Virus record (IMG/VR): IMGVR_UViG_3300042465_003982
Location: 1 to 61,117 of that record
Source of the DNA: a virus
Lineage: Duplodnaviria; Caudoviricetes
Length of the DNA stretch: 61,117 nt
Direction: 5' to 3' (one strand)
Shown here: one piece after another, positions 1 to 61,117 of the stretch
How positions within the stretch are numbered: position 1 is the stretch's first letter
Layout: every line of letters starts with the position of its first letter
Notes under the pieces: model-generated
Told to the model about the DNA's origin: nothing
The model's input: only the letters and a program-made list of their open reading frames with translations
Databases searched by the model: none
Program-made: the position numbers and the translations under genes

Positions 1-6
1 GATATT

Positions 7-363
7 TTGGTCCAGACAATGCCGATCTGCCTCCAAATGGAGAGGCAAAAGAAGCATGTGAGTCTGATCTTCCACAAGAATAAGCTGGTTTCGATTGGAA
101 CTAATCAATTCAAGACACATCCACTTGCTCGTAAGTATGGATATGTTATTGATTGTGTTCATTCTGAGCTAGATGCGTTCAATAAGCTGCCAAAATGCTA
201 CAAAAGAGGCGAAAAGAGGTTGAAATTGATCAATTTTCGCATGAATCGGTTTAATGAATTGCGAAATTCTAAGCCTTGTAAGCATTGTTTGGCGTGGTGT
301 GTTGACTTCTTTGACGAAATTTGGTACACTGACAACGAAGGTTTTCAAGAATTGGAGATTTAA
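7..363 (+). CDS. Zn-dependent cytidine/dCMP deaminase-superfamily protein (start uncertain, may lie upstream of window)
   Basis: HSE (CVHSELDA) plus PCxxC (SKPCKHC) motifs. Confidence 0.75.
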   Translation: MVQTMPICLQMERQKKHVSLIFHKNKLVSIGTNQFKTHPLARKYGYVIDCVHSELDAFNKLPKCYKRGEKRLKLINFRMNRFNELRNSKPCKHCLAWCVDFFDEIWYTDNEGFQELEI

Positions 364-555
364 ATGTATAAGCACGGAGAAAAAGTAGTAAATTCGGAAA
401 ATAGCCGTCCTTGCACCGTAATTGGATCTCAAACCTCACGGGCAAAGGATAAGAAGGGTATGATTTACGAAGAGACTGAATATTGCGTTCGGTATGAAGA
501 TGGTTCTACCGATTGGATTTCGGCAGAAAGCACAAAGAAGTTCCTAATCGACTAA
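364..555 (+). CDS. hypothetical protein (possibly small SH3/KOW-like beta fold)
   Basis: GGAG upstream, TAAATG coupling, beta-strand pattern YCVRYEDGSTDWI. Confidence 0.6.
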   Translation: MYKHGEKVVNSENSRPCTVIGSQTSRAKDKKGMIYEETEYCVRYEDGSTDWISAESTKKFLID

Positions 556-821
556 TGGCATATCGAATCCACATTGATATTCCTCTCATGTCCTCCTCCC
601 AAGAGGAGGCTGTGGTGGCTGCTAAGGCCATCATGGAGCGTCTAGCCTCCCCAGAGGCCCTAGAGTGCGTAAAGGCCCATAGTGGCACACAGGTCAACTA
701 TCGCCTTGGTGACGATACTGACCGCCAGAAGAGCAATTATTTGGTTTTGACTCCTTCTGGGCATGTTACTAACCAAAAATGCAGAATTCTCTTGACAGAG
801 GAGCCATCATCTGTAGAATGA
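555..821 (+). CDS. hypothetical protein
   Basis: TAATG stop/start overlap at 553-557 gives a better start than 513. Confidence 0.6.
   Translation: MAYRIHIDIPLMSSSQEEAVVAAKAIMERLASPEALECVKAHSGTQVNYRLGDDTDRQKSNYLVLTPSGHVTNQKCRILLTEEPSSVE
792..819 (+). promoter_or_regulatory. sigma70-type promoter for ncRNA/tRNA unit
   Basis: TTGACA(792-797)-N16-TAGAAT(814-819). Confidence 0.7.
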
Positions 822-825
822 TGGT

Positions 826-905
826 GTAGCAGGGAACGACAAAGAGCAAATCGTTCCGCCCTAACGGGAAAGCGAGAACTAACTCGCCAGCACATAAGGT
901 GCTGA
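826..905 (+). ncRNA. putative structured RNA, four tandem hairpins
   Basis: GGAACGA/TCGTTCC (833-857), CCC-TAAC-GGG (859-868), GCGAG/CTCGC (872-887), CAGCAC/GTGCTG (888-904); lies between promoter and tRNA. Confidence 0.55.
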
Positions 906-909
906 TATT

Positions 910-982
910 GGGTAGGTAGTTCAATCGGCAGAACCTTCCGCTTATAACGGTAGATGTGTGGGTTCGATCCCCACCCTACTCA
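910..982 (+). tRNA. tRNA-Ile, anticodon UAU; CCA not encoded
   Basis: Acceptor GGGTAGG/CCTACTC, D-arm GTTC/GAAC, anticodon loop CT-TAT-AA, T-arm GTGGG-TTCGATC-CCCAC. Confidence 0.9.
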
Positions 983-996
983 TTGGAGATATAAGT

Positions 997-1149
997 ATGA
1001 TTATGACTGAAGAAGATAGAAAAATCGTACTAGTTCTCAAGGATGAGATTGAAAAGATCAAGGTCAATATGATTCTGGAGAATCGCAAAATTGACCAAAT
1101 TGTTTCAGTTTTAAGTAAAATTATTCAAAAGGAGAATAAAAATGATTAA
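997..1149 (+). CDS. small coiled-coil hypothetical protein
   Basis: GGAG upstream of ATG 997; the track start at 958 overlaps the tRNA. Confidence 0.6.
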   Translation: MIMTEEDRKIVLVLKDEIEKIKVNMILENRKIDQIVSVLSKIIQKENKND

Positions 1150-1453
1150 TACTAATGTTTTTGGTCTGCGTTGGCTTGCTGCGTTTACTGCGTTCGGTGC
1201 TCTGCTTCTGCATCTTGATAATGCAAAGGCTCCAATTGTCTGGTCGTTCGTTGGCCTGACGGTCTTCCTACTTATTTGTGAAATTCGTGCGCTTCAGAAG
1301 CACATTTGCCAACTACAAAAGGAATTTGACAATGTGACTTTTAATAATGAAATTCACAGCGTTCGAAGTGATATGTGGCGAAATTTTGATGAACTTCACA
1401 CTCGTATTGAGCAGTGCTCAAATAGCTGCACAAAGGCGAAGAATCGTATCTGA
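1142..1453 (+). CDS. membrane protein (two N-terminal hydrophobic helices plus coiled coil)
   Basis: AAGGAG RBS; hydrophobic segments WLAAFTAFGALLL and IVWSFVGLTVFLLI. Confidence 0.65.
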   Translation: MINTNVFGLRWLAAFTAFGALLLHLDNAKAPIVWSFVGLTVFLLICEIRALQKHICQLQKEFDNVTFNNEIHSVRSDMWRNFDELHTRIEQCSNSCTKAKNRI

Positions 1454-1475
1454 TACAACTGAATAGTTAATTTTT

Positions 1476-1505
1476 AAAACCCTCTGCTCCAGCAGGGGGT
1501 TTTTT
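1476..1505 (+). terminator. Rho-independent terminator
   Basis: AAAACCCTCTGC..GCAGGGGGT stem followed by T-run. Confidence 0.8.
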
Positions 1506-1507
1506 AA

Positions 1508-1515
1508 TATAAATA
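1508..1515 (+). promoter_or_regulatory. T4-type late promoter
   Basis: TATAAATA, 5 nt before ATG 1521. Confidence 0.75.
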
Positions 1516-1520
1516 GCTAT

Positions 1521-1769
1521 ATGGAAAATTTTAAATCAGCAACAAATATTTCTATGGATGGATCTGGAAAGATTCCAGCAAAAAATAAAGCATGTATGCT
1601 TAACGCCGGAACAGCAACAAATCCAGGATTTACACTAGATTTTAGATCAAATGATGGGACTCTTAATTCTACCCATATAAAAATAGGATCAAATACATCA
1701 GCATTTATTCCTACTCGCGTATATGGAATAACAGGAATAGCCAACAGTTCAGCAATATTTTTTAACTAA
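1521..1769 (+). CDS. small late protein, probably virion (beta-rich)
   Basis: Follows late promoter; G-x-T motifs. Confidence 0.55.
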   Translation: MENFKSATNISMDGSGKIPAKNKACMLNAGTATNPGFTLDFRSNDGTLNSTHIKIGSNTSAFIPTRVYGITGIANSSAIFFN

Positions 1770-2083
1770 TGTATAGTTCTTTTCCCTATAATATGTCTTT
1801 TGACGATGTATATAAATCTGCAAAGGTTTTATACGAACTTGATTCAAATTCTGCTTTAAATTTATCATTTCCTTTAACTGTTGAAAATAATAAAGCATTT
1901 ATGTTTTTCTCAAATACATCTGATTCTGCTACTACATCAATAACAATCAATGAAAATATTACTATTAGATTTCCTAAAAATGATTCAGCTCCAAAATGTT
2001 TTGGATTTCCATTTGAACTAAAAAAAATAAATTCATGGAATACTGCATCAACTGGAAAATTAATAATAATTGGTTTTAATTAA
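1769..2083 (+). CDS. small late hypothetical protein
   Basis: TAATG-coupled on both sides. Confidence 0.55.
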   Translation: MYSSFPYNMSFDDVYKSAKVLYELDSNSALNLSFPLTVENNKAFMFFSNTSDSATTSITINENITIRFPKNDSAPKCFGFPFELKKINSWNTASTGKLIIIGFN

Positions 2084-2799
2084 TGCATTATTTGCGTAAA
2101 TTTTTACAAGAGTCATCAACCCTACAATATCATTCGGAACTGAATCCGAAGTTTTGGGTAAATATTTTTCTTAAAGATGAAGTAAGAAATCATTTAATAG
2201 AGATTTCAAAAGAATGGCTGAAGTTTACAGAAACACCAAGTTCTTTTGTTGACGATATTGTTCTTACTGGCGGAAATGCAAATTACAATTATACTGAAAA
2301 TTCTGATCTAGATGTTCATATAATTTTAAAACCAGAAAAATTAGATATTTGCAAAAAAGATCCAAATTATTATAAAGATAAAAAATTAATTTGGTCATTA
2401 ACACACGATATAACAATTTACAATACTCCAGTTGAAGTATATGCCCAGACTGAAAATGTTGAAATACCAAAAAATCAGGGTGTATATTCTCTAAAGAAAA
2501 ATAAATGGTTAGTTAAACCAGAAAATTTAAATTTAGATTTTTCAGCGGATTCTCTATTGGATAAAAAAATAGAAGATCACATTTATGAGATCGAACACGC
2601 ATTAAATAATACAAGCGATATCAAGGCAGCTGAAAAATTATTAAAAAGATATAAGAAACTAAGAGAATCTTCTATAGCAAAAGAAGGCGAATTCAGTCAA
2701 GATAATCTAATATTTAAAGAACTTAGAAATCGCGGTTATATCGATAAGATAAGAAAATTTATTATAACTATGACTGATAAAAAATTATCTTTAAGATAA
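2083..2799 (+). CDS. Pol-beta superfamily nucleotidyltransferase
   Basis: IVLTGGNANYNY..SDLDVH (hG[GS]..DxD) motif; likely third acidic residue in VEVY. Confidence 0.75.
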   Translation: MHYLRKFLQESSTLQYHSELNPKFWVNIFLKDEVRNHLIEISKEWLKFTETPSSFVDDIVLTGGNANYNYTENSDLDVHIILKPEKLDICKKDPNYYKDKKLIWSLTHDITIYNTPVEVYAQTENVEIPKNQGVYSLKKNKWLVKPENLNLDFSADSLLDKKIEDHIYEIEHALNNTSDIKAAEKLLKRYKKLRESSIAKEGEFSQDNLIFKELRNRGYIDKIRKFIITMTDKKLSLR

Positions 2800-4137
2800 G
2801 TAAATTATAGGTTGAATTGTTGGAAAATTAGCTGCAATATACTGACCAATAGTCACATTTGTTGTATCTACTACAGTAGTATTTACTGAAATCGTTCCGC
2901 CCATATTTGGTGTTGATAATGATTCGTAATAAAATGTTGATGGTATATCTGCTGTTACATTTAATGTAATATATGAATTTTTTTCACCAGGACTACCATT
3001 TACCGTATAAAAATTAGTTAATAAATTTTCTAGATCTGTGTTTCCCTGTACTTTAGTAAATACTAATTGTTCTCCAATGTTATTAGACTTATTACTAAAA
3101 TGTCCTTGATAGAATAAATATACAGTTCCTACAACTAATGTTATATTAGGAGATCTTTGTCCATTAACATAGAATTTTTTAACAGAAGAAGCTGTTTCTG
3201 TTTTTACATCTACTAAAGTATTGTACGATACGCCATTTGAAGGAAGAATACTATCTGTAACACCATCACATGGAATGTTTGCTGACCAGTTTACTATTAA
3301 ATTTGGATCATTTTCATTATATCGTCTTAAATATGCTTGTAGCTCGTTTTGATAATCAAAACAATTTAAATAAATTCCATTTTTATTATAAAGTTTTGCA
3401 GATCCATTAATATTTTTATCTACATTTAATAGCTCTACAGTTCCTCTACCTCTAGAATAAATTTCTAGTGTTGTTAATTTTCCAATTCTATTTTCAGAAA
3501 TAATAGAATCTTTTAAAAATATTATTTCTTCACCATCACTCGTTTCTTCTACTTTTTCTACTCTAAATCTATCAACATTTTGAGTAATACCAGAGTATAA
3601 AATTTGTATTAAATCATCTTCATATAAACCCAATTTTTTTATTGATTCTGCATTAGTTACAGATTTTATAATATTTGCAGTATCTCCAGTAAATCCTGAA
3701 TTTAATGATAATTGTAAAGAATCAACAAAATATTCTTTTTCATATCTAAATTCTCCAGTATTTAATTTTGTTGCGCTAATTTTTGTAGCAAAAATAATAT
3801 TATCACCAGTAGAACCATCATACTGATAAATACCGTCTAAATTAGATGTTATTCCGTCTTGTTCTTTTACATAATAACTATCGGAAATTGAAAATGTATT
3901 TCCATTTGTTATTCCTTGTAAAAAAAAATTTAAATATTCTAAATCATCATATGAATTAGTTTCTGTATAATCAATAATTAATTTATTAAAAGAATCGTAA
4001 AAATAAATTAATGGATTTGAATTTATTTGTTTACCTGATAATGTAAAGTCTCCATAAGAGCTTATTATATTGATTCCATAAGAATCTAAACTCTTTACGA
4101 GAGTAGTATATGAATCTTTTTCGTAATAATCTGCCAT
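2791..4137 (-). CDS. virion structural protein
   Basis: C-terminal ...PSTFYYES...NMGGTI domain resembles those of T4-like structural proteins; G-x-T rich. Confidence 0.55.
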   Translation of the reverse strand: MADYYEKDSYTTLVKSLDSYGINIISSYGDFTLSGKQINSNPLIYFYDSFNKLIIDYTETNSYDDLEYLNFFLQGITNGNTFSISDSYYVKEQDGITSNLDGIYQYDGSTGDNIIFATKISATKLNTGEFRYEKEYFVDSLQLSLNSGFTGDTANIIKSVTNAESIKKLGLYEDDLIQILYSGITQNVDRFRVEKVEETSDGEEIIFLKDSIISENRIGKLTTLEIYSRGRGTVELLNVDKNINGSAKLYNKNGIYLNCFDYQNELQAYLRRYNENDPNLIVNWSANIPCDGVTDSILPSNGVSYNTLVDVKTETASSVKKFYVNGQRSPNITLVVGTVYLFYQGHFSNKSNNIGEQLVFTKVQGNTDLENLLTNFYTVNGSPGEKNSYITLNVTADIPSTFYYESLSTPNMGGTISVNTTVVDTTNVTIGQYIAANFPTIQPIIYLS

Positions 4138-5198
4138 TATCTAGCTATAAAATATAAACTTTGTGCTATTGTTCCTGTTGAACCACTACTCTTAGCAAAT
4201 AATTTATTAGTATTTGAAATTTCTAAAAATATTTCATCTCCCTGAGCTAGAGGATAGCCATTAGTAAAACCTGATGATTCCCCAATAAATAAAAATTGAG
4301 TATTAGAGGCAAGAGATTTAATATTAACTCCGCGCTGGCATGTAAATCCTGGACTAAACTGAACAATAGATTGAGTTAAGCCTAATAATCCACTTATAAA
4401 CGATGTTGGTAAGGTAAAGGTATCTACTTTAACCTTAGCAGTACCGTCAGTTAAAAGAGTTTCAATTGTTGGAATATGAGCAGCAAAAGAGGCTCCAGAA
4501 ATTCCAGAATTTTTTATAGTATTAAGAAGTGATTCTAAAGTTACTCCAGTTATACTTACAGGAGAACCAGTCGAACCTTGTATGAATAGAGCAGTGGCGT
4601 TAGAGTTTGTTACGCCAACAGTAGAACTAATATTTGCTGTCAATGAAATTGGAGCACCTAATACTTGAACCATTAAGGCATTAGATCCCCCACCATTAGT
4701 TATCCCGGCCAGTAAATTGGTGCTAGGATCAAATAAACGAACATAAGTTCCACTAGTAGCACCATCTGGACCAACACCAATAGCCTTTATCTTGTAATTT
4801 CCGCTTGTTAAATTAGTAGAAAAAGCTTGTGTATCAGTATAAATGCTAGGTAATAATGTATTTCCTGCATTGTCTTGTGTAATGACTGCATTATTGAAAC
4901 CAGTACCATTTACTTTTAGTGCAGTTGTGCTATAATTCACTACCTGAATGGATCCTGCTGTTCCTCCACCAGTTACTGTAGCTCTGGTATTTAATGTAAC
5001 ACCAGTAGATGCTAAGTATGTTGGTAATGGGCTGCTAGATGAAACTCTGGTAGCATCTGATGTTCCTCCAAATACAACTTTAGTCAATTGAACATGCGAA
5101 GTAGCACCATAAATATCAATGACAAAATCAGTTGCAATAGTGGCGGTAAGACCACCAGCAATACCTACATTCAAATTGGGATCAGTATTATCAGGCAT
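4137..5198 (-). CDS. virion structural protein (Gly/Ser/Thr-rich)
   Basis: GGAG RBS; beta-rich composition; about 15 G-x-T motifs. Confidence 0.55.
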   Translation of the reverse strand: MPDNTDPNLNVGIAGGLTATIATDFVIDIYGATSHVQLTKVVFGGTSDATRVSSSSPLPTYLASTGVTLNTRATVTGGGTAGSIQVVNYSTTALKVNGTGFNNAVITQDNAGNTLLPSIYTDTQAFSTNLTSGNYKIKAIGVGPDGATSGTYVRLFDPSTNLLAGITNGGGSNALMVQVLGAPISLTANISSTVGVTNSNATALFIQGSTGSPVSITGVTLESLLNTIKNSGISGASFAAHIPTIETLLTDGTAKVKVDTFTLPTSFISGLLGLTQSIVQFSPGFTCQRGVNIKSLASNTQFLFIGESSGFTNGYPLAQGDEIFLEISNTNKLFAKSSGSTGTIAQSLYFIAR

Positions 5199-5236
5199 TT
5201 TTTCTCCAAATTACACTACTATATAGGGTATTCATT

Positions 5237-5461
5237 ATGCTTATAGAACCAACATTTAAAAACGAATTTTCACGACTTGTAATAGAACATGTTTCAAAAA
5301 CAAATTGTACATATATGGATGCAATTTTAAAATTTTGCGTAGATTACGAGGTTGAACCAGAAGGAGCCGCAAAATTACTCACAAAACCAATAATCGAAAA
5401 ACTAGTCGAAGAGGGAAGAGATCTGCATCTATTGCCTAAAAAGGCCAAACTTCCCTTTTGA
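5237..5461 (+). CDS. 33: late transcription coactivator gp33
   Basis: YMDAIL..C...EPE..AKLL.KPIIEKL..EG..LHLL; immediately upstream of gp32. Confidence 0.85.
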   Translation: MLIEPTFKNEFSRLVIEHVSKTNCTYMDAILKFCVDYEVEPEGAAKLLTKPIIEKLVEEGRDLHLLPKKAKLPF

Positions 5462-5485
5462 CTAAACACCAATCTTTGGTATACT
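5458..5485 (+). promoter_or_regulatory. sigma70-type promoter of gene 32
   Basis: TTGACT-N16-TATACT with extended -10 TGG. Confidence 0.7.
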
Positions 5486-5531
5486 ACACCATCGGCCAAG
5501 GGAGTTCCTTGGGTTAATATAAGGAGACTAT

Positions 5532-6404
5532 ATGTCATTTAGCGATTTTAAGAAGCGTTCGAAGTCAAGCATTGAAGATCTAACCAAGAAGATCGAAGAC
5601 CTAAACAAGACTGCCGATTACAAGGATGATCGGTTCTGGCGACCGGAAGTTGATAAGGCTGGCAATGGCTATGCCGTTATTCGCTTCCTGCCTGCGTGTG
5701 AAGGTGAAGATGTTCCGTGGGCCAAGGTCTACTCACACGGCTTTCAGGGCAAGGGTGGCTGGCTAATCGATAACTGCCCGACCACCATCGGCCAGAAGTG
5801 TCCGATCTGCGAAGCCAACAGTGAACTCTGGAATAGCGGAGTTGAGAAGGATAAGGATCTTGCTCGTACCCGTAAGCGTAAGCTAACCTATATCAGCAAC
5901 ATTCTGGTTGTTAGCGATCCCTCCAACCCCCAGAACGAAGGTAAGGTGTTCCTCTTCAAGTACGGGACTAAGATCTTCCAGAAGGTCCAGGAGGCCATGC
6001 AGCCTCAGTTCAAAGACGAAGAAGCCATCAACCCATTCGACTTCTGGAAGGGTGCTAACTTCAAGCTAAAGATTCGTAAGGTTGCTGGTTACACCAACTA
6101 CGATAAGTCTGAGTTTGATGGTGCTAGCGAACTCTACAAGGGCGATGATGAGAAGCTAGAAAAGCTCTGGAAGACTCTTTACAAGCTTCAGGACTTTGTT
6201 GCTCCTGGTGAGTTCAAGTCATATGACGAACTCAAGAAGAAGCTCAATGATGTTCTCGGTGGCGACATTCGCAGCGTTGCCCCTGCCGCAAAGAGAGCGG
6301 AAGATGAGGACGATGTTGAGGCTGCTGCTGCTCGTAAGGCTCCAAAGCCTGACGAGGATGAAGATGCGCTTGAGTACTTCAAGCGACTGGCTAAAGAAGA
6401 CTAA
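5532..6404 (+). CDS. 32: single-stranded DNA-binding protein gp32
   Basis: DDRFW.P.VDKAGNGYAVIRFLP, CPTT..CPIC, GANFKLKIRKV, acidic tail. Confidence 0.97.
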   Translation: MSFSDFKKRSKSSIEDLTKKIEDLNKTADYKDDRFWRPEVDKAGNGYAVIRFLPACEGEDVPWAKVYSHGFQGKGGWLIDNCPTTIGQKCPICEANSELWNSGVEKDKDLARTRKRKLTYISNILVVSDPSNPQNEGKVFLFKYGTKIFQKVQEAMQPQFKDEEAINPFDFWKGANFKLKIRKVAGYTNYDKSEFDGASELYKGDDEKLEKLWKTLYKLQDFVAPGEFKSYDELKKKLNDVLGGDIRSVAPAAKRAEDEDDVEAAAARKAPKPDEDEDALEYFKRLAKED

Positions 6405-6425
6405 TATTTTTTTAAATATTAGATA

Positions 6426-7100
6426 TTAAGTCCTCCACTCAGGAGGACTTTTTATTTCATCCATAAAATATTTTAAATCAGAAATATGGCCGCTATTTAC
6501 ATCTATTATACCACCGTCATCAAAATCCATAACAGTTCCTGCCATAGTATTTAATCGTGTATCAAAATCAGAAACACCACTAGATTCCGTTTGCATCTTT
6601 TCTATAGAATCTATTCTTTCTATTATTACATCTTTTTGTACATTAGTTAAAGCTTGTGTTTCATTTAATATTGTGGATAATTCATTTGCTTCTGTATTAT
6701 CTTTTACCACATCAGATAACATAAAATTTTCAGAGTTTTCTTCTGCTTGTTTTTGCTCTGGTATATCATTTTCATTGTTTGGAGTCAATGAATCTGTCGG
6801 AAAACTAACTGGCTTAAGAGTTTGTTTGTTTGTTAAATTTTCTGATGATGGTCCTTCTGGACTTTTTTCTTTTTCGGTACTTTGATTAGAATTTTCTTCT
6901 GGTAAAGAATCTTTTTTTTCTGGTATTGTTATTGATTCTTTTTCTTGAACAATTTCGATAGATGAATTTTTTTCATCATCATCAATAATAGAAGAGTAAT
7001 TTGCCGATGAAAAAACTTCTTTTTTTTCATCCATCATTTCAGTAGAACGATTATCTTTTGGTGTTTCTTCTTCGTTAGAAAACATTTCTGTTTCTGGCAT
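6426..7100 (-). CDS. acidic low-complexity protein at the tape-measure (gp29) position
   Basis: Directly downstream of gp26/gp51; Glu/Ser/Asn-rich; function inferred from position only. Confidence 0.45.
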   Translation of the reverse strand: MPETEMFSNEEETPKDNRSTEMMDEKKEVFSSANYSSIIDDDEKNSSIEIVQEKESITIPEKKDSLPEENSNQSTEKEKSPEGPSSENLTNKQTLKPVSFPTDSLTPNNENDIPEQKQAEENSENFMLSDVVKDNTEANELSTILNETQALTNVQKDVIIERIDSIEKMQTESSGVSDFDTRLNTMAGTVMDFDDGGIIDVNSGHISDLKYFMDEIKSPPEWRT

Positions 7101-7221
7101 TTTCTGCGTCCTCTTCTAATTTATTTTTATACTGATTGAAATAAATATCTCTTTCCCACGGAAACATACTTTCAAGTTCATCTACAGAAAGAATTTTATT
7201 AGAACATAAAAAGAAATTCAT
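7075..7221 (-). CDS. 51: baseplate hub assembly catalyst gp51 (not in ORF track; frame open to 7269)
   Basis: Hand translation ...YYKMNFFL..KILSVDELESMFPWERDIY matches the gp51 PWER-IY motif. Confidence 0.8.
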   Translation of the reverse strand: MNFFLCSNKILSVDELESMFPWERDIYFNQYKNKLEEDAENARNRNVF

Positions 7222-7250
7222 CTTGTAATAAACTAATAAATCTATATGAT

Positions 7251-7937
7251 TTAAATTAAAGTAAAAAAATTAAGTACTCCGTCCAATCTGAGTGTTCTTT
7301 CTACTCCATCTGCTGTGATGTATTTTACATCTGCACAAACTTTAGGTAAATCATTAATAAATTTTTTTATTTCATTGTATTCTTTTTTAGTAAATAAAGA
7401 AAAAATTTCTTCTATATCAGAACTACTCAAATCTTCAAAGTTATAAATTGAATGTTCTTTTTGAATTTGTGATATCGAACATTTTATAAAATGATCCATA
7501 TCAAATTTTCCATCTATTAAAAGTATTTTAACTATAGTTGGAGATTCAAATTTTATTTTTAAATTATCATCTAATTGCAATTCGAAGGATGTTTTACCCT
7601 CTTTTAAAAATAAATTAGATAAATCTAAACTAGTTCTAATTTTTTCTTGTGTTATAGGACATGTAAAATTAGTTTTTACAATTTCACCTATTGATTTTGA
7701 TCTGAGTGAACAAAAAAGATATTCCATATCTTGTAATGTTATTTTTTCTTTATTAATACCATCAAAACATTTTTCAATCAATTCTAAAACATTTTTAATT
7801 ATCAGAGATGAATTTTTTTCTTCTTTTATAATTAATAAAGATTTTTCATCAGAGACTAAAAATGGTCTAAAATAAATTTTTTCTCCAGTTGAAGGTAAAA
7901 CGGTTTGATACTTTGGATATGATCTTTGAAATTTCAT
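7251..7937 (-). CDS. 26: baseplate hub subunit / tail assembly chaperone gp26
   Basis: P.Y...LPSTG.KI.FRPFLV.DEK.LL, LRSKSIGE, G..NFF C-terminus. Confidence 0.9.
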   Translation of the reverse strand: MKFQRSYPKYQTVLPSTGEKIYFRPFLVSDEKSLLIIKEEKNSSLIIKNVLELIEKCFDGINKEKITLQDMEYLFCSLRSKSIGEIVKTNFTCPITQEKIRTSLDLSNLFLKEGKTSFELQLDDNLKIKFESPTIVKILLIDGKFDMDHFIKCSISQIQKEHSIYNFEDLSSSDIEEIFSLFTKKEYNEIKKFINDLPKVCADVKYITADGVERTLRLDGVLNFFTLI

Positions 7938-7963
7938 AGTTTAAATCTTAAATATATTTGATA

Positions 7964-8599
7964 TTAAAATTCGGGCTGTGTTTGAAGTGCTGGGGATTGT
8001 TGCGCGTTAATACCAACTCCAGTTGGTATTGTAAATTCATATGATCTAAAAACAAAAAATACATCAAACTTTGCTGGTTCTCCTGTTTTAGCACTCATTG
8101 TGATTGGATTTAATTTTATAGGATATGCTTCTCTAAATGTAAATAGCCCTCTAGCATTCCCATTCATATCTAAACATTCTACTTCTACTAATCCAGGTCT
8201 TGCATAATCGTTATATGATCTAGCAAATGAAATACTAGAATTTGGAAATGGTATTAATCCATCTTGTACTATAAGATTCATCCAATTTTCTATTTTAGAA
8301 TATGTTGACCAATTTTGTTCTATTGGAAATGTTATAAGAAGATTTGATTGATATTGGGTAATTGACCGTGAAAATCCAGTATCATTATACGATTGTGCAA
8401 TTGGTATACTTCTCCCCAATCCTGTACTACCAATTCTATCCGTAACAACATCTATTTGTCTTCCGCCAAATGATACTTCCAATGCAGTCATTGTATTTGT
8501 TCCACTAGGAGTATATACAATGACATTAAATCTATTGGATCTTTGAATTCCTCCAGAATTTATTATTAATGATCTAATTGTGTCTATAGAATTGCTCAT
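7964..8599 (-). CDS. 54: tail tube initiator, gp54-like (tube fold)
   Basis: GGIQRSNRF, EAYPI.L.PI motifs; position between gp4 and gp26. Confidence 0.65.
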   Translation of the reverse strand: MSNSIDTIRSLIINSGGIQRSNRFNVIVYTPSGTNTMTALEVSFGGRQIDVVTDRIGSTGLGRSIPIAQSYNDTGFSRSITQYQSNLLITFPIEQNWSTYSKIENWMNLIVQDGLIPFPNSSISFARSYNDYARPGLVEVECLDMNGNARGLFTFREAYPIKLNPITMSAKTGEPAKFDVFFVFRSYEFTIPTGVGINAQQSPALQTQPEF

Positions 8600-9024
8600 C
8601 TGAATAAATTTTTTTCTGTTAGTATTTTAAAATTCCAACTGTTATTCTCGCAAAGATTTTTAGCTGCTTTCCATTTAGCATCATTTACTAAAAATGTTTT
8701 CATTTCATTTTTATATGATTTAGTTTTAATATTTTTTGGAGCTTCTGTTTGTTTTTCTGGTTTTACTTCAACAATTAAAGTTTTTTCTTTTCCATTTTTT
8801 TCTTTAAGAAGAACTAAAAAATCAGGATAGTAATTGTGTTTTTTATTATCAACAGGAGATATGTAAGGTATTTTTATACATTCGTAACACCACTTAATTA
8901 TATTTTCTTGTGAATCAAAATACTTGCATAATTTTCTTTCCCACAAAGATTTGCAAAAAATTTTATCCAAATTACCAACATATTTTTTTATGTTTTGTGG
9001 AGTAAATTTTGTCTTATATGCCAT
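8596..9024 (-). CDS. 4: head completion nuclease gp4
   Basis: MAYK.KF.PQN..KY.G, SLWER, IPYISPVD...H.YYPDF, VEVKP, N.AKW.AA. Confidence 0.92.
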   Translation of the reverse strand: MAYKTKFTPQNIKKYVGNLDKIFCKSLWERKLCKYFDSQENIIKWCYECIKIPYISPVDNKKHNYYPDFLVLLKEKNGKEKTLIVEVKPEKQTEAPKNIKTKSYKNEMKTFLVNDAKWKAAKNLCENNSWNFKILTEKNLFR

Positions 9025-9049
9025 GTAAATATATATTAAAGAAAAAAAA

Positions 9050-9838
9050 ATGGCAAATTTTGTATATCCACAAGACGATTTAACAGAAATACCATATTGG
9101 TTAATATTCCATCATGCACCATATAGTGTTTTAGCAAAAGAAAGAACTAGAGATGCTATAGTTTCTAGGTCTGATGGATATATTCAACTTCCTCTACCGC
9201 AAGAACTTTTAATTAAAACTGAACACGAATATAATGCAACGGCAGGTACTGTTGGTGGAAATCAATTATCAAAAGCAAATGAATTAAATACAGTTGGAGG
9301 AAGACCAGCATTATATAAAAAGTTCTTTGTTGATAGAGCATTATATTCTTTAGAAAAGGCAGCTACTACTTCAACATATAGACGATTTGGAAATACAAAC
9401 GAATTAACATTAGTAAATGAAGCTAGAAGAGTTTTTATATTTGAATATGTTTTAGTTCCTAGAAGCTTACTTGAGTCTAGAACTATAACTGATATGTGTA
9501 ATTATTTTAGAACAAATTCCTATCCTGCGGCGACTTCAACACCCGAAAGAACATTTCCCCCAGATTTATGGAGAGTGGCAGTAGCAGGAGAAGGATCAAC
9601 TGAATTTTTAAGTGCTTCTTGGCTCTCAGATCCATTAGTTTGTGTACTTAGATCTGTACATATAAATAAAAGTCCAATACCACAAGATGTTCCTAGATTT
9701 TTTGAAGATGGTGGGCCAATGGTCACTGCTTTAACTTTGGTGTTTCAAGAACATGAAACAGGTACAAATAAAGGTGGAAGAATATTGAGTAAATCTGAAT
9801 TAGCAGCTGATGCTTTAGAATCATCAACTGATACTTAA
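9050..9838 (+). CDS. 48: baseplate tail tube cap gp48-like
   Basis: IQLPLP, R.F.FEY.LVPRS..ES..I..M..YFR, L.LVFQE. Confidence 0.7.
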   Translation: MANFVYPQDDLTEIPYWLIFHHAPYSVLAKERTRDAIVSRSDGYIQLPLPQELLIKTEHEYNATAGTVGGNQLSKANELNTVGGRPALYKKFFVDRALYSLEKAATTSTYRRFGNTNELTLVNEARRVFIFEYVLVPRSLLESRTITDMCNYFRTNSYPAATSTPERTFPPDLWRVAVAGEGSTEFLSASWLSDPLVCVLRSVHINKSPIPQDVPRFFEDGGPMVTALTLVFQEHETGTNKGGRILSKSELAADALESSTDT

Positions 9839-9846
9839 GGAAAGTA

Positions 9847-10590
9847 ATGTTTAATAATTTTAATAAAATTTCATATAATTTTCAAGGAAAAGAATTAAAA
9901 ATGTTTAATTTTTCTAATGGGTATTCTATAGAAAAATTTAAAAATAATATTTTTTCTAAAAAATTAAATTATGATTTATTATTAGATAAAATATCAATAG
10001 AAAATTATTCTGACTTTAAATATTATTATGTACCATTTTATTGTGGAGAAATAATAAATCCATTTTTAGAATTTCCTAAATCCCAAAAGGATGTTGAAGA
10101 GGAAATAGATTCTTATAAGGCTATTTTTTATAGTGGAATTTCTGGTTCATCTTTTTCTTCTGGAGACTTAATTGCAGCAGCCACAGCAGGATTTTGTGCA
10201 GGTTTTGATGTGTCTCAAAATTTTGGTTACATAATCGATAAACAAGAAAATTTAAATAAATTAAAAGCCTTTGTAGTTGGTTCTTTAGGAACTGGAATTA
10301 ACTATGTTTTTAGAAAAGAAGATAACCAGTGGAATCAAAAATATTCCTTTGAATTAAAACTAGTAGAAAATTTTTCTGATTCAGTTGAATATTTTATTAA
10401 TAATGGTATAGAAGAAAAAAATAATGAAAGTAAATTAAATGAATATTATGATTTTAAAAATGGTATTTCTGGTATAAATAGTTTGTTCATATCGAGTCAA
10501 GAAACATATAAACAAAATAAAGAAATATTATATTTTATTGATTCTTTTTCTTTAACAAATTTTGAGAATGAAATAAATGGCAGTAGCTGA
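9847..10590 (+). CDS. 53: baseplate wedge gp53-like
   Basis: MFNNF.KISY start, IINPF.EFP motif; follows gp48. Confidence 0.6.
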   Translation: MFNNFNKISYNFQGKELKMFNFSNGYSIEKFKNNIFSKKLNYDLLLDKISIENYSDFKYYYVPFYCGEIINPFLEFPKSQKDVEEEIDSYKAIFYSGISGSSFSSGDLIAAATAGFCAGFDVSQNFGYIIDKQENLNKLKAFVVGSLGTGINYVFRKEDNQWNQKYSFELKLVENFSDSVEYFINNGIEEKNNESKLNEYYDFKNGISGINSLFISSQETYKQNKEILYFIDSFSLTNFENEINGSS

Positions 10591-12997
10591 TCCTATTATA
10601 ATTAAAGAATTAACCATAACACATGGCAGAGATCCCGATAACATTAAATGGGAAATAATTAAAGATAATCAAAGTTTTGGTTATTTTGAAGATATTATTA
10701 TAGAAGAAAGTATGTTGGGTACAGTTCCTACTGGGACTCTAATATTAAAAGATCAGGGGGATATAGCAGCAGATTTTAATTTTACAGGAAAAGATAAATT
10801 AACAATAGTAATAATTGATATTAGTGGACAAGAAAGAACATTTGATAATTTTTATATCTACCAAGTAAATAGACTAACAAATTATCAATCCAAAGAATCT
10901 CCAAAAGTAATTTCTTTAAAATTTGTCGATGGTTGTTATTTTTCAAACTCAAAAGTATCTTTTGAGTTTGAAGAAGATATAAAGCTTATTTCAGCAGTAA
11001 ATGATACTGATAATTGGATAAAAGATATTTTTCTGCAATATTTTCCAAATCAACAGGATAAATTTTGGGTTACAAAAAGTTCAAATTATGCTTGGTTAAA
11101 AAATAAAAATCTTACTTATCCAATAGGAAGAAGATTTGATAATACTAAATTTTTAACATTATTAAATTATCTTTCTGAATATGCTACATCAACACCACCT
11201 ATAACAACTGAAAAGACAAAACAAAGATCTTTTTTATATGATTCATCTTTAGTAGAGACTTCAACAAAACAAGGAACAGAATCAACACAAGAACCATTTC
11301 CAGATATGTTTTTCTGGAAGGACTTGCATACTATTAATTTTGCTTCAGTAAGAGAATTGATTGATACAGATCCTGTTTCTACATTTTCTGTAACAGAAAC
11401 AGAAGCATATAGTGGTCCTATTAGTTCTGTATCTACTCCAATTAAAATAGATTACATTGAACAATATACAACTTCATTTATGGATTTGGAAAACAATGGA
11501 GCATTTGCTTCTTATTATGAAAGAATAGATCCTAATCTAGATGATCCTATTGCATTTTTATTAGATCAAAGAAATTCTTTAACAAAAAAGAATGTCTATT
11601 ATAATATTACTGATTTTGCTCCAATATCAACATATAACTTTTACGATAGCGTTACTACAAAATGGAAAGTCGCAGATGCACCAGAGGCTGAAAATTTTCC
11701 ATTAGACTTAAATGATATTGTAATACCTCCAGAAAAACCATCTGATCCAATATATGTAAAAAGATTTTATGATCCCGATGGATATGGTTATTTTGATAAT
11801 TTTACTGAAAATTCATCTTATTCAGAACCAATCTATACTTATAGAACAAATTCTGGTTTTACTCTTTCTAGTGAGTATTCATCAAGAGCTTCGACTAATT
11901 ATTGGCAATCTATGTTTGATATAGAGGAAGAAAATCCAAATGAAATAGTAGAAGATGCTGGTGGAGACAGCTTAAAAGAAGTTGCAAAAAAATATATTCA
12001 ATTTAAAAAAATAAATGCAGAAAATACTGCACATTATTATAAACTTAGATCATTAAAAGAAAAATGGAATGTATACAAATATGTTATTTGTTGCATTTAT
12101 AGGCCAGCTATAGAATCTTTCTGGGCATTAATTACTGGTGCTAGACAAATACCAGGACAAACATGGAGACAGGGAGTTGCATATGAATATGGTTGGTCAG
12201 AAGTAAATTTTTTCCCGACAGGTATTTCTGGATTTACTTTGGGTAGTTCTATTTCTCTTAGAAATCCAAAATTTGCTGTTAATTTTGGTTCTAGAATTTC
12301 TACCACAAATTTATATGAAATTGTGCAAGAAGGAGAAGATCCTATTTTTCAGCCAGATGATGGTGGACCGAATCCGAGTCCAGTAATTTTTGATGAACAA
12401 GATCCATCTGCTTGGCCAATAGGAACAACTCTTGAATATGCAACTTATGCTTATAATATAAATGAATTTTTTAATGGTCCGACAGCTAATGCAGGAAATT
12501 ACGCTGGTCCTGGAACCAATTTTAGTGTTTCTGACTATCCAGTAAACTTTTTTAATGTTCCTATTGGCGGATTTCATCCAGCTCTTTCAAATCGATATGA
12601 CTATGGAATAGCTGGTCAAATAGTTAGAATGTATCAAATAGATATTGCATCTATACCAGGAATAACTTTTAATAGACAATCATACGAATTAATGCCGTTC
12701 ATTTATGTTTTTGATGTTGCTAATGATAAGGAAGGAACTTGCGATGTATCAACAGCATTAACTGCTACTGTATTGGCATCAGAATCTATTTGTATTCCAC
12801 CTGAAGCTGATCCTCAATATTGCTGTTGCATTTATGATGCTTCAATAGAGTGCCAGCAATCATCTAGCGGATATCCTTTAAACTGTGTGGATGTAGCTTG
12901 TTATAATCTAGTAATATCTTATGATGATACTTGTATAAATTGTTGGTCTGAAACTTGTGCGTTTTTTGCTAGTGCTCTTTGTGGATGTACTTGTTAA
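10577..12997 (+). CDS. baseplate hub protein (gp27-like N-terminal part) with Cys-rich C-terminus
   Basis: IIIEESM...PTGTL..KD..D....F.FTG.D, MFFWKD..TINFAS; position after gp53. Confidence 0.55.
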   Translation: MAVADPIIIKELTITHGRDPDNIKWEIIKDNQSFGYFEDIIIEESMLGTVPTGTLILKDQGDIAADFNFTGKDKLTIVIIDISGQERTFDNFYIYQVNRLTNYQSKESPKVISLKFVDGCYFSNSKVSFEFEEDIKLISAVNDTDNWIKDIFLQYFPNQQDKFWVTKSSNYAWLKNKNLTYPIGRRFDNTKFLTLLNYLSEYATSTPPITTEKTKQRSFLYDSSLVETSTKQGTESTQEPFPDMFFWKDLHTINFASVRELIDTDPVSTFSVTETEAYSGPISSVSTPIKIDYIEQYTTSFMDLENNGAFASYYERIDPNLDDPIAFLLDQRNSLTKKNVYYNITDFAPISTYNFYDSVTTKWKVADAPEAENFPLDLNDIVIPPEKPSDPIYVKRFYDPDGYGYFDNFTENSSYSEPIYTYRTNSGFTLSSEYSSRASTNYWQSMFDIEEENPNEIVEDAGGDSLKEVAKKYIQFKKINAENTAHYYKLRSLKEKWNVYKYVICCIYRPAIESFWALITGARQIPGQTWRQGVAYEYGWSEVNFFPTGISGFTLGSSISLRNPKFAVNFGSRISTTNLYEIVQEGEDPIFQPDDGGPNPSPVIFDEQDPSAWPIGTTLEYATYAYNINEFFNGPTANAGNYAGPGTNFSVSDYPVNFFNVPIGGFHPALSNRYDYGIAGQIVRMYQIDIASIPGITFNRQSYELMPFIYVFDVANDKEGTCDVSTALTATVLASESICIPPEADPQYCCCIYDASIECQQSSSGYPLNCVDVACYNLVISYDDTCINCWSETCAFFASALCGCTC

Positions 12998-13011
12998 TAA
13001 TAAATATTGTT

Positions 13012-13731
13012 ATGTCTAGCAACTTTATTTTACAATCTTTAATACAAGCTCCGGGTCTTGTTGGGCAAATAAATGAAAAATATGCAGAGCACAAGAACTA
13101 TAAATGTGCAAATCCTGGAGCAGTTGGCGGAAAAATTTCAACAATAAACCAATGCGAAGATTTATTTTTTAAAGATTTAGATGGCGAATGGTTACCGGGA
13201 ATAACATTTAGACCAAAAGAACCAGAACCATCAAATATTGATATAGATACTGCATTTAAAAGTTTAAATGGTTGCACATTTTTAGAAACCGAATTGGGAT
13301 ATGAGTACCTTGGATGTAATTTTTCAGATCCAGATGCTGTTTTTAGTTGCAATTGCCCCATAGTTGGAACTAAATATCCAAAACTATTAAAAATAGCAAC
13401 AAAAAATGCAACATTTTGGAATACTGATTTAAAAGTTCCTCTTATGCGCGGAGCATTTAAAACTTTATTAGATGCTTATAAAATTAAAATAAGAGTAACT
13501 GGAACATTTAGAGTTTGGCCTGGTAATATTGTTGAAATAATTGATCCTCCCCATCCAGAATATCAAATAGCAGATCGTAAATTAAATGGAAAATGGTTAG
13601 TTTTAAGTATGTCTCATAGAATTTTTAAAGATAGACATCATGAAACTACTTTAATATTATCTGCTCTTCCAAATTCTGGTTTCTTTAATTCTTTTAAATC
13701 AAATATTCAAGATATAAATATACAGACATGA
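13012..13731 (+). CDS. hub C-terminal-like protein
   Basis: I.VTG...PG.IVEI...KLNGKWLV.SMSH.I typical of hub C-termini; AATAAATA late-promoter-like motif just before ATG 13012. Confidence 0.55.
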   Translation: MSSNFILQSLIQAPGLVGQINEKYAEHKNYKCANPGAVGGKISTINQCEDLFFKDLDGEWLPGITFRPKEPEPSNIDIDTAFKSLNGCTFLETELGYEYLGCNFSDPDAVFSCNCPIVGTKYPKLLKIATKNATFWNTDLKVPLMRGAFKTLLDAYKIKIRVTGTFRVWPGNIVEIIDPPHPEYQIADRKLNGKWLVLSMSHRIFKDRHHETTLILSALPNSGFFNSFKSNIQDINIQT

Positions 13732-14105
13732 GCTTAAAGGATTTAGATATTTACTTTAGAACGAATGCTCAAAACGACATAAATAGCATTTCACAAACAT
13801 TTTTTGTAAAACAACAAATAAAAAATATATGTGTAACTGAAATTAATGGTTTTAGATTTAATAAAAATATTGGCTCTGCACTAGATGAATTAAAATTCAA
13901 CAATAGTAAATCTAGACAAATTTATTTATTAAATTATCTTGAATCAAAATGTAAATTACTTATAAAAGGATTACAAACTATTGCATTTTCTGTGGATAGA
14001 TCTGATATTTTTAATAGAAAAATCTATTTTAATGTCAATTATAGCAAAAATTCCGATTCTTCTTCATTGACTAATTCTTCGTTCAAATTTTATTTAAATA
14101 AATAA
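13728..14105 (+). CDS. 25: baseplate wedge gp25-like
   Basis: KDLDI.F, VKQQIKNI..T..R.FN..IGS; precedes gp6. Confidence 0.7.
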   Translation: MSLKDLDIYFRTNAQNDINSISQTFFVKQQIKNICVTEINGFRFNKNIGSALDELKFNNSKSRQIYLLNYLESKCKLLIKGLQTIAFSVDRSDIFNRKIYFNVNYSKNSDSSSLTNSSFKFYLNK

Positions 14106-14109
14106 TTTT

Positions 14110-15837
14110 ATGAATGAACCAAAAAATATAGATCTTATCAATCTTGATTATAATGATCTAAAAGAAAATCTAAGAACATATTTAAAATCAACTAGTTACG
14201 CAAATACTTTTGATTTTAATAGTGAAGGTACAGCAATTGATATGTTGCTGGGGATATTTACATATAACAATTTAATTTGGTTGCATTATTTGCATGCTCT
14301 TAATAATGAAAGTTTTATTGATAGTGCTCAAAAAACAAGTTCTTTGGTAAAATTATTACAGACAAATGGTTTTACTGCCAATAGATACAAATCTTCAACT
14401 TGTCTTGTATCGTTTAGTAAGATTAATAGCTCTGTTGCTGAAATCGATAGATTTGCCGTTTTACAAAATAAAAATTCAAATAATAATTTAATAAATTTTT
14501 ATTATGTTGGTCCAAGAACAACCGTTGATATTTCAACAACATTACAATTTTATTCTGGTTCTAAATTAGTTAAAAATTTAATTCCAACTGTAGATTATGA
14601 TAATCAGGAAATAGAATTACCAGATTCTAATGTTGATATTAGAACAATTGTTGTAAATATTAATGATGAATATTGGACTAATTATACAAATGAACCAATA
14701 ATAGGAACAAATGAAACATCAAAAATATTTTTTACTGTAAATAAAGGTTCAAAAATATTCGTAAAATTTGGTAAAAATATTCAATCATCTGATGCAACTA
14801 TAGGAAAATCTGTGCTTCCTACTGATACTATAACGGTATCTTATGTTGTTTCCAATGGAGAAAAAGGAAATAATACATCATTTAATTCTATTTCACAATT
14901 TGTGCAAAATGGTTCTTTAAATATACCATCTATATCAATAAGCTCAAATACTTCTTCTGGCGGTTATTCACAAATTGACAATGAATATTTAAAGTATATT
15001 AGTCCTAGATCATATAGTTATTCATCTCTAGTTACAAAGAGCGATTTTGAATATGTAATAGCAAATTCTGGATTACTCCCAACTATAACAGAAATTGATC
15101 AAAGAGTATCGGTTTTTGATGGTCAAGAATATAATGATCGTTATGGAACAGTATATTTTTCAATAATAGATTTGGGCGTTACATCTAATGAAGTTTCTTC
15201 ATTGATTCAATTATTAAAAGCAAAAATGATCGTTGGATTAAATCTTGATTATATTGAATCACAAGACTTTATAGGAAAAATAGCTTTATCGTGTAAGTTG
15301 GATACCAAAAAAACTACAAATACTAAAGCAAATTTACAATCTCAAATAACAAATAGTATAACAGATATTTATTCAAAGAAATTATTTTTTAATAATATTT
15401 CTAAATCTGAATTAATCAACATTTGTGTTGGAATTGATTCTAATATTTCAGTATCTGATTCTAGTATAACAATTATTTTTGATAAAACTCTCGATTTATC
15501 AACACAAAAAATAATAAGATTCTATAACGAAATTCAATCTTTATACACCAATTTTATAACAACAAATTTATCAACATCACAAATTAAATTTGTAAATTCT
15601 ACTATTGAAGTTCCAGAATTAAATGGATTCAAATATATTGAAGCTAGAGATTCATCGGATACAGTTATAAACAGTAAAGTGGGAATTTATAATCCTACTA
15701 CTGGGTTTATTCAAATATATGATCATATTACTACAAATGATTCTTTAACATTTACTATAACACCAGCAAGCTCTTCCATAACAGCTATAAACAATATGGC
15801 TATAGATTATGAAGTAGATTCAGTTACAATCACATGA
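14110..15837 (+). CDS. 6: baseplate wedge gp6
   Basis: LDY.DLK.NL..YL....FDF.SEG, NESFIDSAQ..SSLV, VT.SDF. Confidence 0.85.
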   Translation: MNEPKNIDLINLDYNDLKENLRTYLKSTSYANTFDFNSEGTAIDMLLGIFTYNNLIWLHYLHALNNESFIDSAQKTSSLVKLLQTNGFTANRYKSSTCLVSFSKINSSVAEIDRFAVLQNKNSNNNLINFYYVGPRTTVDISTTLQFYSGSKLVKNLIPTVDYDNQEIELPDSNVDIRTIVVNINDEYWTNYTNEPIIGTNETSKIFFTVNKGSKIFVKFGKNIQSSDATIGKSVLPTDTITVSYVVSNGEKGNNTSFNSISQFVQNGSLNIPSISISSNTSSGGYSQIDNEYLKYISPRSYSYSSLVTKSDFEYVIANSGLLPTITEIDQRVSVFDGQEYNDRYGTVYFSIIDLGVTSNEVSSLIQLLKAKMIVGLNLDYIESQDFIGKIALSCKLDTKKTTNTKANLQSQITNSITDIYSKKLFFNNISKSELINICVGIDSNISVSDSSITIIFDKTLDLSTQKIIRFYNEIQSLYTNFITTNLSTSQIKFVNSTIEVPELNGFKYIEARDSSDTVINSKVGIYNPTTGFIQIYDHITTNDSLTFTITPASSSITAINNMAIDYEVDSVTIT

Positions 15838-16589
15838 TATTATTTTTTAATCAAAATAAAAATCAAAATCTGACTCCCGCCGAATTGGATTTAAATGCTG
15901 GAGCCGAATATGCAATTGCTATATTAAACCAAACGCATAATACACAAGAAGTTAGAAATAATAGAAATTACTCCTATAGAGTACAAAATCAATTTCCTTC
16001 TTGGCTAATAACTGAATCAGAAGATAATTCTTCATATAACACTATAAATTTGGTACAAGAATTATACAATTGGATTTTTTCAAAAAACGGTCTTGATCTT
16101 TATCCAAATTTTGAAAATCTACAAAATCCATTTTATACAAATGAAGAATCATTAAAAAAAATATATTCGTCATTATTTTCTAATTTTGATTTTTCTGATT
16201 TTAATGATATAAAAATTTTAAGAGAATTTTTAATTTCAAATAAACAAAAATTTATAGAAAAAAAAGGTACAGAAGAATCTTTTAAGATATTCATACAAAC
16301 TTTTTTCAATTCTGCTTTTAATGATTTTAAAATTGAATATGGTTCAAATGGTACATTTTTATTAAATCAATCCAATACAAATACTGAAATATTATCAGAT
16401 GGTAGATATAATCAAGAATTTTCTATAAAATTAGAAGCAAATATTGATGAAAAATATCAAGATGATTTAATATCTCTACTTAAACCAATGGGATTTTATT
16501 TTGATTTAGTTAATAGTGAAAATACTTTATTCTCTGGTACAGTAACAAGTTCGTTGGACATAGAGCCAAAAGAAATCATAATTTCTTGA
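15834..16589 (+). CDS. 7: baseplate wedge gp7-like (short)
   Basis: QFPSW, KKGTEESFKIF..TFF, LLKPMG motifs; follows gp6. Confidence 0.6.
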   Translation: MILFFNQNKNQNLTPAELDLNAGAEYAIAILNQTHNTQEVRNNRNYSYRVQNQFPSWLITESEDNSSYNTINLVQELYNWIFSKNGLDLYPNFENLQNPFYTNEESLKKIYSSLFSNFDFSDFNDIKILREFLISNKQKFIEKKGTEESFKIFIQTFFNSAFNDFKIEYGSNGTFLLNQSNTNTEILSDGRYNQEFSIKLEANIDEKYQDDLISLLKPMGFYFDLVNSENTLFSGTVTSSLDIEPKEIIIS

Positions 16590-16604
16590 TCTATACATAA
16601 TTGT

Positions 16605-18476
16605 ATGCCAAATGACTCTTCATCTAGATATTCTTTTGCTATAGAGAAATTTATAAATTCTGCTCTAACCAACGATTTTTACATTGGTCTTGGTGTAGAT
16701 TCAGTCGGATATGAAGCTAAAGATACGAGATTAAATAAAAAAATAGCAAATGTTTCTAGTTTTATTAAAAGGGTAAAATTAAGCGATATAAATTCTGCAT
16801 TTAAAAGAAACGATTGGTACGAAGGAAAAACATTCAAAGTTTTTGATACTACGGACCCAGACATATCAAGCAGTACATGCTATAATACAAATACAAATGA
16901 ATTGTTTTTATGTATCGAAAATTCAAGTCAAAATAAATTTTACAATAGAAATTTTGCATCAAGATCCAAATTTGCTCCTTCAGGATCTAATGGTACTATA
17001 ATTGATACAAATGATGGTTATAAGTGGCTAAAAATTAATTATGATCCATCTCCTCTATCTACAAATTATATTAGAATTTTTGGAATAGAGGGAATGCAAA
17101 ACTTTAAAGGATTTACTGCTGATAATTCTGGACCAACAGCAGCAATAAACGAATTACATGGTGCTTCTGGCCTCACTTATGGCACATGTTGCCTATATGT
17201 TAAAGAAGCTTTTGTAGAACCAATAACAAATAAGACCTATTCTTCTGGAGATATATTAGCAGCTTATAAAGTAGCTAATGCTTGGTCATGTGACCATCTA
17301 GGTCAATTAACAAGTTTACATTCTGTATTTAAACCAAATATAACTGGTTCAGAATATGGTGGATTTTATAATATTTCATCAACCAGCGGATGTACTCCGT
17401 GTGAGGCATCATATACAGATGTAACTCCATTCTTATCATTTGCTTCGGGTGGATCTGCTGGTTATTCATCAACCAACACCTATAGAAAAAATTATGAAAT
17501 TTTAACATCTATTCCATCTGGATGTATATTAAATGCAATAATAAATGATGTTTCGTCTACATCATATTATGTGAGTGCTGAACGACCAGAATTAAATATT
17601 AAAGTTGATGGGACATTAGGCTCATGTAAAGGATATTTAAAAACTGAATATATTGGTGGAAATTATGGATGGAAAGTAACTGGTATTGAACTTGAAAATC
17701 AACTATCAAGTAGTAATATAACTTATGCAGAGGCAGTAAATGTTATCGATTGTACTGGTTCTGCATCTTCTGGTGATTTTTCTAATCTTTTAGCTTCAAT
17801 ACAATTTAATTTATCACCAATTACAAAAACTCAAGAATCATATCTTTCTATAATGGATTTACTTAGAACAGATAAGATTTCTATTTCTGCATCTATTACT
17901 AGTGCAAATCTACAAACACTTATTCCTACAATAGGAGCAACATATTCATTCTCAAGTGCATTCCTAACTTCAAATATTAAAAATTCCTCTGGCTATAAAT
18001 TTGCACCAAAGATCTATAGAGACTTTACGGAATATTTAAAGACCAGTACTACTGCTTCTATTGAAGTAATACAGGGAGATTTGAATAGTATATCATTTGA
18101 TACTGTAGCAACAGATATAGTATCTAGTGATATTTCTACAAATTATCTAGTCAATAGAGATTCGCAGAATAAAAAAATTGGATCTGATGAAACTCAATTT
18201 GAACCAGGCAAACCAGTTTTTAGTTATAATTTTGCTTTTGATAATGTTTCTTCTGGACAAACTAGTGGAACATTTGAAATTAGCAAATATAATGCTTATG
18301 GCTTGACAAGTGGAGGAACATATTTCTTCCAGACACAAGGAGCAACATATGGAGTTATTCGAATAAATGGAGTAACTACATCTCAAATAAATATGTCAGA
18401 TTGTGATGTTTTATTTGCAACAGATAGTGCGTTTAATCAAGACAAGAACACAGTAACTTTAATTTTCAATATCTAA
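16605..18476 (+). CDS. 8: baseplate wedge gp8-like
   Basis: R.DW..GKTF, LFLCIEN, DGYKW motifs; TATACATA upstream. Confidence 0.65.
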   Translation: MPNDSSSRYSFAIEKFINSALTNDFYIGLGVDSVGYEAKDTRLNKKIANVSSFIKRVKLSDINSAFKRNDWYEGKTFKVFDTTDPDISSSTCYNTNTNELFLCIENSSQNKFYNRNFASRSKFAPSGSNGTIIDTNDGYKWLKINYDPSPLSTNYIRIFGIEGMQNFKGFTADNSGPTAAINELHGASGLTYGTCCLYVKEAFVEPITNKTYSSGDILAAYKVANAWSCDHLGQLTSLHSVFKPNITGSEYGGFYNISSTSGCTPCEASYTDVTPFLSFASGGSAGYSSTNTYRKNYEILTSIPSGCILNAIINDVSSTSYYVSAERPELNIKVDGTLGSCKGYLKTEYIGGNYGWKVTGIELENQLSSSNITYAEAVNVIDCTGSASSGDFSNLLASIQFNLSPITKTQESYLSIMDLLRTDKISISASITSANLQTLIPTIGATYSFSSAFLTSNIKNSSGYKFAPKIYRDFTEYLKTSTTASIEVIQGDLNSISFDTVATDIVSSDISTNYLVNRDSQNKKIGSDETQFEPGKPVFSYNFAFDNVSSGQTSGTFEISKYNAYGLTSGGTYFFQTQGATYGVIRINGVTTSQINMSDCDVLFATDSAFNQDKNTVTLIFNI

Positions 18477-18477
18477 A

Positions 18478-19188
18478 ATGAGCAACAATTATCCTTTCGA
18501 AAACCAATTTCCTTTAACCAATTATCCTTATTCTAGTAGATTCTGGGGTTCGAATGTTGATTTAGATCCAAGAAAGAACTACGCATTTATTGGATTTAAG
18601 CCAAAAACAAGACTTCAGGCTTCAGAATTGAATGAATTGCAAGAAATTTTTGCAATGCAAAATACATTAAATTTAAATCTTATAAGAGAATGGTTTAATG
18701 AATTAAATGGCACTACATGTGATGGACCAGCATGGGAAGGAGCAACCCCACTTTATCCAAAAACTCATCCAGATGGTTTAACCTATGAAAATATGGTAAC
18801 ATATTCTTATACTGGTACAGGAGGAGTTACTTTTACTTTTAATGAAGGATGGTATCTTTCTACTCTAAATTCTGGAATAAAGCAATGGGTTTACTTAAAT
18901 AGTGACTCTATTGTTAGAATAAGTCCTACAAATAATACAGAATATTATGCTGGACTATCTTTAACTACTGATTATATCGATTGCTCGGAAGATACAACAC
19001 TGATGGATAATTCTTCTGGAATAGTTTCAGAATCTATATGCGGTGCTGATAGATATAAGATATCATTCAGTACGGCTCAAATAACTGGTACTACTAGTTA
19101 CAATAATAATCTATTTCAAAAAGTAATTAAATTTGGTTTATCAGGATCTACTTTTTCGGTGCAATATATTAATGGTTTAACAATATGA
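18478..19188 (+). CDS. baseplate-associated virion protein (DUF4815/VrlC-like N-terminal domain only)
   Basis: KNY..IGFKP...LQASELNELQ and GADRYKI motifs. Confidence 0.6.
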   Translation: MSNNYPFENQFPLTNYPYSSRFWGSNVDLDPRKNYAFIGFKPKTRLQASELNELQEIFAMQNTLNLNLIREWFNELNGTTCDGPAWEGATPLYPKTHPDGLTYENMVTYSYTGTGGVTFTFNEGWYLSTLNSGIKQWVYLNSDSIVRISPTNNTEYYAGLSLTTDYIDCSEDTTLMDNSSGIVSESICGADRYKISFSTAQITGTTSYNNNLFQKVIKFGLSGSTFSVQYINGLTI

Positions 19189-19198
19189 GGTTTTAATT

Positions 19199-19792
19199 AT
19201 GGCTGAAAACAAGCCTTGCAACTGCGGAAAAAATTCAAGCGGAAAATTACTATTTAATAGAAAACCAGTAGAAAAGATAGAGCTTCCCACAAGGGAAGAA
19301 CCTATGACTATACCAAACCCATTTAATATGATTCAAAGTTATGCTATGTCTCTTATTTCAAAGGGATTTACTAATAAAAAAGTAGAAAAAGAAACAAAAC
19401 AATTACGAGTTTTGAGCTGCTTCGGTAATGGAGGCTCAATTCCTCCATGTGAGCATTTGAGCAAATCTACTACAGAAGGAAAATTTTTTTGCGGTGGTTG
19501 TGGTTGCGGAGATAGAAAACAAACATGGCTCAATGGTTCTGATGATGAATATAGTAAATTAGATTTTCCAAAATTAAATTGCCCTCTTAAAATGCCAGGG
19601 TTTACTAATTATATTCCATGTACTATATCTGAAACAAATAATCCAGATAATAGAAAAAATAAAATAGAAAAATTAAGTATTGAAGATGTTGAAAATGTTG
19701 TTATAACTACTCCAGATGCTCCAGAAGAATTACAAAAAATTTTTGATAAAATAATTGAAGCTGAAGAAAAAAGAAAAATAGAGAAGGAATAA
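19199..19792 (+). CDS. Cys-rich hypothetical protein, putative metal-binding
   Basis: CNCG, SCFG..PPCEH, FCGGCGCGD, LNCP; GAGG RBS. Confidence 0.6.
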   Translation: MAENKPCNCGKNSSGKLLFNRKPVEKIELPTREEPMTIPNPFNMIQSYAMSLISKGFTNKKVEKETKQLRVLSCFGNGGSIPPCEHLSKSTTEGKFFCGGCGCGDRKQTWLNGSDDEYSKLDFPKLNCPLKMPGFTNYIPCTISETNNPDNRKNKIEKLSIEDVENVVITTPDAPEELQKIFDKIIEAEEKRKIEKE

Positions 19793-19811
19793 ATGTGCAT
19801 AAATAAATGTA

Positions 19812-20615
19812 ATGGCACAACCAAATTCCAAACAAACTCTAATTGATTACGCATTTAGAACTCTGGGAGCACCAGTAGTAGAAATAAATGTAGATCATCA
19901 GCAGGCATTAGATAGATTAGACGACGCTCTTCAATTTTTTTCAGAAAGACACTATGATGGTGTAGAGAGAGCATATTTTTCTTATAATCTTACAGAAGAA
20001 GATATAGCAAATAAGTATCTTAATACAAATAATTTGGGTCCTATCGTAGGATCATCTGCCGGATCTCCTACTGGATATGATATTCTTTCCGTATTGAGAA
20101 TATTTCCATTTGGCTCTCTTAATGCTAATGAATTGTTTGATATTAGATATCAATTAGCACTAAACGATGTTTATGGGATTAATACTAATTTAGGATTCAT
20201 AAATTCTACTCCAATAGCAAATTTTGATTTAACTAAAAGATATATTAGACTTATTGAAATGATGTTCGATCCAGAAAGAACAATAAGATTCAATAAAGTA
20301 ACAAATAAAATATACATCGAAACTGACTGGACTGTTTTAAAGGCAGGAACTTATTTAGCTATAGAGGCATATGTAAATTTAGATCCAGATAAGTATCCAG
20401 AAATTTACAATGACAGAATGTTAAAAAAATATTTTACTGCTCTTATTAAAAGACAATGGGGAGCAAATTTGTCCAAATTTGATGGTGTTGCCCTTCCAGG
20501 TGGAGTACAGCTTCGTGGAGGAACAATATTTGGAGAAGCTGAAAGAGAAATAGCTATTTTAGAAGAACAAATTATTTCTTCTTACGAACTTCCTCCTGAT
20601 ATGATGACAGGATAA
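19812..20615 (+). CDS. 13: neck protein gp13
   Basis: LIDY..R.LGAPVVEINV...Q..DRLDDALQFF.ERHYDG, QWGANL.KF.GV.LPGG. Confidence 0.95.
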   Translation: MAQPNSKQTLIDYAFRTLGAPVVEINVDHQQALDRLDDALQFFSERHYDGVERAYFSYNLTEEDIANKYLNTNNLGPIVGSSAGSPTGYDILSVLRIFPFGSLNANELFDIRYQLALNDVYGINTNLGFINSTPIANFDLTKRYIRLIEMMFDPERTIRFNKVTNKIYIETDWTVLKAGTYLAIEAYVNLDPDKYPEIYNDRMLKKYFTALIKRQWGANLSKFDGVALPGGVQLRGGTIFGEAEREIAILEEQIISSYELPPDMMTG

Positions 20616-20617
20616 AT

Positions 20618-21556
20618 ATGGCCCTTAATCCCTATTTTAGATTTCAAGGAACAGAGCAAAATGTTGTCGAAGACAACATCATAGAAATTATTCGAATGAT
20701 GGGTAAAAATCTATGGTATATTCCTAGAGAAAATGTAAATCTAGATAGACTTTTTGGGGAAGATCCATTAAATAAATTTACTAAAACTTATCAAATTGAA
20801 ATGTATGTTGCTTCAACATCTGGATTTGGTGGTGGAGATACTATAGGAAAATTTGGCCTTGAAGTAAAAGATACTTTAAATTTAATTGTTAGTAAAAAAA
20901 GATTTATAAAAGAAATTACAGAAAAATCTTCTAATATAATAAGACCAAGAGAAGGTGATATTTTATATTTTCCGTTGTCAAAAACGATGTTTGAGATTAC
21001 TTTTGTCGAACACGAACTTCCTTTTTATCAATTAGATAAAAATTATGTGTTTACTTTAACATGTGAAACCTTTGCATATTCTATGGAAAATTTCAATACA
21101 GGTACAGAAGCTGTGGATGCTATTAACGACTTCAAGCAAAAAATTTATATATTTAAAACCACAACATCAGATTCTGGTCTTACTGCTTCTTATAATAAGA
21201 TAATTCGTGGAGATAAATTTGAATTGCCGGGTGTTATATCGGGTTCAGCTGCATATTTTAGAATCTTAGATTTTGATATTTCTGGTTCTACGATGACATC
21301 TGAAATGCAATCTTTGGATGGAACTACATTCTCGCTTCCAACAACAGTAACAAGTACAACAAGTGGAATAACATTTAGAATACATGCTTTAGATACTTCA
21401 AATAGTTATGGTCCAGTAAATATAGTTCTTGACGATATTGAAGGGGAAACACCACCTCTAGATTATCAAAGAGGATTTACTGGTTCTGGTAGTAAATATA
21501 CTGAACCTATAATTAATTTTAGCGAAAAAGACCCATTCTCAGAAGGTAACTACTAA
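20618..21556 (+). CDS. 14: neck protein gp14 with G-x-T-rich insertion
   Basis: MALNPYF, YIPRE, RPREGD.LYFP, FEI.FVEHE.PFYQL, FSE.DPF. Confidence 0.93.
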   Translation: MALNPYFRFQGTEQNVVEDNIIEIIRMMGKNLWYIPRENVNLDRLFGEDPLNKFTKTYQIEMYVASTSGFGGGDTIGKFGLEVKDTLNLIVSKKRFIKEITEKSSNIIRPREGDILYFPLSKTMFEITFVEHELPFYQLDKNYVFTLTCETFAYSMENFNTGTEAVDAINDFKQKIYIFKTTTSDSGLTASYNKIIRGDKFELPGVISGSAAYFRILDFDISGSTMTSEMQSLDGTTFSLPTTVTSTTSGITFRIHALDTSNSYGPVNIVLDDIEGETPPLDYQRGFTGSGSKYTEPIINFSEKDPFSEGNY

Positions 21557-22641
21557 TGTTTAGTACATTTAATAACCAATCAATTAGAAAATTAGTTGTT
21601 GCTTTTGGTTCATTATTTGATGAAATTTATATTATAAGAAAAAATGAAACAACAGATGTAGAGGAAAAAATAAAAGTGCCTATTACTTTTTCCTCAAAAG
21701 AAAAATTTTTACGAAGATTAGAACAAAATTCGTCTATTAGTGATAATATCAAAACTCAAATAAATCTTCCTTATATGAGTTTTGATATTTCTGCTATGGA
21801 ATATGATAATTCTAGAAAAAGAAATAAACTTAGAGTTTCAAGCACTGTGGTTGAAGGAGAGAGTTTAGATGATTCTATAACATATAAAACTTTTTCTGAA
21901 ACCCCAATTGTATTAAATATGAATTTATATTTTTATGTTAGAAATCTGGATGAAGGTTATCAAATAATTGAACAAATAGTTTCATATTTTAATCCAGAAT
22001 TTAACATGAGGTTAAATTTTAATGAAATCTTTAAAAATATTAATGTTTCTGTTTCTTTAAAAGAAATAAGATTAAGTGATGATCACGAAGGAGCATTTAA
22101 TTCTAAAAGAACAATAGTAGGATCTATATCATTCATAGTTTTTAGTTATCTTTTTGGAGAAATAAAATCTGGTTCTTCTTCACAATCATTTGTTTTTACA
22201 GAAGATTCAAATCCAGATCCTGTTGAGTATGCAGCACTGTTAAATGCACAATCAACAAATATTATTATGAATCCCAATTATTTGAATCAAACTTATTATC
22301 TCTCCGATAATGCTACAAATTTTATTTCTAATTTTACTTGGACAGAAAATAATGTCACTGATTCTAGAACAACAATACAATTATTTGATTCGATAAATAA
22401 TAGTATTGTTTCTCAAATTAGAAAAAATGCAAATAGTTTATCTTTATCTCAAAGTGATGTAAATGTAATACTAAGAGAACTAACTTATTATATTGGAGCA
22501 AATCCTTTAGATACAATTCCATGTATTGATGAATTTTTACTTATAGATTATCAAAAACCAAAATATTATTTTAAAATTATTAATGGCGAAGTAAGTACAA
22601 CATTTAAAGCAAATATATCCACAATAAAAGTGTGCCAATAA
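21556..22641 (+). CDS. 15: tail sheath stabiliser/completion protein gp15 with C-terminal extension
   Basis: IRKLVVAFGSLF, KVPI...KEKF, LPYMSF, QIIEQI..YF.P. Confidence 0.92.
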   Translation: MFSTFNNQSIRKLVVAFGSLFDEIYIIRKNETTDVEEKIKVPITFSSKEKFLRRLEQNSSISDNIKTQINLPYMSFDISAMEYDNSRKRNKLRVSSTVVEGESLDDSITYKTFSETPIVLNMNLYFYVRNLDEGYQIIEQIVSYFNPEFNMRLNFNEIFKNINVSVSLKEIRLSDDHEGAFNSKRTIVGSISFIVFSYLFGEIKSGSSSQSFVFTEDSNPDPVEYAALLNAQSTNIIMNPNYLNQTYYLSDNATNFISNFTWTENNVTDSRTTIQLFDSINNSIVSQIRKNANSLSLSQSDVNVILRELTYYIGANPLDTIPCIDEFLLIDYQKPKYYFKIINGEVSTTFKANISTIKVCQ

Positions 22642-22643
22642 TT

Positions 22644-23060
22644 ATGAATTATTTGAACGATTTTTTTAATATAGAACCGACAGAAAACGCTAATAAAGAA
22701 ATACAACAATCTCCAGAAAAGGATTTTGAATATGCCAAGCGTAATATGTACGATATCATTGAGAAGTCAAAACTTGCTCTTGAAGGTATAATGAAAGTTG
22801 CGACTGAAGGTGATTCTCCAAGAGCATATGAAGTGGTAACTCAAATGCTGAAGACTATGTCTGAGATTAACAAAGATCTAATAGATCTTGAAAAGATCAA
22901 AAACGAAACAAATAAGACTACTATTAAAACAACAAATAATAATTCATTCTTCATAGGTTCCACTAGTGATCTACAGGACTTAATCAATCCTGAAAGAAGT
23001 AAGAATAAAGCTATAGAAATGATTGATGCGAAGGTGGTAGAGGATGTCAAGGAAATTTAA
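22644..23060 (+). CDS. 16: terminase small subunit gp16
   Basis: DFEYA..N.Y, SPRAYEV, NNSFFIGST.DLQ. Confidence 0.9.
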   Translation: MNYLNDFFNIEPTENANKEIQQSPEKDFEYAKRNMYDIIEKSKLALEGIMKVATEGDSPRAYEVVTQMLKTMSEINKDLIDLEKIKNETNKTTIKTTNNNSFFIGSTSDLQDLINPERSKNKAIEMIDAKVVEDVKEI

Positions 23061-24687
23061 GGGTTACTTAGGTAATCCAAATTTAAAAGAAGCTGGAGTA
23101 AAGATTGACTTCACCGAAGAACAGATTCGGGAATATGTTCGTTGCTCCCAAGATCCAATTTACTTTATTAAGAAATATGTCAAGGTAGTATCTCTTGATA
23201 AAGGTCTTGTTCCTTTTGATTTGTATGATTACCAAGAGGACATGATCAATAAAATGCACAATAACCGTTATCTTATTGCTAAACTGCCGCGTCAGTCTGG
23301 TAAGAGCACAACGATTGTTGCATTCATTCTTCACTATATTCTTTTCAATCAGAGCATGAGCGTTGGTATTCTAGCCAACAAGATGAATACGGCTAGAGAA
23401 ATTCTTGGCCGTCTTCGTCTGGCCTATGAGTATCTTCCCAAGTGGCTCCAGCAAGGTATCATCGAATGGAATAAAACATCCATTCAGCTTGAGAATGGCT
23501 CAAAAGTCATGGCATCCGCCACATCCTCATCGGCAGTTCGTGGTGGATCATTCAACCTCATCTTCTTGGACGAATTTGCCCATGTCTCTCAAAACATAGC
23601 AGAAGAGTTCTTCAGTTCAGTTTACCCTACAATTACCTCCGGTCAAACCACGAAGGTATTCATGGTATCAACCCCAAACGGACTGAATATGTTCTATTCC
23701 TTCTGGAAGGGGGCTACAAGGAAGCAGGGAGAGGAGGGCAAGAACGAGTACATACCCATAGAGGTGTCTTGGAGACAGGTTCCTAAGTACGCTGGTGGGC
23801 CTCTGCGCGACGAGCAATGGAAGCAGCAGATGATTGCCCAGACCAGCGAACAGCAGTTTGAGCAGGAGTTCGAATGTTCGTTCCTTGGTTCGTCAAATAC
23901 TTTAATCAGTGCCAGCAAGCTAAATTTGCTTCAGTTTGATAAACCACTAGCAAAGGAGCCAGGGGGCCTTTATATCTACGACGAGCCAGTTGAAGGCAAT
24001 GCCTACTTCATCATGGTCGATGTCGCCAGAGGCCAGGGAAGAGACTATACGGCTATGGTGGTGGTCGATTCTACCGAAAAGCCCCATAAGGTCGTGGCAA
24101 GGTATAGAAATAATCTTATATCTCCCTTTGATGTTCCGCCGGAACTCTACAATTTGGCAATAAAATATAATAATGCACACTTACTGATTGAAGTCAACGA
24201 CATTGGCGGTCAGATTGCCGATGCCATGCACGAAGATTACGAGTATGAAAATATCATTCAGACTCAGATGATGGGTCGTGCAGGACAAAAAGTAACCTTG
24301 GGATTCGGTCGCGGAACAAAACAAAGAGGCGTAAGGACCAGCTCTGCGGTCAAAAAACTGGGTTGTGCAGTTTTAAAAAATTTAATTGAGCAAGACAGGC
24401 TCTTGGTCAGAGATTTTGATATTATTCAAGAATTGATGACTTTTGTTTCAAAACATCAGACACATTGTGCAGATGATGGATATACAGACGATTTGGTTAT
24501 GTGCTTGGTTCTTTTCGGATGGCTGACCCGTCAAGGCTATTTTGAAGAGATTATAGAGATACAAAAGAAAAAAATAATAAATACCACAGAGAAAGAAGAG
24601 GAAGAAAATACTACTTTTTTTGTTGGACCGGACAAATTTGATAATATTTTCAAAGCGGGTAAAGACATTTGGTTTACACAGGAATAA
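23044..24687 (+). CDS. 17: terminase large subunit gp17
   Basis: YLGNPNLK, PRQSGKST, LDEFA, STPNG.N.FY, DVARG, DDLVM. Confidence 0.98.
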   Translation: MSRKFKGYLGNPNLKEAGVKIDFTEEQIREYVRCSQDPIYFIKKYVKVVSLDKGLVPFDLYDYQEDMINKMHNNRYLIAKLPRQSGKSTTIVAFILHYILFNQSMSVGILANKMNTAREILGRLRLAYEYLPKWLQQGIIEWNKTSIQLENGSKVMASATSSSAVRGGSFNLIFLDEFAHVSQNIAEEFFSSVYPTITSGQTTKVFMVSTPNGLNMFYSFWKGATRKQGEEGKNEYIPIEVSWRQVPKYAGGPLRDEQWKQQMIAQTSEQQFEQEFECSFLGSSNTLISASKLNLLQFDKPLAKEPGGLYIYDEPVEGNAYFIMVDVARGQGRDYTAMVVVDSTEKPHKVVARYRNNLISPFDVPPELYNLAIKYNNAHLLIEVNDIGGQIADAMHEDYEYENIIQTQMMGRAGQKVTLGFGRGTKQRGVRTSSAVKKLGCAVLKNLIEQDRLLVRDFDIIQELMTFVSKHQTHCADDGYTDDLVMCLVLFGWLTRQGYFEEIIEIQKKKIINTTEKEEEENTTFFVGPDKFDNIFKAGKDIWFTQE

Positions 24688-24690
24688 TAT

Positions 24691-25869
24691 ATGCCACAAA
24701 TTAATATAACAGAAAATTCAGCAAATTTAATTAATACAATAGCATCTCAAGCATCTTCGCATATTTCTGTATTTTTTTGTGGAGAAACATTTTATAATAA
24801 ACTAGTACAAAATGAAAACCCAGTACCAGTTTTTAAACAATATAATACTCCACAAGAATTAATATCAGAATTTGATATTTCCGTTCTTGCTGGAACTTCT
24901 AGCGGACTTGCTAATTCAACATTAGAAAAGGGATTTAGTGGTGGTACTACTCTAGACAGAGAATTACATTCAGCTTTAAATTATCTTGAATATGGAGGAA
25001 TTTTAATTGCTGCAACTGGAGCAACACAACTCGGATCTGTAAATATACAATTTGACTCTGCTTTTTATGAAAGAAGAGAAAAATTTCTTGATGTTATAGC
25101 CTTTGTTAATATTTTTGAAGATGTTATTGGTATTGTAGGCTCTTCTTTTGAATATAGAAATGGTAGTGATGGTGATTATCCAACTACTTATTCTGGTGGT
25201 GGATTTGGTATTTTACAGCTTACTGGTATTGCTGGAAGTACTTTTGACAATCAGATATTTTCTGTTCTAGGAAGAAAAGAAAGAAATAGATTGTACGGTG
25301 GAGAAACAGCTAATATTAGAATACTAATGACATCAGATGCTGCCGGATGCATTGCTAGAACAGATTCAGAATATTATCCGTGGTATGCTCCAGCTGGAAC
25401 AGTTCGTGGTCAAATTAATAGTTTTACTAAATTAATTCCAGCACTCGATGATAATGATATAACCACTCTACAAACCCAATCAGTCAATGCTTTTAACAAT
25501 ATTGTTGGTTTAGATGGTGCTTATCTTTTAGGTGATAAAACATGCGAAACTACATCTTCATCAAATAAAACTCAACTTGGAATTACAAGATTAGTAAATT
25601 ATATTGGTAGGGCATTTAAACCTATAATTTCTAATGCTCTATTTGAGCTTAATGATGCGGAAACAAGATCTAAAATAGTAACATCTTCTACAGCAGTCAT
25701 GGAATTTATTAAATCTGGAAGAGGAGTTTCTTCATATTCAATAATATGTGATGAAACAAATAATACATTAGTAGTACAAGAAGCAAGACAAATAGTGGTG
25801 GATTTATCGTTTAAACCAGTATTCTCTGTAAATGAAGTTTCGTTTAGATTTGTTATTAATCAATCTTAA
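24691..25869 (+). CDS. 18: tail sheath protein gp18, paralog A
   Basis: AGCIARTD...PWYAPAG..RG, LGDKT, LFELND..TR, CDETNN. Confidence 0.85.
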   Translation: MPQINITENSANLINTIASQASSHISVFFCGETFYNKLVQNENPVPVFKQYNTPQELISEFDISVLAGTSSGLANSTLEKGFSGGTTLDRELHSALNYLEYGGILIAATGATQLGSVNIQFDSAFYERREKFLDVIAFVNIFEDVIGIVGSSFEYRNGSDGDYPTTYSGGGFGILQLTGIAGSTFDNQIFSVLGRKERNRLYGGETANIRILMTSDAAGCIARTDSEYYPWYAPAGTVRGQINSFTKLIPALDDNDITTLQTQSVNAFNNIVGLDGAYLLGDKTCETTSSSNKTQLGITRLVNYIGRAFKPIISNALFELNDAETRSKIVTSSTAVMEFIKSGRGVSSYSIICDETNNTLVVQEARQIVVDLSFKPVFSVNEVSFRFVINQS

Positions 25870-27143
25870 TGGATGATATTTCATTTCAATTTAATACAAT
25901 AGAGTCAAAAAAGAATGTAGATGTTGCTCTTTTAATCTACGATTCTGATTATTTTACATTTTTAAAATTAACATCTGAAAAGTATTTTGTTATAGACTCT
26001 TTTGATAAAATTACATCTTTAATAAAAGATGCAAATTATACATTTTTAGATTCTTCTATATCTAAATTTGAAGATTTTTTAAATTTTATGAAAATACCTG
26101 ATAGAGGGGATATTTCTAGAAAAATTGATTTATATAATCATTTAATATTAGATCAATTACATTATGGCCATAATGTCATATTGGTTAATTGTTCATCCCC
26201 TACATCAGAATCTAATATACAATACGCTTTAAACGAAAGAAATATCAAATTATTAGCATATGATCCTTTAAAGCTTACAATAAGTAATTATTTAAAAACT
26301 TTAATAGAAAATAATAAAATACCATTAATTCTTAACTGTACTAGATTAAATAATACAGTATACGAAACCAGTTATACAGAATATAATAGAATACCTATTA
26401 TTAATATTTCAGATTTATATTTAAGAAATTTTATTACTAATAATTTTTCCTATTTAACATATAGCTGTGCAGGAATTAAAAAAATATTAAGATACTATTC
26501 TTCAAGAAATATAGGAACAGACGAACAAGATCAAATAGATACAAAAAATTATACTTGTGTTCCTTTGATGAGCGATGCCATCGGTGTATTTTCTAGATGT
26601 TTAATCACATCTCCTTGGTCGCCTCCTGCTGGTTTTTCAAGAGGAAAAATTTTAAATCAAAATTTTATTTCTTCAAATAATGTAGAGGTAGAACAAATAA
26701 TACCTAATACACCATCAAACTTAAATAATTTAAGTGTTATCTATGATCGTGGAATTAATTTACCTATAAAAATTTCAGGTGATGGTGGAATTATAGCATA
26801 TTATTTTAACAGTGATTTTTCTGGTGCTATAAACGACCCAAATCCATTAAAACAAAGTATTACATATGCAAATTTAATATTTAATATCGTAACTAATATT
26901 AAATCGATATTGGCATCTGCATTATTTGAGCAAAACGATGAACAATTGCGAAATATTATAAAAAGTAAAATACAACAATATCTGGTTTCTATTAAATTAA
27001 ACGAAGGTATTGAGGAATTTTCTGTCGTTTGTGATGCATCAAATAATAATATCGTTGATATAACAAACAGAAAATTTACTGTTGATATTTTTATTAAACC
27101 ATCACAAAGTATAAATTTTGTAGAATTGAGCTTTACTACATAA
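25869..27143 (+). CDS. 18: tail sheath protein gp18, paralog B (divergent)
   Basis: PWSPPAGFSRG, LFEQND..LR, VVCDASNN..DI....F.VDIFIKP.QSINF. Confidence 0.8.
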   Translation: MDDISFQFNTIESKKNVDVALLIYDSDYFTFLKLTSEKYFVIDSFDKITSLIKDANYTFLDSSISKFEDFLNFMKIPDRGDISRKIDLYNHLILDQLHYGHNVILVNCSSPTSESNIQYALNERNIKLLAYDPLKLTISNYLKTLIENNKIPLILNCTRLNNTVYETSYTEYNRIPIINISDLYLRNFITNNFSYLTYSCAGIKKILRYYSSRNIGTDEQDQIDTKNYTCVPLMSDAIGVFSRCLITSPWSPPAGFSRGKILNQNFISSNNVEVEQIIPNTPSNLNNLSVIYDRGINLPIKISGDGGIIAYYFNSDFSGAINDPNPLKQSITYANLIFNIVTNIKSILASALFEQNDEQLRNIIKSKIQQYLVSIKLNEGIEEFSVVCDASNNNIVDITNRKFTVDIFIKPSQSINFVELSFTT

Positions 27144-27146
27144 GAT

Positions 27147-27662
27147 ATGCCATCAATTACTAATTTTACATCAAATTTTAAAGGTGGTACTAGAAAAAAT
27201 AGATTTCTAGTAGAAGCAGTATGGCCTTCTGGAGTAGGAAATCCAGTTGCCACATATCATGTATTAGCTACAACTTTGCCCTCTTCTACACTAGGAAAAG
27301 TAACTTTTCCTTATAGGGGGAGACAAATTCATTTTGCTGGTGATAGAGAATACGAAGATTGGGAAGTTTCTATTTTAGATGACTCTCCGGTTTCAGGGAC
27401 TTTGTGGCGTTCTTTTCAAGAATGGCATAAAAAAATAAATGGCCATGCTTCAAATACTCATTCTGCGGTCAACGAATCATTTAGTAATTTAAAGCAAAAT
27501 TGGGTGGTAAGACAAACTGATTTAAATGGAAATACAATTAAAAATGTTAGATTAATTGGTTGCTATCCATCTATAGTAGGTCCTATTGATTTTGATATGG
27601 GTTCACAAGTTTATAATACATTTGTAGTAAAAATAGCTTACGATTATTTTCAAATCTTCTAA
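27147..27662 (+). CDS. 19: tail tube protein gp19, paralog A
   Basis: GG.R.NRF.V, TTLPSS.LG...PYRGR....AGDR.Y..W, YDYF. Confidence 0.9.
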   Translation: MPSITNFTSNFKGGTRKNRFLVEAVWPSGVGNPVATYHVLATTLPSSTLGKVTFPYRGRQIHFAGDREYEDWEVSILDDSPVSGTLWRSFQEWHKKINGHASNTHSAVNESFSNLKQNWVVRQTDLNGNTIKNVRLIGCYPSIVGPIDFDMGSQVYNTFVVKIAYDYFQIF

Positions 27663-27671
27663 AGGAATATA

Positions 27672-28202
27672 ATGGCGCAATCAATAGAAAATTTTAAATC
27701 AAATTTTTTTGGTGGTACACGAAAAAATAGGTTTGAAGTTCAAGGATCTTTTCCGTATGGAGGAGCTTGGAATAAATTTCAAGTATATGGAACTCAATTA
27801 CCACAAAATAATTTATTAACATTAGAATTTGATCATCGTGGTAGAAAATTAAAATTACCTGGAGATAGAGTTTATGGTGTTGGTGGAAATTCTCTATGGA
27901 CAGTTCTAGTATTAGATGATAATAACCAAAATCCATCTAGATTATGGAATGCAATACATGGTTGGAGTAACACCATAAATAATCATACAGCAAATACTGG
28001 TAGTCAAAGCAATGCAAGTGATTATAAAGCTTCTGTATGGACAGTAAATCAATTAAATTTAAATTGTAATGCGGCGATAAAAACAATAAAACTTTACGGC
28101 TGTTGGCCTGTCCAAGTAGGAGAAATAGAATTAGATGAAAGATTACCAAACGAATTTGCTACATTTCAAGTTGCATTTTCTTTTGATTATGCAGAATTTT
28201 AA
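27672..28202 (+). CDS. 19: tail tube protein gp19, paralog B
   Basis: GGTRKNRF, RGRKLKLPGDR, GCWP..VGEI.L. Confidence 0.88.
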   Translation: MAQSIENFKSNFFGGTRKNRFEVQGSFPYGGAWNKFQVYGTQLPQNNLLTLEFDHRGRKLKLPGDRVYGVGGNSLWTVLVLDDNNQNPSRLWNAIHGWSNTINNHTANTGSQSNASDYKASVWTVNQLNLNCNAAIKTIKLYGCWPVQVGEIELDERLPNEFATFQVAFSFDYAEF

Positions 28203-28215
28203 TTATGGAGTATAA

Positions 28216-29751
28216 ATGGCTATAAATTTATTTGGATTTAAATTTGGTAAAGATGAAAAAGCAGATAAACAAAATTTGCAAAATTTCACGCCCCCAGAGG
28301 AGTTTGATGGGGCGTATACCCTTGAAGGTTCTGGCGTTTATGGAACATTCATTGATTTCATGGGATCTGCTAAAGATGAACATGCTACAATTGCTCAATA
28401 TAGAGCAATGGCGTTATATCCAGAAGTAGATACAGCTATTGATGAGATTACAAATGAATCTATTGTTAATGGAAATGATAGAAAACCTGTAAAGTTAGAT
28501 TTAGCAAAAATAAATTTTTCTGAAAATGTTAAAAGCAGAATTTATTATGAATTTGATAATATTTTAAATTTATTAGATTTTCATGATAAATCGTATGAAA
28601 TTTTTAGAAGATGGTACATTGATTCAAAATTATATTTTTATATTTCAATTGATATGGATAATCCGTCTGATGGTATTAAGCAATTAGTCCCATTAGATTC
28701 CACAAAAATTAAAAAAGTTCGTAAAGTAAAATCTACTAATGCAAAAAGCGGAAGTGATACTTTATCAATTATAAAAGATGTTGAAGAATTTTATCTATAT
28801 TCAAATAATGATAAAAATTCTATAATAGGTACTAGTTCTGGAGGTGTTAAAATTTCTCCAGATTCTATTTGTTATGTACATTCTGGAATGGTTGATATGA
28901 ATTCTAAGAGAGTCTTAGGATTCCTCCACAAGGCAATTAGACCTCTAAACATGCTTAGACAGGTCGAAGATGCAATAGTCGTATATCGCATCTCCCGCGC
29001 TCCAGAAAGAAGAATATTCTATGTGGATGTTGGTAATCTGCCAAAACAAAAAGCAGAACAATATGTTCGTGAATTAATGAACAAATATAGAAATCGTATG
29101 ATTTATAACCAGACAACTGGTGAAATCAAAGACGATAGAAATCAAATGGCAATGCTTGAGGATTTCTGGCTACCCAGAAGAGAAGGTGGTAGAGGAACTG
29201 AAATTACCACCTTGGACGGGGGACAAAATCTAGGCGAATTGACCGATGTTGAATATTTTAAGAAAAAGCTATATTTTGCCTTAAATATTCCTCCATCAAG
29301 ATTAGTAGGAGAAAATGGTTTTAATCTTGGAAGATCTGCTGATATAACCAGAGATGAAGTAAAATTTTATAAATTTATAGAAAGATTACGATATAAATTT
29401 TCTGGAGTATTTTCTCAATTATTAAGAGTTCAATTAATTTTAAAGGGAATAATAACAGAAGAAGATTGGAATCTTATTTATCCTAACATCAATTTTGTAT
29501 TTAATAGAGATTCTTATTTCAATGATCTAAAAGACGCTGAAATACTTTCGGCAAGAATGGATCTAGCTGCGTCAATGGAGCCTATGATTGGCAAATATTA
29601 TTCCACAAATTATATTAGAAAAAATATACTAAAACAATCCGAAGAGGAAATTGAAGAATTAAATAAAGAAATGGCGATTGATCTAGCAAAAATGGAAGAA
29701 GATCAAATGAAACAGTTGCAGATGCAACAACTAGTTCAGGGCCAAGAATAA
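28216..29751 (+). CDS. 20: portal protein gp20
   Basis: LHKAI.PLN.LR..EDA.V.YR.SRAPERRIFYVDVGNLP, EDFWLPRREGGRGTEI. Confidence 0.98.
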   Translation: MAINLFGFKFGKDEKADKQNLQNFTPPEEFDGAYTLEGSGVYGTFIDFMGSAKDEHATIAQYRAMALYPEVDTAIDEITNESIVNGNDRKPVKLDLAKINFSENVKSRIYYEFDNILNLLDFHDKSYEIFRRWYIDSKLYFYISIDMDNPSDGIKQLVPLDSTKIKKVRKVKSTNAKSGSDTLSIIKDVEEFYLYSNNDKNSIIGTSSGGVKISPDSICYVHSGMVDMNSKRVLGFLHKAIRPLNMLRQVEDAIVVYRISRAPERRIFYVDVGNLPKQKAEQYVRELMNKYRNRMIYNQTTGEIKDDRNQMAMLEDFWLPRREGGRGTEITTLDGGQNLGELTDVEYFKKKLYFALNIPPSRLVGENGFNLGRSADITRDEVKFYKFIERLRYKFSGVFSQLLRVQLILKGIITEEDWNLIYPNINFVFNRDSYFNDLKDAEILSARMDLAASMEPMIGKYYSTNYIRKNILKQSEEEIEELNKEMAIDLAKMEEDQMKQLQMQQLVQGQE

Positions 29752-29778
29752 AAAATTCTAAATATAAAGGAAAAAAAT

Positions 29779-30141
29779 ATGATAAACAAAAAAATAATTG
29801 AATCAATTCTATCAGAAAACGCAATTAATGCTAAAAAGTTAATTGAAGAACAGTTGACTATTAAACTTGGCGAAAGACTTGCTGAAGAATATATCCGTAT
29901 TTCTAAAAAAACATTTAATGAAAAAAATGAAGAATATATGGATTCAGAAGACGATGAAGAATATATGGATTCAGAAGATGAAGATGAAGAAGATATGGAT
30001 TCAGAAGATGAAGAAGAAGACGAAGAGCCAATGACTGAATCTTCAAAATCTAAATTAGCAGCAATGTATCCCCCAGAAGATAAGATAACAAGAGGAGATA
30101 TTATCGCAGCTGCTCAAATGAAGAAGAAGAAGAAAAAATGA
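29779..30141 (+). CDS. acidic prohead core protein (gp67/gp68 position)
   Basis: Between gp20 and gp21; acidic tract; C-terminal KLAA.YPP.DKITRGD motif. Confidence 0.65.
   Translation: MINKKIIESILSENAINAKKLIEEQLTIKLGERLAEEYIRISKKTFNEKNEEYMDSEDDEEYMDSEDEDEEDMDSEDEEEDEEPMTESSKSKLAAMYPPEDKITRGDIIAAAQMKKKKKK
29929..30015 (+). repeat. three imperfect direct repeats encoding EE(Y/D)MDSED
   Basis: gaagaatatatggattcagaaga repeated. Confidence 0.8.
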
Positions 30142-30785
30142 AATTAATAACAGAAACAGTCGAAGAGATAAAATTTCTTACTGAAAAAACCGATAGCGGT
30201 GAAAAGCAATATTTCATCGAAGGTATTTTCATGCAAGCCGATCAAAAGAATAAGAATGGAAGAATTTATCCAAGAAATATTCTAATGAATGAAGCTCGTC
30301 GTTATGTTACTGAATATGTACATAAAAATCGTGCTTTAGGCGAACTAAATCATCCATCTGGACCATCAGTTAATTTGGATCGCGTATCACATAGAGTTAC
30401 TTGGCTTAATGAAAGCGGAAGTGACATTTATGGAAAAGCAAAAGTCCTTGATACCCCATGCGGACAAATTGTAAAAAATTTAATGAATGAAGGTGTTAAA
30501 CTAGGAGTATCGACTCGCGGCATGGGTTCTTTGGAGAAAAAAGGCGCAGTGAACTATGTAAAAGAAGATTTCATGCTTGCTGCCATCGATATTGTCGCAG
30601 ATCCATCTGCACCAAATGCTTTCGTTGATGGAATCATGGAAGGTAAGGAATGGGTTTGGGATAATGGTATCCTAAAAGAACAAGATATTGCTGGATATCA
30701 TCGAAGAATTTCAAGATCTTCCAAAAGAAAACTTCAAGAAGAATCTATAAAAGTATTTGCAGATTTTTTAAGAAAAATAAAATGA
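30138..30785 (+). CDS. 21: prohead protease gp21
   Basis: MKLITE, N.NGR.YP, ALGELNHP, GVSTRGMGSL, DIVADPSAP.AFV. Confidence 0.97.
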   Translation: MKLITETVEEIKFLTEKTDSGEKQYFIEGIFMQADQKNKNGRIYPRNILMNEARRYVTEYVHKNRALGELNHPSGPSVNLDRVSHRVTWLNESGSDIYGKAKVLDTPCGQIVKNLMNEGVKLGVSTRGMGSLEKKGAVNYVKEDFMLAAIDIVADPSAPNAFVDGIMEGKEWVWDNGILKEQDIAGYHRRISRSSKRKLQEESIKVFADFLRKIK

Positions 30786-31675
30786 AACGCCTAAATCCAA
30801 AAGAATTAAAATCTTTAAATGAATCTTGTTCAAATGTTGTAAACAATAAACAACAATTGGACGAATCTGCGTCACAGGCATTAGGGGCTATTCTTCGCGG
30901 TATTGGAAAAGGAATTAGAACAGTGGCAAGAACTACTACTTCATCAGGTAGACAAGCCAATAAAGATGCTTTAGGTAGAACAATTCAACGGTTTGGAGTG
31001 GGGGCAGAAGAAGCTGCTGCTAAAACTAAAGAATTTTTTACAGGTAGAAATTATTCATTAATGACAAGCACTGCTAGAGGACAAAGACAAGCAGCAGCAG
31101 CAGCAGAGCGATCAGCACAAGATGCAGCGAGGCAAAGAGTAATACCAGAATTTCAAAGAATTATTAATCAATATGGAAATAATCCAAATTCTCCTGCTTG
31201 GCTTGCTAATATGACACCTGGACAAAGATTACAGGTTCAAGGAGCATTTAAAGCAGCTAGAGGAGTACAACTTCCGAGTTCTGTTCCTGGAACTCCTCCT
31301 ATTGTAACCGGAAGAGATTGGGTTCAAGCAGAAAAGTTATTGCTTTCAACCCATCCGAGTGGTGGTGCTAAAGCATCTCAACAAGCTTTATCGCAAACCG
31401 CACAAAAAGCCGCTGGAAGTGGTGCAGGAACGGGAGGGGGTATGGGAACAGCTGCTGCTATTGGTGCATTAGGCGCGGGTACAGCAGCATGGGCTGCAAC
31501 AAAATTTTTAAGTGCAAGAAGCTCGTTGCCATCAACAACTGTTCAGCCTTTAGAACAAGGAGCATCGCAAGGGCTTTCAAATAGTTTAGGTATTCCAGAA
31601 TTAACAAGATCCCTTCAACAGGGGGTTGGCGGAAGCGCAAGGGAAGAACTGGAACTCCAAAGAAATAGAAAATAA
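30782..31675 (+). CDS. Ala/Gly-rich basic protein inserted between gp21 and gp22, probable internal head protein
   Basis: LNE/LDE putative gp21 sites near N-terminus; hydrophobic Gly/Ala segment. Confidence 0.55.
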   Translation: MKRLNPKELKSLNESCSNVVNNKQQLDESASQALGAILRGIGKGIRTVARTTTSSGRQANKDALGRTIQRFGVGAEEAAAKTKEFFTGRNYSLMTSTARGQRQAAAAAERSAQDAARQRVIPEFQRIINQYGNNPNSPAWLANMTPGQRLQVQGAFKAARGVQLPSSVPGTPPIVTGRDWVQAEKLLLSTHPSGGAKASQQALSQTAQKAAGSGAGTGGGMGTAAAIGALGAGTAAWAATKFLSARSSLPSTTVQPLEQGASQGLSNSLGIPELTRSLQQGVGGSAREELELQRNRK

Positions 31676-31679
31676 ATTT

Positions 31680-31687
31680 TATAAATA
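31680..31687 (+). promoter_or_regulatory. T4-type late promoter (gene 22)
   Basis: TATAAATA then GGAG RBS. Confidence 0.8.
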
Positions 31688-31701
31688 AAACGGAGAATAT
31701 A

Positions 31702-32697
31702 ATGTTACCACAAAATACACAATCGACTGAACCGGATATCCTTGGAGGTGGTGCGTTTGATACCACTGGCAGGGGAGTAGTTTTAAACAAGCCAGTAGGC
31801 GAATATTACGCACAAAATGCCGCCTCAATCAGGACACCACGAATGGGAGGACCAATGCAAATGCCAGGATCTCCTATGGGTACTGAAGATGGAATTGACC
31901 AAGAAGAACCAACAGATGATGAGTTACAGGCAGAATCAGAAGAATCTTTAAAGGAACATCTTGCTGCTTTATTTGCTAATTCAAATCTTTCAGAAGATTT
32001 TGTTGAAAGAGCAAAAACCATTTTTGTTGCTGCTGTAAATCAAAAACTAAACGAAAGATCTTACAAACTTCAGGAAGCATATCAGAACACATACTCAAAT
32101 GCACTATCCTCAACTGTGTCTGAATTGACTGAGAAGGTAGATGATTATTTAACCTATGTTGTTGAAGAATGGGTAAAAGAAAATCGCCTACAAGTCGAAA
32201 GAGGAGTTAAAGTTGAATTGGCAGAGAATTTTATTTTTGGCCTAAAGAAACTCTTTGAAACTAACTTCATTGATGTTCCTGATGAAAAATATGATGTTCT
32301 AGATGAACTTTATTCTGAAATTGATAACCAGAAAAGACATCTAAACAAGAGCATTCATGAAAATGTTTCTCTTCGCAAGAAACTTTTAGATACTGCTGCT
32401 ATAGCAGTCTTTGCGGAAGAAACTGCTGGTTTAGCTTCAACCCAGATAGATAAATTGGCTAATCTAGCAGAAGGAGTTGAATTTGATAATGCAAATGAAT
32501 TCCGTAGAAAACTAAGAGTTATCAAGGAAAGCTTCTTTGCTCGTCCAGTTCAATATGTCCCACAACCATTACCAAGAATACAATCAGTAAATCGCGCTAT
32601 TGATATACTTGAAACATCATCAGTACCCGAAACATTAACTGAAAGTACTGTTAATGCTTATGCAAATGCGATTAGTAGACACCTTAAGAACAGATAA
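31702..32697 (+). CDS. 22: prohead scaffold gp22
   Basis: LSEDF..RA.TIF.AAV, VDDYL.YVVEEW..EN, GLK.LF....IDVP. Confidence 0.93.
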   Translation: MLPQNTQSTEPDILGGGAFDTTGRGVVLNKPVGEYYAQNAASIRTPRMGGPMQMPGSPMGTEDGIDQEEPTDDELQAESEESLKEHLAALFANSNLSEDFVERAKTIFVAAVNQKLNERSYKLQEAYQNTYSNALSSTVSELTEKVDDYLTYVVEEWVKENRLQVERGVKVELAENFIFGLKKLFETNFIDVPDEKYDVLDELYSEIDNQKRHLNKSIHENVSLRKKLLDTAAIAVFAEETAGLASTQIDKLANLAEGVEFDNANEFRRKLRVIKESFFARPVQYVPQPLPRIQSVNRAIDILETSSVPETLTESTVNAYANAISRHLKNR

Positions 32698-32699
32698 AT

Positions 32700-32707
32700 T
32701 ATAAATA
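32700..32707 (+). promoter_or_regulatory. T4-type late promoter (gene 23)
   Basis: TATAAATA then AGGAG RBS. Confidence 0.82.
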
Positions 32708-32726
32708 AAAATACACAGGAGATAAC

Positions 32727-34121
32727 ATGTTCGAAGATACAACACCATACGATATTTTAACTGAGAAGTGGGAGCCAGTTTTAAGCCACCGCGCACTCCC
32801 TGCAATTGAAGATAGCTACAAATCTAAAGTAACCGCAGTTCTTCTTGAGAATCAAGAGTCTGCAATGCGTCAGCAAAGACTTGTTGAAGACAACACCCTA
32901 GGTGGACCAATCAGCAATGTTTTTGGTGGGGCATCAACTAACATCGCTGGTTATGATCCAATCCTAATCAGCCTTGTTCGTCGTGCAATGCCAAACCTCA
33001 TTGCTTATGACATCTGCGGCGTTCAGCCCATGACCGCTCCAACCGGACTCATCTTCGCAATGCGTCCCAAGTACGATACCGCCCCCCGTAAGGAAGCCAT
33101 GTATCAGGAACCATTTGTTCCATTCGGTGGTTCAGGTGGCACTTTAAGCGGATATCAGGGCTACTTTGGAGGTTCTGCTGATTACGGTCTAACTCTCTTT
33201 GCAGGTGTTAGCAGCGGTACTAGAAACTCATCTAGCTTCTTTGGAGATAACTTCAAGGGCATGTTAGTAGGTGAAGCTGAATCGCTCGGAGGTGCTGGTG
33301 CAAAGCAGTTCGGTGAAATGGCCTTCACTATTGACAAGGTTGCTGTTCAGGCTAAGACACGCGCTCTAAAGGCCGATTACACGACTGAACTTGCTCAAGA
33401 CCTCAAGGCTGTTCACGGACTTGATGCTGAAACCGAACTTGCTAACATTCTCAGCACTGAAATTCTTGCTGAAATTAATCGAGAAGTTGTTCGTGGTATC
33501 TACCATGTCTCTAAACTAGGAGCACAGCAGACTGATCTATTGGGCAATGGACAGGGTGGAGGGGCATATGACCTTCTATCTGACTCTGATGGTCGTTGGT
33601 CAGCTGAACGCTTCCGTGGCCTCATGTTCCAGATCGAACGCGAAGCTAATGCAATCGCCAAGGAAACTCGTCGCGGTAAGGGTAACTTCATCATCTGCTC
33701 ATCAGATGTTGCTTCAGCCCTCGCAATGGGTGGATTCCTTAACATTAGCCCAGCTCTAAACACTCAACTTGAAGTCGATGATACTGGCAATACCTTTGCT
33801 GGCGTACTCAACGGAAAGATGCGCGTTTATATCGATCCCTATGTTCAGTCTGGTGTAGACTTTGTTTGCGTAGGATATCGTGGTTCAAGCCCATACGATG
33901 CTGGCTTGTTCTACTGCCCCTATGTCCCTCTCCAGATGGTCCGTGCAGTCGATCCCGACACATTCCAGCCCAAGATTGGATTCAAGACCCGCTACGGCAT
34001 GGTTGCTAATCCATTCGTACTCAATGGTTCTGGTACTTCAGATGGAGAAGCTTTAAGTGCAAATCTTAACCAATACTATCGTATTTTCCGCGTACTAAAT
34101 CTACACGGTAACACTAACTGA
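32727..34121 (+). CDS. 23: major capsid protein gp23
   Basis: LVRRAMPNLIAYDICGVQPMT.PTGLIFAMR, ELAQDLKAVHGLDAE, FQPKIGFKTRYG. Confidence 0.99.
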   Translation: MFEDTTPYDILTEKWEPVLSHRALPAIEDSYKSKVTAVLLENQESAMRQQRLVEDNTLGGPISNVFGGASTNIAGYDPILISLVRRAMPNLIAYDICGVQPMTAPTGLIFAMRPKYDTAPRKEAMYQEPFVPFGGSGGTLSGYQGYFGGSADYGLTLFAGVSSGTRNSSSFFGDNFKGMLVGEAESLGGAGAKQFGEMAFTIDKVAVQAKTRALKADYTTELAQDLKAVHGLDAETELANILSTEILAEINREVVRGIYHVSKLGAQQTDLLGNGQGGGAYDLLSDSDGRWSAERFRGLMFQIEREANAIAKETRRGKGNFIICSSDVASALAMGGFLNISPALNTQLEVDDTGNTFAGVLNGKMRVYIDPYVQSGVDFVCVGYRGSSPYDAGLFYCPYVPLQMVRAVDPDTFQPKIGFKTRYGMVANPFVLNGSGTSDGEALSANLNQYYRIFRVLNLHGNTN

Positions 34122-34145
34122 TAGTTAATATCAAACACTTCGGAA

Positions 34146-34178
34146 GCGGGAGCCAGAAATGGCTCCCGTTTTCTTTTC
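34146..34178 (+). terminator. Rho-independent terminator after gene 23
   Basis: CGGGAGCCA-gaaa-TGGCTCCCG plus T-rich tail. Confidence 0.85.
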
Positions 34179-34188
34179 TAAATACTAT

Positions 34189-34695
34189 ATGGCAAATAAT
34201 CAAATAAATCCATTAGCAGTAAATTATTTTCATTTTGAAATAGAAAGACTGCCAGGTGTGGTATTTAATTGCACTGAAGCAAATTTACCTAGTTTGTCTA
34301 TGGCCGCAAATGAACAACCCACAACTTTAGGTGTTCCAATAAAAAGACCAAGTAGCAAATATACTTTTGATGATTTTCTTATAAGTTTTATAGTTGATGA
34401 AAATTTAACAAATTGGCTTGAAATTTATAGATGGATGAGAGCACTTGGAAATATTGATGACGATTGTACTTTTAATACATTACCATTTAATCAATGGATG
34501 ACAACAGCAATTTTATATTTGACTAAAAGTACATATAAAGATAATAGAAAAGTTATATTTCAAAATGTATTCCCTGTAGCTTTAACGGGTCTTAAATTTT
34601 CATCAGTTGCACAATCATATTCTCCGCAATATGCAACTGCTAGATTTTCTTATACTTATTATAGATTTGATCCAGATCCTGGCAATCCAAGTTGA
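34189..34695 (+). CDS. 3: tail completion protein gp3
   Basis: N.L....F.F.I..LP.V.F....ANLP, F.VDENL.NW.EI..WM, FP..L.GL.F. Confidence 0.85.
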   Translation: MANNQINPLAVNYFHFEIERLPGVVFNCTEANLPSLSMAANEQPTTLGVPIKRPSSKYTFDDFLISFIVDENLTNWLEIYRWMRALGNIDDDCTFNTLPFNQWMTTAILYLTKSTYKDNRKVIFQNVFPVALTGLKFSSVAQSYSPQYATARFSYTYYRFDPDPGNPS

Positions 34696-34718
34696 CTTTA
34701 TTTACTATTGTGTATACT
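34692..34718 (+). promoter_or_regulatory. sigma70-type promoter, leaderless uvsY
   Basis: TTGACT-N15-TATACT, ATG 6 nt downstream. Confidence 0.6.
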
Positions 34719-34724
34719 TAAATT

Positions 34725-35159
34725 ATGAATTTTGATGAATTAAAACAACAAGTACAAGAAGATCTCAAGATAGATTCCACAGAACTTGCCATTGAATCTG
34801 TAAACACTCCACAGATCCATAACAAGTATCTACTCTTCCTTAAGAAGCACAAGGAAGCCCTTGCGGAGGACGAGAGAACCCTTCGTGTGATGAAGAAGTA
34901 CAAATGGCTCTATTATACAGGAAAGCTCTCTAAAGAGGAGCTAGACCAATTTAAGTGGGAGCCATTTGACCTAAATATTCTGAAAACAGATGTTGATAAG
35001 TTTATTGACGCAGATGATGATGTTATCAAACTTGAGCGTCAGATCACAGAAAAAAAAGAATTAGTTAGTTACTTGGACGGAGTAGTAAAAATAGTCGCAA
35101 ATAGACAATGGAATATTCGTTCAGCGATTGAGTGGATCAAGTTTAGTCATGGCCAATGA
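34725..35159 (+). CDS. uvsY: recombination mediator UvsY
   Basis: D..ID..EL..ES...P..H.KY, YY.GK, R.WNI..AIEW.KF. Confidence 0.93.
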   Translation: MNFDELKQQVQEDLKIDSTELAIESVNTPQIHNKYLLFLKKHKEALAEDERTLRVMKKYKWLYYTGKLSKEELDQFKWEPFDLNILKTDVDKFIDADDDVIKLERQITEKKELVSYLDGVVKIVANRQWNIRSAIEWIKFSHGQ

Positions 35160-36621
35160 AGAAGTAAAAATAGAAAAAATAGATGGTACATTCATCAAAG
35201 TTCATTGCGAAAATTCAGTAGCAAAAGAGCTATCAGATTACTTCACATTCAAAGTTCCTAATTCGCAATATTCCCCAGCATTCAAGCGTAGAATATGGGA
35301 TGGTCAAATTCGCCTATTTAATTACTTCACTCGCAAGATCTATACTGGCCTGAGAAACAAAATTGTTCAGTTTTGTCTTGACAGACATTATGATTGCAAG
35401 TTTGAAAACTTTAAGGAAGAATTTTTTGAAGATTATAAGTCTTTTATTGATGCTCTACCTCTATACTCAGATTCTGGCCAAATCAAGCTCAGAGACTATC
35501 AGCAGAGGGCGGTGGAGATGGCTCTTGATCATAAGCGTAGCCTACTGATATCTCCAACTGGTAGCGGCAAGTCTCTTATCATCTACACGATACTAAGATA
35601 TCTTCTAAGCAAGAATAAGAAGATTCTTGTCCTTGTTCCTACCACAAGTCTAGTTCACCAGATGCGTTCAGACTTTATTGAATACTCTGGCAAAGACTGG
35701 AATGCAGATAAGAATATTCATATCATCTATGCTGGTAAAGACAAGGAAACGACAAAGCCCATAGCAATATCCACATGGCAAAGTGTTTATGATCTTCCAG
35801 AAAAATTCTTTGCCGAATATGATGCTGTTATTGGCGATGAATGTCATCTATTCAAGGCTAAGTCACTTGTTCGCCTAATGAATAAGCTCAGAAACTGTCA
35901 TGTTCGTATTGGCACTACAGGAACGCTTGATAACATCCAGGTACATAAACTAGTTCTTGAAGGTCTATTTGGTCCACCGATTCGTGTTACAAGCACAAAA
36001 GATCTAATCGATAATAAAGTGCTTTCTAATCTTGATATCAATTGCATTCAATTGAAGTACGCAAAAGAAGAATGCGATACGATGAAAAGAAAAACATATC
36101 AAGAAGAAATAGATTACATTATATCACATGAGAGAAGAAATAAAGTTGCAGAAAAACTTTGCGCTTCTCTCAAAGGAAATACTTTAGTTCTATTCTCGCA
36201 AGTTCAGAAGCACGGTCTTCCATTCTTCGAATCGATACAAAAAACTTGCACAGATAAGAAATGTTACTTTATTTCTGGAATGACTGATGCCGAAGACAGA
36301 GAAGAGATTCGTAAAATTGTGGATAAGTCAGAAAATTCTATTCTTGTTGCTTCTTATGGAACTTGCAGCACTGGCATAAATATCAAGAATATTCACAACA
36401 TTATATTTCTTCATCCGTCAAAATCAGTTGTGCGTGTTCTTCAGTCTATCGGTCGTGGTTTAAGAATGTCAGAAACAAAAGATCGTGTAATGGTCTTTGA
36501 TTTGGTTGATGATTTGAGGCATAAGAAATATAAAAATCATGCATTCAATCATTTTCTTGAACGAATAAAAATTTACGAAAGCGAATCTTTTTCTTTTAAT
36601 TTGGTCCCCATAGATCTTTGA
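35149..36621 (+). CDS. uvsW: SF2 helicase UvsW
   Basis: WDGQIRLF, SPTGSGKS, DECH, TGTL, QSIGRGLR. Confidence 0.96.
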   Translation: MANEEVKIEKIDGTFIKVHCENSVAKELSDYFTFKVPNSQYSPAFKRRIWDGQIRLFNYFTRKIYTGLRNKIVQFCLDRHYDCKFENFKEEFFEDYKSFIDALPLYSDSGQIKLRDYQQRAVEMALDHKRSLLISPTGSGKSLIIYTILRYLLSKNKKILVLVPTTSLVHQMRSDFIEYSGKDWNADKNIHIIYAGKDKETTKPIAISTWQSVYDLPEKFFAEYDAVIGDECHLFKAKSLVRLMNKLRNCHVRIGTTGTLDNIQVHKLVLEGLFGPPIRVTSTKDLIDNKVLSNLDINCIQLKYAKEECDTMKRKTYQEEIDYIISHERRNKVAEKLCASLKGNTLVLFSQVQKHGLPFFESIQKTCTDKKCYFISGMTDAEDREEIRKIVDKSENSILVASYGTCSTGINIKNIHNIIFLHPSKSVVRVLQSIGRGLRMSETKDRVMVFDLVDDLRHKKYKNHAFNHFLERIKIYESESFSFNLVPIDL

Positions 36622-36637
36622 GGAGATAAATAGTCAT

Positions 36638-37357
36638 ATGGAAACTACTTGCAGATTGTTTAAGCTGAGAAGTGGTGAAGAAGTTCTCGGATTATTATCT
36701 GGGGAGAATGATTCTACTATTAGCATCTTAAGACCAATGGTTATTAAGACGCATATATCTCCAGACTCATTTGGAGTAACTAGAGAGATAACACTTTTAA
36801 GAAATTGGCTTGAGTTTACAGATCAAACACATATTGATCTTCCAAGAGATCATATCGCTTCTGTGTTAATGCCATCTGAAAGTACAGTTATTTTATATCA
36901 AAAGTCTTTAAAGACTGAAGAAAACTACAAAGAATCTATTAAGAAAGCAGAAGAAAAAACAAAAGAGATAATGGAAAATCCAGAAGGATTGCAGGATATG
37001 CTGAATTCATTATTTGATGATATAATTGAAGGTGATATTCAAACAGCAGAACCAAAAAATCCTTTAGCAAAGCCACCATCAATGCCATTTCCTTTTATGA
37101 ATACAAATACAAATGTAGGAATGTTCTTTTCGATTCCTCCAGATGTATTTCAGGACATGATCGAAAATGGTCTTTTAGATTTTGATATGTTTGGTTCTTT
37201 ACGAGATGATGAGGAAGAAGATCTTTTGATTCCAGAAATGGAATTCCTCACAGATAAAGAAAAAGAAAAGATGAAGAGAAAGGGAATTAATTTAGAAGAC
37301 TTCCCTGATGACCCTCGTAAGTATATCGATGATATATCTGATGATACTAAAGAGTAA
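36638..37357 (+). CDS. hypothetical protein with Sm-like N-terminus, acidic C-terminus
   Basis: LFKL.SGEEV; usual position between uvsW and gp55. Confidence 0.6.
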   Translation: METTCRLFKLRSGEEVLGLLSGENDSTISILRPMVIKTHISPDSFGVTREITLLRNWLEFTDQTHIDLPRDHIASVLMPSESTVILYQKSLKTEENYKESIKKAEEKTKEIMENPEGLQDMLNSLFDDIIEGDIQTAEPKNPLAKPPSMPFPFMNTNTNVGMFFSIPPDVFQDMIENGLLDFDMFGSLRDDEEEDLLIPEMEFLTDKEKEKMKRKGINLEDFPDDPRKYIDDISDDTKE

Positions 37358-37399
37358 CTAATTAGTTATAAATTCCCTTGTTGATCGCCTACACAGCGA

Positions 37400-37428
37400 A
37401 GTGTATCGATAAACCACAATTTTGTCAA
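37400..37428 (-). promoter_or_regulatory. antisense sigma70-type promoter
   Basis: Minus strand TTGACA(37428-37423)-N17-TACACT(37405-37400). Confidence 0.5.
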
Positions 37429-37456
37429 TTGATTTTTTCTGGAATTATGATATTAT
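37429..37456 (+). promoter_or_regulatory. sigma70-type promoter, leaderless gene 55
   Basis: TTGATT-N16-TATTAT with TGn extension; ATG 6 nt downstream. Confidence 0.55.
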
Positions 37457-37462
37457 TTGGCA

Positions 37463-38062
37463 ATGAGAAAAAAGAAAAAAATAGAAGAATCTGATGACAT
37501 AATAGAGCCAGATTTAATACCCATAATAGAGGAAGAGGAAGAAACATCCCACTATGTTGATAATAAAGAATTTTTGGCTGAGATGATAAAATGGAAAAAG
37601 CGATATAATGCAGCCGAAGAATCTGGAAGAAAAAAACCTCCTATTTCAAATTACATAGCAGAAGCTTTTTTAAAAATAGCAGAGCATCTTTCGTATAGAC
37701 CAAATTTCATGAACTATCCCTACAGGGAAGAGATGGTTGGTGATGGGGTAGAAAATTGCTTGATGTATGCTCATAATTTTGATCCAAACAAATCAAAAAA
37801 TCCCTTTTCTTATTTTACCCAAATCATATATTTTGCATTTTTAAGACGCATAGAAAAAGAAAAGAAGCAGTCTTATATCAAGTATAAGATAATGGAAGAT
37901 AATGCCGATGAAAAATTTCATCGATGGTTTAAAGAAAATTATTTTGCAAAAGATAGTTCAGCTAGCTTCAGAGAAATTTTTAGTCTTTCAGAAAATGATG
38001 TAAATAAATTTGAAGACACAAAAGTTAAAAAGAAGAAAAAGAAAATAAAAAATCGCAAATGA
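37463..38062 (+). CDS. 55: late sigma factor gp55
   Basis: HYVDNKEF, FLKIAEHLS.RPNF.NY, NFDP.KS.NPFSYFTQI.YFAFLRRI.KEK. Confidence 0.97.
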   Translation: MRKKKKIEESDDIIEPDLIPIIEEEEETSHYVDNKEFLAEMIKWKKRYNAAEESGRKKPPISNYIAEAFLKIAEHLSYRPNFMNYPYREEMVGDGVENCLMYAHNFDPNKSKNPFSYFTQIIYFAFLRRIEKEKKQSYIKYKIMEDNADEKFHRWFKENYFAKDSSASFREIFSLSENDVNKFEDTKVKKKKKKIKNRK

Positions 38063-39111
38063 AAATTGCAATAATTAACGATACTCATTTTGGCGCAAAG
38101 AATGATTCTCCAGTTCTTTTAGAACATTTTATTCAGTTCTTTGAAAAACAGTTTTTTCCATATTGTGTAAAACATAATATTGAGCATGTGATCCATCTTG
38201 GAGATTTCTTTGATCGTCGTAAGTATGTTAATTTTAATACTCTGAATCAAGTCCGTACTCGCGTTATTGAACCTATGGAAAAAATGGGCATGTCGATGCA
38301 AATAATTATCGGCAACCACGATACCTATTTTAGGAATACAAATAAAACTAATTCTCCACAAGAACTTCTTGAAAAGTATTTTCATATTGAAGTGGTGAAT
38401 GAACCAAAGGAACTTATATACCCAGATGTTTCTATTGGTGCTGTTCCCTGGATGTGTGAAGATAATATGGATGCCTGTGTTGAGTTTATAAAAAACACAA
38501 AGGCCCATATTCTATTAGGCCACTTTGAGATTGTTGGATTTGAAGTTCTTCGTGGGGTATATCACGATACTGGACTTCAGAGAGAAATGTTCGATAAGTT
38601 TGAAACTGTTATGTCTGGGCATTTCCATCTAAAATCAAGACATAAGAATATCGAATATCTTGGTACTCAGTATCAAATGGGATTTACAGATGTCAATGAA
38701 CGAAAAGGATTTCATGTCTTTGATACTAAGACTAGAGATCTAGAATTTATCCAGAACACAGAAGAGCTGTTTCATAGAATCGTTTATGACGATTCTCTAT
38801 CTGATGAACTTGAGAAGCTTGACTTTCCTAGTTTCAAGGATAAGTATGTACGGCTGATTGTCCAGAGAAGAAACAAGCCAGTCTTTTACGAAAAGTTCAT
38901 GACAAAACTGAATGAAGCCAAACCATATGATGTAACTGTAGTGGATGAAGAAATTGAAATAAATTATTCGTCTATTGATATTGATATGAATATGGATACA
39001 ATAACGATGATCTGTAAAGAGATAGACGAACTATCTGAGATTACTAACAAAGACGATATCAAGAGCATCATTAAAGATCTTTATCAAGAATCCCTTACTA
39101 TAGATGATTAA
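38059..39111 (+). CDS. 47: recombination nuclease gp47 (Mre11/SbcD-like)
   Basis: DTHFG, LGD.FDRRK, GNHD, SGHFH. Confidence 0.96.
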   Translation: MKIAIINDTHFGAKNDSPVLLEHFIQFFEKQFFPYCVKHNIEHVIHLGDFFDRRKYVNFNTLNQVRTRVIEPMEKMGMSMQIIIGNHDTYFRNTNKTNSPQELLEKYFHIEVVNEPKELIYPDVSIGAVPWMCEDNMDACVEFIKNTKAHILLGHFEIVGFEVLRGVYHDTGLQREMFDKFETVMSGHFHLKSRHKNIEYLGTQYQMGFTDVNERKGFHVFDTKTRDLEFIQNTEELFHRIVYDDSLSDELEKLDFPSFKDKYVRLIVQRRNKPVFYEKFMTKLNEAKPYDVTVVDEEIEINYSSIDIDMNMDTITMICKEIDELSEITNKDDIKSIIKDLYQESLTIDD

Positions 39112-40819
39112 CTTTAAAAAGATTAGATTCAAGAACTTCGGCTCATTTGGAAACACCTTTTCTGAGATTGATTTCCAGAAAAGTCAAACAACTCTTGTCA
39201 GCGGATCAAACGGAAACGGTAAGTCGTTTGCGTTTCTTGATGCAATTACATTTGCCCTCTTTGGCAATCCTTTTAGAAACATCAATATACCGCAACTTGT
39301 AAATAGCGTAAATAAAGGTAAGTGCCTAGTCGAACTAGAGTTTGAGATCAACAAGACTGAGTATATGATCCGACGCGGCCTTGCCCCAAAGATCTTTGAG
39401 ATCTATAAGAATGGGGAGATGATAGAGCAAGCAGCCAAGACTAAAGATTACCAAGATATGCTTGAGAATCAGATCCTCAAGATGAATAGAAAGACTTTCA
39501 TGCAAGTCATTATTCTTGGTAAGTCTTCGTTCGTTCCTTTCATGGAATTACCCCCGGCTGATCGCCGCCAGGTCATCGAAACAATCCTAGATATTGATGT
39601 CTTCTCGTCAATGAACTTGATATTAAAAGGTAAGCTTTCACAGATAAGGGAGAGTATTAAGATTAATAAGCTTGACCAAAGAGTTATAGACGAAAAGATA
39701 AAACTTTATGAAACTAATCTCAAAAATTTACAATCCAACATGGAGAAGAGCCTTGAAATGTTGGAAAATAAAATTAAAGAGGCGACTGAAGAGATTGATG
39801 GATCTAAACGAAAAATTAAAATTTTAAACAAAGAAATCCTTCAGGAAGGTAAGAAGCTAGAACAATATAAGATTACAGACGAAGATTTGGCTCTTTTGAG
39901 AGAGAAGAAGGCCGATCTTACTGTTAATATCAATACCATAAATGAAGAACTGGAATTCTTTAATAATAATGAGACTTGCCCAACTTGTAAGCAAGCCATT
40001 GAAGAATCCCATAAATGTTCTATTGTTTCGGCTAAGAAGAATAAACTAGCCAAACTAGGAACCAATGCAGAAGAGATTATTAATTCAATAGCTTGGCATA
40101 ACGATATTTTAACTAAGAGCAAAGAAGTCCAAGAACGAATTAAAGAGCTTGTTAGAGAGGTCAAGTCACTTGAACGAGAAGTGGCTAGTCTAGAAAAGGT
40201 AAAGGCAGGATATGAGGCTGATAAGTGTTCTGTAAACGAAGATCAGATAGCTTCTACAAAAGAACAGTTAGAATCTGTTAAAATTGAGAAGAAAGTAAAA
40301 GAAACTGCTTTGATCTCTCTTGAAAAGCAACAAAATGATCACGAACTTGTAGTGGATCTCTTGAAAGATAGTGGAATCAAGGGAAAGATTATAAATCACT
40401 ATCTTCCGATTATAAATAAGTTAGTGAATAAGAATCTCAGTAACATGGGATTCTTCGTGAAGTTCAATCTTGACGGTGAATTTAATGAAAAGATTGAAAG
40501 TAGGCATCGTGACGAATTTTCATATTTGAGTTTCAGTGAAGGAGAAAAGATGAGAATCGACATTTCTCTGCTCCTAGCATGGCGAGAAGTTGCAAGAATG
40601 AAGAACAGTCTTCACTGCAACCTACTCATCCTTGACGAAGTATTTGATTCTTCGCTGGATTCTATCGGAACCGATGAACTTATGAAGTTGCTCAACGGCC
40701 TGAAGAAGGGTTGTAATGTCTTTGTAATCAGCCATAAGACAGATCAACTACACGACAAGTTCAAGAATACGGTTACTCTAGAAAAGAAAAACAATTTTAG
40801 CAAACTGGTACAAAACTAA
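39104..40819 (+). CDS. 46: recombination ATPase gp46 (Rad50/SbcC-like)
   Basis: G.NG.GKS, CPTC hook, FSEGEK.RID, LDEVFDSSLD. Confidence 0.97.
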   Translation: MINFKKIRFKNFGSFGNTFSEIDFQKSQTTLVSGSNGNGKSFAFLDAITFALFGNPFRNINIPQLVNSVNKGKCLVELEFEINKTEYMIRRGLAPKIFEIYKNGEMIEQAAKTKDYQDMLENQILKMNRKTFMQVIILGKSSFVPFMELPPADRRQVIETILDIDVFSSMNLILKGKLSQIRESIKINKLDQRVIDEKIKLYETNLKNLQSNMEKSLEMLENKIKEATEEIDGSKRKIKILNKEILQEGKKLEQYKITDEDLALLREKKADLTVNINTINEELEFFNNNETCPTCKQAIEESHKCSIVSAKKNKLAKLGTNAEEIINSIAWHNDILTKSKEVQERIKELVREVKSLEREVASLEKVKAGYEADKCSVNEDQIASTKEQLESVKIEKKVKETALISLEKQQNDHELVVDLLKDSGIKGKIINHYLPIINKLVNKNLSNMGFFVKFNLDGEFNEKIESRHRDEFSYLSFSEGEKMRIDISLLLAWREVARMKNSLHCNLLILDEVFDSSLDSIGTDELMKLLNGLKKGCNVFVISHKTDQLHDKFKNTVTLEKKNNFSKLVQN

Positions 40820-41124
40820 TGGATCTCAATTTTAAAGGAAAATTTAAGATTGCTAATCCAGACGGTACACTCAAGGTATACGAGTACGGGAGCATTGTAG
40901 AAAAAGAGGGCAAGTATTATGTTGCATCTTTTGAAACAAGTGGATTTTCTCCCGAACACGGCGAAACAAGGGGCTGGAGGCTTCTCAACTCCGCAGGAGT
41001 GCATGTTGGAGCTTCCGCCCCCTACGAGCCAGTTGTTGGTCAGAGATGGTTTAATACAACCGTTGGTATGTTGTATGAATATGTCTATGACAACAACTCG
41101 TATTCTTGGGTAGGTATCTTATGA
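40819..41124 (+). CDS. hypothetical protein with carbohydrate-binding-like and fibre-like beta modules
   Basis: Y..G.IV...GK.Y.A....G.SP......W; P..P.VG.RWFN...G.LY.Y. Confidence 0.55.
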   Translation: MDLNFKGKFKIANPDGTLKVYEYGSIVEKEGKYYVASFETSGFSPEHGETRGWRLLNSAGVHVGASAPYEPVVGQRWFNTTVGMLYEYVYDNNSYSWVGIL

Positions 41125-41282
41125 AAAAACATCCACTTTGGAAAATCATTCGGGCCAGAAAACTTGCAAGATTCTTTAGAAAGAAAAAACTTCGTGATTT
41201 GCGTCACGCCACGAAGAAATTGATGCATGATTTGCGTGACGGGAGCCTTGACTTTTACGACTATTTGCAGGACAATACCTGA
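41121..41282 (+). CDS. small basic protein (53 aa, not in ORF track)
   Basis: ATGA overlap; MKKHPLWKIIRARKLARFFRKKK... Confidence 0.55.
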   Translation: MKKHPLWKIIRARKLARFFRKKKLRDLRHATKKLMHDLRDGSLDFYDYLQDNT

Positions 41283-41303
41283 TCGAAAGGTGAATTTTAT
41301 ATT

Positions 41304-42014
41304 ATGAAAACTACATCCAAACTAACTCTCAGCAAGCCCACTCTTCAGATCCTGAAGAACTTCTCAACGATCAATAGCAATCTGTTGATCCGTCCCGGAA
41401 ACAAGCTTGCTACAATGTCTTCTTATAAGAATATTGTGGCTGAAGCCACGGTAGAGGAGACATTTGATCAGGAATTCGGTATCTGGGATCTATCCCAGTT
41501 CCTAGGTATTCTATCGCTATTTGAAAACCCGGAACTGGAGTTCCACGATAAGTACCTTGAAATTTCGAACGATACCGGGTCTTCGGTCAAGTACTTCTAC
41601 TGTGAGCCAAAGCTGATTACCAGCAATCCGCCAAAGGCCCTTACGATGCCCTCCGTGGTCCTAGAGTTCAGCCTGTCGGACAAGAAGCTGAACGAGCTTC
41701 AGAAGGCTTCTGGAGTCCTTCAGGTCGCTGATATGTCAATCTATGCTGAGGACGGGGAAGTGTTTGCCAAGGTCTGTGATGTCAAGGACAGCACCACAAA
41801 TACCTACTCAATTAGCCTTGGGAGCACCGAAGACTGCCTTGATGCCGATTTTGATGATGATTTTGAGTTCCGTCTAAAGATGGAAAACCTCAAGATGATC
41901 CCAGGTTCTTACGATGTCCAAATTGGAAGCAAGGTCATCAGCAAGTTTACTTCAAAGAATCTAAATCTTACTTATTGGATCGCTCTGGAATCTAGCAGCA
42001 ATAGCGGGAGCTAA
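41304..42014 (+). CDS. 45: sliding clamp gp45
   Basis: T..ILKNF.TIN.N, FGIWDL.QFL, ENLK.IPG.Y, YWIALE. Confidence 0.95.
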   Translation: MKTTSKLTLSKPTLQILKNFSTINSNLLIRPGNKLATMSSYKNIVAEATVEETFDQEFGIWDLSQFLGILSLFENPELEFHDKYLEISNDTGSSVKYFYCEPKLITSNPPKALTMPSVVLEFSLSDKKLNELQKASGVLQVADMSIYAEDGEVFAKVCDVKDSTTNTYSISLGSTEDCLDADFDDDFEFRLKMENLKMIPGSYDVQIGSKVISKFTSKNLNLTYWIALESSSNSGS

Positions 42015-42016
42015 TC

Positions 42017-42967
42017 ATGACAACTGACCAGTACCTGTGGGTCGAGAAGTATCGACCCCAGACGCTATCCGATTGTGTTCTTCCAAAGGAACTAAAAGCC
42101 ACCTTTAGCGAAATGATTAAGGGTGGTGAATTGCAGAATATGATGTTTGTCGGTAAGCCTGGGTGCGGTAAGACTACCGTTGCCAAGGCTCTCTGCAACG
42201 ATCTAGGCTGCGATTATATTCTTATCAACTGCTCAGAAGATGGGAATATCGATACTCTACGAACAAAGATTCGTGGCTTTGCTAGCACTGTATCTTTGAC
42301 CAATGCCAAGAAGGTAGTGATTCTGGACGAGTTCGATTACTCCAATGCCCAGAGCATTCAGCCTGCTTTGCGCGGGGCCATTGAGGAATTTGCAGCCAAC
42401 TGCCGATTCATCATGACCTGTAACTGGAAGTATCGAATCATTGAACCTCTTCACTCTCGCTGCACAGAGATCAACTTCAATATTCAAACAGGAGAAAACT
42501 CCACGCTCGGTCTTGAAATGTACAAGCGAGCTTGCAAAATTCTAACTGCTGAAAATATTGAATACAATGACGGCGCAGTTAGACAACTTGTAATCAAGCA
42601 TTTCCCAGACTTCAGGCGAATCATCAATGAACTTCAGCGATACTCTGTATCGGGAAAGATCGACATCGGAATTCTTTCTGAAGTCAAGGATGTTGATGTT
42701 GCCAAGCTAATTGGTTTCATGGCACAAAAGAACTTCAAGTCTGTTCGTGAATGGATTGTGAAGAACCTGGATAATAGCACGGATATCTTCCGTAAGATCT
42801 ATGATAATCTACAGGAAATGCTAGTTCCAAGCAGCATTCCGCAAGCAATTACCATCATTGCTGAGTATCAATACAAGTCTGCTTTCGTAGCTGATCAGGA
42901 GATCAATCTCACAGCCATGATGGTAGAGATTATGATGAACTGCGAGTTTAAGGGCATCAGCAAATGA
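42017..42967 (+). CDS. 44: clamp loader large subunit gp44
   Basis: LWVEKYRP, G.PG.GKTT, LDEFD, PL.SRC, FPDFRR. Confidence 0.97.
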   Translation: MTTDQYLWVEKYRPQTLSDCVLPKELKATFSEMIKGGELQNMMFVGKPGCGKTTVAKALCNDLGCDYILINCSEDGNIDTLRTKIRGFASTVSLTNAKKVVILDEFDYSNAQSIQPALRGAIEEFAANCRFIMTCNWKYRIIEPLHSRCTEINFNIQTGENSTLGLEMYKRACKILTAENIEYNDGAVRQLVIKHFPDFRRIINELQRYSVSGKIDIGILSEVKDVDVAKLIGFMAQKNFKSVREWIVKNLDNSTDIFRKIYDNLQEMLVPSSIPQAITIIAEYQYKSAFVADQEINLTAMMVEIMMNCEFKGISK

Positions 42968-43332
42968 ATCTAGGAAAGGTTCTAGAATCCATCAACTATA
43001 CTAAGGAAGATATTCTCGACCAAGATGGTCGGGATTATGTTCCTTTTATAGTTAATAAGTCTCTCTCTTATTTTATGGATACCGTGGCCTATGCCAACGA
43101 AATGAACAAGTACCCATTCCTAGACAAGAGAATGCAGTACGATTACTACAGATTGGCTGTCCGTAAGCGAAAGCGGTTCAGCGGATGGGCCAAGAAGGAT
43201 AAGAGCGATGTAATTCAGGCTATTATCAAGTATTACGATGTCTCCTATCGTAAAGCATGTGAATATGAGGTTCTTTTGACCCAAGAACAAAAGGATGCTA
43301 TCGTAAAGCATGTAGAAACATTTAAAATTTAA
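42964..43332 (+). CDS. 62: clamp loader small subunit gp62
   Basis: SIN.TK, Y.PFIVN..LSYF.D.V..ANEMN, VRKRKRF. Confidence 0.93.
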   Translation: MNLGKVLESINYTKEDILDQDGRDYVPFIVNKSLSYFMDTVAYANEMNKYPFLDKRMQYDYYRLAVRKRKRFSGWAKKDKSDVIQAIIKYYDVSYRKACEYEVLLTQEQKDAIVKHVETFKI

Positions 43333-43356
43333 TAAATATCCTTGTATGGAGATATT

Positions 43357-43767
43357 ATGAGCGAAGTTGACGAGGATATTTTTCAAGGTTTAGGTGTAGA
43401 AGTAAAGCTAAAGTCTGAACAGGACTTTTTGAAGGTTAAAGAAACACTAACTCGATTAGGAGTTTCTTCCAAGCAAGAAAAGAAGCTTTATCAATCATGT
43501 CATATTCTGCACAAGAGAGGAAGATACGCAATCATGCACTTCAAGGAGATGTTTGTTCTTGATGGCTTGAAGAGCGATATGGATGAGAATGATCTTGGCA
43601 GAAGAAATGTAATAGTGAAACTTCTTACCGAATGGGGACTTATTCATCCCACAAATCCAGATAAATACAAAGAACCACAGTTGGGGATCAATCAGATCAA
43701 GATTCTTCCCCATTCGGAAAAGAAGGATTGGACTTTAATTCAAAAATATCATATCGGTAAAAAATAA
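43357..43767 (+). CDS. regA: translational repressor RegA
   Basis: DFLKV.ETLTR.GV.S, LYQSCHILHK.GRY.I.HFKE, KY.IG. Confidence 0.96.
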   Translation: MSEVDEDIFQGLGVEVKLKSEQDFLKVKETLTRLGVSSKQEKKLYQSCHILHKRGRYAIMHFKEMFVLDGLKSDMDENDLGRRNVIVKLLTEWGLIHPTNPDKYKEPQLGINQIKILPHSEKKDWTLIQKYHIGKK

Positions 43768-44075
43768 TGTATATTTGTAATGAAGATTATATGCCCCTCG
43801 ACATAAAAGAGGTCGTTTACAAGTTTTTAAATAAGAGAAATGTTACCAAGCCAGTAGAGGTCTACTGGGGTAGAGGTATAGATGAAGCTGTATTTCTCTA
43901 CAGCAAAGATAAGACTAAAACAACTTTAGCCTTCATAGATGATCCTGTGATGACTGAATTTGCATTACAGAATCTTGCCGAAGTAGAATCTCGCTTTGAT
44001 TATATCTTGACTAATTCTCAAGAACTTTTAGAATACTCTAACAAATTTATTAATTATGAAAATAGACCTTCGTGA
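43767..44075 (+). CDS. hypothetical protein
   Basis: Coupled ORF at the start of the glycosylation island. Confidence 0.55.
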   Translation: MYICNEDYMPLDIKEVVYKFLNKRNVTKPVEVYWGRGIDEAVFLYSKDKTKTTLAFIDDPVMTEFALQNLAEVESRFDYILTNSQELLEYSNKFINYENRPS

Positions 44076-44682
44076 AATACCAGTATATTGGATTAATCTA
44101 GACACAGCAACACAAAACGCAGAACGAATGACTAAAATGTTTGAGAAGCTAGGCTTCAAGAACACTATAAGAAAGTCTGCTAGGGTTATTCCATCTCCTC
44201 CTGAAACTATTCAGTCAAATAAACATTATGTTGGTTGTGCTCAATCACATATTGATATATTTGAACTTTCAGACCTAAAACCGCCATTTTTAATTCTTGA
44301 AGATGATGCTGAAGTCATTGAAGAGAATTTTAATCCTATATTAGAAGTTCCAGACGAAACAGATGCAGTGTATCTGGGAGTTAGTATAGGTAATAGAGGA
44401 TATACCTGTGTTCAACATAACAATGATTATAAAAGAATTGCCGGAATTTTAGCAACTCATGCTATCTTATACACAAGCGAAAGATATAGAAAAGAAGCAA
44501 TAGTTATGTCAAAAGATTTGGTTTACAATCGACATACTCCATTTGATGTTGGCTGTGCATATCTTCAAAGATATTTTCGAGTACTAACTCCAAATAAACC
44601 AGTTTTTTATCAAGCAGATGCTGCTGAGAGTGCAAATAAGTGGGAGTATCTTACTAAATGTGAATTGGAAATAAGACCATGA
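44056..44682 (+). CDS. glycosyltransferase, GT25-like
   Basis: YWINLD....R, GC..SH, LILEDDA, THAILY. Confidence 0.75.
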   Translation: MKIDLREIPVYWINLDTATQNAERMTKMFEKLGFKNTIRKSARVIPSPPETIQSNKHYVGCAQSHIDIFELSDLKPPFLILEDDAEVIEENFNPILEVPDETDAVYLGVSIGNRGYTCVQHNNDYKRIAGILATHAILYTSERYRKEAIVMSKDLVYNRHTPFDVGCAYLQRYFRVLTPNKPVFYQADAAESANKWEYLTKCELEIRP

Positions 44683-45446
44683 TTAGTTTTAAACTTTTAG
44701 GAAAATATGGAAGACTCGGTAATCAAATGTTTCAATTTGCATTTCTTTATGGAGCAGGAAAAAAGAATGGATATGAAATAGGTTTTGATTATTCAAACGA
44801 TCCTTTAATAGCTAAAATATTTAATCTTCCAGCAAAAAATTCTGACAATATTACTCAATCTAATATTTTAGATGAAAGAGGAAATTGTGGATATATTGAA
44901 ACAAAAGGAATTAATGATGGAACAGATCTAAAAGGTTATTTTCAAAATAACAAATATATTGATGAAATTGAACCGGAATTAAGAAGTATTTTTATTTTTA
45001 ATGAAGATAAAACAAAAAAATGTTATGAATTTATAAAACAATTAAAAGAAAAAGTTGGAAAACAAATTGTTTCTTTACATGTTAGAAGAACTGATTATTT
45101 AACAGCTGCTGATACGCATTTTGTATGTGATAAAAATTATTACGAACAAGCAATTAAAAATTTTGGAAAAGATTATTATTATATTTTATTTACTGATGAT
45201 AAAAAATGGTGTGCAGAAGAATTTAAACATGTTCCAAATATTATTATGAATAATAATACAGAAATAGATTTATTATTAATGTCTTTATGCGATCATCATA
45301 TAATATCAAATAGTTCTTATTCTTGGTGGGGTTCTTGGTTAAATGAAAATTTAAATAAAAAAATAATTGCACCAAAAAGATGGTATAATAAAAAAGCTCC
45401 TATAAATTGGCATGAAATTTATAGAAAAGATATGGTTTTGATATGA
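44679..45446 (+). CDS. alpha-1,2-fucosyltransferase-like, GT11
   Basis: GRLGNQMFQ, GYFQ, HVRRTDY, C.H.IISNSSYSWW. Confidence 0.9.
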   Translation: MISFKLLGKYGRLGNQMFQFAFLYGAGKKNGYEIGFDYSNDPLIAKIFNLPAKNSDNITQSNILDERGNCGYIETKGINDGTDLKGYFQNNKYIDEIEPELRSIFIFNEDKTKKCYEFIKQLKEKVGKQIVSLHVRRTDYLTAADTHFVCDKNYYEQAIKNFGKDYYYILFTDDKKWCAEEFKHVPNIIMNNNTEIDLLLMSLCDHHIISNSSYSWWGSWLNENLNKKIIAPKRWYNKKAPINWHEIYRKDMVLI

Positions 45447-46234
45447 AAAAATTTATACCACTGGGTTCTGATGTTGATTCTGTAACATGGAAAAATCATA
45501 ATTATATCGTTAATGGATGGACTAAAGTTTCTTCTGTTGAAGAGGCCGATACGATATTATTAATTGATAGCAGATATGTGTACACTAAAGAAGACAAAAA
45601 ATGTATTTTATTTTTATCAGAACCAATAGCAATAATTCCAGAAGTATATGAATTATTACATTATAAAAATTTTGTAAATAAATTTGCTGCAATAGGAACA
45701 TGTCATAAAAGATTTATTTTACATGATAATATTATTTACATAAATCCAACAGCTCCTTGTGGAATAACACCAGAATTAAATCTTAAAAAAGAAAAATTAG
45801 TTTCAATGATTTTTTCTAAAAAAAACATGTCACAAGGACATAAATTAAGGTATTCTATAGGAAAAACTTTTGAGGCTGATAAATTTGGTGAAATGTTTAA
45901 TAATCCTATTCAAGATAAAAAAGAAGGATTAATAGATTATTGTTTTTCATATACGATAGAAAATTGTTCAGAGCAAGGATATTATACAGAAAAAATAAAC
46001 GATTGTTTTTTAACAGGAACTATACCAATTTATTGGGGAGATCCTGATATAGGAAATGTATATAACAAAGATGGAATAATTTTTTTAGAAGAATTAGATT
46101 CATCTAAAATTACTAAAAAATATTATTACAGCAAATTAAAAGCAATTGAAGAAAATTATAACATAGCTTTAAATGTTATAAAAGAAAATACCATAGATAA
46201 TGGAATTCAAAAATTATTCAATCATATATCATGA
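45443..46234 (+). CDS. GT10-like (alpha-1,3/4-fucosyltransferase-related) glycosyltransferase
   Basis: Y.FS..IEN....GYYTEKI.D.F..GTIPIYWG. Confidence 0.75.
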   Translation: MKKFIPLGSDVDSVTWKNHNYIVNGWTKVSSVEEADTILLIDSRYVYTKEDKKCILFLSEPIAIIPEVYELLHYKNFVNKFAAIGTCHKRFILHDNIIYINPTAPCGITPELNLKKEKLVSMIFSKKNMSQGHKLRYSIGKTFEADKFGEMFNNPIQDKKEGLIDYCFSYTIENCSEQGYYTEKINDCFLTGTIPIYWGDPDIGNVYNKDGIIFLEELDSSKITKKYYYSKLKAIEENYNIALNVIKENTIDNGIQKLFNHIS

Positions 46235-47004
46235 CAAATATAACATTTATAATTCCTGTGAGAATAGATTCTCCAGAAAGACATTCTAATATTCTCACCA
46301 CAGTAAATTATTTACTTAAACATACAGATGGGAATATAATCATCACCGAAAATTCTAGCGATAAAAAATTAAATTTTGATAATATTCCTAGAATAACTTA
46401 TAGATTTCAAGAAAATAAAACACCAATATTTCATAGAACAAAAATTTTAAATGAAATGTTGTCTATGGTATCAACTCCAATCACTGTTAATTATGATGCT
46501 GATGTTATATTACCAGTACAATCTTATATTGATGCCCAGGAAATTATATTAAAAAACGATTTTGATATAGTATATCCTTTTAGATATAAACAAATGGATC
46601 AAGTTAAAATATTTTTAGATAGAAAAGATACAGAAAAATTTAAAAATACTTTTGATTTAAGTGATATTATTATTACGAACGATAATATTCACAGTACTAT
46701 GGCTGGGCATTGCCAGTTTATAAAAACAAACTCGTACAGAAAAGCTTTTATGGAAAATGAAAATTTTATTGATTGGGGGCCAGAAGACCATGAAAGACTT
46801 TATAGATTTAATTTGTTGGGTTATAAAATTTCTGGATTAAATTCTAAAGTTTACCATCAGGAACATCCACCAAGCGTAAGAAATGATCTTAATTATAAAA
46901 ATCATAATTTATGGCAATATTTAAAATCTTTATCTCTTGAAGATTATAAAAAATATTATCAAAATCAAGAATATTGGAAAAAATATGAAAATTGCTCTAA
47001 TTAA
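46231..47004 (+). CDS. GT-A glycosyltransferase with GT7-like C-terminus
   Basis: TFIIPVR.D..ER, DAD, ENENF..WG.ED.ER..R. Confidence 0.75.
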   Translation: MTNITFIIPVRIDSPERHSNILTTVNYLLKHTDGNIIITENSSDKKLNFDNIPRITYRFQENKTPIFHRTKILNEMLSMVSTPITVNYDADVILPVQSYIDAQEIILKNDFDIVYPFRYKQMDQVKIFLDRKDTEKFKNTFDLSDIIITNDNIHSTMAGHCQFIKTNSYRKAFMENENFIDWGPEDHERLYRFNLLGYKISGLNSKVYHQEHPPSVRNDLNYKNHNLWQYLKSLSLEDYKKYYQNQEYWKKYENCSN

Positions 47005-47674
47005 TATAGCAACTAATAAATATTCTTTATTTTTAAAATCACTATATCAAAGTGCAGATTATAATTTTTTTCCAGATGAAAATGTAAATTATGTTTTATT
47101 TACAAATAATAATGTAGATTTATCTTCTAAAAATAAAATAATAAAAATTCCAATAGAACATAAGCCTTGGCCATATATGACATTGTATCGTTATAAATTT
47201 TTTGATATGGCAAAAGATATCTTAAAAGAATATGATTATGTTTATTATTGTGATGTTGATATGTTATTTGTTAACAGAATTAAAGAAGATATTGTTTCAG
47301 ATTTAGTAGGAACACTTCACGGTGGATTTTATGATAAACCAAAACATACTTGGACATATGAAACTAATCCTAAATCAACAGCATATATTAAAAATGGTGA
47401 TGGGGATAATTATTATTGCGGCGGATTCAATGGAGGGAGCAGTCAAGAATTTTTAAAAATGTCTGCAATTATAAATGAAAATATAACAATAGATGAAAAA
47501 AATAATATAATTGCTAAATGGCATGATGAAAGTCATATAAATAAATATTTTTATATTAATAAACCAACAAAAATTTTATCAGCAGACTATTGTTGGCCAG
47601 ACACAAATCAAAAAAATGATAATGCAAAAATCATAGCATTAACAAAAGATAATACACTATTTAAATATGGATAA
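46985..47674 (+). CDS. GT6 (ABO-type alpha-1,3-Gal/GalNAc transferase family)
   Basis: IATNKY, WPY.TL.R, DVD, YYCGGFNGG, WHDESHINKY. Confidence 0.9.
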   Translation: MKIALINIATNKYSLFLKSLYQSADYNFFPDENVNYVLFTNNNVDLSSKNKIIKIPIEHKPWPYMTLYRYKFFDMAKDILKEYDYVYYCDVDMLFVNRIKEDIVSDLVGTLHGGFYDKPKHTWTYETNPKSTAYIKNGDGDNYYCGGFNGGSSQEFLKMSAIINENITIDEKNNIIAKWHDESHINKYFYINKPTKILSADYCWPDTNQKNDNAKIIALTKDNTLFKYG

Positions 47675-48338
47675 AATTTCTATAGTTATTCCGGCATATT
47701 TGCCAAATGAAAAATATATTTCTTTTTTGAATCAGGCAGTAGAGAGCTGCAAATGCCAAACAATAAAGCCATATAAAATTATAATTGTTTACAATGGGCC
47801 AGTAGTTCATAAAATAAATGGTGTTAAAAATATAAATTTAAAAATAAAAACAAGTGCATCTGTAGCTAGAAATATAGGAGCAGCAAATTGCCTTGATTCT
47901 GATTATTTTTGTTTTCTTGATGCAGATGATTATTTTCATCCAGAAAAAATTGAAAAACAAATTAAAACTTGTTTGGAAAATAATTTAGATTTTTGTTTTA
48001 CTGAAGCCATTAAGGTTGATGAAAACAATAAAGTGTTGGGTGAATTTACCTATAAGCAAAATGCAAGTAATACTGAGACAATAAAATCTATTTTACCCTT
48101 TGATAATGTTTTAGTAAATTCGTCTGTTATGATCAAGAAAGAATCTTTTCTAAAAGCCGGAATGTTTTGTCCAACGAATGAATACAAGATAGCTATTAAC
48201 GGCCCCCATAATAATGCAAATGGAGCAGTTTACGAAGATTATCTTTTATGGTATAATGCACTTCACAACAATTTTTCTTTTAGAAAAATACCAGAATTTT
48301 TAACATACTATAGAGTAAATACATCGGTGACTAGATGA
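47667..48338 (+). CDS. GT2 glycosyltransferase
   Basis: ISIVIPAY, ARN.G, FLDADD...P.K..KQ, EDY.LW, YR. Confidence 0.85.
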   Translation: MDKISIVIPAYLPNEKYISFLNQAVESCKCQTIKPYKIIIVYNGPVVHKINGVKNINLKIKTSASVARNIGAANCLDSDYFCFLDADDYFHPEKIEKQIKTCLENNLDFCFTEAIKVDENNKVLGEFTYKQNASNTETIKSILPFDNVLVNSSVMIKKESFLKAGMFCPTNEYKIAINGPHNNANGAVYEDYLLWYNALHNNFSFRKIPEFLTYYRVNTSVTR

Positions 48339-49165
48339 TAAATTTAGTATTTTCACAACATGAAAATAAAAATGGTCCAGGAAAAGTGGCAATTAACACT
48401 ATAAAGGGAATGCAACTTTTAGGCGTTCCCTTTACCGTTAATTCAGACAATTCATTTCCGTCAGTATTTCTCCAAGAGAATCCACATATGCGGTCAAAGA
48501 ACCTATCTAAGGATCTTGTTGGACCAAATATATGCGTCTTACCCCCAGACAATAGAGTAATAATGGAACAAAACTATAAGAAGTGTTTAGTTCCATCTTC
48601 TTGGGTATTTGATAAGTATTCTCGTTGGTTAAATCCTAGTAAATTGGCAATATGGGCAGTAGGGATTGATACGGATTTATTTGCTCCTTCTCAAAATAAA
48701 ACTATAGATTTTTTAGTGTATTATAAGAGAAGAGACTTAGACGATTTAAATGCAGTATGTAATTTCTTAAAATCCAAGAATCGAACATTTAAAATAGTTT
48801 CTTACGGAAATTATTCCGAGGAACAATTTAAGCAATGCATGAGCGAATGCAAATACGCATTTTTAATTGATAGGTGCGAGAGCCAAGGTATAGCCGTACA
48901 GGAAATGATGAGCTGTAATTTGCCCATATTGGTATGGGATGTCAGCAGATGGGCTGATAGGGGCGAGGAATATGCCTGTAAAGCCACATCAATACCATAT
49001 TTTACCGAACAGTGCGGAGTATATTTTTATGATAAGGCAAGCATGAATGCAGCATTTGATAATTTTATGCAGTATATTAACCATTTTGAGCCTAGAAAAT
49101 ATATTATAGATAACTTTAGTCTGAAACAAAAAGCAAACGATCTTGTGAGAATTTTATATGATTAA
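48335..49165 (+). CDS. GT-B (GT4-like) glycosyltransferase
   Basis: VPS.WV, GIDT..F.P, ESQGIA.QE.MS...PILV. Confidence 0.75.
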   Translation: MINLVFSQHENKNGPGKVAINTIKGMQLLGVPFTVNSDNSFPSVFLQENPHMRSKNLSKDLVGPNICVLPPDNRVIMEQNYKKCLVPSSWVFDKYSRWLNPSKLAIWAVGIDTDLFAPSQNKTIDFLVYYKRRDLDDLNAVCNFLKSKNRTFKIVSYGNYSEEQFKQCMSECKYAFLIDRCESQGIAVQEMMSCNLPILVWDVSRWADRGEEYACKATSIPYFTEQCGVYFYDKASMNAAFDNFMQYINHFEPRKYIIDNFSLKQKANDLVRILYD

Positions 49166-49889
49166 AAATGAGTGGAAAACAAATCTTAATTCGTTAATTA
49201 TAAATCCCTGGTTTTTACAAACACCCTTTATCAAGGGATTAATGTTTTCTAGCGACGATGGTATTTTTATAAATGAAATACGGTGGATAGAAAATAATTA
49301 TCCACAAAAGCTGGACTTGTTAAAAAATCCAAATTTATTTGGTAATCCAGATATCAAAATTTATAACGGGGAAAGATATAACCCAAATGATATCCATATG
49401 GCATATCATTTTTTAAAGTATTATAATTTCAATCCAATTCAATCACCCCTAAAGATATTTGAGTGGGGTGGTGGATATGGCAATCTGTATAAAATTATAA
49501 AGTTACTGTTTCCCGAGCTTGTAGAACGATATACCATAGTAGATTTGCCGCAGTGTCTAGAAATGCAAAAATACTATTTGCACAATTTAAATTTATTGGA
49601 TGATAAAATTACATTTTATTCATCCTTAAATTTACCAGATACTATACCCGATCACGATTTGTTCATATCCACTTGGGCAATTAGTGAAAGTCCGACTGAA
49701 TGTTTTGAGTATTTAAAAAATAAAAATTTTTATAGCTGTAATAAATTTTTAATAGCATTACATCAATGCGGGAATCATATTCCTTTCATGCAAGAATCTA
49801 CAGTTATATTCAATCATTTTATTTCTGCAAATACACACGCCGAAGAAATATCATTTATCCCCGGTAAGAATTATTATATTTTTAAATGA
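49158..49889 (+). CDS. putative sugar O-methyltransferase (SAM-dependent)
   Basis: IFEWGGGYG, Y.IVDLP....Q..YL, DLFIS.WAISE. Confidence 0.75.
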   Translation: MIKNEWKTNLNSLIINPWFLQTPFIKGLMFSSDDGIFINEIRWIENNYPQKLDLLKNPNLFGNPDIKIYNGERYNPNDIHMAYHFLKYYNFNPIQSPLKIFEWGGGYGNLYKIIKLLFPELVERYTIVDLPQCLEMQKYYLHNLNLLDDKITFYSSLNLPDTIPDHDLFISTWAISESPTECFEYLKNKNFYSCNKFLIALHQCGNHIPFMQESTVIFNHFISANTHAEEISFIPGKNYYIFK

Positions 49890-50575
49890 AAAATTTACTA
49901 TTAACATTTAGTTCTTTTCATGTATCAAGCGATAAAAATTTTGAACGCGAAAATGAGTATTTTATTTGCTACGATCAATTATTAAGATTAATGCCAAAAT
50001 CTTTTGATTTAGTTTTTATTGACAATACTACGAAAAAACTAGAAGACATAAAAAATAATAATTTAAAAAATTTATTAGCTTCTAAAAATTTTATTTTTTA
50101 TGATTTTAATTTAGGTCAAAACAATAAAGGTCTTGGCGAATTGGAAATGCTATTTAGGGCAAGAAGTGCTATAAATTTTTCTAACTATAAGAATGTTTCT
50201 TATTTGACTGGAAGAAGAATAATCACATGTCCTTATATTTTTGAAAAAACTGATGCTATGAGTAAAGAGGCATTACTTTCAAATCCACCTTTGGTAAGAG
50301 TATGCGATGGTCATGTTTATGAATCAGACAAAACTTCGTATAATGATATGTTCTTTTCAATGAGATCTGATATAATAAATAAATACATTGACTTTTCTGA
50401 AAAATTTTTAAATGTAAATAATAGAGAAATAGGCTCAGAACAAATTTTATATAAATTTGTGAATGAACATCAAATATCTTATGAATGGTTAGAATTTTTG
50501 GGAATGATAAGAAACGACTGGAATCAATACGCTAAAACATACACTAGAAATTACGAAAATTTTCAATATTGTTAA
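49886..50575 (+). CDS. hypothetical protein, possibly glycan-related
   Basis: Within island; NKG.GE and LTGR motifs. Confidence 0.5.
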   Translation: MKNLLLTFSSFHVSSDKNFERENEYFICYDQLLRLMPKSFDLVFIDNTTKKLEDIKNNNLKNLLASKNFIFYDFNLGQNNKGLGELEMLFRARSAINFSNYKNVSYLTGRRIITCPYIFEKTDAMSKEALLSNPPLVRVCDGHVYESDKTSYNDMFFSMRSDIINKYIDFSEKFLNVNNREIGSEQILYKFVNEHQISYEWLEFLGMIRNDWNQYAKTYTRNYENFQYC

Positions 50576-50589
50576 TAATGGAGAATAAA

Positions 50590-51699
50590 ATGGATATTAG
50601 AGAAAATGTACTACCGTGCCTCAGACCTTATGGCGGAAAAGAAGAAATTGAAGCTCTAACTCAAGTTATTGAGAGTGGTTGGTGGGGTAAGGGCGCGAAA
50701 GTGGCAGAGTTTGAAAAGTCTTTTGCAGAGATGGTCGGAGCCAAATATGCAGTAGCAGTAACAAGTGCTACGCACGGCCAAGACCTTGTTCTCAAGGCTA
50801 TGGGCATAAAAGATTGTGATATTATAAACCCTACTATTTCATTCTTGACAACAGCAGTGGTTCCACTTTGGAATAACTGTACTACTAATATTGTAGATGT
50901 CGATAGACGAGCACTTAACATAGATCCAGACGATGTGAAAAAGCATTTAAAAAAGAACACAAAAGCGATAATTGCCGTGAACATGGCAGGGGTTCCAGCC
51001 CCAATAGCAGATATTAGAAAGTTTTATGATGGATTTATTTTGGAAGATTGCGCTCATAGCTGCTATACCCCAGGCGCAGGAATGCAAGGAGATGTGGCTG
51101 TATGGTCATTCCAGGCAGTAAAGACAATGCCTTGCGGAGATGGTGGCATGATTACCACCAATGATAAAGAACTATATGAAAAATTAGTTCCTATGACATG
51201 GTTAGGTATTAGTAGCACTTTCTCAAGAGTCAAGGACGGATTGACTGGCAAGCCAGGATATTCTTGGGACTATACAGTTAATCTACTAGGCCAAAAGTGC
51301 TATATGATCGATCTAACAGCAGCGATTGCAATTGAGCAGATGAAGAAGCTAAATGGCCATTTGGAAAGAAGACGGCATATTGCAAGAAGATATAACAGCG
51401 AACTTGGTCATCTTATAGAAATACCAGAATGGACTGAAACTGTTCAATACTATTGCGCTAGAGTACAAGCAGAACACAGAGATTCGTTGATGGATTATCT
51501 TTCTAGCAAAAAGATTCACACTTCAGTACACTTTAAACCTCTCCATAAGTATGAAGTTACTAAGCAAGATAGATCTTACCCTGTAGCAGATACTGAGTGG
51601 TTAAAGCTTATATCTCTTCCAGTTCATCCCGCTATGACTGAAGAAGACATAGATTATGTAATCTACTGGGTTAAAGAATACTTTAACAAAAGTTTATAA
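50590..51699 (+). CDS. DegT/DnrJ/EryC1/StrS PLP-dependent sugar aminotransferase
   Basis: FE..FA...GAKYAVAV.SAT, EDCAH, SFQAVKTMPCGDGGM, LSLP.HP. Confidence 0.92.
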   Translation: MDIRENVLPCLRPYGGKEEIEALTQVIESGWWGKGAKVAEFEKSFAEMVGAKYAVAVTSATHGQDLVLKAMGIKDCDIINPTISFLTTAVVPLWNNCTTNIVDVDRRALNIDPDDVKKHLKKNTKAIIAVNMAGVPAPIADIRKFYDGFILEDCAHSCYTPGAGMQGDVAVWSFQAVKTMPCGDGGMITTNDKELYEKLVPMTWLGISSTFSRVKDGLTGKPGYSWDYTVNLLGQKCYMIDLTAAIAIEQMKKLNGHLERRRHIARRYNSELGHLIEIPEWTETVQYYCARVQAEHRDSLMDYLSSKKIHTSVHFKPLHKYEVTKQDRSYPVADTEWLKLISLPVHPAMTEEDIDYVIYWVKEYFNKSL

Positions 51700-51704
51700 A
51701 AAAT

Positions 51705-52241
51705 ATGATTAATGATTTTTTTAAATCTTTAGAAATAGATATCCAACCACAAGAATATAGATGGACCAGAGGAATGGTTGGAGAAGATTTAAATTTTTTT
51801 AAATCTTGCATTGATGTATTCAAAACAAATAATATTTTTAGTCTTCTAGACATAGGTACTGGACCAGGAACTTTAGTAAAGATGTGCTTGGACTCTAATA
51901 TAAATGCCTATGGAATAGATCCAGTAATAGATCAAAAAACACCAAATTTATATGTCGGGACTATATCTACTGCAATTAAAAATGAAAATTTGTTAGGTGA
52001 TTACAAATTTTCATGCATTTCTTGTGTAAATTTTCTTCACGGGGCAAACCACAATGAAAGTGAATTAATTTCTTTATTCTCTATGATGAAAAGAAGAGCA
52101 GATTTCATTATGATCACAGAACCTAATATCGGACAAGATGCAAAAAATATTTGTATGTCTAATTTAGAATGTGTTCATAAATTCGACCGTTCTCATGGTG
52201 GAGCATATCACAGTTTGTATAAAATTTATAATAAAATTTAA
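51705..52241 (+). CDS. class I SAM-dependent methyltransferase
   Basis: LLDIGTGPG motif I, GIDP. Confidence 0.75.
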   Translation: MINDFFKSLEIDIQPQEYRWTRGMVGEDLNFFKSCIDVFKTNNIFSLLDIGTGPGTLVKMCLDSNINAYGIDPVIDQKTPNLYVGTISTAIKNENLLGDYKFSCISCVNFLHGANHNESELISLFSMMKRRADFIMITEPNIGQDAKNICMSNLECVHKFDRSHGGAYHSLYKIYNKI

Positions 52242-52242
52242 T

Positions 52243-53094
52243 ATGATTTATAATATAGAAAATACTGTAAATTTAGATGATCATCCTTGTTTTAAAAGTG
52301 AAAAAACATATCCCAATTTTCAACCAGAATTAAATTTTTTTAAAACTTTTTTGATCGATTCTGTAAATCAGAATAAATCCTTTACTTTTTATAAGTTCGG
52401 AGATGGTGATTATTATTTTTTAAAGGCTGATTCTGTTGGTAGCGCAGCTCCCGGAAAAAGAGCATTAAGTAAACCATATTCTCAAATAAATCATTCAGAA
52501 TTTGTAAATGGATCTAAGTTGTGTGATATTTACACATGTGAAATATACCCAGAAAATAGAGAAAGATTTCGTAGAGTAATTTCTCGTAATATTGATTATC
52601 CGGCAGAATATTGTTATGGTCTAGTTTCTAATAAATGGCTATTAAAACAATTTGCTGGGAAAATTGGTTTAATCGGTGGAAATAATAAAATTAATATCAT
52701 AAAAGAATTAATGAAATATCCGCAATATCAAGAATATCTTGGTATTGAGCAATTCAATGATTATATTTCTATTCCAGAAAAATTTGCATGTGATGATATC
52801 GCAGCAACCGAACATATGGTAGGAGAACAACTTAAGACTTCTTCCTCTAAAATATTTTTAATGGGTATTGGACATGTTAAATCCGCACTCACACATAGAT
52901 TACCAAAGTATTCTAATGCTATTTTTTTGGATGTCGGTTCTTCTATAGATGCTTTAGCAGGAATAATTGACATAAGAAGACCATATTTTGGTGATTGGAC
53001 AAATTATCAAATCAAAAATCCTAATCTTTACTCAGGAGTTGATTATCTTCAATACAAAAGAGAAGGAAAGCACATTTTCTTGGAGAATTTATGA
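52243..53094 (+). CDS. GT-D fold-like (DUF1792-like) glycosyltransferase
   Basis: FYKFGDGD, L.G.G..K, LDVGS..DA. Confidence 0.55.
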   Translation: MIYNIENTVNLDDHPCFKSEKTYPNFQPELNFFKTFLIDSVNQNKSFTFYKFGDGDYYFLKADSVGSAAPGKRALSKPYSQINHSEFVNGSKLCDIYTCEIYPENRERFRRVISRNIDYPAEYCYGLVSNKWLLKQFAGKIGLIGGNNKINIIKELMKYPQYQEYLGIEQFNDYISIPEKFACDDIAATEHMVGEQLKTSSSKIFLMGIGHVKSALTHRLPKYSNAIFLDVGSSIDALAGIIDIRRPYFGDWTNYQIKNPNLYSGVDYLQYKREGKHIFLENL

Positions 53095-53819
53095 AAGGTA
53101 TTATTTTAGCTGGCGGTACAGGTTCGCGTTTGGCTCCGCTAACAATAGCCGTAAATAAGCATTTGTTGCCCGTTGGAAACAAACCAATGATTCTGCATTC
53201 AGTAGAAAAATTAGTGGATGCGGGAATTCAAGAAATAATGATTGTCACTACTCCAGAACAATTGCATAATTTTTCTTGTCTTTTAAAAAGCGGAAAAGAA
53301 TATAAATGCGATATAACCTATAAAGTTCAAGACGAGGCGGGGGGAGTAGGTCAGGCTTTAGGTATATGCAGATCATTCGTTGGTAAAGACAATTGCACCG
53401 TAATTCTCGGTGATAATATTTTTGAAGATTCCATAAAAACTGATGTTGAAACATTTAAAGAAGATTGCAAATTATTCTTTAAAAAGGTTCCAGATGGGCA
53501 TAGGTACGGAGTCGCAGTATGGAAACAGGAAGAAAATTATCCAGCATTTTATCTGGATGCTATTTTAGAGAAACCAAATAATGTAACAAAAGCAGATGCT
53601 GTTGTTGGAATTTATATGTACAGTAGTTCTGTGTTTGATATTATAAAGGATATAAAACCCTCCTATAGAAATGAAATTGAAATAACATCAGTAAATAATG
53701 TTTATGTCAAAAACCAAAAAGAATATACTTTGACATCCAGAACATTAGATGGTTGGTGGACTGATGCTGGAACACTAGAAAGCTATAAAAGAGCAAATGA
53801 ATATTCTTTCGGACAATGA
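53091..53819 (+). CDS. rmlA: glucose-1-phosphate thymidylyltransferase
   Basis: KGIILAGG.GSRL.PLT...NKHLLPV..KPMI, LGDN, EIT.VN, WTDAGT. Confidence 0.93.
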   Translation: MKGIILAGGTGSRLAPLTIAVNKHLLPVGNKPMILHSVEKLVDAGIQEIMIVTTPEQLHNFSCLLKSGKEYKCDITYKVQDEAGGVGQALGICRSFVGKDNCTVILGDNIFEDSIKTDVETFKEDCKLFFKKVPDGHRYGVAVWKQEENYPAFYLDAILEKPNNVTKADAVVGIYMYSSSVFDIIKDIKPSYRNEIEITSVNNVYVKNQKEYTLTSRTLDGWWTDAGTLESYKRANEYSFGQ

Positions 53820-54300
53820 ACCCACTTTAATACCATCTTCAGTCTACATGGACGAAAGAGGATTTTTCATAGAACTTTTCCGTGAAAACAACTATACTCT
53901 AAATTTTGTACAGGATAATTTTTCTTATTCAAAGAAAAATGTTTTTCGTGGACTGCATCTTCAGAGAAATAATCCCCAAGGCAAATTAGTTACCTGTTTA
54001 AGTGGGAAAATATTAGATATAGTAGTCAATTGCAATAAACGAGATAAAAATTTTGGAAAATTGTATAAATTTTTTCTAGATAAAGAAAAACAATTATATG
54101 TTCCTCCCAATTATGCTCATGGTTTTTATTGTATAACAGATGAAGCATTTGTGCATTATAAATGCACTGATTATTACGATCCAATTAGCGAATTGACTAT
54201 TTCTGTAAAAGATTTTGAAAAAGATCTTCCTGAAATAAATTTTTCTTCTGCTATAATATCACAAAAAGATAAGCAAGGAATATCATTAAATGAATATTAA
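53797..54300 (+). CDS. rmlC: dTDP-4-dehydrorhamnose 3,5-epimerase
   Basis: DERGFF.E, FVQDN.S.S...V.RGLH.Q, YVP..YAHGF, YKC. Confidence 0.92.
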   Translation: MNILSDNEPTLIPSSVYMDERGFFIELFRENNYTLNFVQDNFSYSKKNVFRGLHLQRNNPQGKLVTCLSGKILDIVVNCNKRDKNFGKLYKFFLDKEKQLYVPPNYAHGFYCITDEAFVHYKCTDYYDPISELTISVKDFEKDLPEINFSSAIISQKDKQGISLNEY

Positions 54301-55222
54301 ATCTGGATCTACAGTAGTAATTACAGGATGCGCTGGCTTTATAGGAAGTCATGTAACAGAACATTTATTGAGATGTGGCTATAAGGTCATAGGCATTGAT
54401 AAAATGACATATGCCGGAAAGCTTTTAAACATGAAAGATTTCATCCTAAACGATGATTTTTCTTTCTATATGAAAGATATTAATATATTCGATGAAATGG
54501 AGAAAGTAATCAATGAGTATGATATTTCTGCAATAATTAATTGTGCAGCCGAAACTCATGTTGATAATTCCATAGTTGATTGCACTAATTTTTTACAGAC
54601 CAACATAATGGGCGTTAAAAATTTGTTAGAGATCTGTAAAATAAAAAATATACCATTGTTACATTTTTCTACTGATGAAGTTTATGGAGATGCAATTTGC
54701 ACTTCTTTCATAGAAGAATCTCCATTAAAACCAAAGAATCCATATTCGGCATCAAAAGCAGCAGCCGATCATTTAATTGCATCTTATAACAATACTTACA
54801 AAATAAAGTATTTGATTGTAAGGCCATCCAATAATTTTGGTCCAAGACAACATAAAGAAAAATTTATACCAACAATTTTACGCAAACTAAAAGCTAATGA
54901 GAAAATTCCAATTTATGGTAACGGAAAACAAAAAAGAGAATGGACTTATGTAAAAGATACTGCCAAAGCAGTAGAATTGCTCTTGAATAAGGGTACTGTA
55001 AATGAAATTTATAACATTTCATCCAATCATGAAGAGGTCAATATCAATGTTGTTTCTTTGATATGCAAAAAGCTTGATATTGATTTTAATAATGCCATAG
55101 AGTATGTTCCAGATCGTTTAGGACATGATTTTAGATATTCTGTAAATTGCAATAAAATAAAATCTCTTGGTTTTAGTCCAGATAACTCTTTTGAACAAAA
55201 TCTTGATGATACTCTAATATGA
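54290..55222 (+). CDS. rmlB: dTDP-glucose 4,6-dehydratase
   Basis: TG.AGFIG, DKMTYAG, AAETHVD.SI, STDEVYG, YSASK, DR.GHD.RY. Confidence 0.93.
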   Translation: MNIKSGSTVVITGCAGFIGSHVTEHLLRCGYKVIGIDKMTYAGKLLNMKDFILNDDFSFYMKDINIFDEMEKVINEYDISAIINCAAETHVDNSIVDCTNFLQTNIMGVKNLLEICKIKNIPLLHFSTDEVYGDAICTSFIEESPLKPKNPYSASKAAADHLIASYNNTYKIKYLIVRPSNNFGPRQHKEKFIPTILRKLKANEKIPIYGNGKQKREWTYVKDTAKAVELLLNKGTVNEIYNISSNHEEVNINVVSLICKKLDIDFNNAIEYVPDRLGHDFRYSVNCNKIKSLGFSPDNSFEQNLDDTLI

Positions 55223-55248
55223 AATACTTATTGGATTAAGAATAACAC

Positions 55249-55276
55249 TTGATTTTATCGTTACAAAAAGTAGAAT
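55249..55276 (+). promoter_or_regulatory. sigma70-type promoter of TPR-GT2
   Basis: TTGATT-N16-TAGAAT, ATG 9 nt downstream. Confidence 0.6.
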
Positions 55277-55285
55277 AGATACAAT

Positions 55286-56503
55286 ATGAAGCCTACAATT
55301 ACACTATGCATGATCGTGAAGAATGAAACACATGTCATTCTTCGTTGCCTTGAGTCAATTTACAAGTACATAGACCGATACGACATCACTGATACTGGTT
55401 CTACTGATGGAACTCAGGACATGATTCGTAAGTTCTTTGCGGAGAAAAATATCCCCGGAGAAATTTACCAGTCCGACTGGAAGGGGTTCGGGGATCACGG
55501 AGACAAGATAGGATCTCGCACAGAGGCATTCCAGAACGCCAAGGGTAAGGCAGATTACGCTTGGGTAATTGATGCCGATGATCAAGTTGTTGGAAATTTT
55601 ATTTTTCCAGAAAAACCAGAAGCAGATGGTTATACTCTTCAATTTAAAAGAGGAGAATTCTCTTGGTGGCGAACACAAATTTTTAAGAATAATAGAGACT
55701 GGAGATATGTGGGTGTTCTTCACGAATATCCAGATTCAGAACCAAAGCCATATAGAATTGAAAAAATAATAGGAGATTATTCTATAGATGCTAGAACAGA
55801 AGGTGCTAGAAATATAGGAATTGATCCTAAAGAAAAATATTCTAGAGATGCTGAATTATTAGAAAAGGCATTATTAGATGAACCTACTAATATAAGATAT
55901 CAATTTTATTTGGCTCAAAGTTATTTTGATTCTCATCAATGGGAAAAGGCAATTAATGCATATGCGAAACGAGCAGAAATGGGTGGTTGGGAAGAGGAAA
56001 TTTTCTTCTCAGTATATCGTATTGCAATTTGCAAAGTGTTCCTCCAACATCCCTGGCCGGAAATTTATGATATGTTTATGAAGTCTTATGAAGTAAGACC
56101 AATTAGAGCAGAACCTCTCTATCAGCTTGCCAGATTGCACAGAATGCACAATAGACCAAGATCAGCGTATCAATATGCTAAGATGGCAATCGAAATCCCA
56201 AAACCAAAGGATGATACACTGTTTGTCGAGGACATTGCATATGATTGGGGTATTCTAGATGAATTAGGAGCAGTTGCTCATACAGTAGGAAAATTCCATT
56301 TAGGAATGCAAGTTTGCCATAAACTTTTGTGCGAAAATAAATTTCCACCAGAACACAGACAAAGAATCGAAAATAATTTTAAATCATATCAACAAATTGT
56401 AACAAAAATTCAACACGATAGAGGTGTTGAAGAGATAATGCTTAAACAAAAAGAAAAAGAGCTTAAAAAGATAAATAAGAAGAAGCAAAAGGCTAGTAAA
56501 TGA
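55286..56503 (+). CDS. GT2 glycosyltransferase with TPR repeats (protein/peptide-glycosyltransferase-type architecture)
   Basis: LCMIVKNE....RCLES, DTGSTDGT, IDAD, VLHE; TPR-like FYLAQSY..A...Y, P.RAEPLY.LA. Confidence 0.88.
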   Translation: MKPTITLCMIVKNETHVILRCLESIYKYIDRYDITDTGSTDGTQDMIRKFFAEKNIPGEIYQSDWKGFGDHGDKIGSRTEAFQNAKGKADYAWVIDADDQVVGNFIFPEKPEADGYTLQFKRGEFSWWRTQIFKNNRDWRYVGVLHEYPDSEPKPYRIEKIIGDYSIDARTEGARNIGIDPKEKYSRDAELLEKALLDEPTNIRYQFYLAQSYFDSHQWEKAINAYAKRAEMGGWEEEIFFSVYRIAICKVFLQHPWPEIYDMFMKSYEVRPIRAEPLYQLARLHRMHNRPRSAYQYAKMAIEIPKPKDDTLFVEDIAYDWGILDELGAVAHTVGKFHLGMQVCHKLLCENKFPPEHRQRIENNFKSYQQIVTKIQHDRGVEEIMLKQKEKELKKINKKKQKASK

Positions 56504-56925
56504 CACCACAAAAAGATCTTGAAGCGATAAAAGGTAACAATTTTAATCTTCTTCTTACATATTTTGACGCAAATGATGCAGCCATTTCTGCAACATTTCA
56601 AAATATAGATTTCAAGATCTTTAAAAGTGTTCCAACTTCACAAAATTTAGTCTTCCAATCTGATTTTGTTGGTGTAACATATTTAATAACTGGGTTAACT
56701 GGTCTTTCACATGATTCTGGAATAAGTTTCGTCAGAATCAATAAAGATGAAAATTTGGGAAATTTAACTGGTGGAATTTATTTTGAATTCACATCAAATA
56801 TAATGGGCTATCTTCCAGCAGGAAGACATTTTTATACAGTTGAATTAAATAAAGGAAGTACCTTCTCAGATATGCTTCTGAGAGGAAGATTTGAGATTTT
56901 GAATGAAGATGGTGGTTTGATATGA
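56500..56925 (+). CDS. putative Ig-like virion adaptor protein
   Basis: G.NF.L..TY.D, LPAG...Y.VEL......LLRG.FEI pattern; precedes the fibre gene. Confidence 0.5.
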   Translation: MTPQKDLEAIKGNNFNLLLTYFDANDAAISATFQNIDFKIFKSVPTSQNLVFQSDFVGVTYLITGLTGLSHDSGISFVRINKDENLGNLTGGIYFEFTSNIMGYLPAGRHFYTVELNKGSTFSDMLLRGRFEILNEDGGLI

Positions 56926-57047
56926 AAGTAAAGGTTAAAGAATTTAATAAAACAGCAACTATACTTTCAAAAACACTGACCAATAAAGGTATAGTGAATA
57001 AAATTAAGATAAAGAAAACCACAAATACTGAAATTTATTATCGATAA
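56922..57047 (+). CDS. small basic ORF (41 aa)
   Basis: ATGA overlap; MKVKVKEFNK...; GGTGG upstream. Confidence 0.4.
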   Translation: MKVKVKEFNKTATILSKTLTNKGIVNKIKIKKTTNTEIYYR

Positions 57048-57095
57048 TGAACTTCTCAATCGGACAAAAAATTGTTCTCAAAAAATATATGACAT

Positions 57096-60000
57096 ATGCC
57101 AATTAGTTTCCCAAGCAATCCTTCAGTCGGTGCTATCTACGATTTCGGTGGTATTCATTACATTTACAATGGTGATGGGTGGGTCAATAAGAGCATTTAT
57201 GGTATTTCTGCCGGAAGCGGAATAAGTTTTGCAAATTATAATGGTACAGGACCAGTGGTTATTTCAGTTGTTGGTGGATCTGTGGGCGCAACAGGAGCAA
57301 CTGGTGCTACTGGTGCTACTGGTGCAACTGGTGCTACTGGTGCAACTGGTGCTACAGGTGCAACGGGAGCCACAGGTTCTACAGGAGCAACTGGTGCTGA
57401 TGGTGCTACAGGAGCCGGAGGAGCATTAGGATATTGGGGTAGTTTCTGGTCAACACAAGACCAACAAGCAGCAAGCACAACTGTTGCTTATCCAATTACC
57501 TACAACAATACAGATCCTAATTCTAATGGCGTAAGTATAGTTTCTAATTCACGAATTACATTTACTTATCCTGGCGTATATAACATTGAGTTTTCTGCAC
57601 AGGCTGATAGAGTTTCTGCATCTGGTACAGACACTATTGATATATGGTTCCGTAAAAACGGAACAGATATTGCAGATAGTAACACCATTGTAACTGTTTC
57701 GGGTAGTGCAGCAGCAGCTAAAACCGTTGCTGCTTGGAACTACATGTTGCAAGTTAATGCTAATGATTATGTTGAATTGATGTGGCGAACATCTGATACT
57801 CGTTTAGAATTTATAGCAGACCCAGCAGGAACAAGTCCAACTAGACCAGCAATTCCATCAGTAATTCTTTCAGCACATCAGGTCATGTATACTCAACTAG
57901 GGCCAACTGGTCCTACTGGACCGATGCCTACAGATTATGTTTCTAGTTTCAATGGTAAGACTGGTGCGGTTCAAGGTGTTTCGTCTATTAATGGAAATAC
58001 TGGAGCAATTACAAATGTTGCCTTTACCAACACCGCTCAGTCATTTAGTGGATTGCAACAATTTACACAGGGAATTTCTGGATCTGGTGGAGTTACATTC
58101 AATTCAGATGTAAATATAAACGACAATAACAGCCTAGTTGTTGCAACCATAATAAATGCGGGAGGAAAGACTCAGTTAGATATTGATAACAGAGCATCTT
58201 CTAGAGTTGCTATTGGGGACTATGACGGCGGTGGTAATAGCACTCATATATTTTTAAGAGATAGTGTAAGTAATTTACAAATATCAAATCCATATGGAGA
58301 AATAGCGATAGGTGATCCTAATGGAATTGATGCGGGAAATATCATTTCTTATTCATCTCCAGATGCTACTCTATACGGAAACAATAGTAATATTGATGGA
58401 TTTGCTAATATATTTGCTTCATATGTTTCTGCTAGTCAGGGGATTTCTGCTTCTGGCGGTGTTACATTCAGCGGCAATATATCTGTAAATACGGCAAGTT
58501 TAGGTAGAACTGGTACAAATAATTTAATATTCGGTGTTAACGCCGGAAAAGCAATAACAACAGGATCATCGAATACTATTATTGGAGATGACTCAGGTGA
58601 ATTAATTTCCTCTGGGACAAATAATACTTCTCTTGGATATGAAGCACTAACAGCATTGACAACAGGAATTGCAAATACCGCAGTTGGTCTGTGGGCTTTG
58701 CGTAACGGAACAACAGGAAGTAACAATACTGCTATTGGCTCTAGAGCACTAAGATCAAATACTACTGGTAATGATAACACGGCAATAGGTTTTTATGCTT
58801 TAGAATTAAATCAAACTGGAAGTGCTAACATAGCAATTGGTGCATTTGCATTATCTGAAGGTGCTACTTCTGCTGCCAACAATATTGCAATTGGTTATGC
58901 CAGCTTGCTTAAAAATACCACAGGATCACAAAATGTTGCCATTGGCAGAGATGCAGTAAGAAACAACACAACTGCATCCGATAATGTCGGCATTGGGTAT
59001 CAATCTTTGTATAGTGCCACTTCTGGTGGAGCAAATACTGGTGTTGGTACAAATACAGGATATCGTTTAACGACAGGAACAAATAATACTGCCGTTGGGT
59101 ATCAAGCATTGTTTGGTAGTGCTTCTGTTACTAGTCAGGCAAATACCGCCGTTGGATACAATTCAATGGTAAGCAATACCAGCGGATCATATAATTCTGG
59201 TATTGGTTTAGGATCTCTTTATAGTCTGACTTCAGGGCAACAAAATACTGCGGTTGGAACAGAGTCTTTATATGCTATTACAACCACTAGCAATAATACA
59301 GCTGTCGGACAATTAGCATTGAGATATGCAACTCAGGGATCTAATAACACTGCTATTGGTATTCTTGCAGGAGCATATAAAACAGCATCAAATACAAACC
59401 TTACTGCAATAGGAAATGATAATGTTTATATTGGAACTGAGGCCAGAGCATCTGGAGATAGCATAAACAATGAAATTGTTATTGGATCAAAGGCACTTGG
59501 TCTTGGAGCAAACACAGCAGTAATTGGTGCTACAGCACAAGCATCCGCAACAATTTATGGAACTCTCAATCTTCCAGGAGGAAAAATTGCTCTTGGTATA
59601 ACTGGTATTAATGGAACTTCTACCCCCGGATGCTTAGAGTTTGATGGAAATGTTCTTTACGCAGGGACAACCGGAGGTAGAGGAGTAATTGAAGCACCGC
59701 ATATTTCATATGCTACAAGCGCAGTATCTTTGAGCGGGGTTACAACTTATCAAAATATATTTTCTACTCCTGCCGATGTAATTACTTTAGCAGCTAATAC
59801 ATCTTATATAGTTGAGGGAAACATAATAGTACAAAGCGGAACTACTACACACACAACGGCGATACAGTTAACCGGAGGTGTAGCCGCAACCCCACCAACA
59901 TTTAGATTGCATATATTATCTACAGCAGCAGCCGTTGGTACAGTAGCTAGAGCACAAGATACTGTATATTTCGAAACAAGTGGTGGTGTCATAAATGCTA

Positions 60001-60188
60001 CATCTGGATCAGCAAGAGTTTTCATTCTTTTAAGAGGATCTATAGAAACTGTTTCTTCTGTAACTATTACTCCTCAAGTAGCTTTTAGCGCAAACCCAGG
60101 CGGTACAAATCAAATTCAAGATGGATCGTGGATTAAATTCACTCCAGTTGGAACAAACACAATGACATTTGTTGGTCCGTGGTCGTAA
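57096..60188 (+). CDS. fibre/spike protein: collagen-like stalk, C1q/BclA-C-like domain, ~14-aa beta-roll repeats
   Basis: (GAT)n; [16 protein letters not shown]...DYVELMW; repeated N(T/I)A(I/V)G..(A/S)L. Confidence 0.8.
57285..57419 (+). repeat. collagen-like G-A-T triplet repeat (15 triplets)
   Basis: 9-bp GGN-GCN-ACN units, in frame. Confidence 0.95.
58515..59500 (+). repeat. ~14-aa NTAxG beta-roll repeats
   Basis: NTAVG, NTAIG, NIAIG, NVAIG recur about every 14 residues. Confidence 0.8.
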
Positions 60189-60200
60189 TAGGAGAATAAT

Positions 60201-60500
60201 ATGGGATTAGAAAAAACAAAAATTAATGATCAGGGTATTTCTGTTTCTTATTGGCACATTGATTATGTTACAGTAGGACATAGACAAAAAAGAGTTACTA
60301 TTTGTTTATTAGGTTATATTGATAAAACAAAAAGAGATCAAGGTCTAAATCCAATTTTAGCAGAGGTATATCACATTTGGCCTGATGCTTATGATACAGC
60401 ATTTGGTCCAGCAGTTTTGGATGCAGAAGGAAATCCAACCCACGCTGCATATCAGTGGATAAAGGCAAATACAGAATTTTCTGACGCTGTAGATGCTTGA
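60201..60500 (+). CDS. small fibre-associated protein
   Basis: AGGAG RBS; Y..I..V, AY.W.K...EF..A.D pattern typical of ORFs after fibre genes. Confidence 0.55.
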   Translation: MGLEKTKINDQGISVSYWHIDYVTVGHRQKRVTICLLGYIDKTKRDQGLNPILAEVYHIWPDAYDTAFGPAVLDAEGNPTHAAYQWIKANTEFSDAVDA

Positions 60501-60524
60501 CATTCCTAGTTTTTAGTGTATTAT
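60497..60524 (+). promoter_or_regulatory. sigma70-type promoter, leaderless dUTPase
   Basis: TTGACA-N16-TATTAT, ATG 6 nt downstream (60531). Confidence 0.65.
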
Positions 60525-60530
60525 TTGATT

Positions 60531-61037
60531 ATGCAATCAATAGGAATTTATAAACTACATCCAACCGCACAAGATCCCTCACTACAGACCGAAAACTCGG
60601 CCTGTGTTGATGTTTATGCTTATCTTAAGAATAGTACAATCGTAACTTACGATAGGTATAACAATAAGAGTACAACTACTACGGATGAAAATACGGTAGG
60701 TATTCGTATTGGACCTAAAGAAAGAATCCTGATTCCAACAGGAATCATCTTCGATATTCCTGAGCACTATTCTCTGAGAATGCACCCACGATCTGGTCTT
60801 TCAATCAAGAAGGGATTGATTCTAGCCAACTGCGAAGGTGTCATTGATTCTGATTATGTGGAAGAACTAATGATTCCGGTAGTAAATACCAGTGATATTT
60901 CTTACGAAATTTCTCATGGAGAAAGAATCGCGCAGATGGAACTCGTAAGAAAGGAACACTTTCTTTACCTCCATCTGACAGAAAGACCACAACAGAAAAC
61001 AGATAGAAGCGGTGGCTTCGGGAGTACTGGAGTATGA
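60531..61037 (+). CDS. dut: trimeric dUTPase
   Basis: SACVD, IPTG, PRSGLS, GVIDSDY, RIAQ, R.GGFGSTG. Confidence 0.95.
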   Translation: MQSIGIYKLHPTAQDPSLQTENSACVDVYAYLKNSTIVTYDRYNNKSTTTTDENTVGIRIGPKERILIPTGIIFDIPEHYSLRMHPRSGLSIKKGLILANCEGVIDSDYVEELMIPVVNTSDISYEISHGERIAQMELVRKEHFLYLHLTERPQQKTDRSGGFGSTGV

Positions 61038-61117
61038 ACAGAGAAGAACTATTTAAGCACCATGAAGAGCTTTCAAAGATTGCTCTTGATATCATGAAGA
61101 AGAAAAATCATGATTAC
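61034..61117 (+). CDS. partial ORF, possibly DUF1599/nucleotide-modification-associated family
   Basis: MNREELF...IMKKKNHDY; truncated by window end. Confidence 0.4.
   Translation, partial: MNREELFKHHEELSKIALDIMKKKNHDY

Follow-up and report, generated by a model that had tools for sequence, protein, structure and literature searches.

The window, as the whole 61,117-nucleotide stretch of viral DNA analysed here is called, is read, at little better than even confidence, as a 61-kb piece of an uncultured freshwater (lake-water) T4-like myovirus that carries a fibre-glycosylation cassette. The genes and features concerned are the following.

44056–55222, plus strand: sugar island of 15 ORFs, annotated with Pfam and NCBIfam
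55286–56503, plus strand: TPR-GT2, a putative protein O-glycosyltransferase, with an N-terminal GT-A domain and then C-terminal TPR repeats
56500–56925, plus strand: 141-aa companion ORF, its start overlapping the TPR-GT2 stop
57047–57106, plus strand: 19-codon remnant of a "classical" collagen gene (~395 aa), matching the collagen N-termini of loci L003 and L009
57096–60188, plus strand: 1030-aa fibre, with an N-terminal collagen-like stalk, a globular part and then a repeat region
57276–57446, plus strand: collagen-like run of the fibre (residues 61–117), 19 uninterrupted Gly-x-y triplets

The island encodes GT25-, GT11-, GT10-, GT6- and GT2-like transferases, together with methyltransferase-like ORFs, a DegT-type aminotransferase, RmlA, an RmlC-like protein and RmlB. 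No hydrophobic 19-residue segment scoring at least 1.6 is found in the 17 ORFs between 44056 and 56925, and Pfam and NCBIfam searches of the island returned no initiating phosphoglycosyl-transferase, flippase, polymerase or ABC exporter family. Apart from weak matches, the island has nothing in common with that of five related genomes; TPR-GT2 persists. Neither the enzyme gene nor the fibre gene of the window is preceded within 60 bases by a match to a T4-type late promoter.

The fibre begins 593 bases past the TPR-GT2 stop. It matches virion structural, tail spike and collagen-like minor tail PHROG families, its C-terminal parts matching phage virion, tail-spike and fibre PHROGs, and scores 26.7 bits with Pfam Collagen, under the 27.2 cut-off. 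The (GAT)n stretch pointed out in the initial annotation is present: 13 of the 19 triplets of the collagen run are G-x-T, mostly GAT. This run is short compared with bacterial examples of 100–335 triplets. In relatives, the "classical" collagen gene of ~395 aa comes after the enzyme, and a contig of run X2 (55000–57347) spans the remnant of that gene in the window. The companion ORF has no Pfam, PHROG or NCBIfam match; an Atlas lead to BppU_N is found on 16% of one cluster's members. Of 30 eligible loci, 24 encode a homologue on the downstream side of the enzyme, and in 19 it directly adjoins the enzyme gene. As previously noted, the ORF contains G-x-T (3 against 1.1 expected), and its 28 homologues together have 138 motifs against 48.9 expected, with motifs at conserved columns in 26/28 and 21/28 of them. 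This conserved companion is possibly a small fibre-anchor domain.

The TPR-GT2 enzyme

The N-terminal part of TPR-GT2 has the marks of a GT-A transferase domain: Pfam PF00535 (Glycos_transf_2) matches residues 7–103 (5.5 × 10−11, 43.1 bits against a cut-off of 23.3), and the motifs DTGSTDGT, DADD and HEY are found at residues 36, 96 and 146. The nucleotide-binding (DTGSTDGT) and DxD (DADD) motifs are invariant in 11 sequences, and 55 related loci were found in IMG/VR. Single Pfam TPR models match just under their cut-offs, and the family profile matches designed or consensus TPR proteins over positions 183–244 (1.5 × 10−12 to 8.5 × 10−4).

These designed proteins aside, the only sequence relatives in the PDB are GmaR, SunS and a SunS-like enzyme. 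GmaR combines a GT-A domain with TPR. By sequence, this flagellin O-GlcNAc transferase of Listeria monocytogenes (PDB 22ao) is the best relative of solved structure, both with the single sequence (1.1 × 10−9; SunS 2.4 × 10−4) and with the profile (9.2 × 10−12; SunS 3.1 × 10−7), the match being limited to the transferase domain over the first ~100 residues, which include the nucleotide-binding and DxD region. Unlike TPR-GT2 on the reading developed here, GmaR acts on flagellin and not on collagen, and its role as an anti-repressor has no counterpart at this locus. The profile match to the SunS/ThuS S-/O-glycosyltransferases (PDB 7msp, 7msn, 7msk) runs from the GT-A domain into the helical repeats over 230 residues. 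TPR-GT2 is nevertheless no SunS equivalent, because the NCBIfam SunS family scores 37 bits (1.7 × 10−9), far under its 350-bit cut-off; furthermore, no glycocin-type peptide is encoded nearby in the window.

The closest parallel is one of architecture and gene position. The SgtA enzyme of C. difficile is reported to add GlcNAc to Thr residues of the BclA3 collagen repeats, to have a GT-A plus TPR build, to be encoded just upstream of bclA3, and to glycosylate Thr of GPT-repeat peptides in vitro (PMC7157674). As in SgtA (358 aa), a GT-A domain followed by TPR is found in one soluble protein of similar size (405 aa here), whose gene directly precedes that of a collagen-like protein with Gly-x-Thr repeats. 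The systems differ in that the collagen-like protein is a phage tail fibre here and a spore exosporium protein there, in that the repeats are GAT instead of GPT, and in the 15-gene dTDP-sugar/transferase island upstream here. As in glycoproteins of the BclA type, the Gly-x-Thr-rich triplet region of the fibre is uninterrupted (residues 61–117). The earlier assignment of TPR-GT2 to the protein-glycosylating kind is thus in line with its PDB kin, its SgtA-like build and its gene position, and we judge it slightly more probable than its negation that this putative enzyme belongs with SgtA, GmaR and SunS among the soluble enzymes of protein O-glycosylation and has the fibre stalk as its acceptor.

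Phage-encoded transferases that act on the phage's own virion proteins have been described in mycobacteriophages (Freeman et al. 2023, Cell Host Microbe, as cited in PMC12619734). Unlike the arrangement proposed here, those glycans are carried on the C-terminal ends of capsid and tail-tube subunits, and the citing passage mentions no TPR-GT2, collagen fibre or G-x-T (PMC12619734).

Collagen-like genes next to the enzyme

The proximity of enzyme and collagen is a recurrent feature. Of 30 phage loci in which 3 kb or more of sequence follows the enzyme, 28 have a collagen run downstream of it. In 19 of these 30 the collagen has at least six G-x-T triplets, and in nine it has between 0 and 4, which means that the enzyme is not necessarily linked to G-x-T. 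Two loci (L226 and L232) have the order regA, enzyme, small ORF, collagen and lack the sugar island. In three others (L251, L272 and L275) regA adjoins a dUTPase-like gene, and island, enzyme and fibres are all absent; L279 resembles these but has no recognised regA homologue. In the unrelated jumbo phage Tunturi_5, the sole large collagen protein is encoded 3.7 kb from the enzyme homologue. In two huge phages with homologues 27–30% identical, a distance of 15 kb around the homologue contains no collagen run. Of the 79 bacterial loci retrieved, a set that does not include the C. difficile locus, 14 have a G-x-T-dominated collagen within 6 kb of a TPR-GT2 relative, mostly in spore-formers.

G-x-T in the virion proteins

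The motif is not confined to the fibre. The proteins of interest are listed below; the division into structural and non-structural ORFs is our own, made from PHROG hits and gene position.

2791–4137, minus strand: 448-aa ORF, presumed virion role, with 10 G-x-T against 2.9–3.0 expected
4137–5198, minus strand: 353-aa ORF, presumed virion role, with the strongest excess (15 G-x-T against 5.8 expected from composition)
16605–19188, plus strand: two baseplate-region ORFs, of 623 aa (16605–18476; 11 G-x-T against 4.3 expected) and 236 aa (18478–19188; 7 against 1.9–2.0)
20618–21556, plus strand: gp14-like neck protein, Pfam T4_neck-protein covering residues 3–172
24691–25869, plus strand: short sheath paralogue, residues 207–389 aligning to T4 gp18 residues 464–644
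32727–34121, plus strand: major capsid protein, G-x-T at expectation (4 against 3.0)

The initial annotation had found G-x-T conspicuously frequent in virion proteins, and its manual counts (15, 11, 7 and 6) reproduce exactly. Relative to expectation, the motif is enriched in structural ORFs (83 against 42.8 expected, z = 6.1, pooled over 28 ORFs) and not in non-structural ones (25 against 22.4). It is the top over-represented pair in the structural proteins among 1,600 spaced residue pairs (400 pairs, gaps 0–3), and T-x-G, G-x-x-T and G-x-S are each at expectation there. The Ser-Gly pair occurs 72 times against 50.2 expected, and Thr-Gly is at expectation (42 against 43.0). At the DNA level, GGNNNNAC is found 83 times in the coding frame, as opposed to 5 and 10 times in the two remaining frames. 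When collagen runs of at least four triplets are masked, 30 structural ORFs have 102 motifs against 58.8 expected. Isolated motifs, defined as those without Gly at −3 or +3, number 76 in the window against 49.4 expected (z = 4.2), a count reached in 0 of 300 shuffles. The G-x-T excess in the outer virion proteins of the window is real.

In whole-protein shuffles (20,000), p is 1.5 × 10−4 for ORF 4137–5198, 3.5 × 10−4 for ORF 2791–4137, 1.4 × 10−3 for ORF 16605–18476, 1.2 × 10−3 for ORF 18478–19188, 5.3 × 10−3 for the gp14-like protein and 1.2 × 10−2 for the sheath; values are similar when residues are shuffled within blocks of 20, and only the first two ORFs stay significant after Bonferroni correction over 71 ORFs. 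Some earlier details need amendment. The motif was thought to be nearly absent from gp32 and gp44, where it is at expectation and not depleted (1 against 0.6 and 1 against 0.9, respectively); in the hub it is present, as described, as a single motif; and the label "gp8" for ORF 16605–18476 has no support from PHROG, Pfam or the PDB, with 0 matches in each. ORF 2791–4137 likewise has no family match in PHROG, Pfam or NCBIfam searches.

The motifs are concentrated in parts of the proteins that are peculiar to the lineage. In the gp14-like protein, six of the seven come after residue 175, at residues 187–286 (GLT, GST, GTT, GIT, GET, GFT), and are not part of the conserved T4 neck-protein domain, and in the short sheath paralogue six of seven are within the lineage-specific N-terminal 206 residues. 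The two sites described in the variable capsid loop are there (GGT at residue 137, GLT at 154), in or beside a stretch with no counterpart in the alignment to T4 gp23. The dispersed motifs occupy add-ons of tail and neck proteins that are specific to the lineage, and the location in the sheath and gp14 hints indirectly that they may be exposed. Large add-ons of relatives are also G-x-T-rich, as in the sheath (38 against 14.9) and gp15-like protein (26 against 8.9) of genome G004. Inner proteins of six genomes (portal, tube and similar) have no excess (46 against 39.6). BLAST among the enriched proteins revealed no domain in common. Homologues of ORF 4137–5198 at ~70% identity keep 13–17 motifs, and in distant homologues the sites are mostly off the shared alignment columns; in the family as a whole, 34 of 49 G-x-T columns are private to one genome. 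The AlphaFold2 model of this ORF has a mean pLDDT of 38, too poor to judge motif exposure.

Isolated motifs differ from collagen repeats in their context, which is β-strand-like. Most fit the pattern [S/T/D]-G-[I/V/A/L]-T-[G/F/A], and Glu and Lys are avoided. S, T or D precedes the Gly 1.4–1.7 times more often than in the background, and a hydrophobic middle residue is seen in 45.3% of isolated motifs, as opposed to 10.8% in collagen triplets and 32.4% in the background. The flanking pattern is consistent across four genomes. We read the dispersed motifs mainly as a lineage-specific turn-plus-strand construction, with no proven sequon; they would for the most part mark the starts of strands after turns in the β-rich surface domains of this lineage. 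The fixed motif columns of the companion-ORF family and the lack of an excess in inner proteins speak for this as well. Some of their Thr residues may also carry glycans; globular domains of BclA are reported to be O-glycosylated as well (PMC12357932).

Two observations are hard to square with dispersed motifs that are structural and nothing else: from one orthologue to another the sites change and the counts remain high, as in the ORF 4137 family, and five phages lacking the enzyme average just ~1.2-fold for isolated G-x-T.

Probable acceptor of the enzyme and alternative explanations

The resemblance of TPR-GT2 to protein glycosyltransferases, the SgtA-like architecture and position, and the collagen adjacency in 28/30 loci together make glycosylation of the fibre likely. 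The (GAT)n run of the downstream fibre is the most likely candidate acceptor: TPR-GT2 would attach the initial sugar to Thr residues of this collagen-like stalk, with the TPR part holding the extended acceptor chain, and the variable island upstream may provide unusual dTDP-sugars and lengthen the glycan. Such islands have been interpreted differently in the literature, which would have the island transferases and sugar enzymes remodel the LPS O-chain or surface of the host during infection, for example to block co-infection, and leave phage proteins unmodified. GT25, GT11, GT10 and GT6 are indeed typical of lipo-oligosaccharide synthesis, LPS cores are also built by soluble transferases, and the relevant passages of PMC7029224 and PMC12801897 interpret such genes as host-surface or DNA modification. 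The absence of membrane segments from the 17 ORFs and of Pfam or NCBIfam matches to a flippase, polymerase or initiating phosphoglycosyl-transferase argues against this, as does the fact that the sole conserved enzyme resembles protein glycosyltransferases and accompanies collagen fibres even where there is no island; we consider it unlikely, if far from negligible. That nothing is modified at all, the excess being a by-product of short degenerate collagen-like pieces or fibre modules shuffled among outer proteins and the acceptor of TPR-GT2 unrelated to it, would fit the recombinational activity of the fibre clusters (the remnant ORF, the varied cluster contents) and the loss of the excess from genomes G001, G002 and G005 when only isolated motifs are counted. 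This is very unlikely in view of the isolated motifs of the window, G003 and G004, which alone reach 1.54–1.81-fold, of the lack of a BLAST-detectable common domain among enriched proteins, and of the enzyme-collagen adjacency that recurs in phages and bacteria.

The initial annotation went further than the fibre and proposed that G-x-T acts as a sequon in surface loops, on which TPR-GT2 starts a glycan that the island extends into a coat over head, neck, baseplate and fibre. On this view the dispersed motifs of outer virion proteins would be a selected sequon, and the sheath would be coated too. In its favour, the excess holds for Gly at −2 and for Thr as opposed to Ser, occurs in structural proteins only, spares the inner ones and is concentrated in the lineage-specific outer parts (gp14, sheath) and in the large add-ons of relatives; sites turn over as counts persist; SgtA is reported to act on short unfolded peptides (PMC7157674); and the all-motif excess in structural proteins is 1.27–2.05 in nine enzyme-bearing genomes versus 0.97–1.33 in five lacking the enzyme. 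A core-protein tree, however, separates enzyme-bearing from enzyme-lacking T4-like phages by a single branch, and the co-occurrence of enzyme and excess therefore counts as one event. For isolated motifs the ratios overlap (1.03–1.81 in the nine, 1.02–1.37 in the five; hand rank-sum U = 31.5 of 45, not significant), and just three of the nine are clearly above the 1.0–1.4-fold baseline of enzyme-lacking phages; G001 (1.14), G002 (1.03) and G005 (1.20) are at baseline, and DSL-LC03, which has no enzyme, reaches 1.37. In the independent Tunturi_5, where enzyme and collagen fibre are likewise neighbours, G-x-T is not in excess (515 against 472, 1.09). Moreover, no gene co-varies with the excess, non-structural proteins are depleted of G-x-T no more than in controls, and the middle residue of isolated motifs differs from that of the collagen acceptor. 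The enrichment thus fails to track the enzyme across independent lineages, and a sequon for a whole-virion coat is distinctly improbable.

A general O-glycosylation sequon is exemplified by D-[S/T]-[A/I/L/V/M/T] in Bacteroidota. For the lineage of the window, G003, G004 and near relatives, one may picture a cytoplasmic general O-glycosylation in which an SgtA-like TPR-GT2 would read a minimal G-x-T on nascent chains, sequons would have accrued by turnover, and the strain-variable island would give a strain-specific coat on fibres, baseplate periphery, neck and sheath add-ons; we regard this as improbable. A sugar-coated fibre is likely for the phage of the window; the wider coat, if true, would be the phage equivalent of what chloroviruses do in capsid glycosylation, and would have a defined sequon.

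Genome Organization and the Sugar Island

The 61,117-base window is the entire record for this genome, which belongs to a T4-like myovirus whose capsid protein is 56–57% identical to homologues from cultured cyano- and pelagimyophages. Across 24 studies of lake water, 24 metagenome runs contain the region 54000–60200, and none of these runs is recorded as RNA. The features are arranged as follows:

About 6.4–34.7 kb: structural module
Further genes: gp32, recombination and replication genes
44.0–55.2 kb: sugar/glycosyltransferase island
55286–56503: TPR-GT2 (the enzyme)
After the TPR-GT2: 141-aa ORF (ORF 56500)
After the 141-aa ORF: collagen-like fibre, 1030 aa

By Pfam and NCBIfam matches, the island encodes RmlA, RmlB, an RmlC-like enzyme, a DegT-type aminotransferase and methyltransferase-like ORFs, alongside transferases of at least five families, and a simple hydropathy scan classes all of its proteins as soluble. 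Judged by these matches, its content would fit a dTDP-amino-dideoxy-sugar route. The BclA sugar anthrose is described as a 4,6-dideoxy-4-amino sugar (PMC6222408), and the island product may be likened to it as an analogy, not a result. Comparison with relatives shows that the island is swapped from strain to strain. Such islands are presented in PMC7029224 and PMC12801897 as serving host-surface or DNA modification.

An Excess of G-x-T in the Structural Proteins

The initial annotation had counted Gly-any-Thr (G-x-T) motifs in several virion proteins, and all of its counts were reproduced. Against expectation, the 28 structural ORFs together hold 83 motifs where 42.8 are expected (z 6.1), whereas the pooled non-structural ORFs show no such excess (25 vs 22.4). 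In the structural set, the z value for G-x-T is the highest of all 400 residue pairs at gaps of 0 to 3, and the excess is both directional and specific, with T-x-G at 40 vs 42.8, G-x-x-T at 35 vs 42.7 and G-x-S at 48 vs 50.1. With long collagen runs masked in 30 structural ORFs, G-x-T remains at 102 vs 58.8, and isolated motifs alone (those in which neither position −3 nor position +3 is Gly) stand at 76 vs 49.4 (z 4.2). Several proteins lie above composition whether they are shuffled whole or in 20-residue blocks; with Bonferroni correction for 71 ORFs, p stays below 0.05 in only two of them, ORFs 4137–5198 and 2791–4137. The G-x-T observation is real. Two details of the annotation did not hold: gp32 and gp44, described as nearly free of the motif, are both simply at expectation, and the label gp8 lacks support in family searches.

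A DNA-level word as the cause of the excess is ruled out because the motif word is enriched in frame only, and the excess does not follow GC content. No shared domain was found among the enriched proteins: in an all-against-all BLAST of the window ORFs, the two sheath paralogues matched each other, as did the two tube paralogues, and no other pair was found. Family searches with the enriched ORFs and with add-ons in relatives gave no matches, and the protein atlas returned only viral hypothetical clusters for them. The two most G-x-T-rich ORFs are adjoined by a 238-aa ORF (2083–2799) that has a weak nucleotidyltransferase-domain match (PF01909, 23.2 bits, cut-off 21) and also matches a PHROG of unknown function.

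Within the virion, the motifs are unevenly placed. The inner or conserved proteins of six genomes (portal, tube paralogues, gp3-, gp48-, gp26-, gp4- and gp13-like proteins and tube cap) are not enriched (46 vs 39.6). In the neck protein, six of seven motifs lie beyond the conserved domain. In the region 24691–28202, sheath and tube are each encoded by a tandem pair of paralogues, the sheath pair with 392 and 424 aa and C-terminal parts that are 29% identical, the tube pair with 171 and 176 aa and 40% identity, and richness in Gly, Thr and G-x-T is confined to the first sheath copy (7 vs 2.7; second copy, 0 vs 0.8). Six of the seven motifs in this copy fall within the N-terminal 206 residues, which do not align to T4 gp18; the non-C-terminal domains of T4 gp18 face outward. 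In a related phage genome, G004, one of three sheath-like ORFs encodes 1460 aa (L110:356-4738), of which about 90 residues match known families, and a gp15-like protein of 1356 aa (L109:14654-18724) has about 225 such residues. The family-less add-ons of both are very rich in G-x-T (sheath, 38 vs 14.9; gp15-like, 26 vs 8.9). Four genomes share one flanking pattern, [S/T/D]-G-[I/V/A/L]-T-[G/F/A], in which Glu and Lys are avoided.

The TPR-GT2 and Its Collagen Neighbours

In the TPR-GT2, TPR repeats come after a GT2 domain whose nucleotide-binding and DxD motifs are invariant. Among proteins of solved structure it is related to GmaR, SunS and a SunS-like enzyme, each a glycosyltransferase that acts on a protein or peptide; the other matches are designed TPR proteins. 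Members of the family carry a lysine-rich C-terminal tail whose length varies (about 25–60 residues). At E ≤ 1e-5 the family numbers 3,520 proteins, and the best 120 of these are metagenome-derived and without informative names.

IMG/VR yielded 55 loci of the family. The counted set consists of those 30, out of 48 distinct enzyme genes, that are followed by 3 kb or more of sequence. A collagen run of at least six triplets follows the enzyme in 28 of these 30, at least six G-x-T triplets in 19, and collagen dominated by G-x-T in nine; a homologue of ORF 56500 is found downstream in 24. At many loci there is also a conserved GPQ/GEK-type collagen protein, about 395 aa long, whose repeats are almost free of Thr. 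This gene follows the TPR-GT2 in relatives, and all that is left of it in the window is a 19-codon remnant (57047–57106), which overlaps the fibre start in a different frame and is bridged by an independent assembly (a contig of run X2, 55000–57347). In a late-promoter scan, GATAAATA was found 30 bases ahead of ORF 56500, and TATAAATA, with at most one mismatch, was absent from the 60 bases upstream of the TPR-GT2 and of the fibre. Over the (GAT)n stretch at 57276–57446, contig depth summed over four lake metagenome runs climbs from about 8–30 to 180–545; (GAT)n repeat DNA is common to Gly-x-Thr collagen genes of many other organisms and phages. Fibre residues of about 480–800 form a long series of short, Asn-x-Thr-rich N-N-T-A-[IV]-G repeats, which we take to recall adhesin head repeats.

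Anchoring on a dUTPase-like gene reveals three states of the cassette (sugar island, enzyme, small ORF and collagen fibres) between regA and this gene: full, minimal and empty. Minimal loci (L226, L232) retain regA, enzyme, small ORF and collagen and are missing the sugar island, and in empty loci (L251, L272, L275) regA adjoins the dUTPase-like gene; L279 resembles the latter, with no regA homologue recognised. Of five additional contigs that hold G-x-T-rich fibre clusters, four have the enzyme farther upstream. The only large collagen protein of the unrelated jumbo phage Tunturi_5, which contains (GAT)n, lies 3.7 kb from an enzyme homologue that is 36–38% identical, and two huge phages with enzyme homologues have no collagen within 15 kb. 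Seventeen of 79 bacterial loci, mostly of spore-formers, have collagen runs, and these are dominated by G-x-T in 14 (14/79 overall, a raw count without a formal base rate).

In Clostridioides difficile, the sgtA gene is reported to lie directly upstream of bclA3, which encodes a collagen-like substrate (PMC7157674). SgtA is described there as a 358-aa protein (GT-A, residues 1–260; TPR, residues 262–358) that places beta-O-GlcNAc on Thr in GPT-repeat peptides and accepts Ser as well. The enzyme and collagen-fibre unit is likely best read as a putative phage version of SgtA–BclA3, a likeness drawn from the published description of SgtA. A literature search returned no report that links SgtA-like enzymes to collagen fibres of phages.

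Sequon or Structure

Co-occurrence of the enzyme and the dispersed motifs across relatives was checked in nine genomes with the enzyme and five without it.

Observed/expected G-x-T in structural proteins
All motifs, long collagen masked; with enzyme: 1.74, 1.48, 1.30, 1.80, 2.03, 1.45, 1.55, 1.58, 1.66
All motifs, long collagen masked; without enzyme: 1.11, 1.12, 1.10, 0.97, 1.33
Isolated motifs only; with enzyme: 1.54, 1.14, 1.03, 1.55, 1.81, 1.20, 1.33, 1.30, 1.21
Isolated motifs only; without enzyme: 1.21, 1.15, 1.18, 1.02, 1.37
(Structural ranges of G001 were set by hand; its gp32 straddles the contig ends.)

For isolated motifs the ratios overlap, and a hand-calculated rank-sum is not significant (U = 31.5 of 45). 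In a five-protein tree a single branch separates all enzyme-bearing genomes from the rest, and therefore even the all-motif contrast amounts to one evolutionary event. Non-structural ratios are about 0.9–1.15 throughout, except in the six-ORF Melnitz set (8 vs 4.5). A sixth, distant contig lacking the enzyme, G006, gave 54 vs 59.4 in structural proteins (hand sum), and Tunturi_5, with the enzyme, has 515 vs 472 overall and no large enriched protein. As a candidate for an enzyme-lacking genome inside the enzyme-bearing clade, G008 has no cassette on its contig of only 20.6 kb; no long genome lacking the enzyme was found near it, all five long contigs there having the enzyme and a G008 marker ORF matching only itself. 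No gene co-varies with the excess, nor is any window gene restricted to the strongly enriched genomes. The window contributes a motif excess that has been measured across the virion and that lacks a tight link to the enzyme.

The proposal of the initial annotation stands in part: the excess is real and the enzyme/fibre unit is likely, but the overlapping ratios, the single branch and Tunturi_5 leave the dispersed G-x-T as a virion-wide sequon only an improbable, minority reading. Sequon-like pressure would be consistent with the turnover of G-x-T sites between orthologues while counts stay high, a pattern seen in alignments that are unreliable at 25–35% identity. Arguing instead for a structural role, the middle residue is hydrophobic in 45.3% of 667 isolated motifs vs 10.8% of 241 collagen triplets, and in the ORF 56500 family the motifs occupy fixed columns. 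In a polar-Gly-hydrophobic-Thr-hydrophobic arrangement, the Thr would face away from the hydrophobic residues. The predicted model of ORF 4137–5198 (16-row alignment; mean pLDDT 38, pTM 0.27) is too poor for exposure or fold to be read from it. A search of the literature found no paper on a G-x-T motif in phage virions.

Implications for T4-like Phages

To our knowledge, virion glycosylation has been shown experimentally, among phages, in mycobacteriophages only. The G-x-T statistic yields a concrete and cheap list of candidate threonines. Should the phage glycosylate its own fibre or a larger part of its virion, the large “LPS-like” islands that abundant aquatic T4-like phages carry would have to be re-read as machinery that dresses the virion, not as tools that alter the host surface or DNA, and the swapping of islands between strains would be a means of varying the particle surface.
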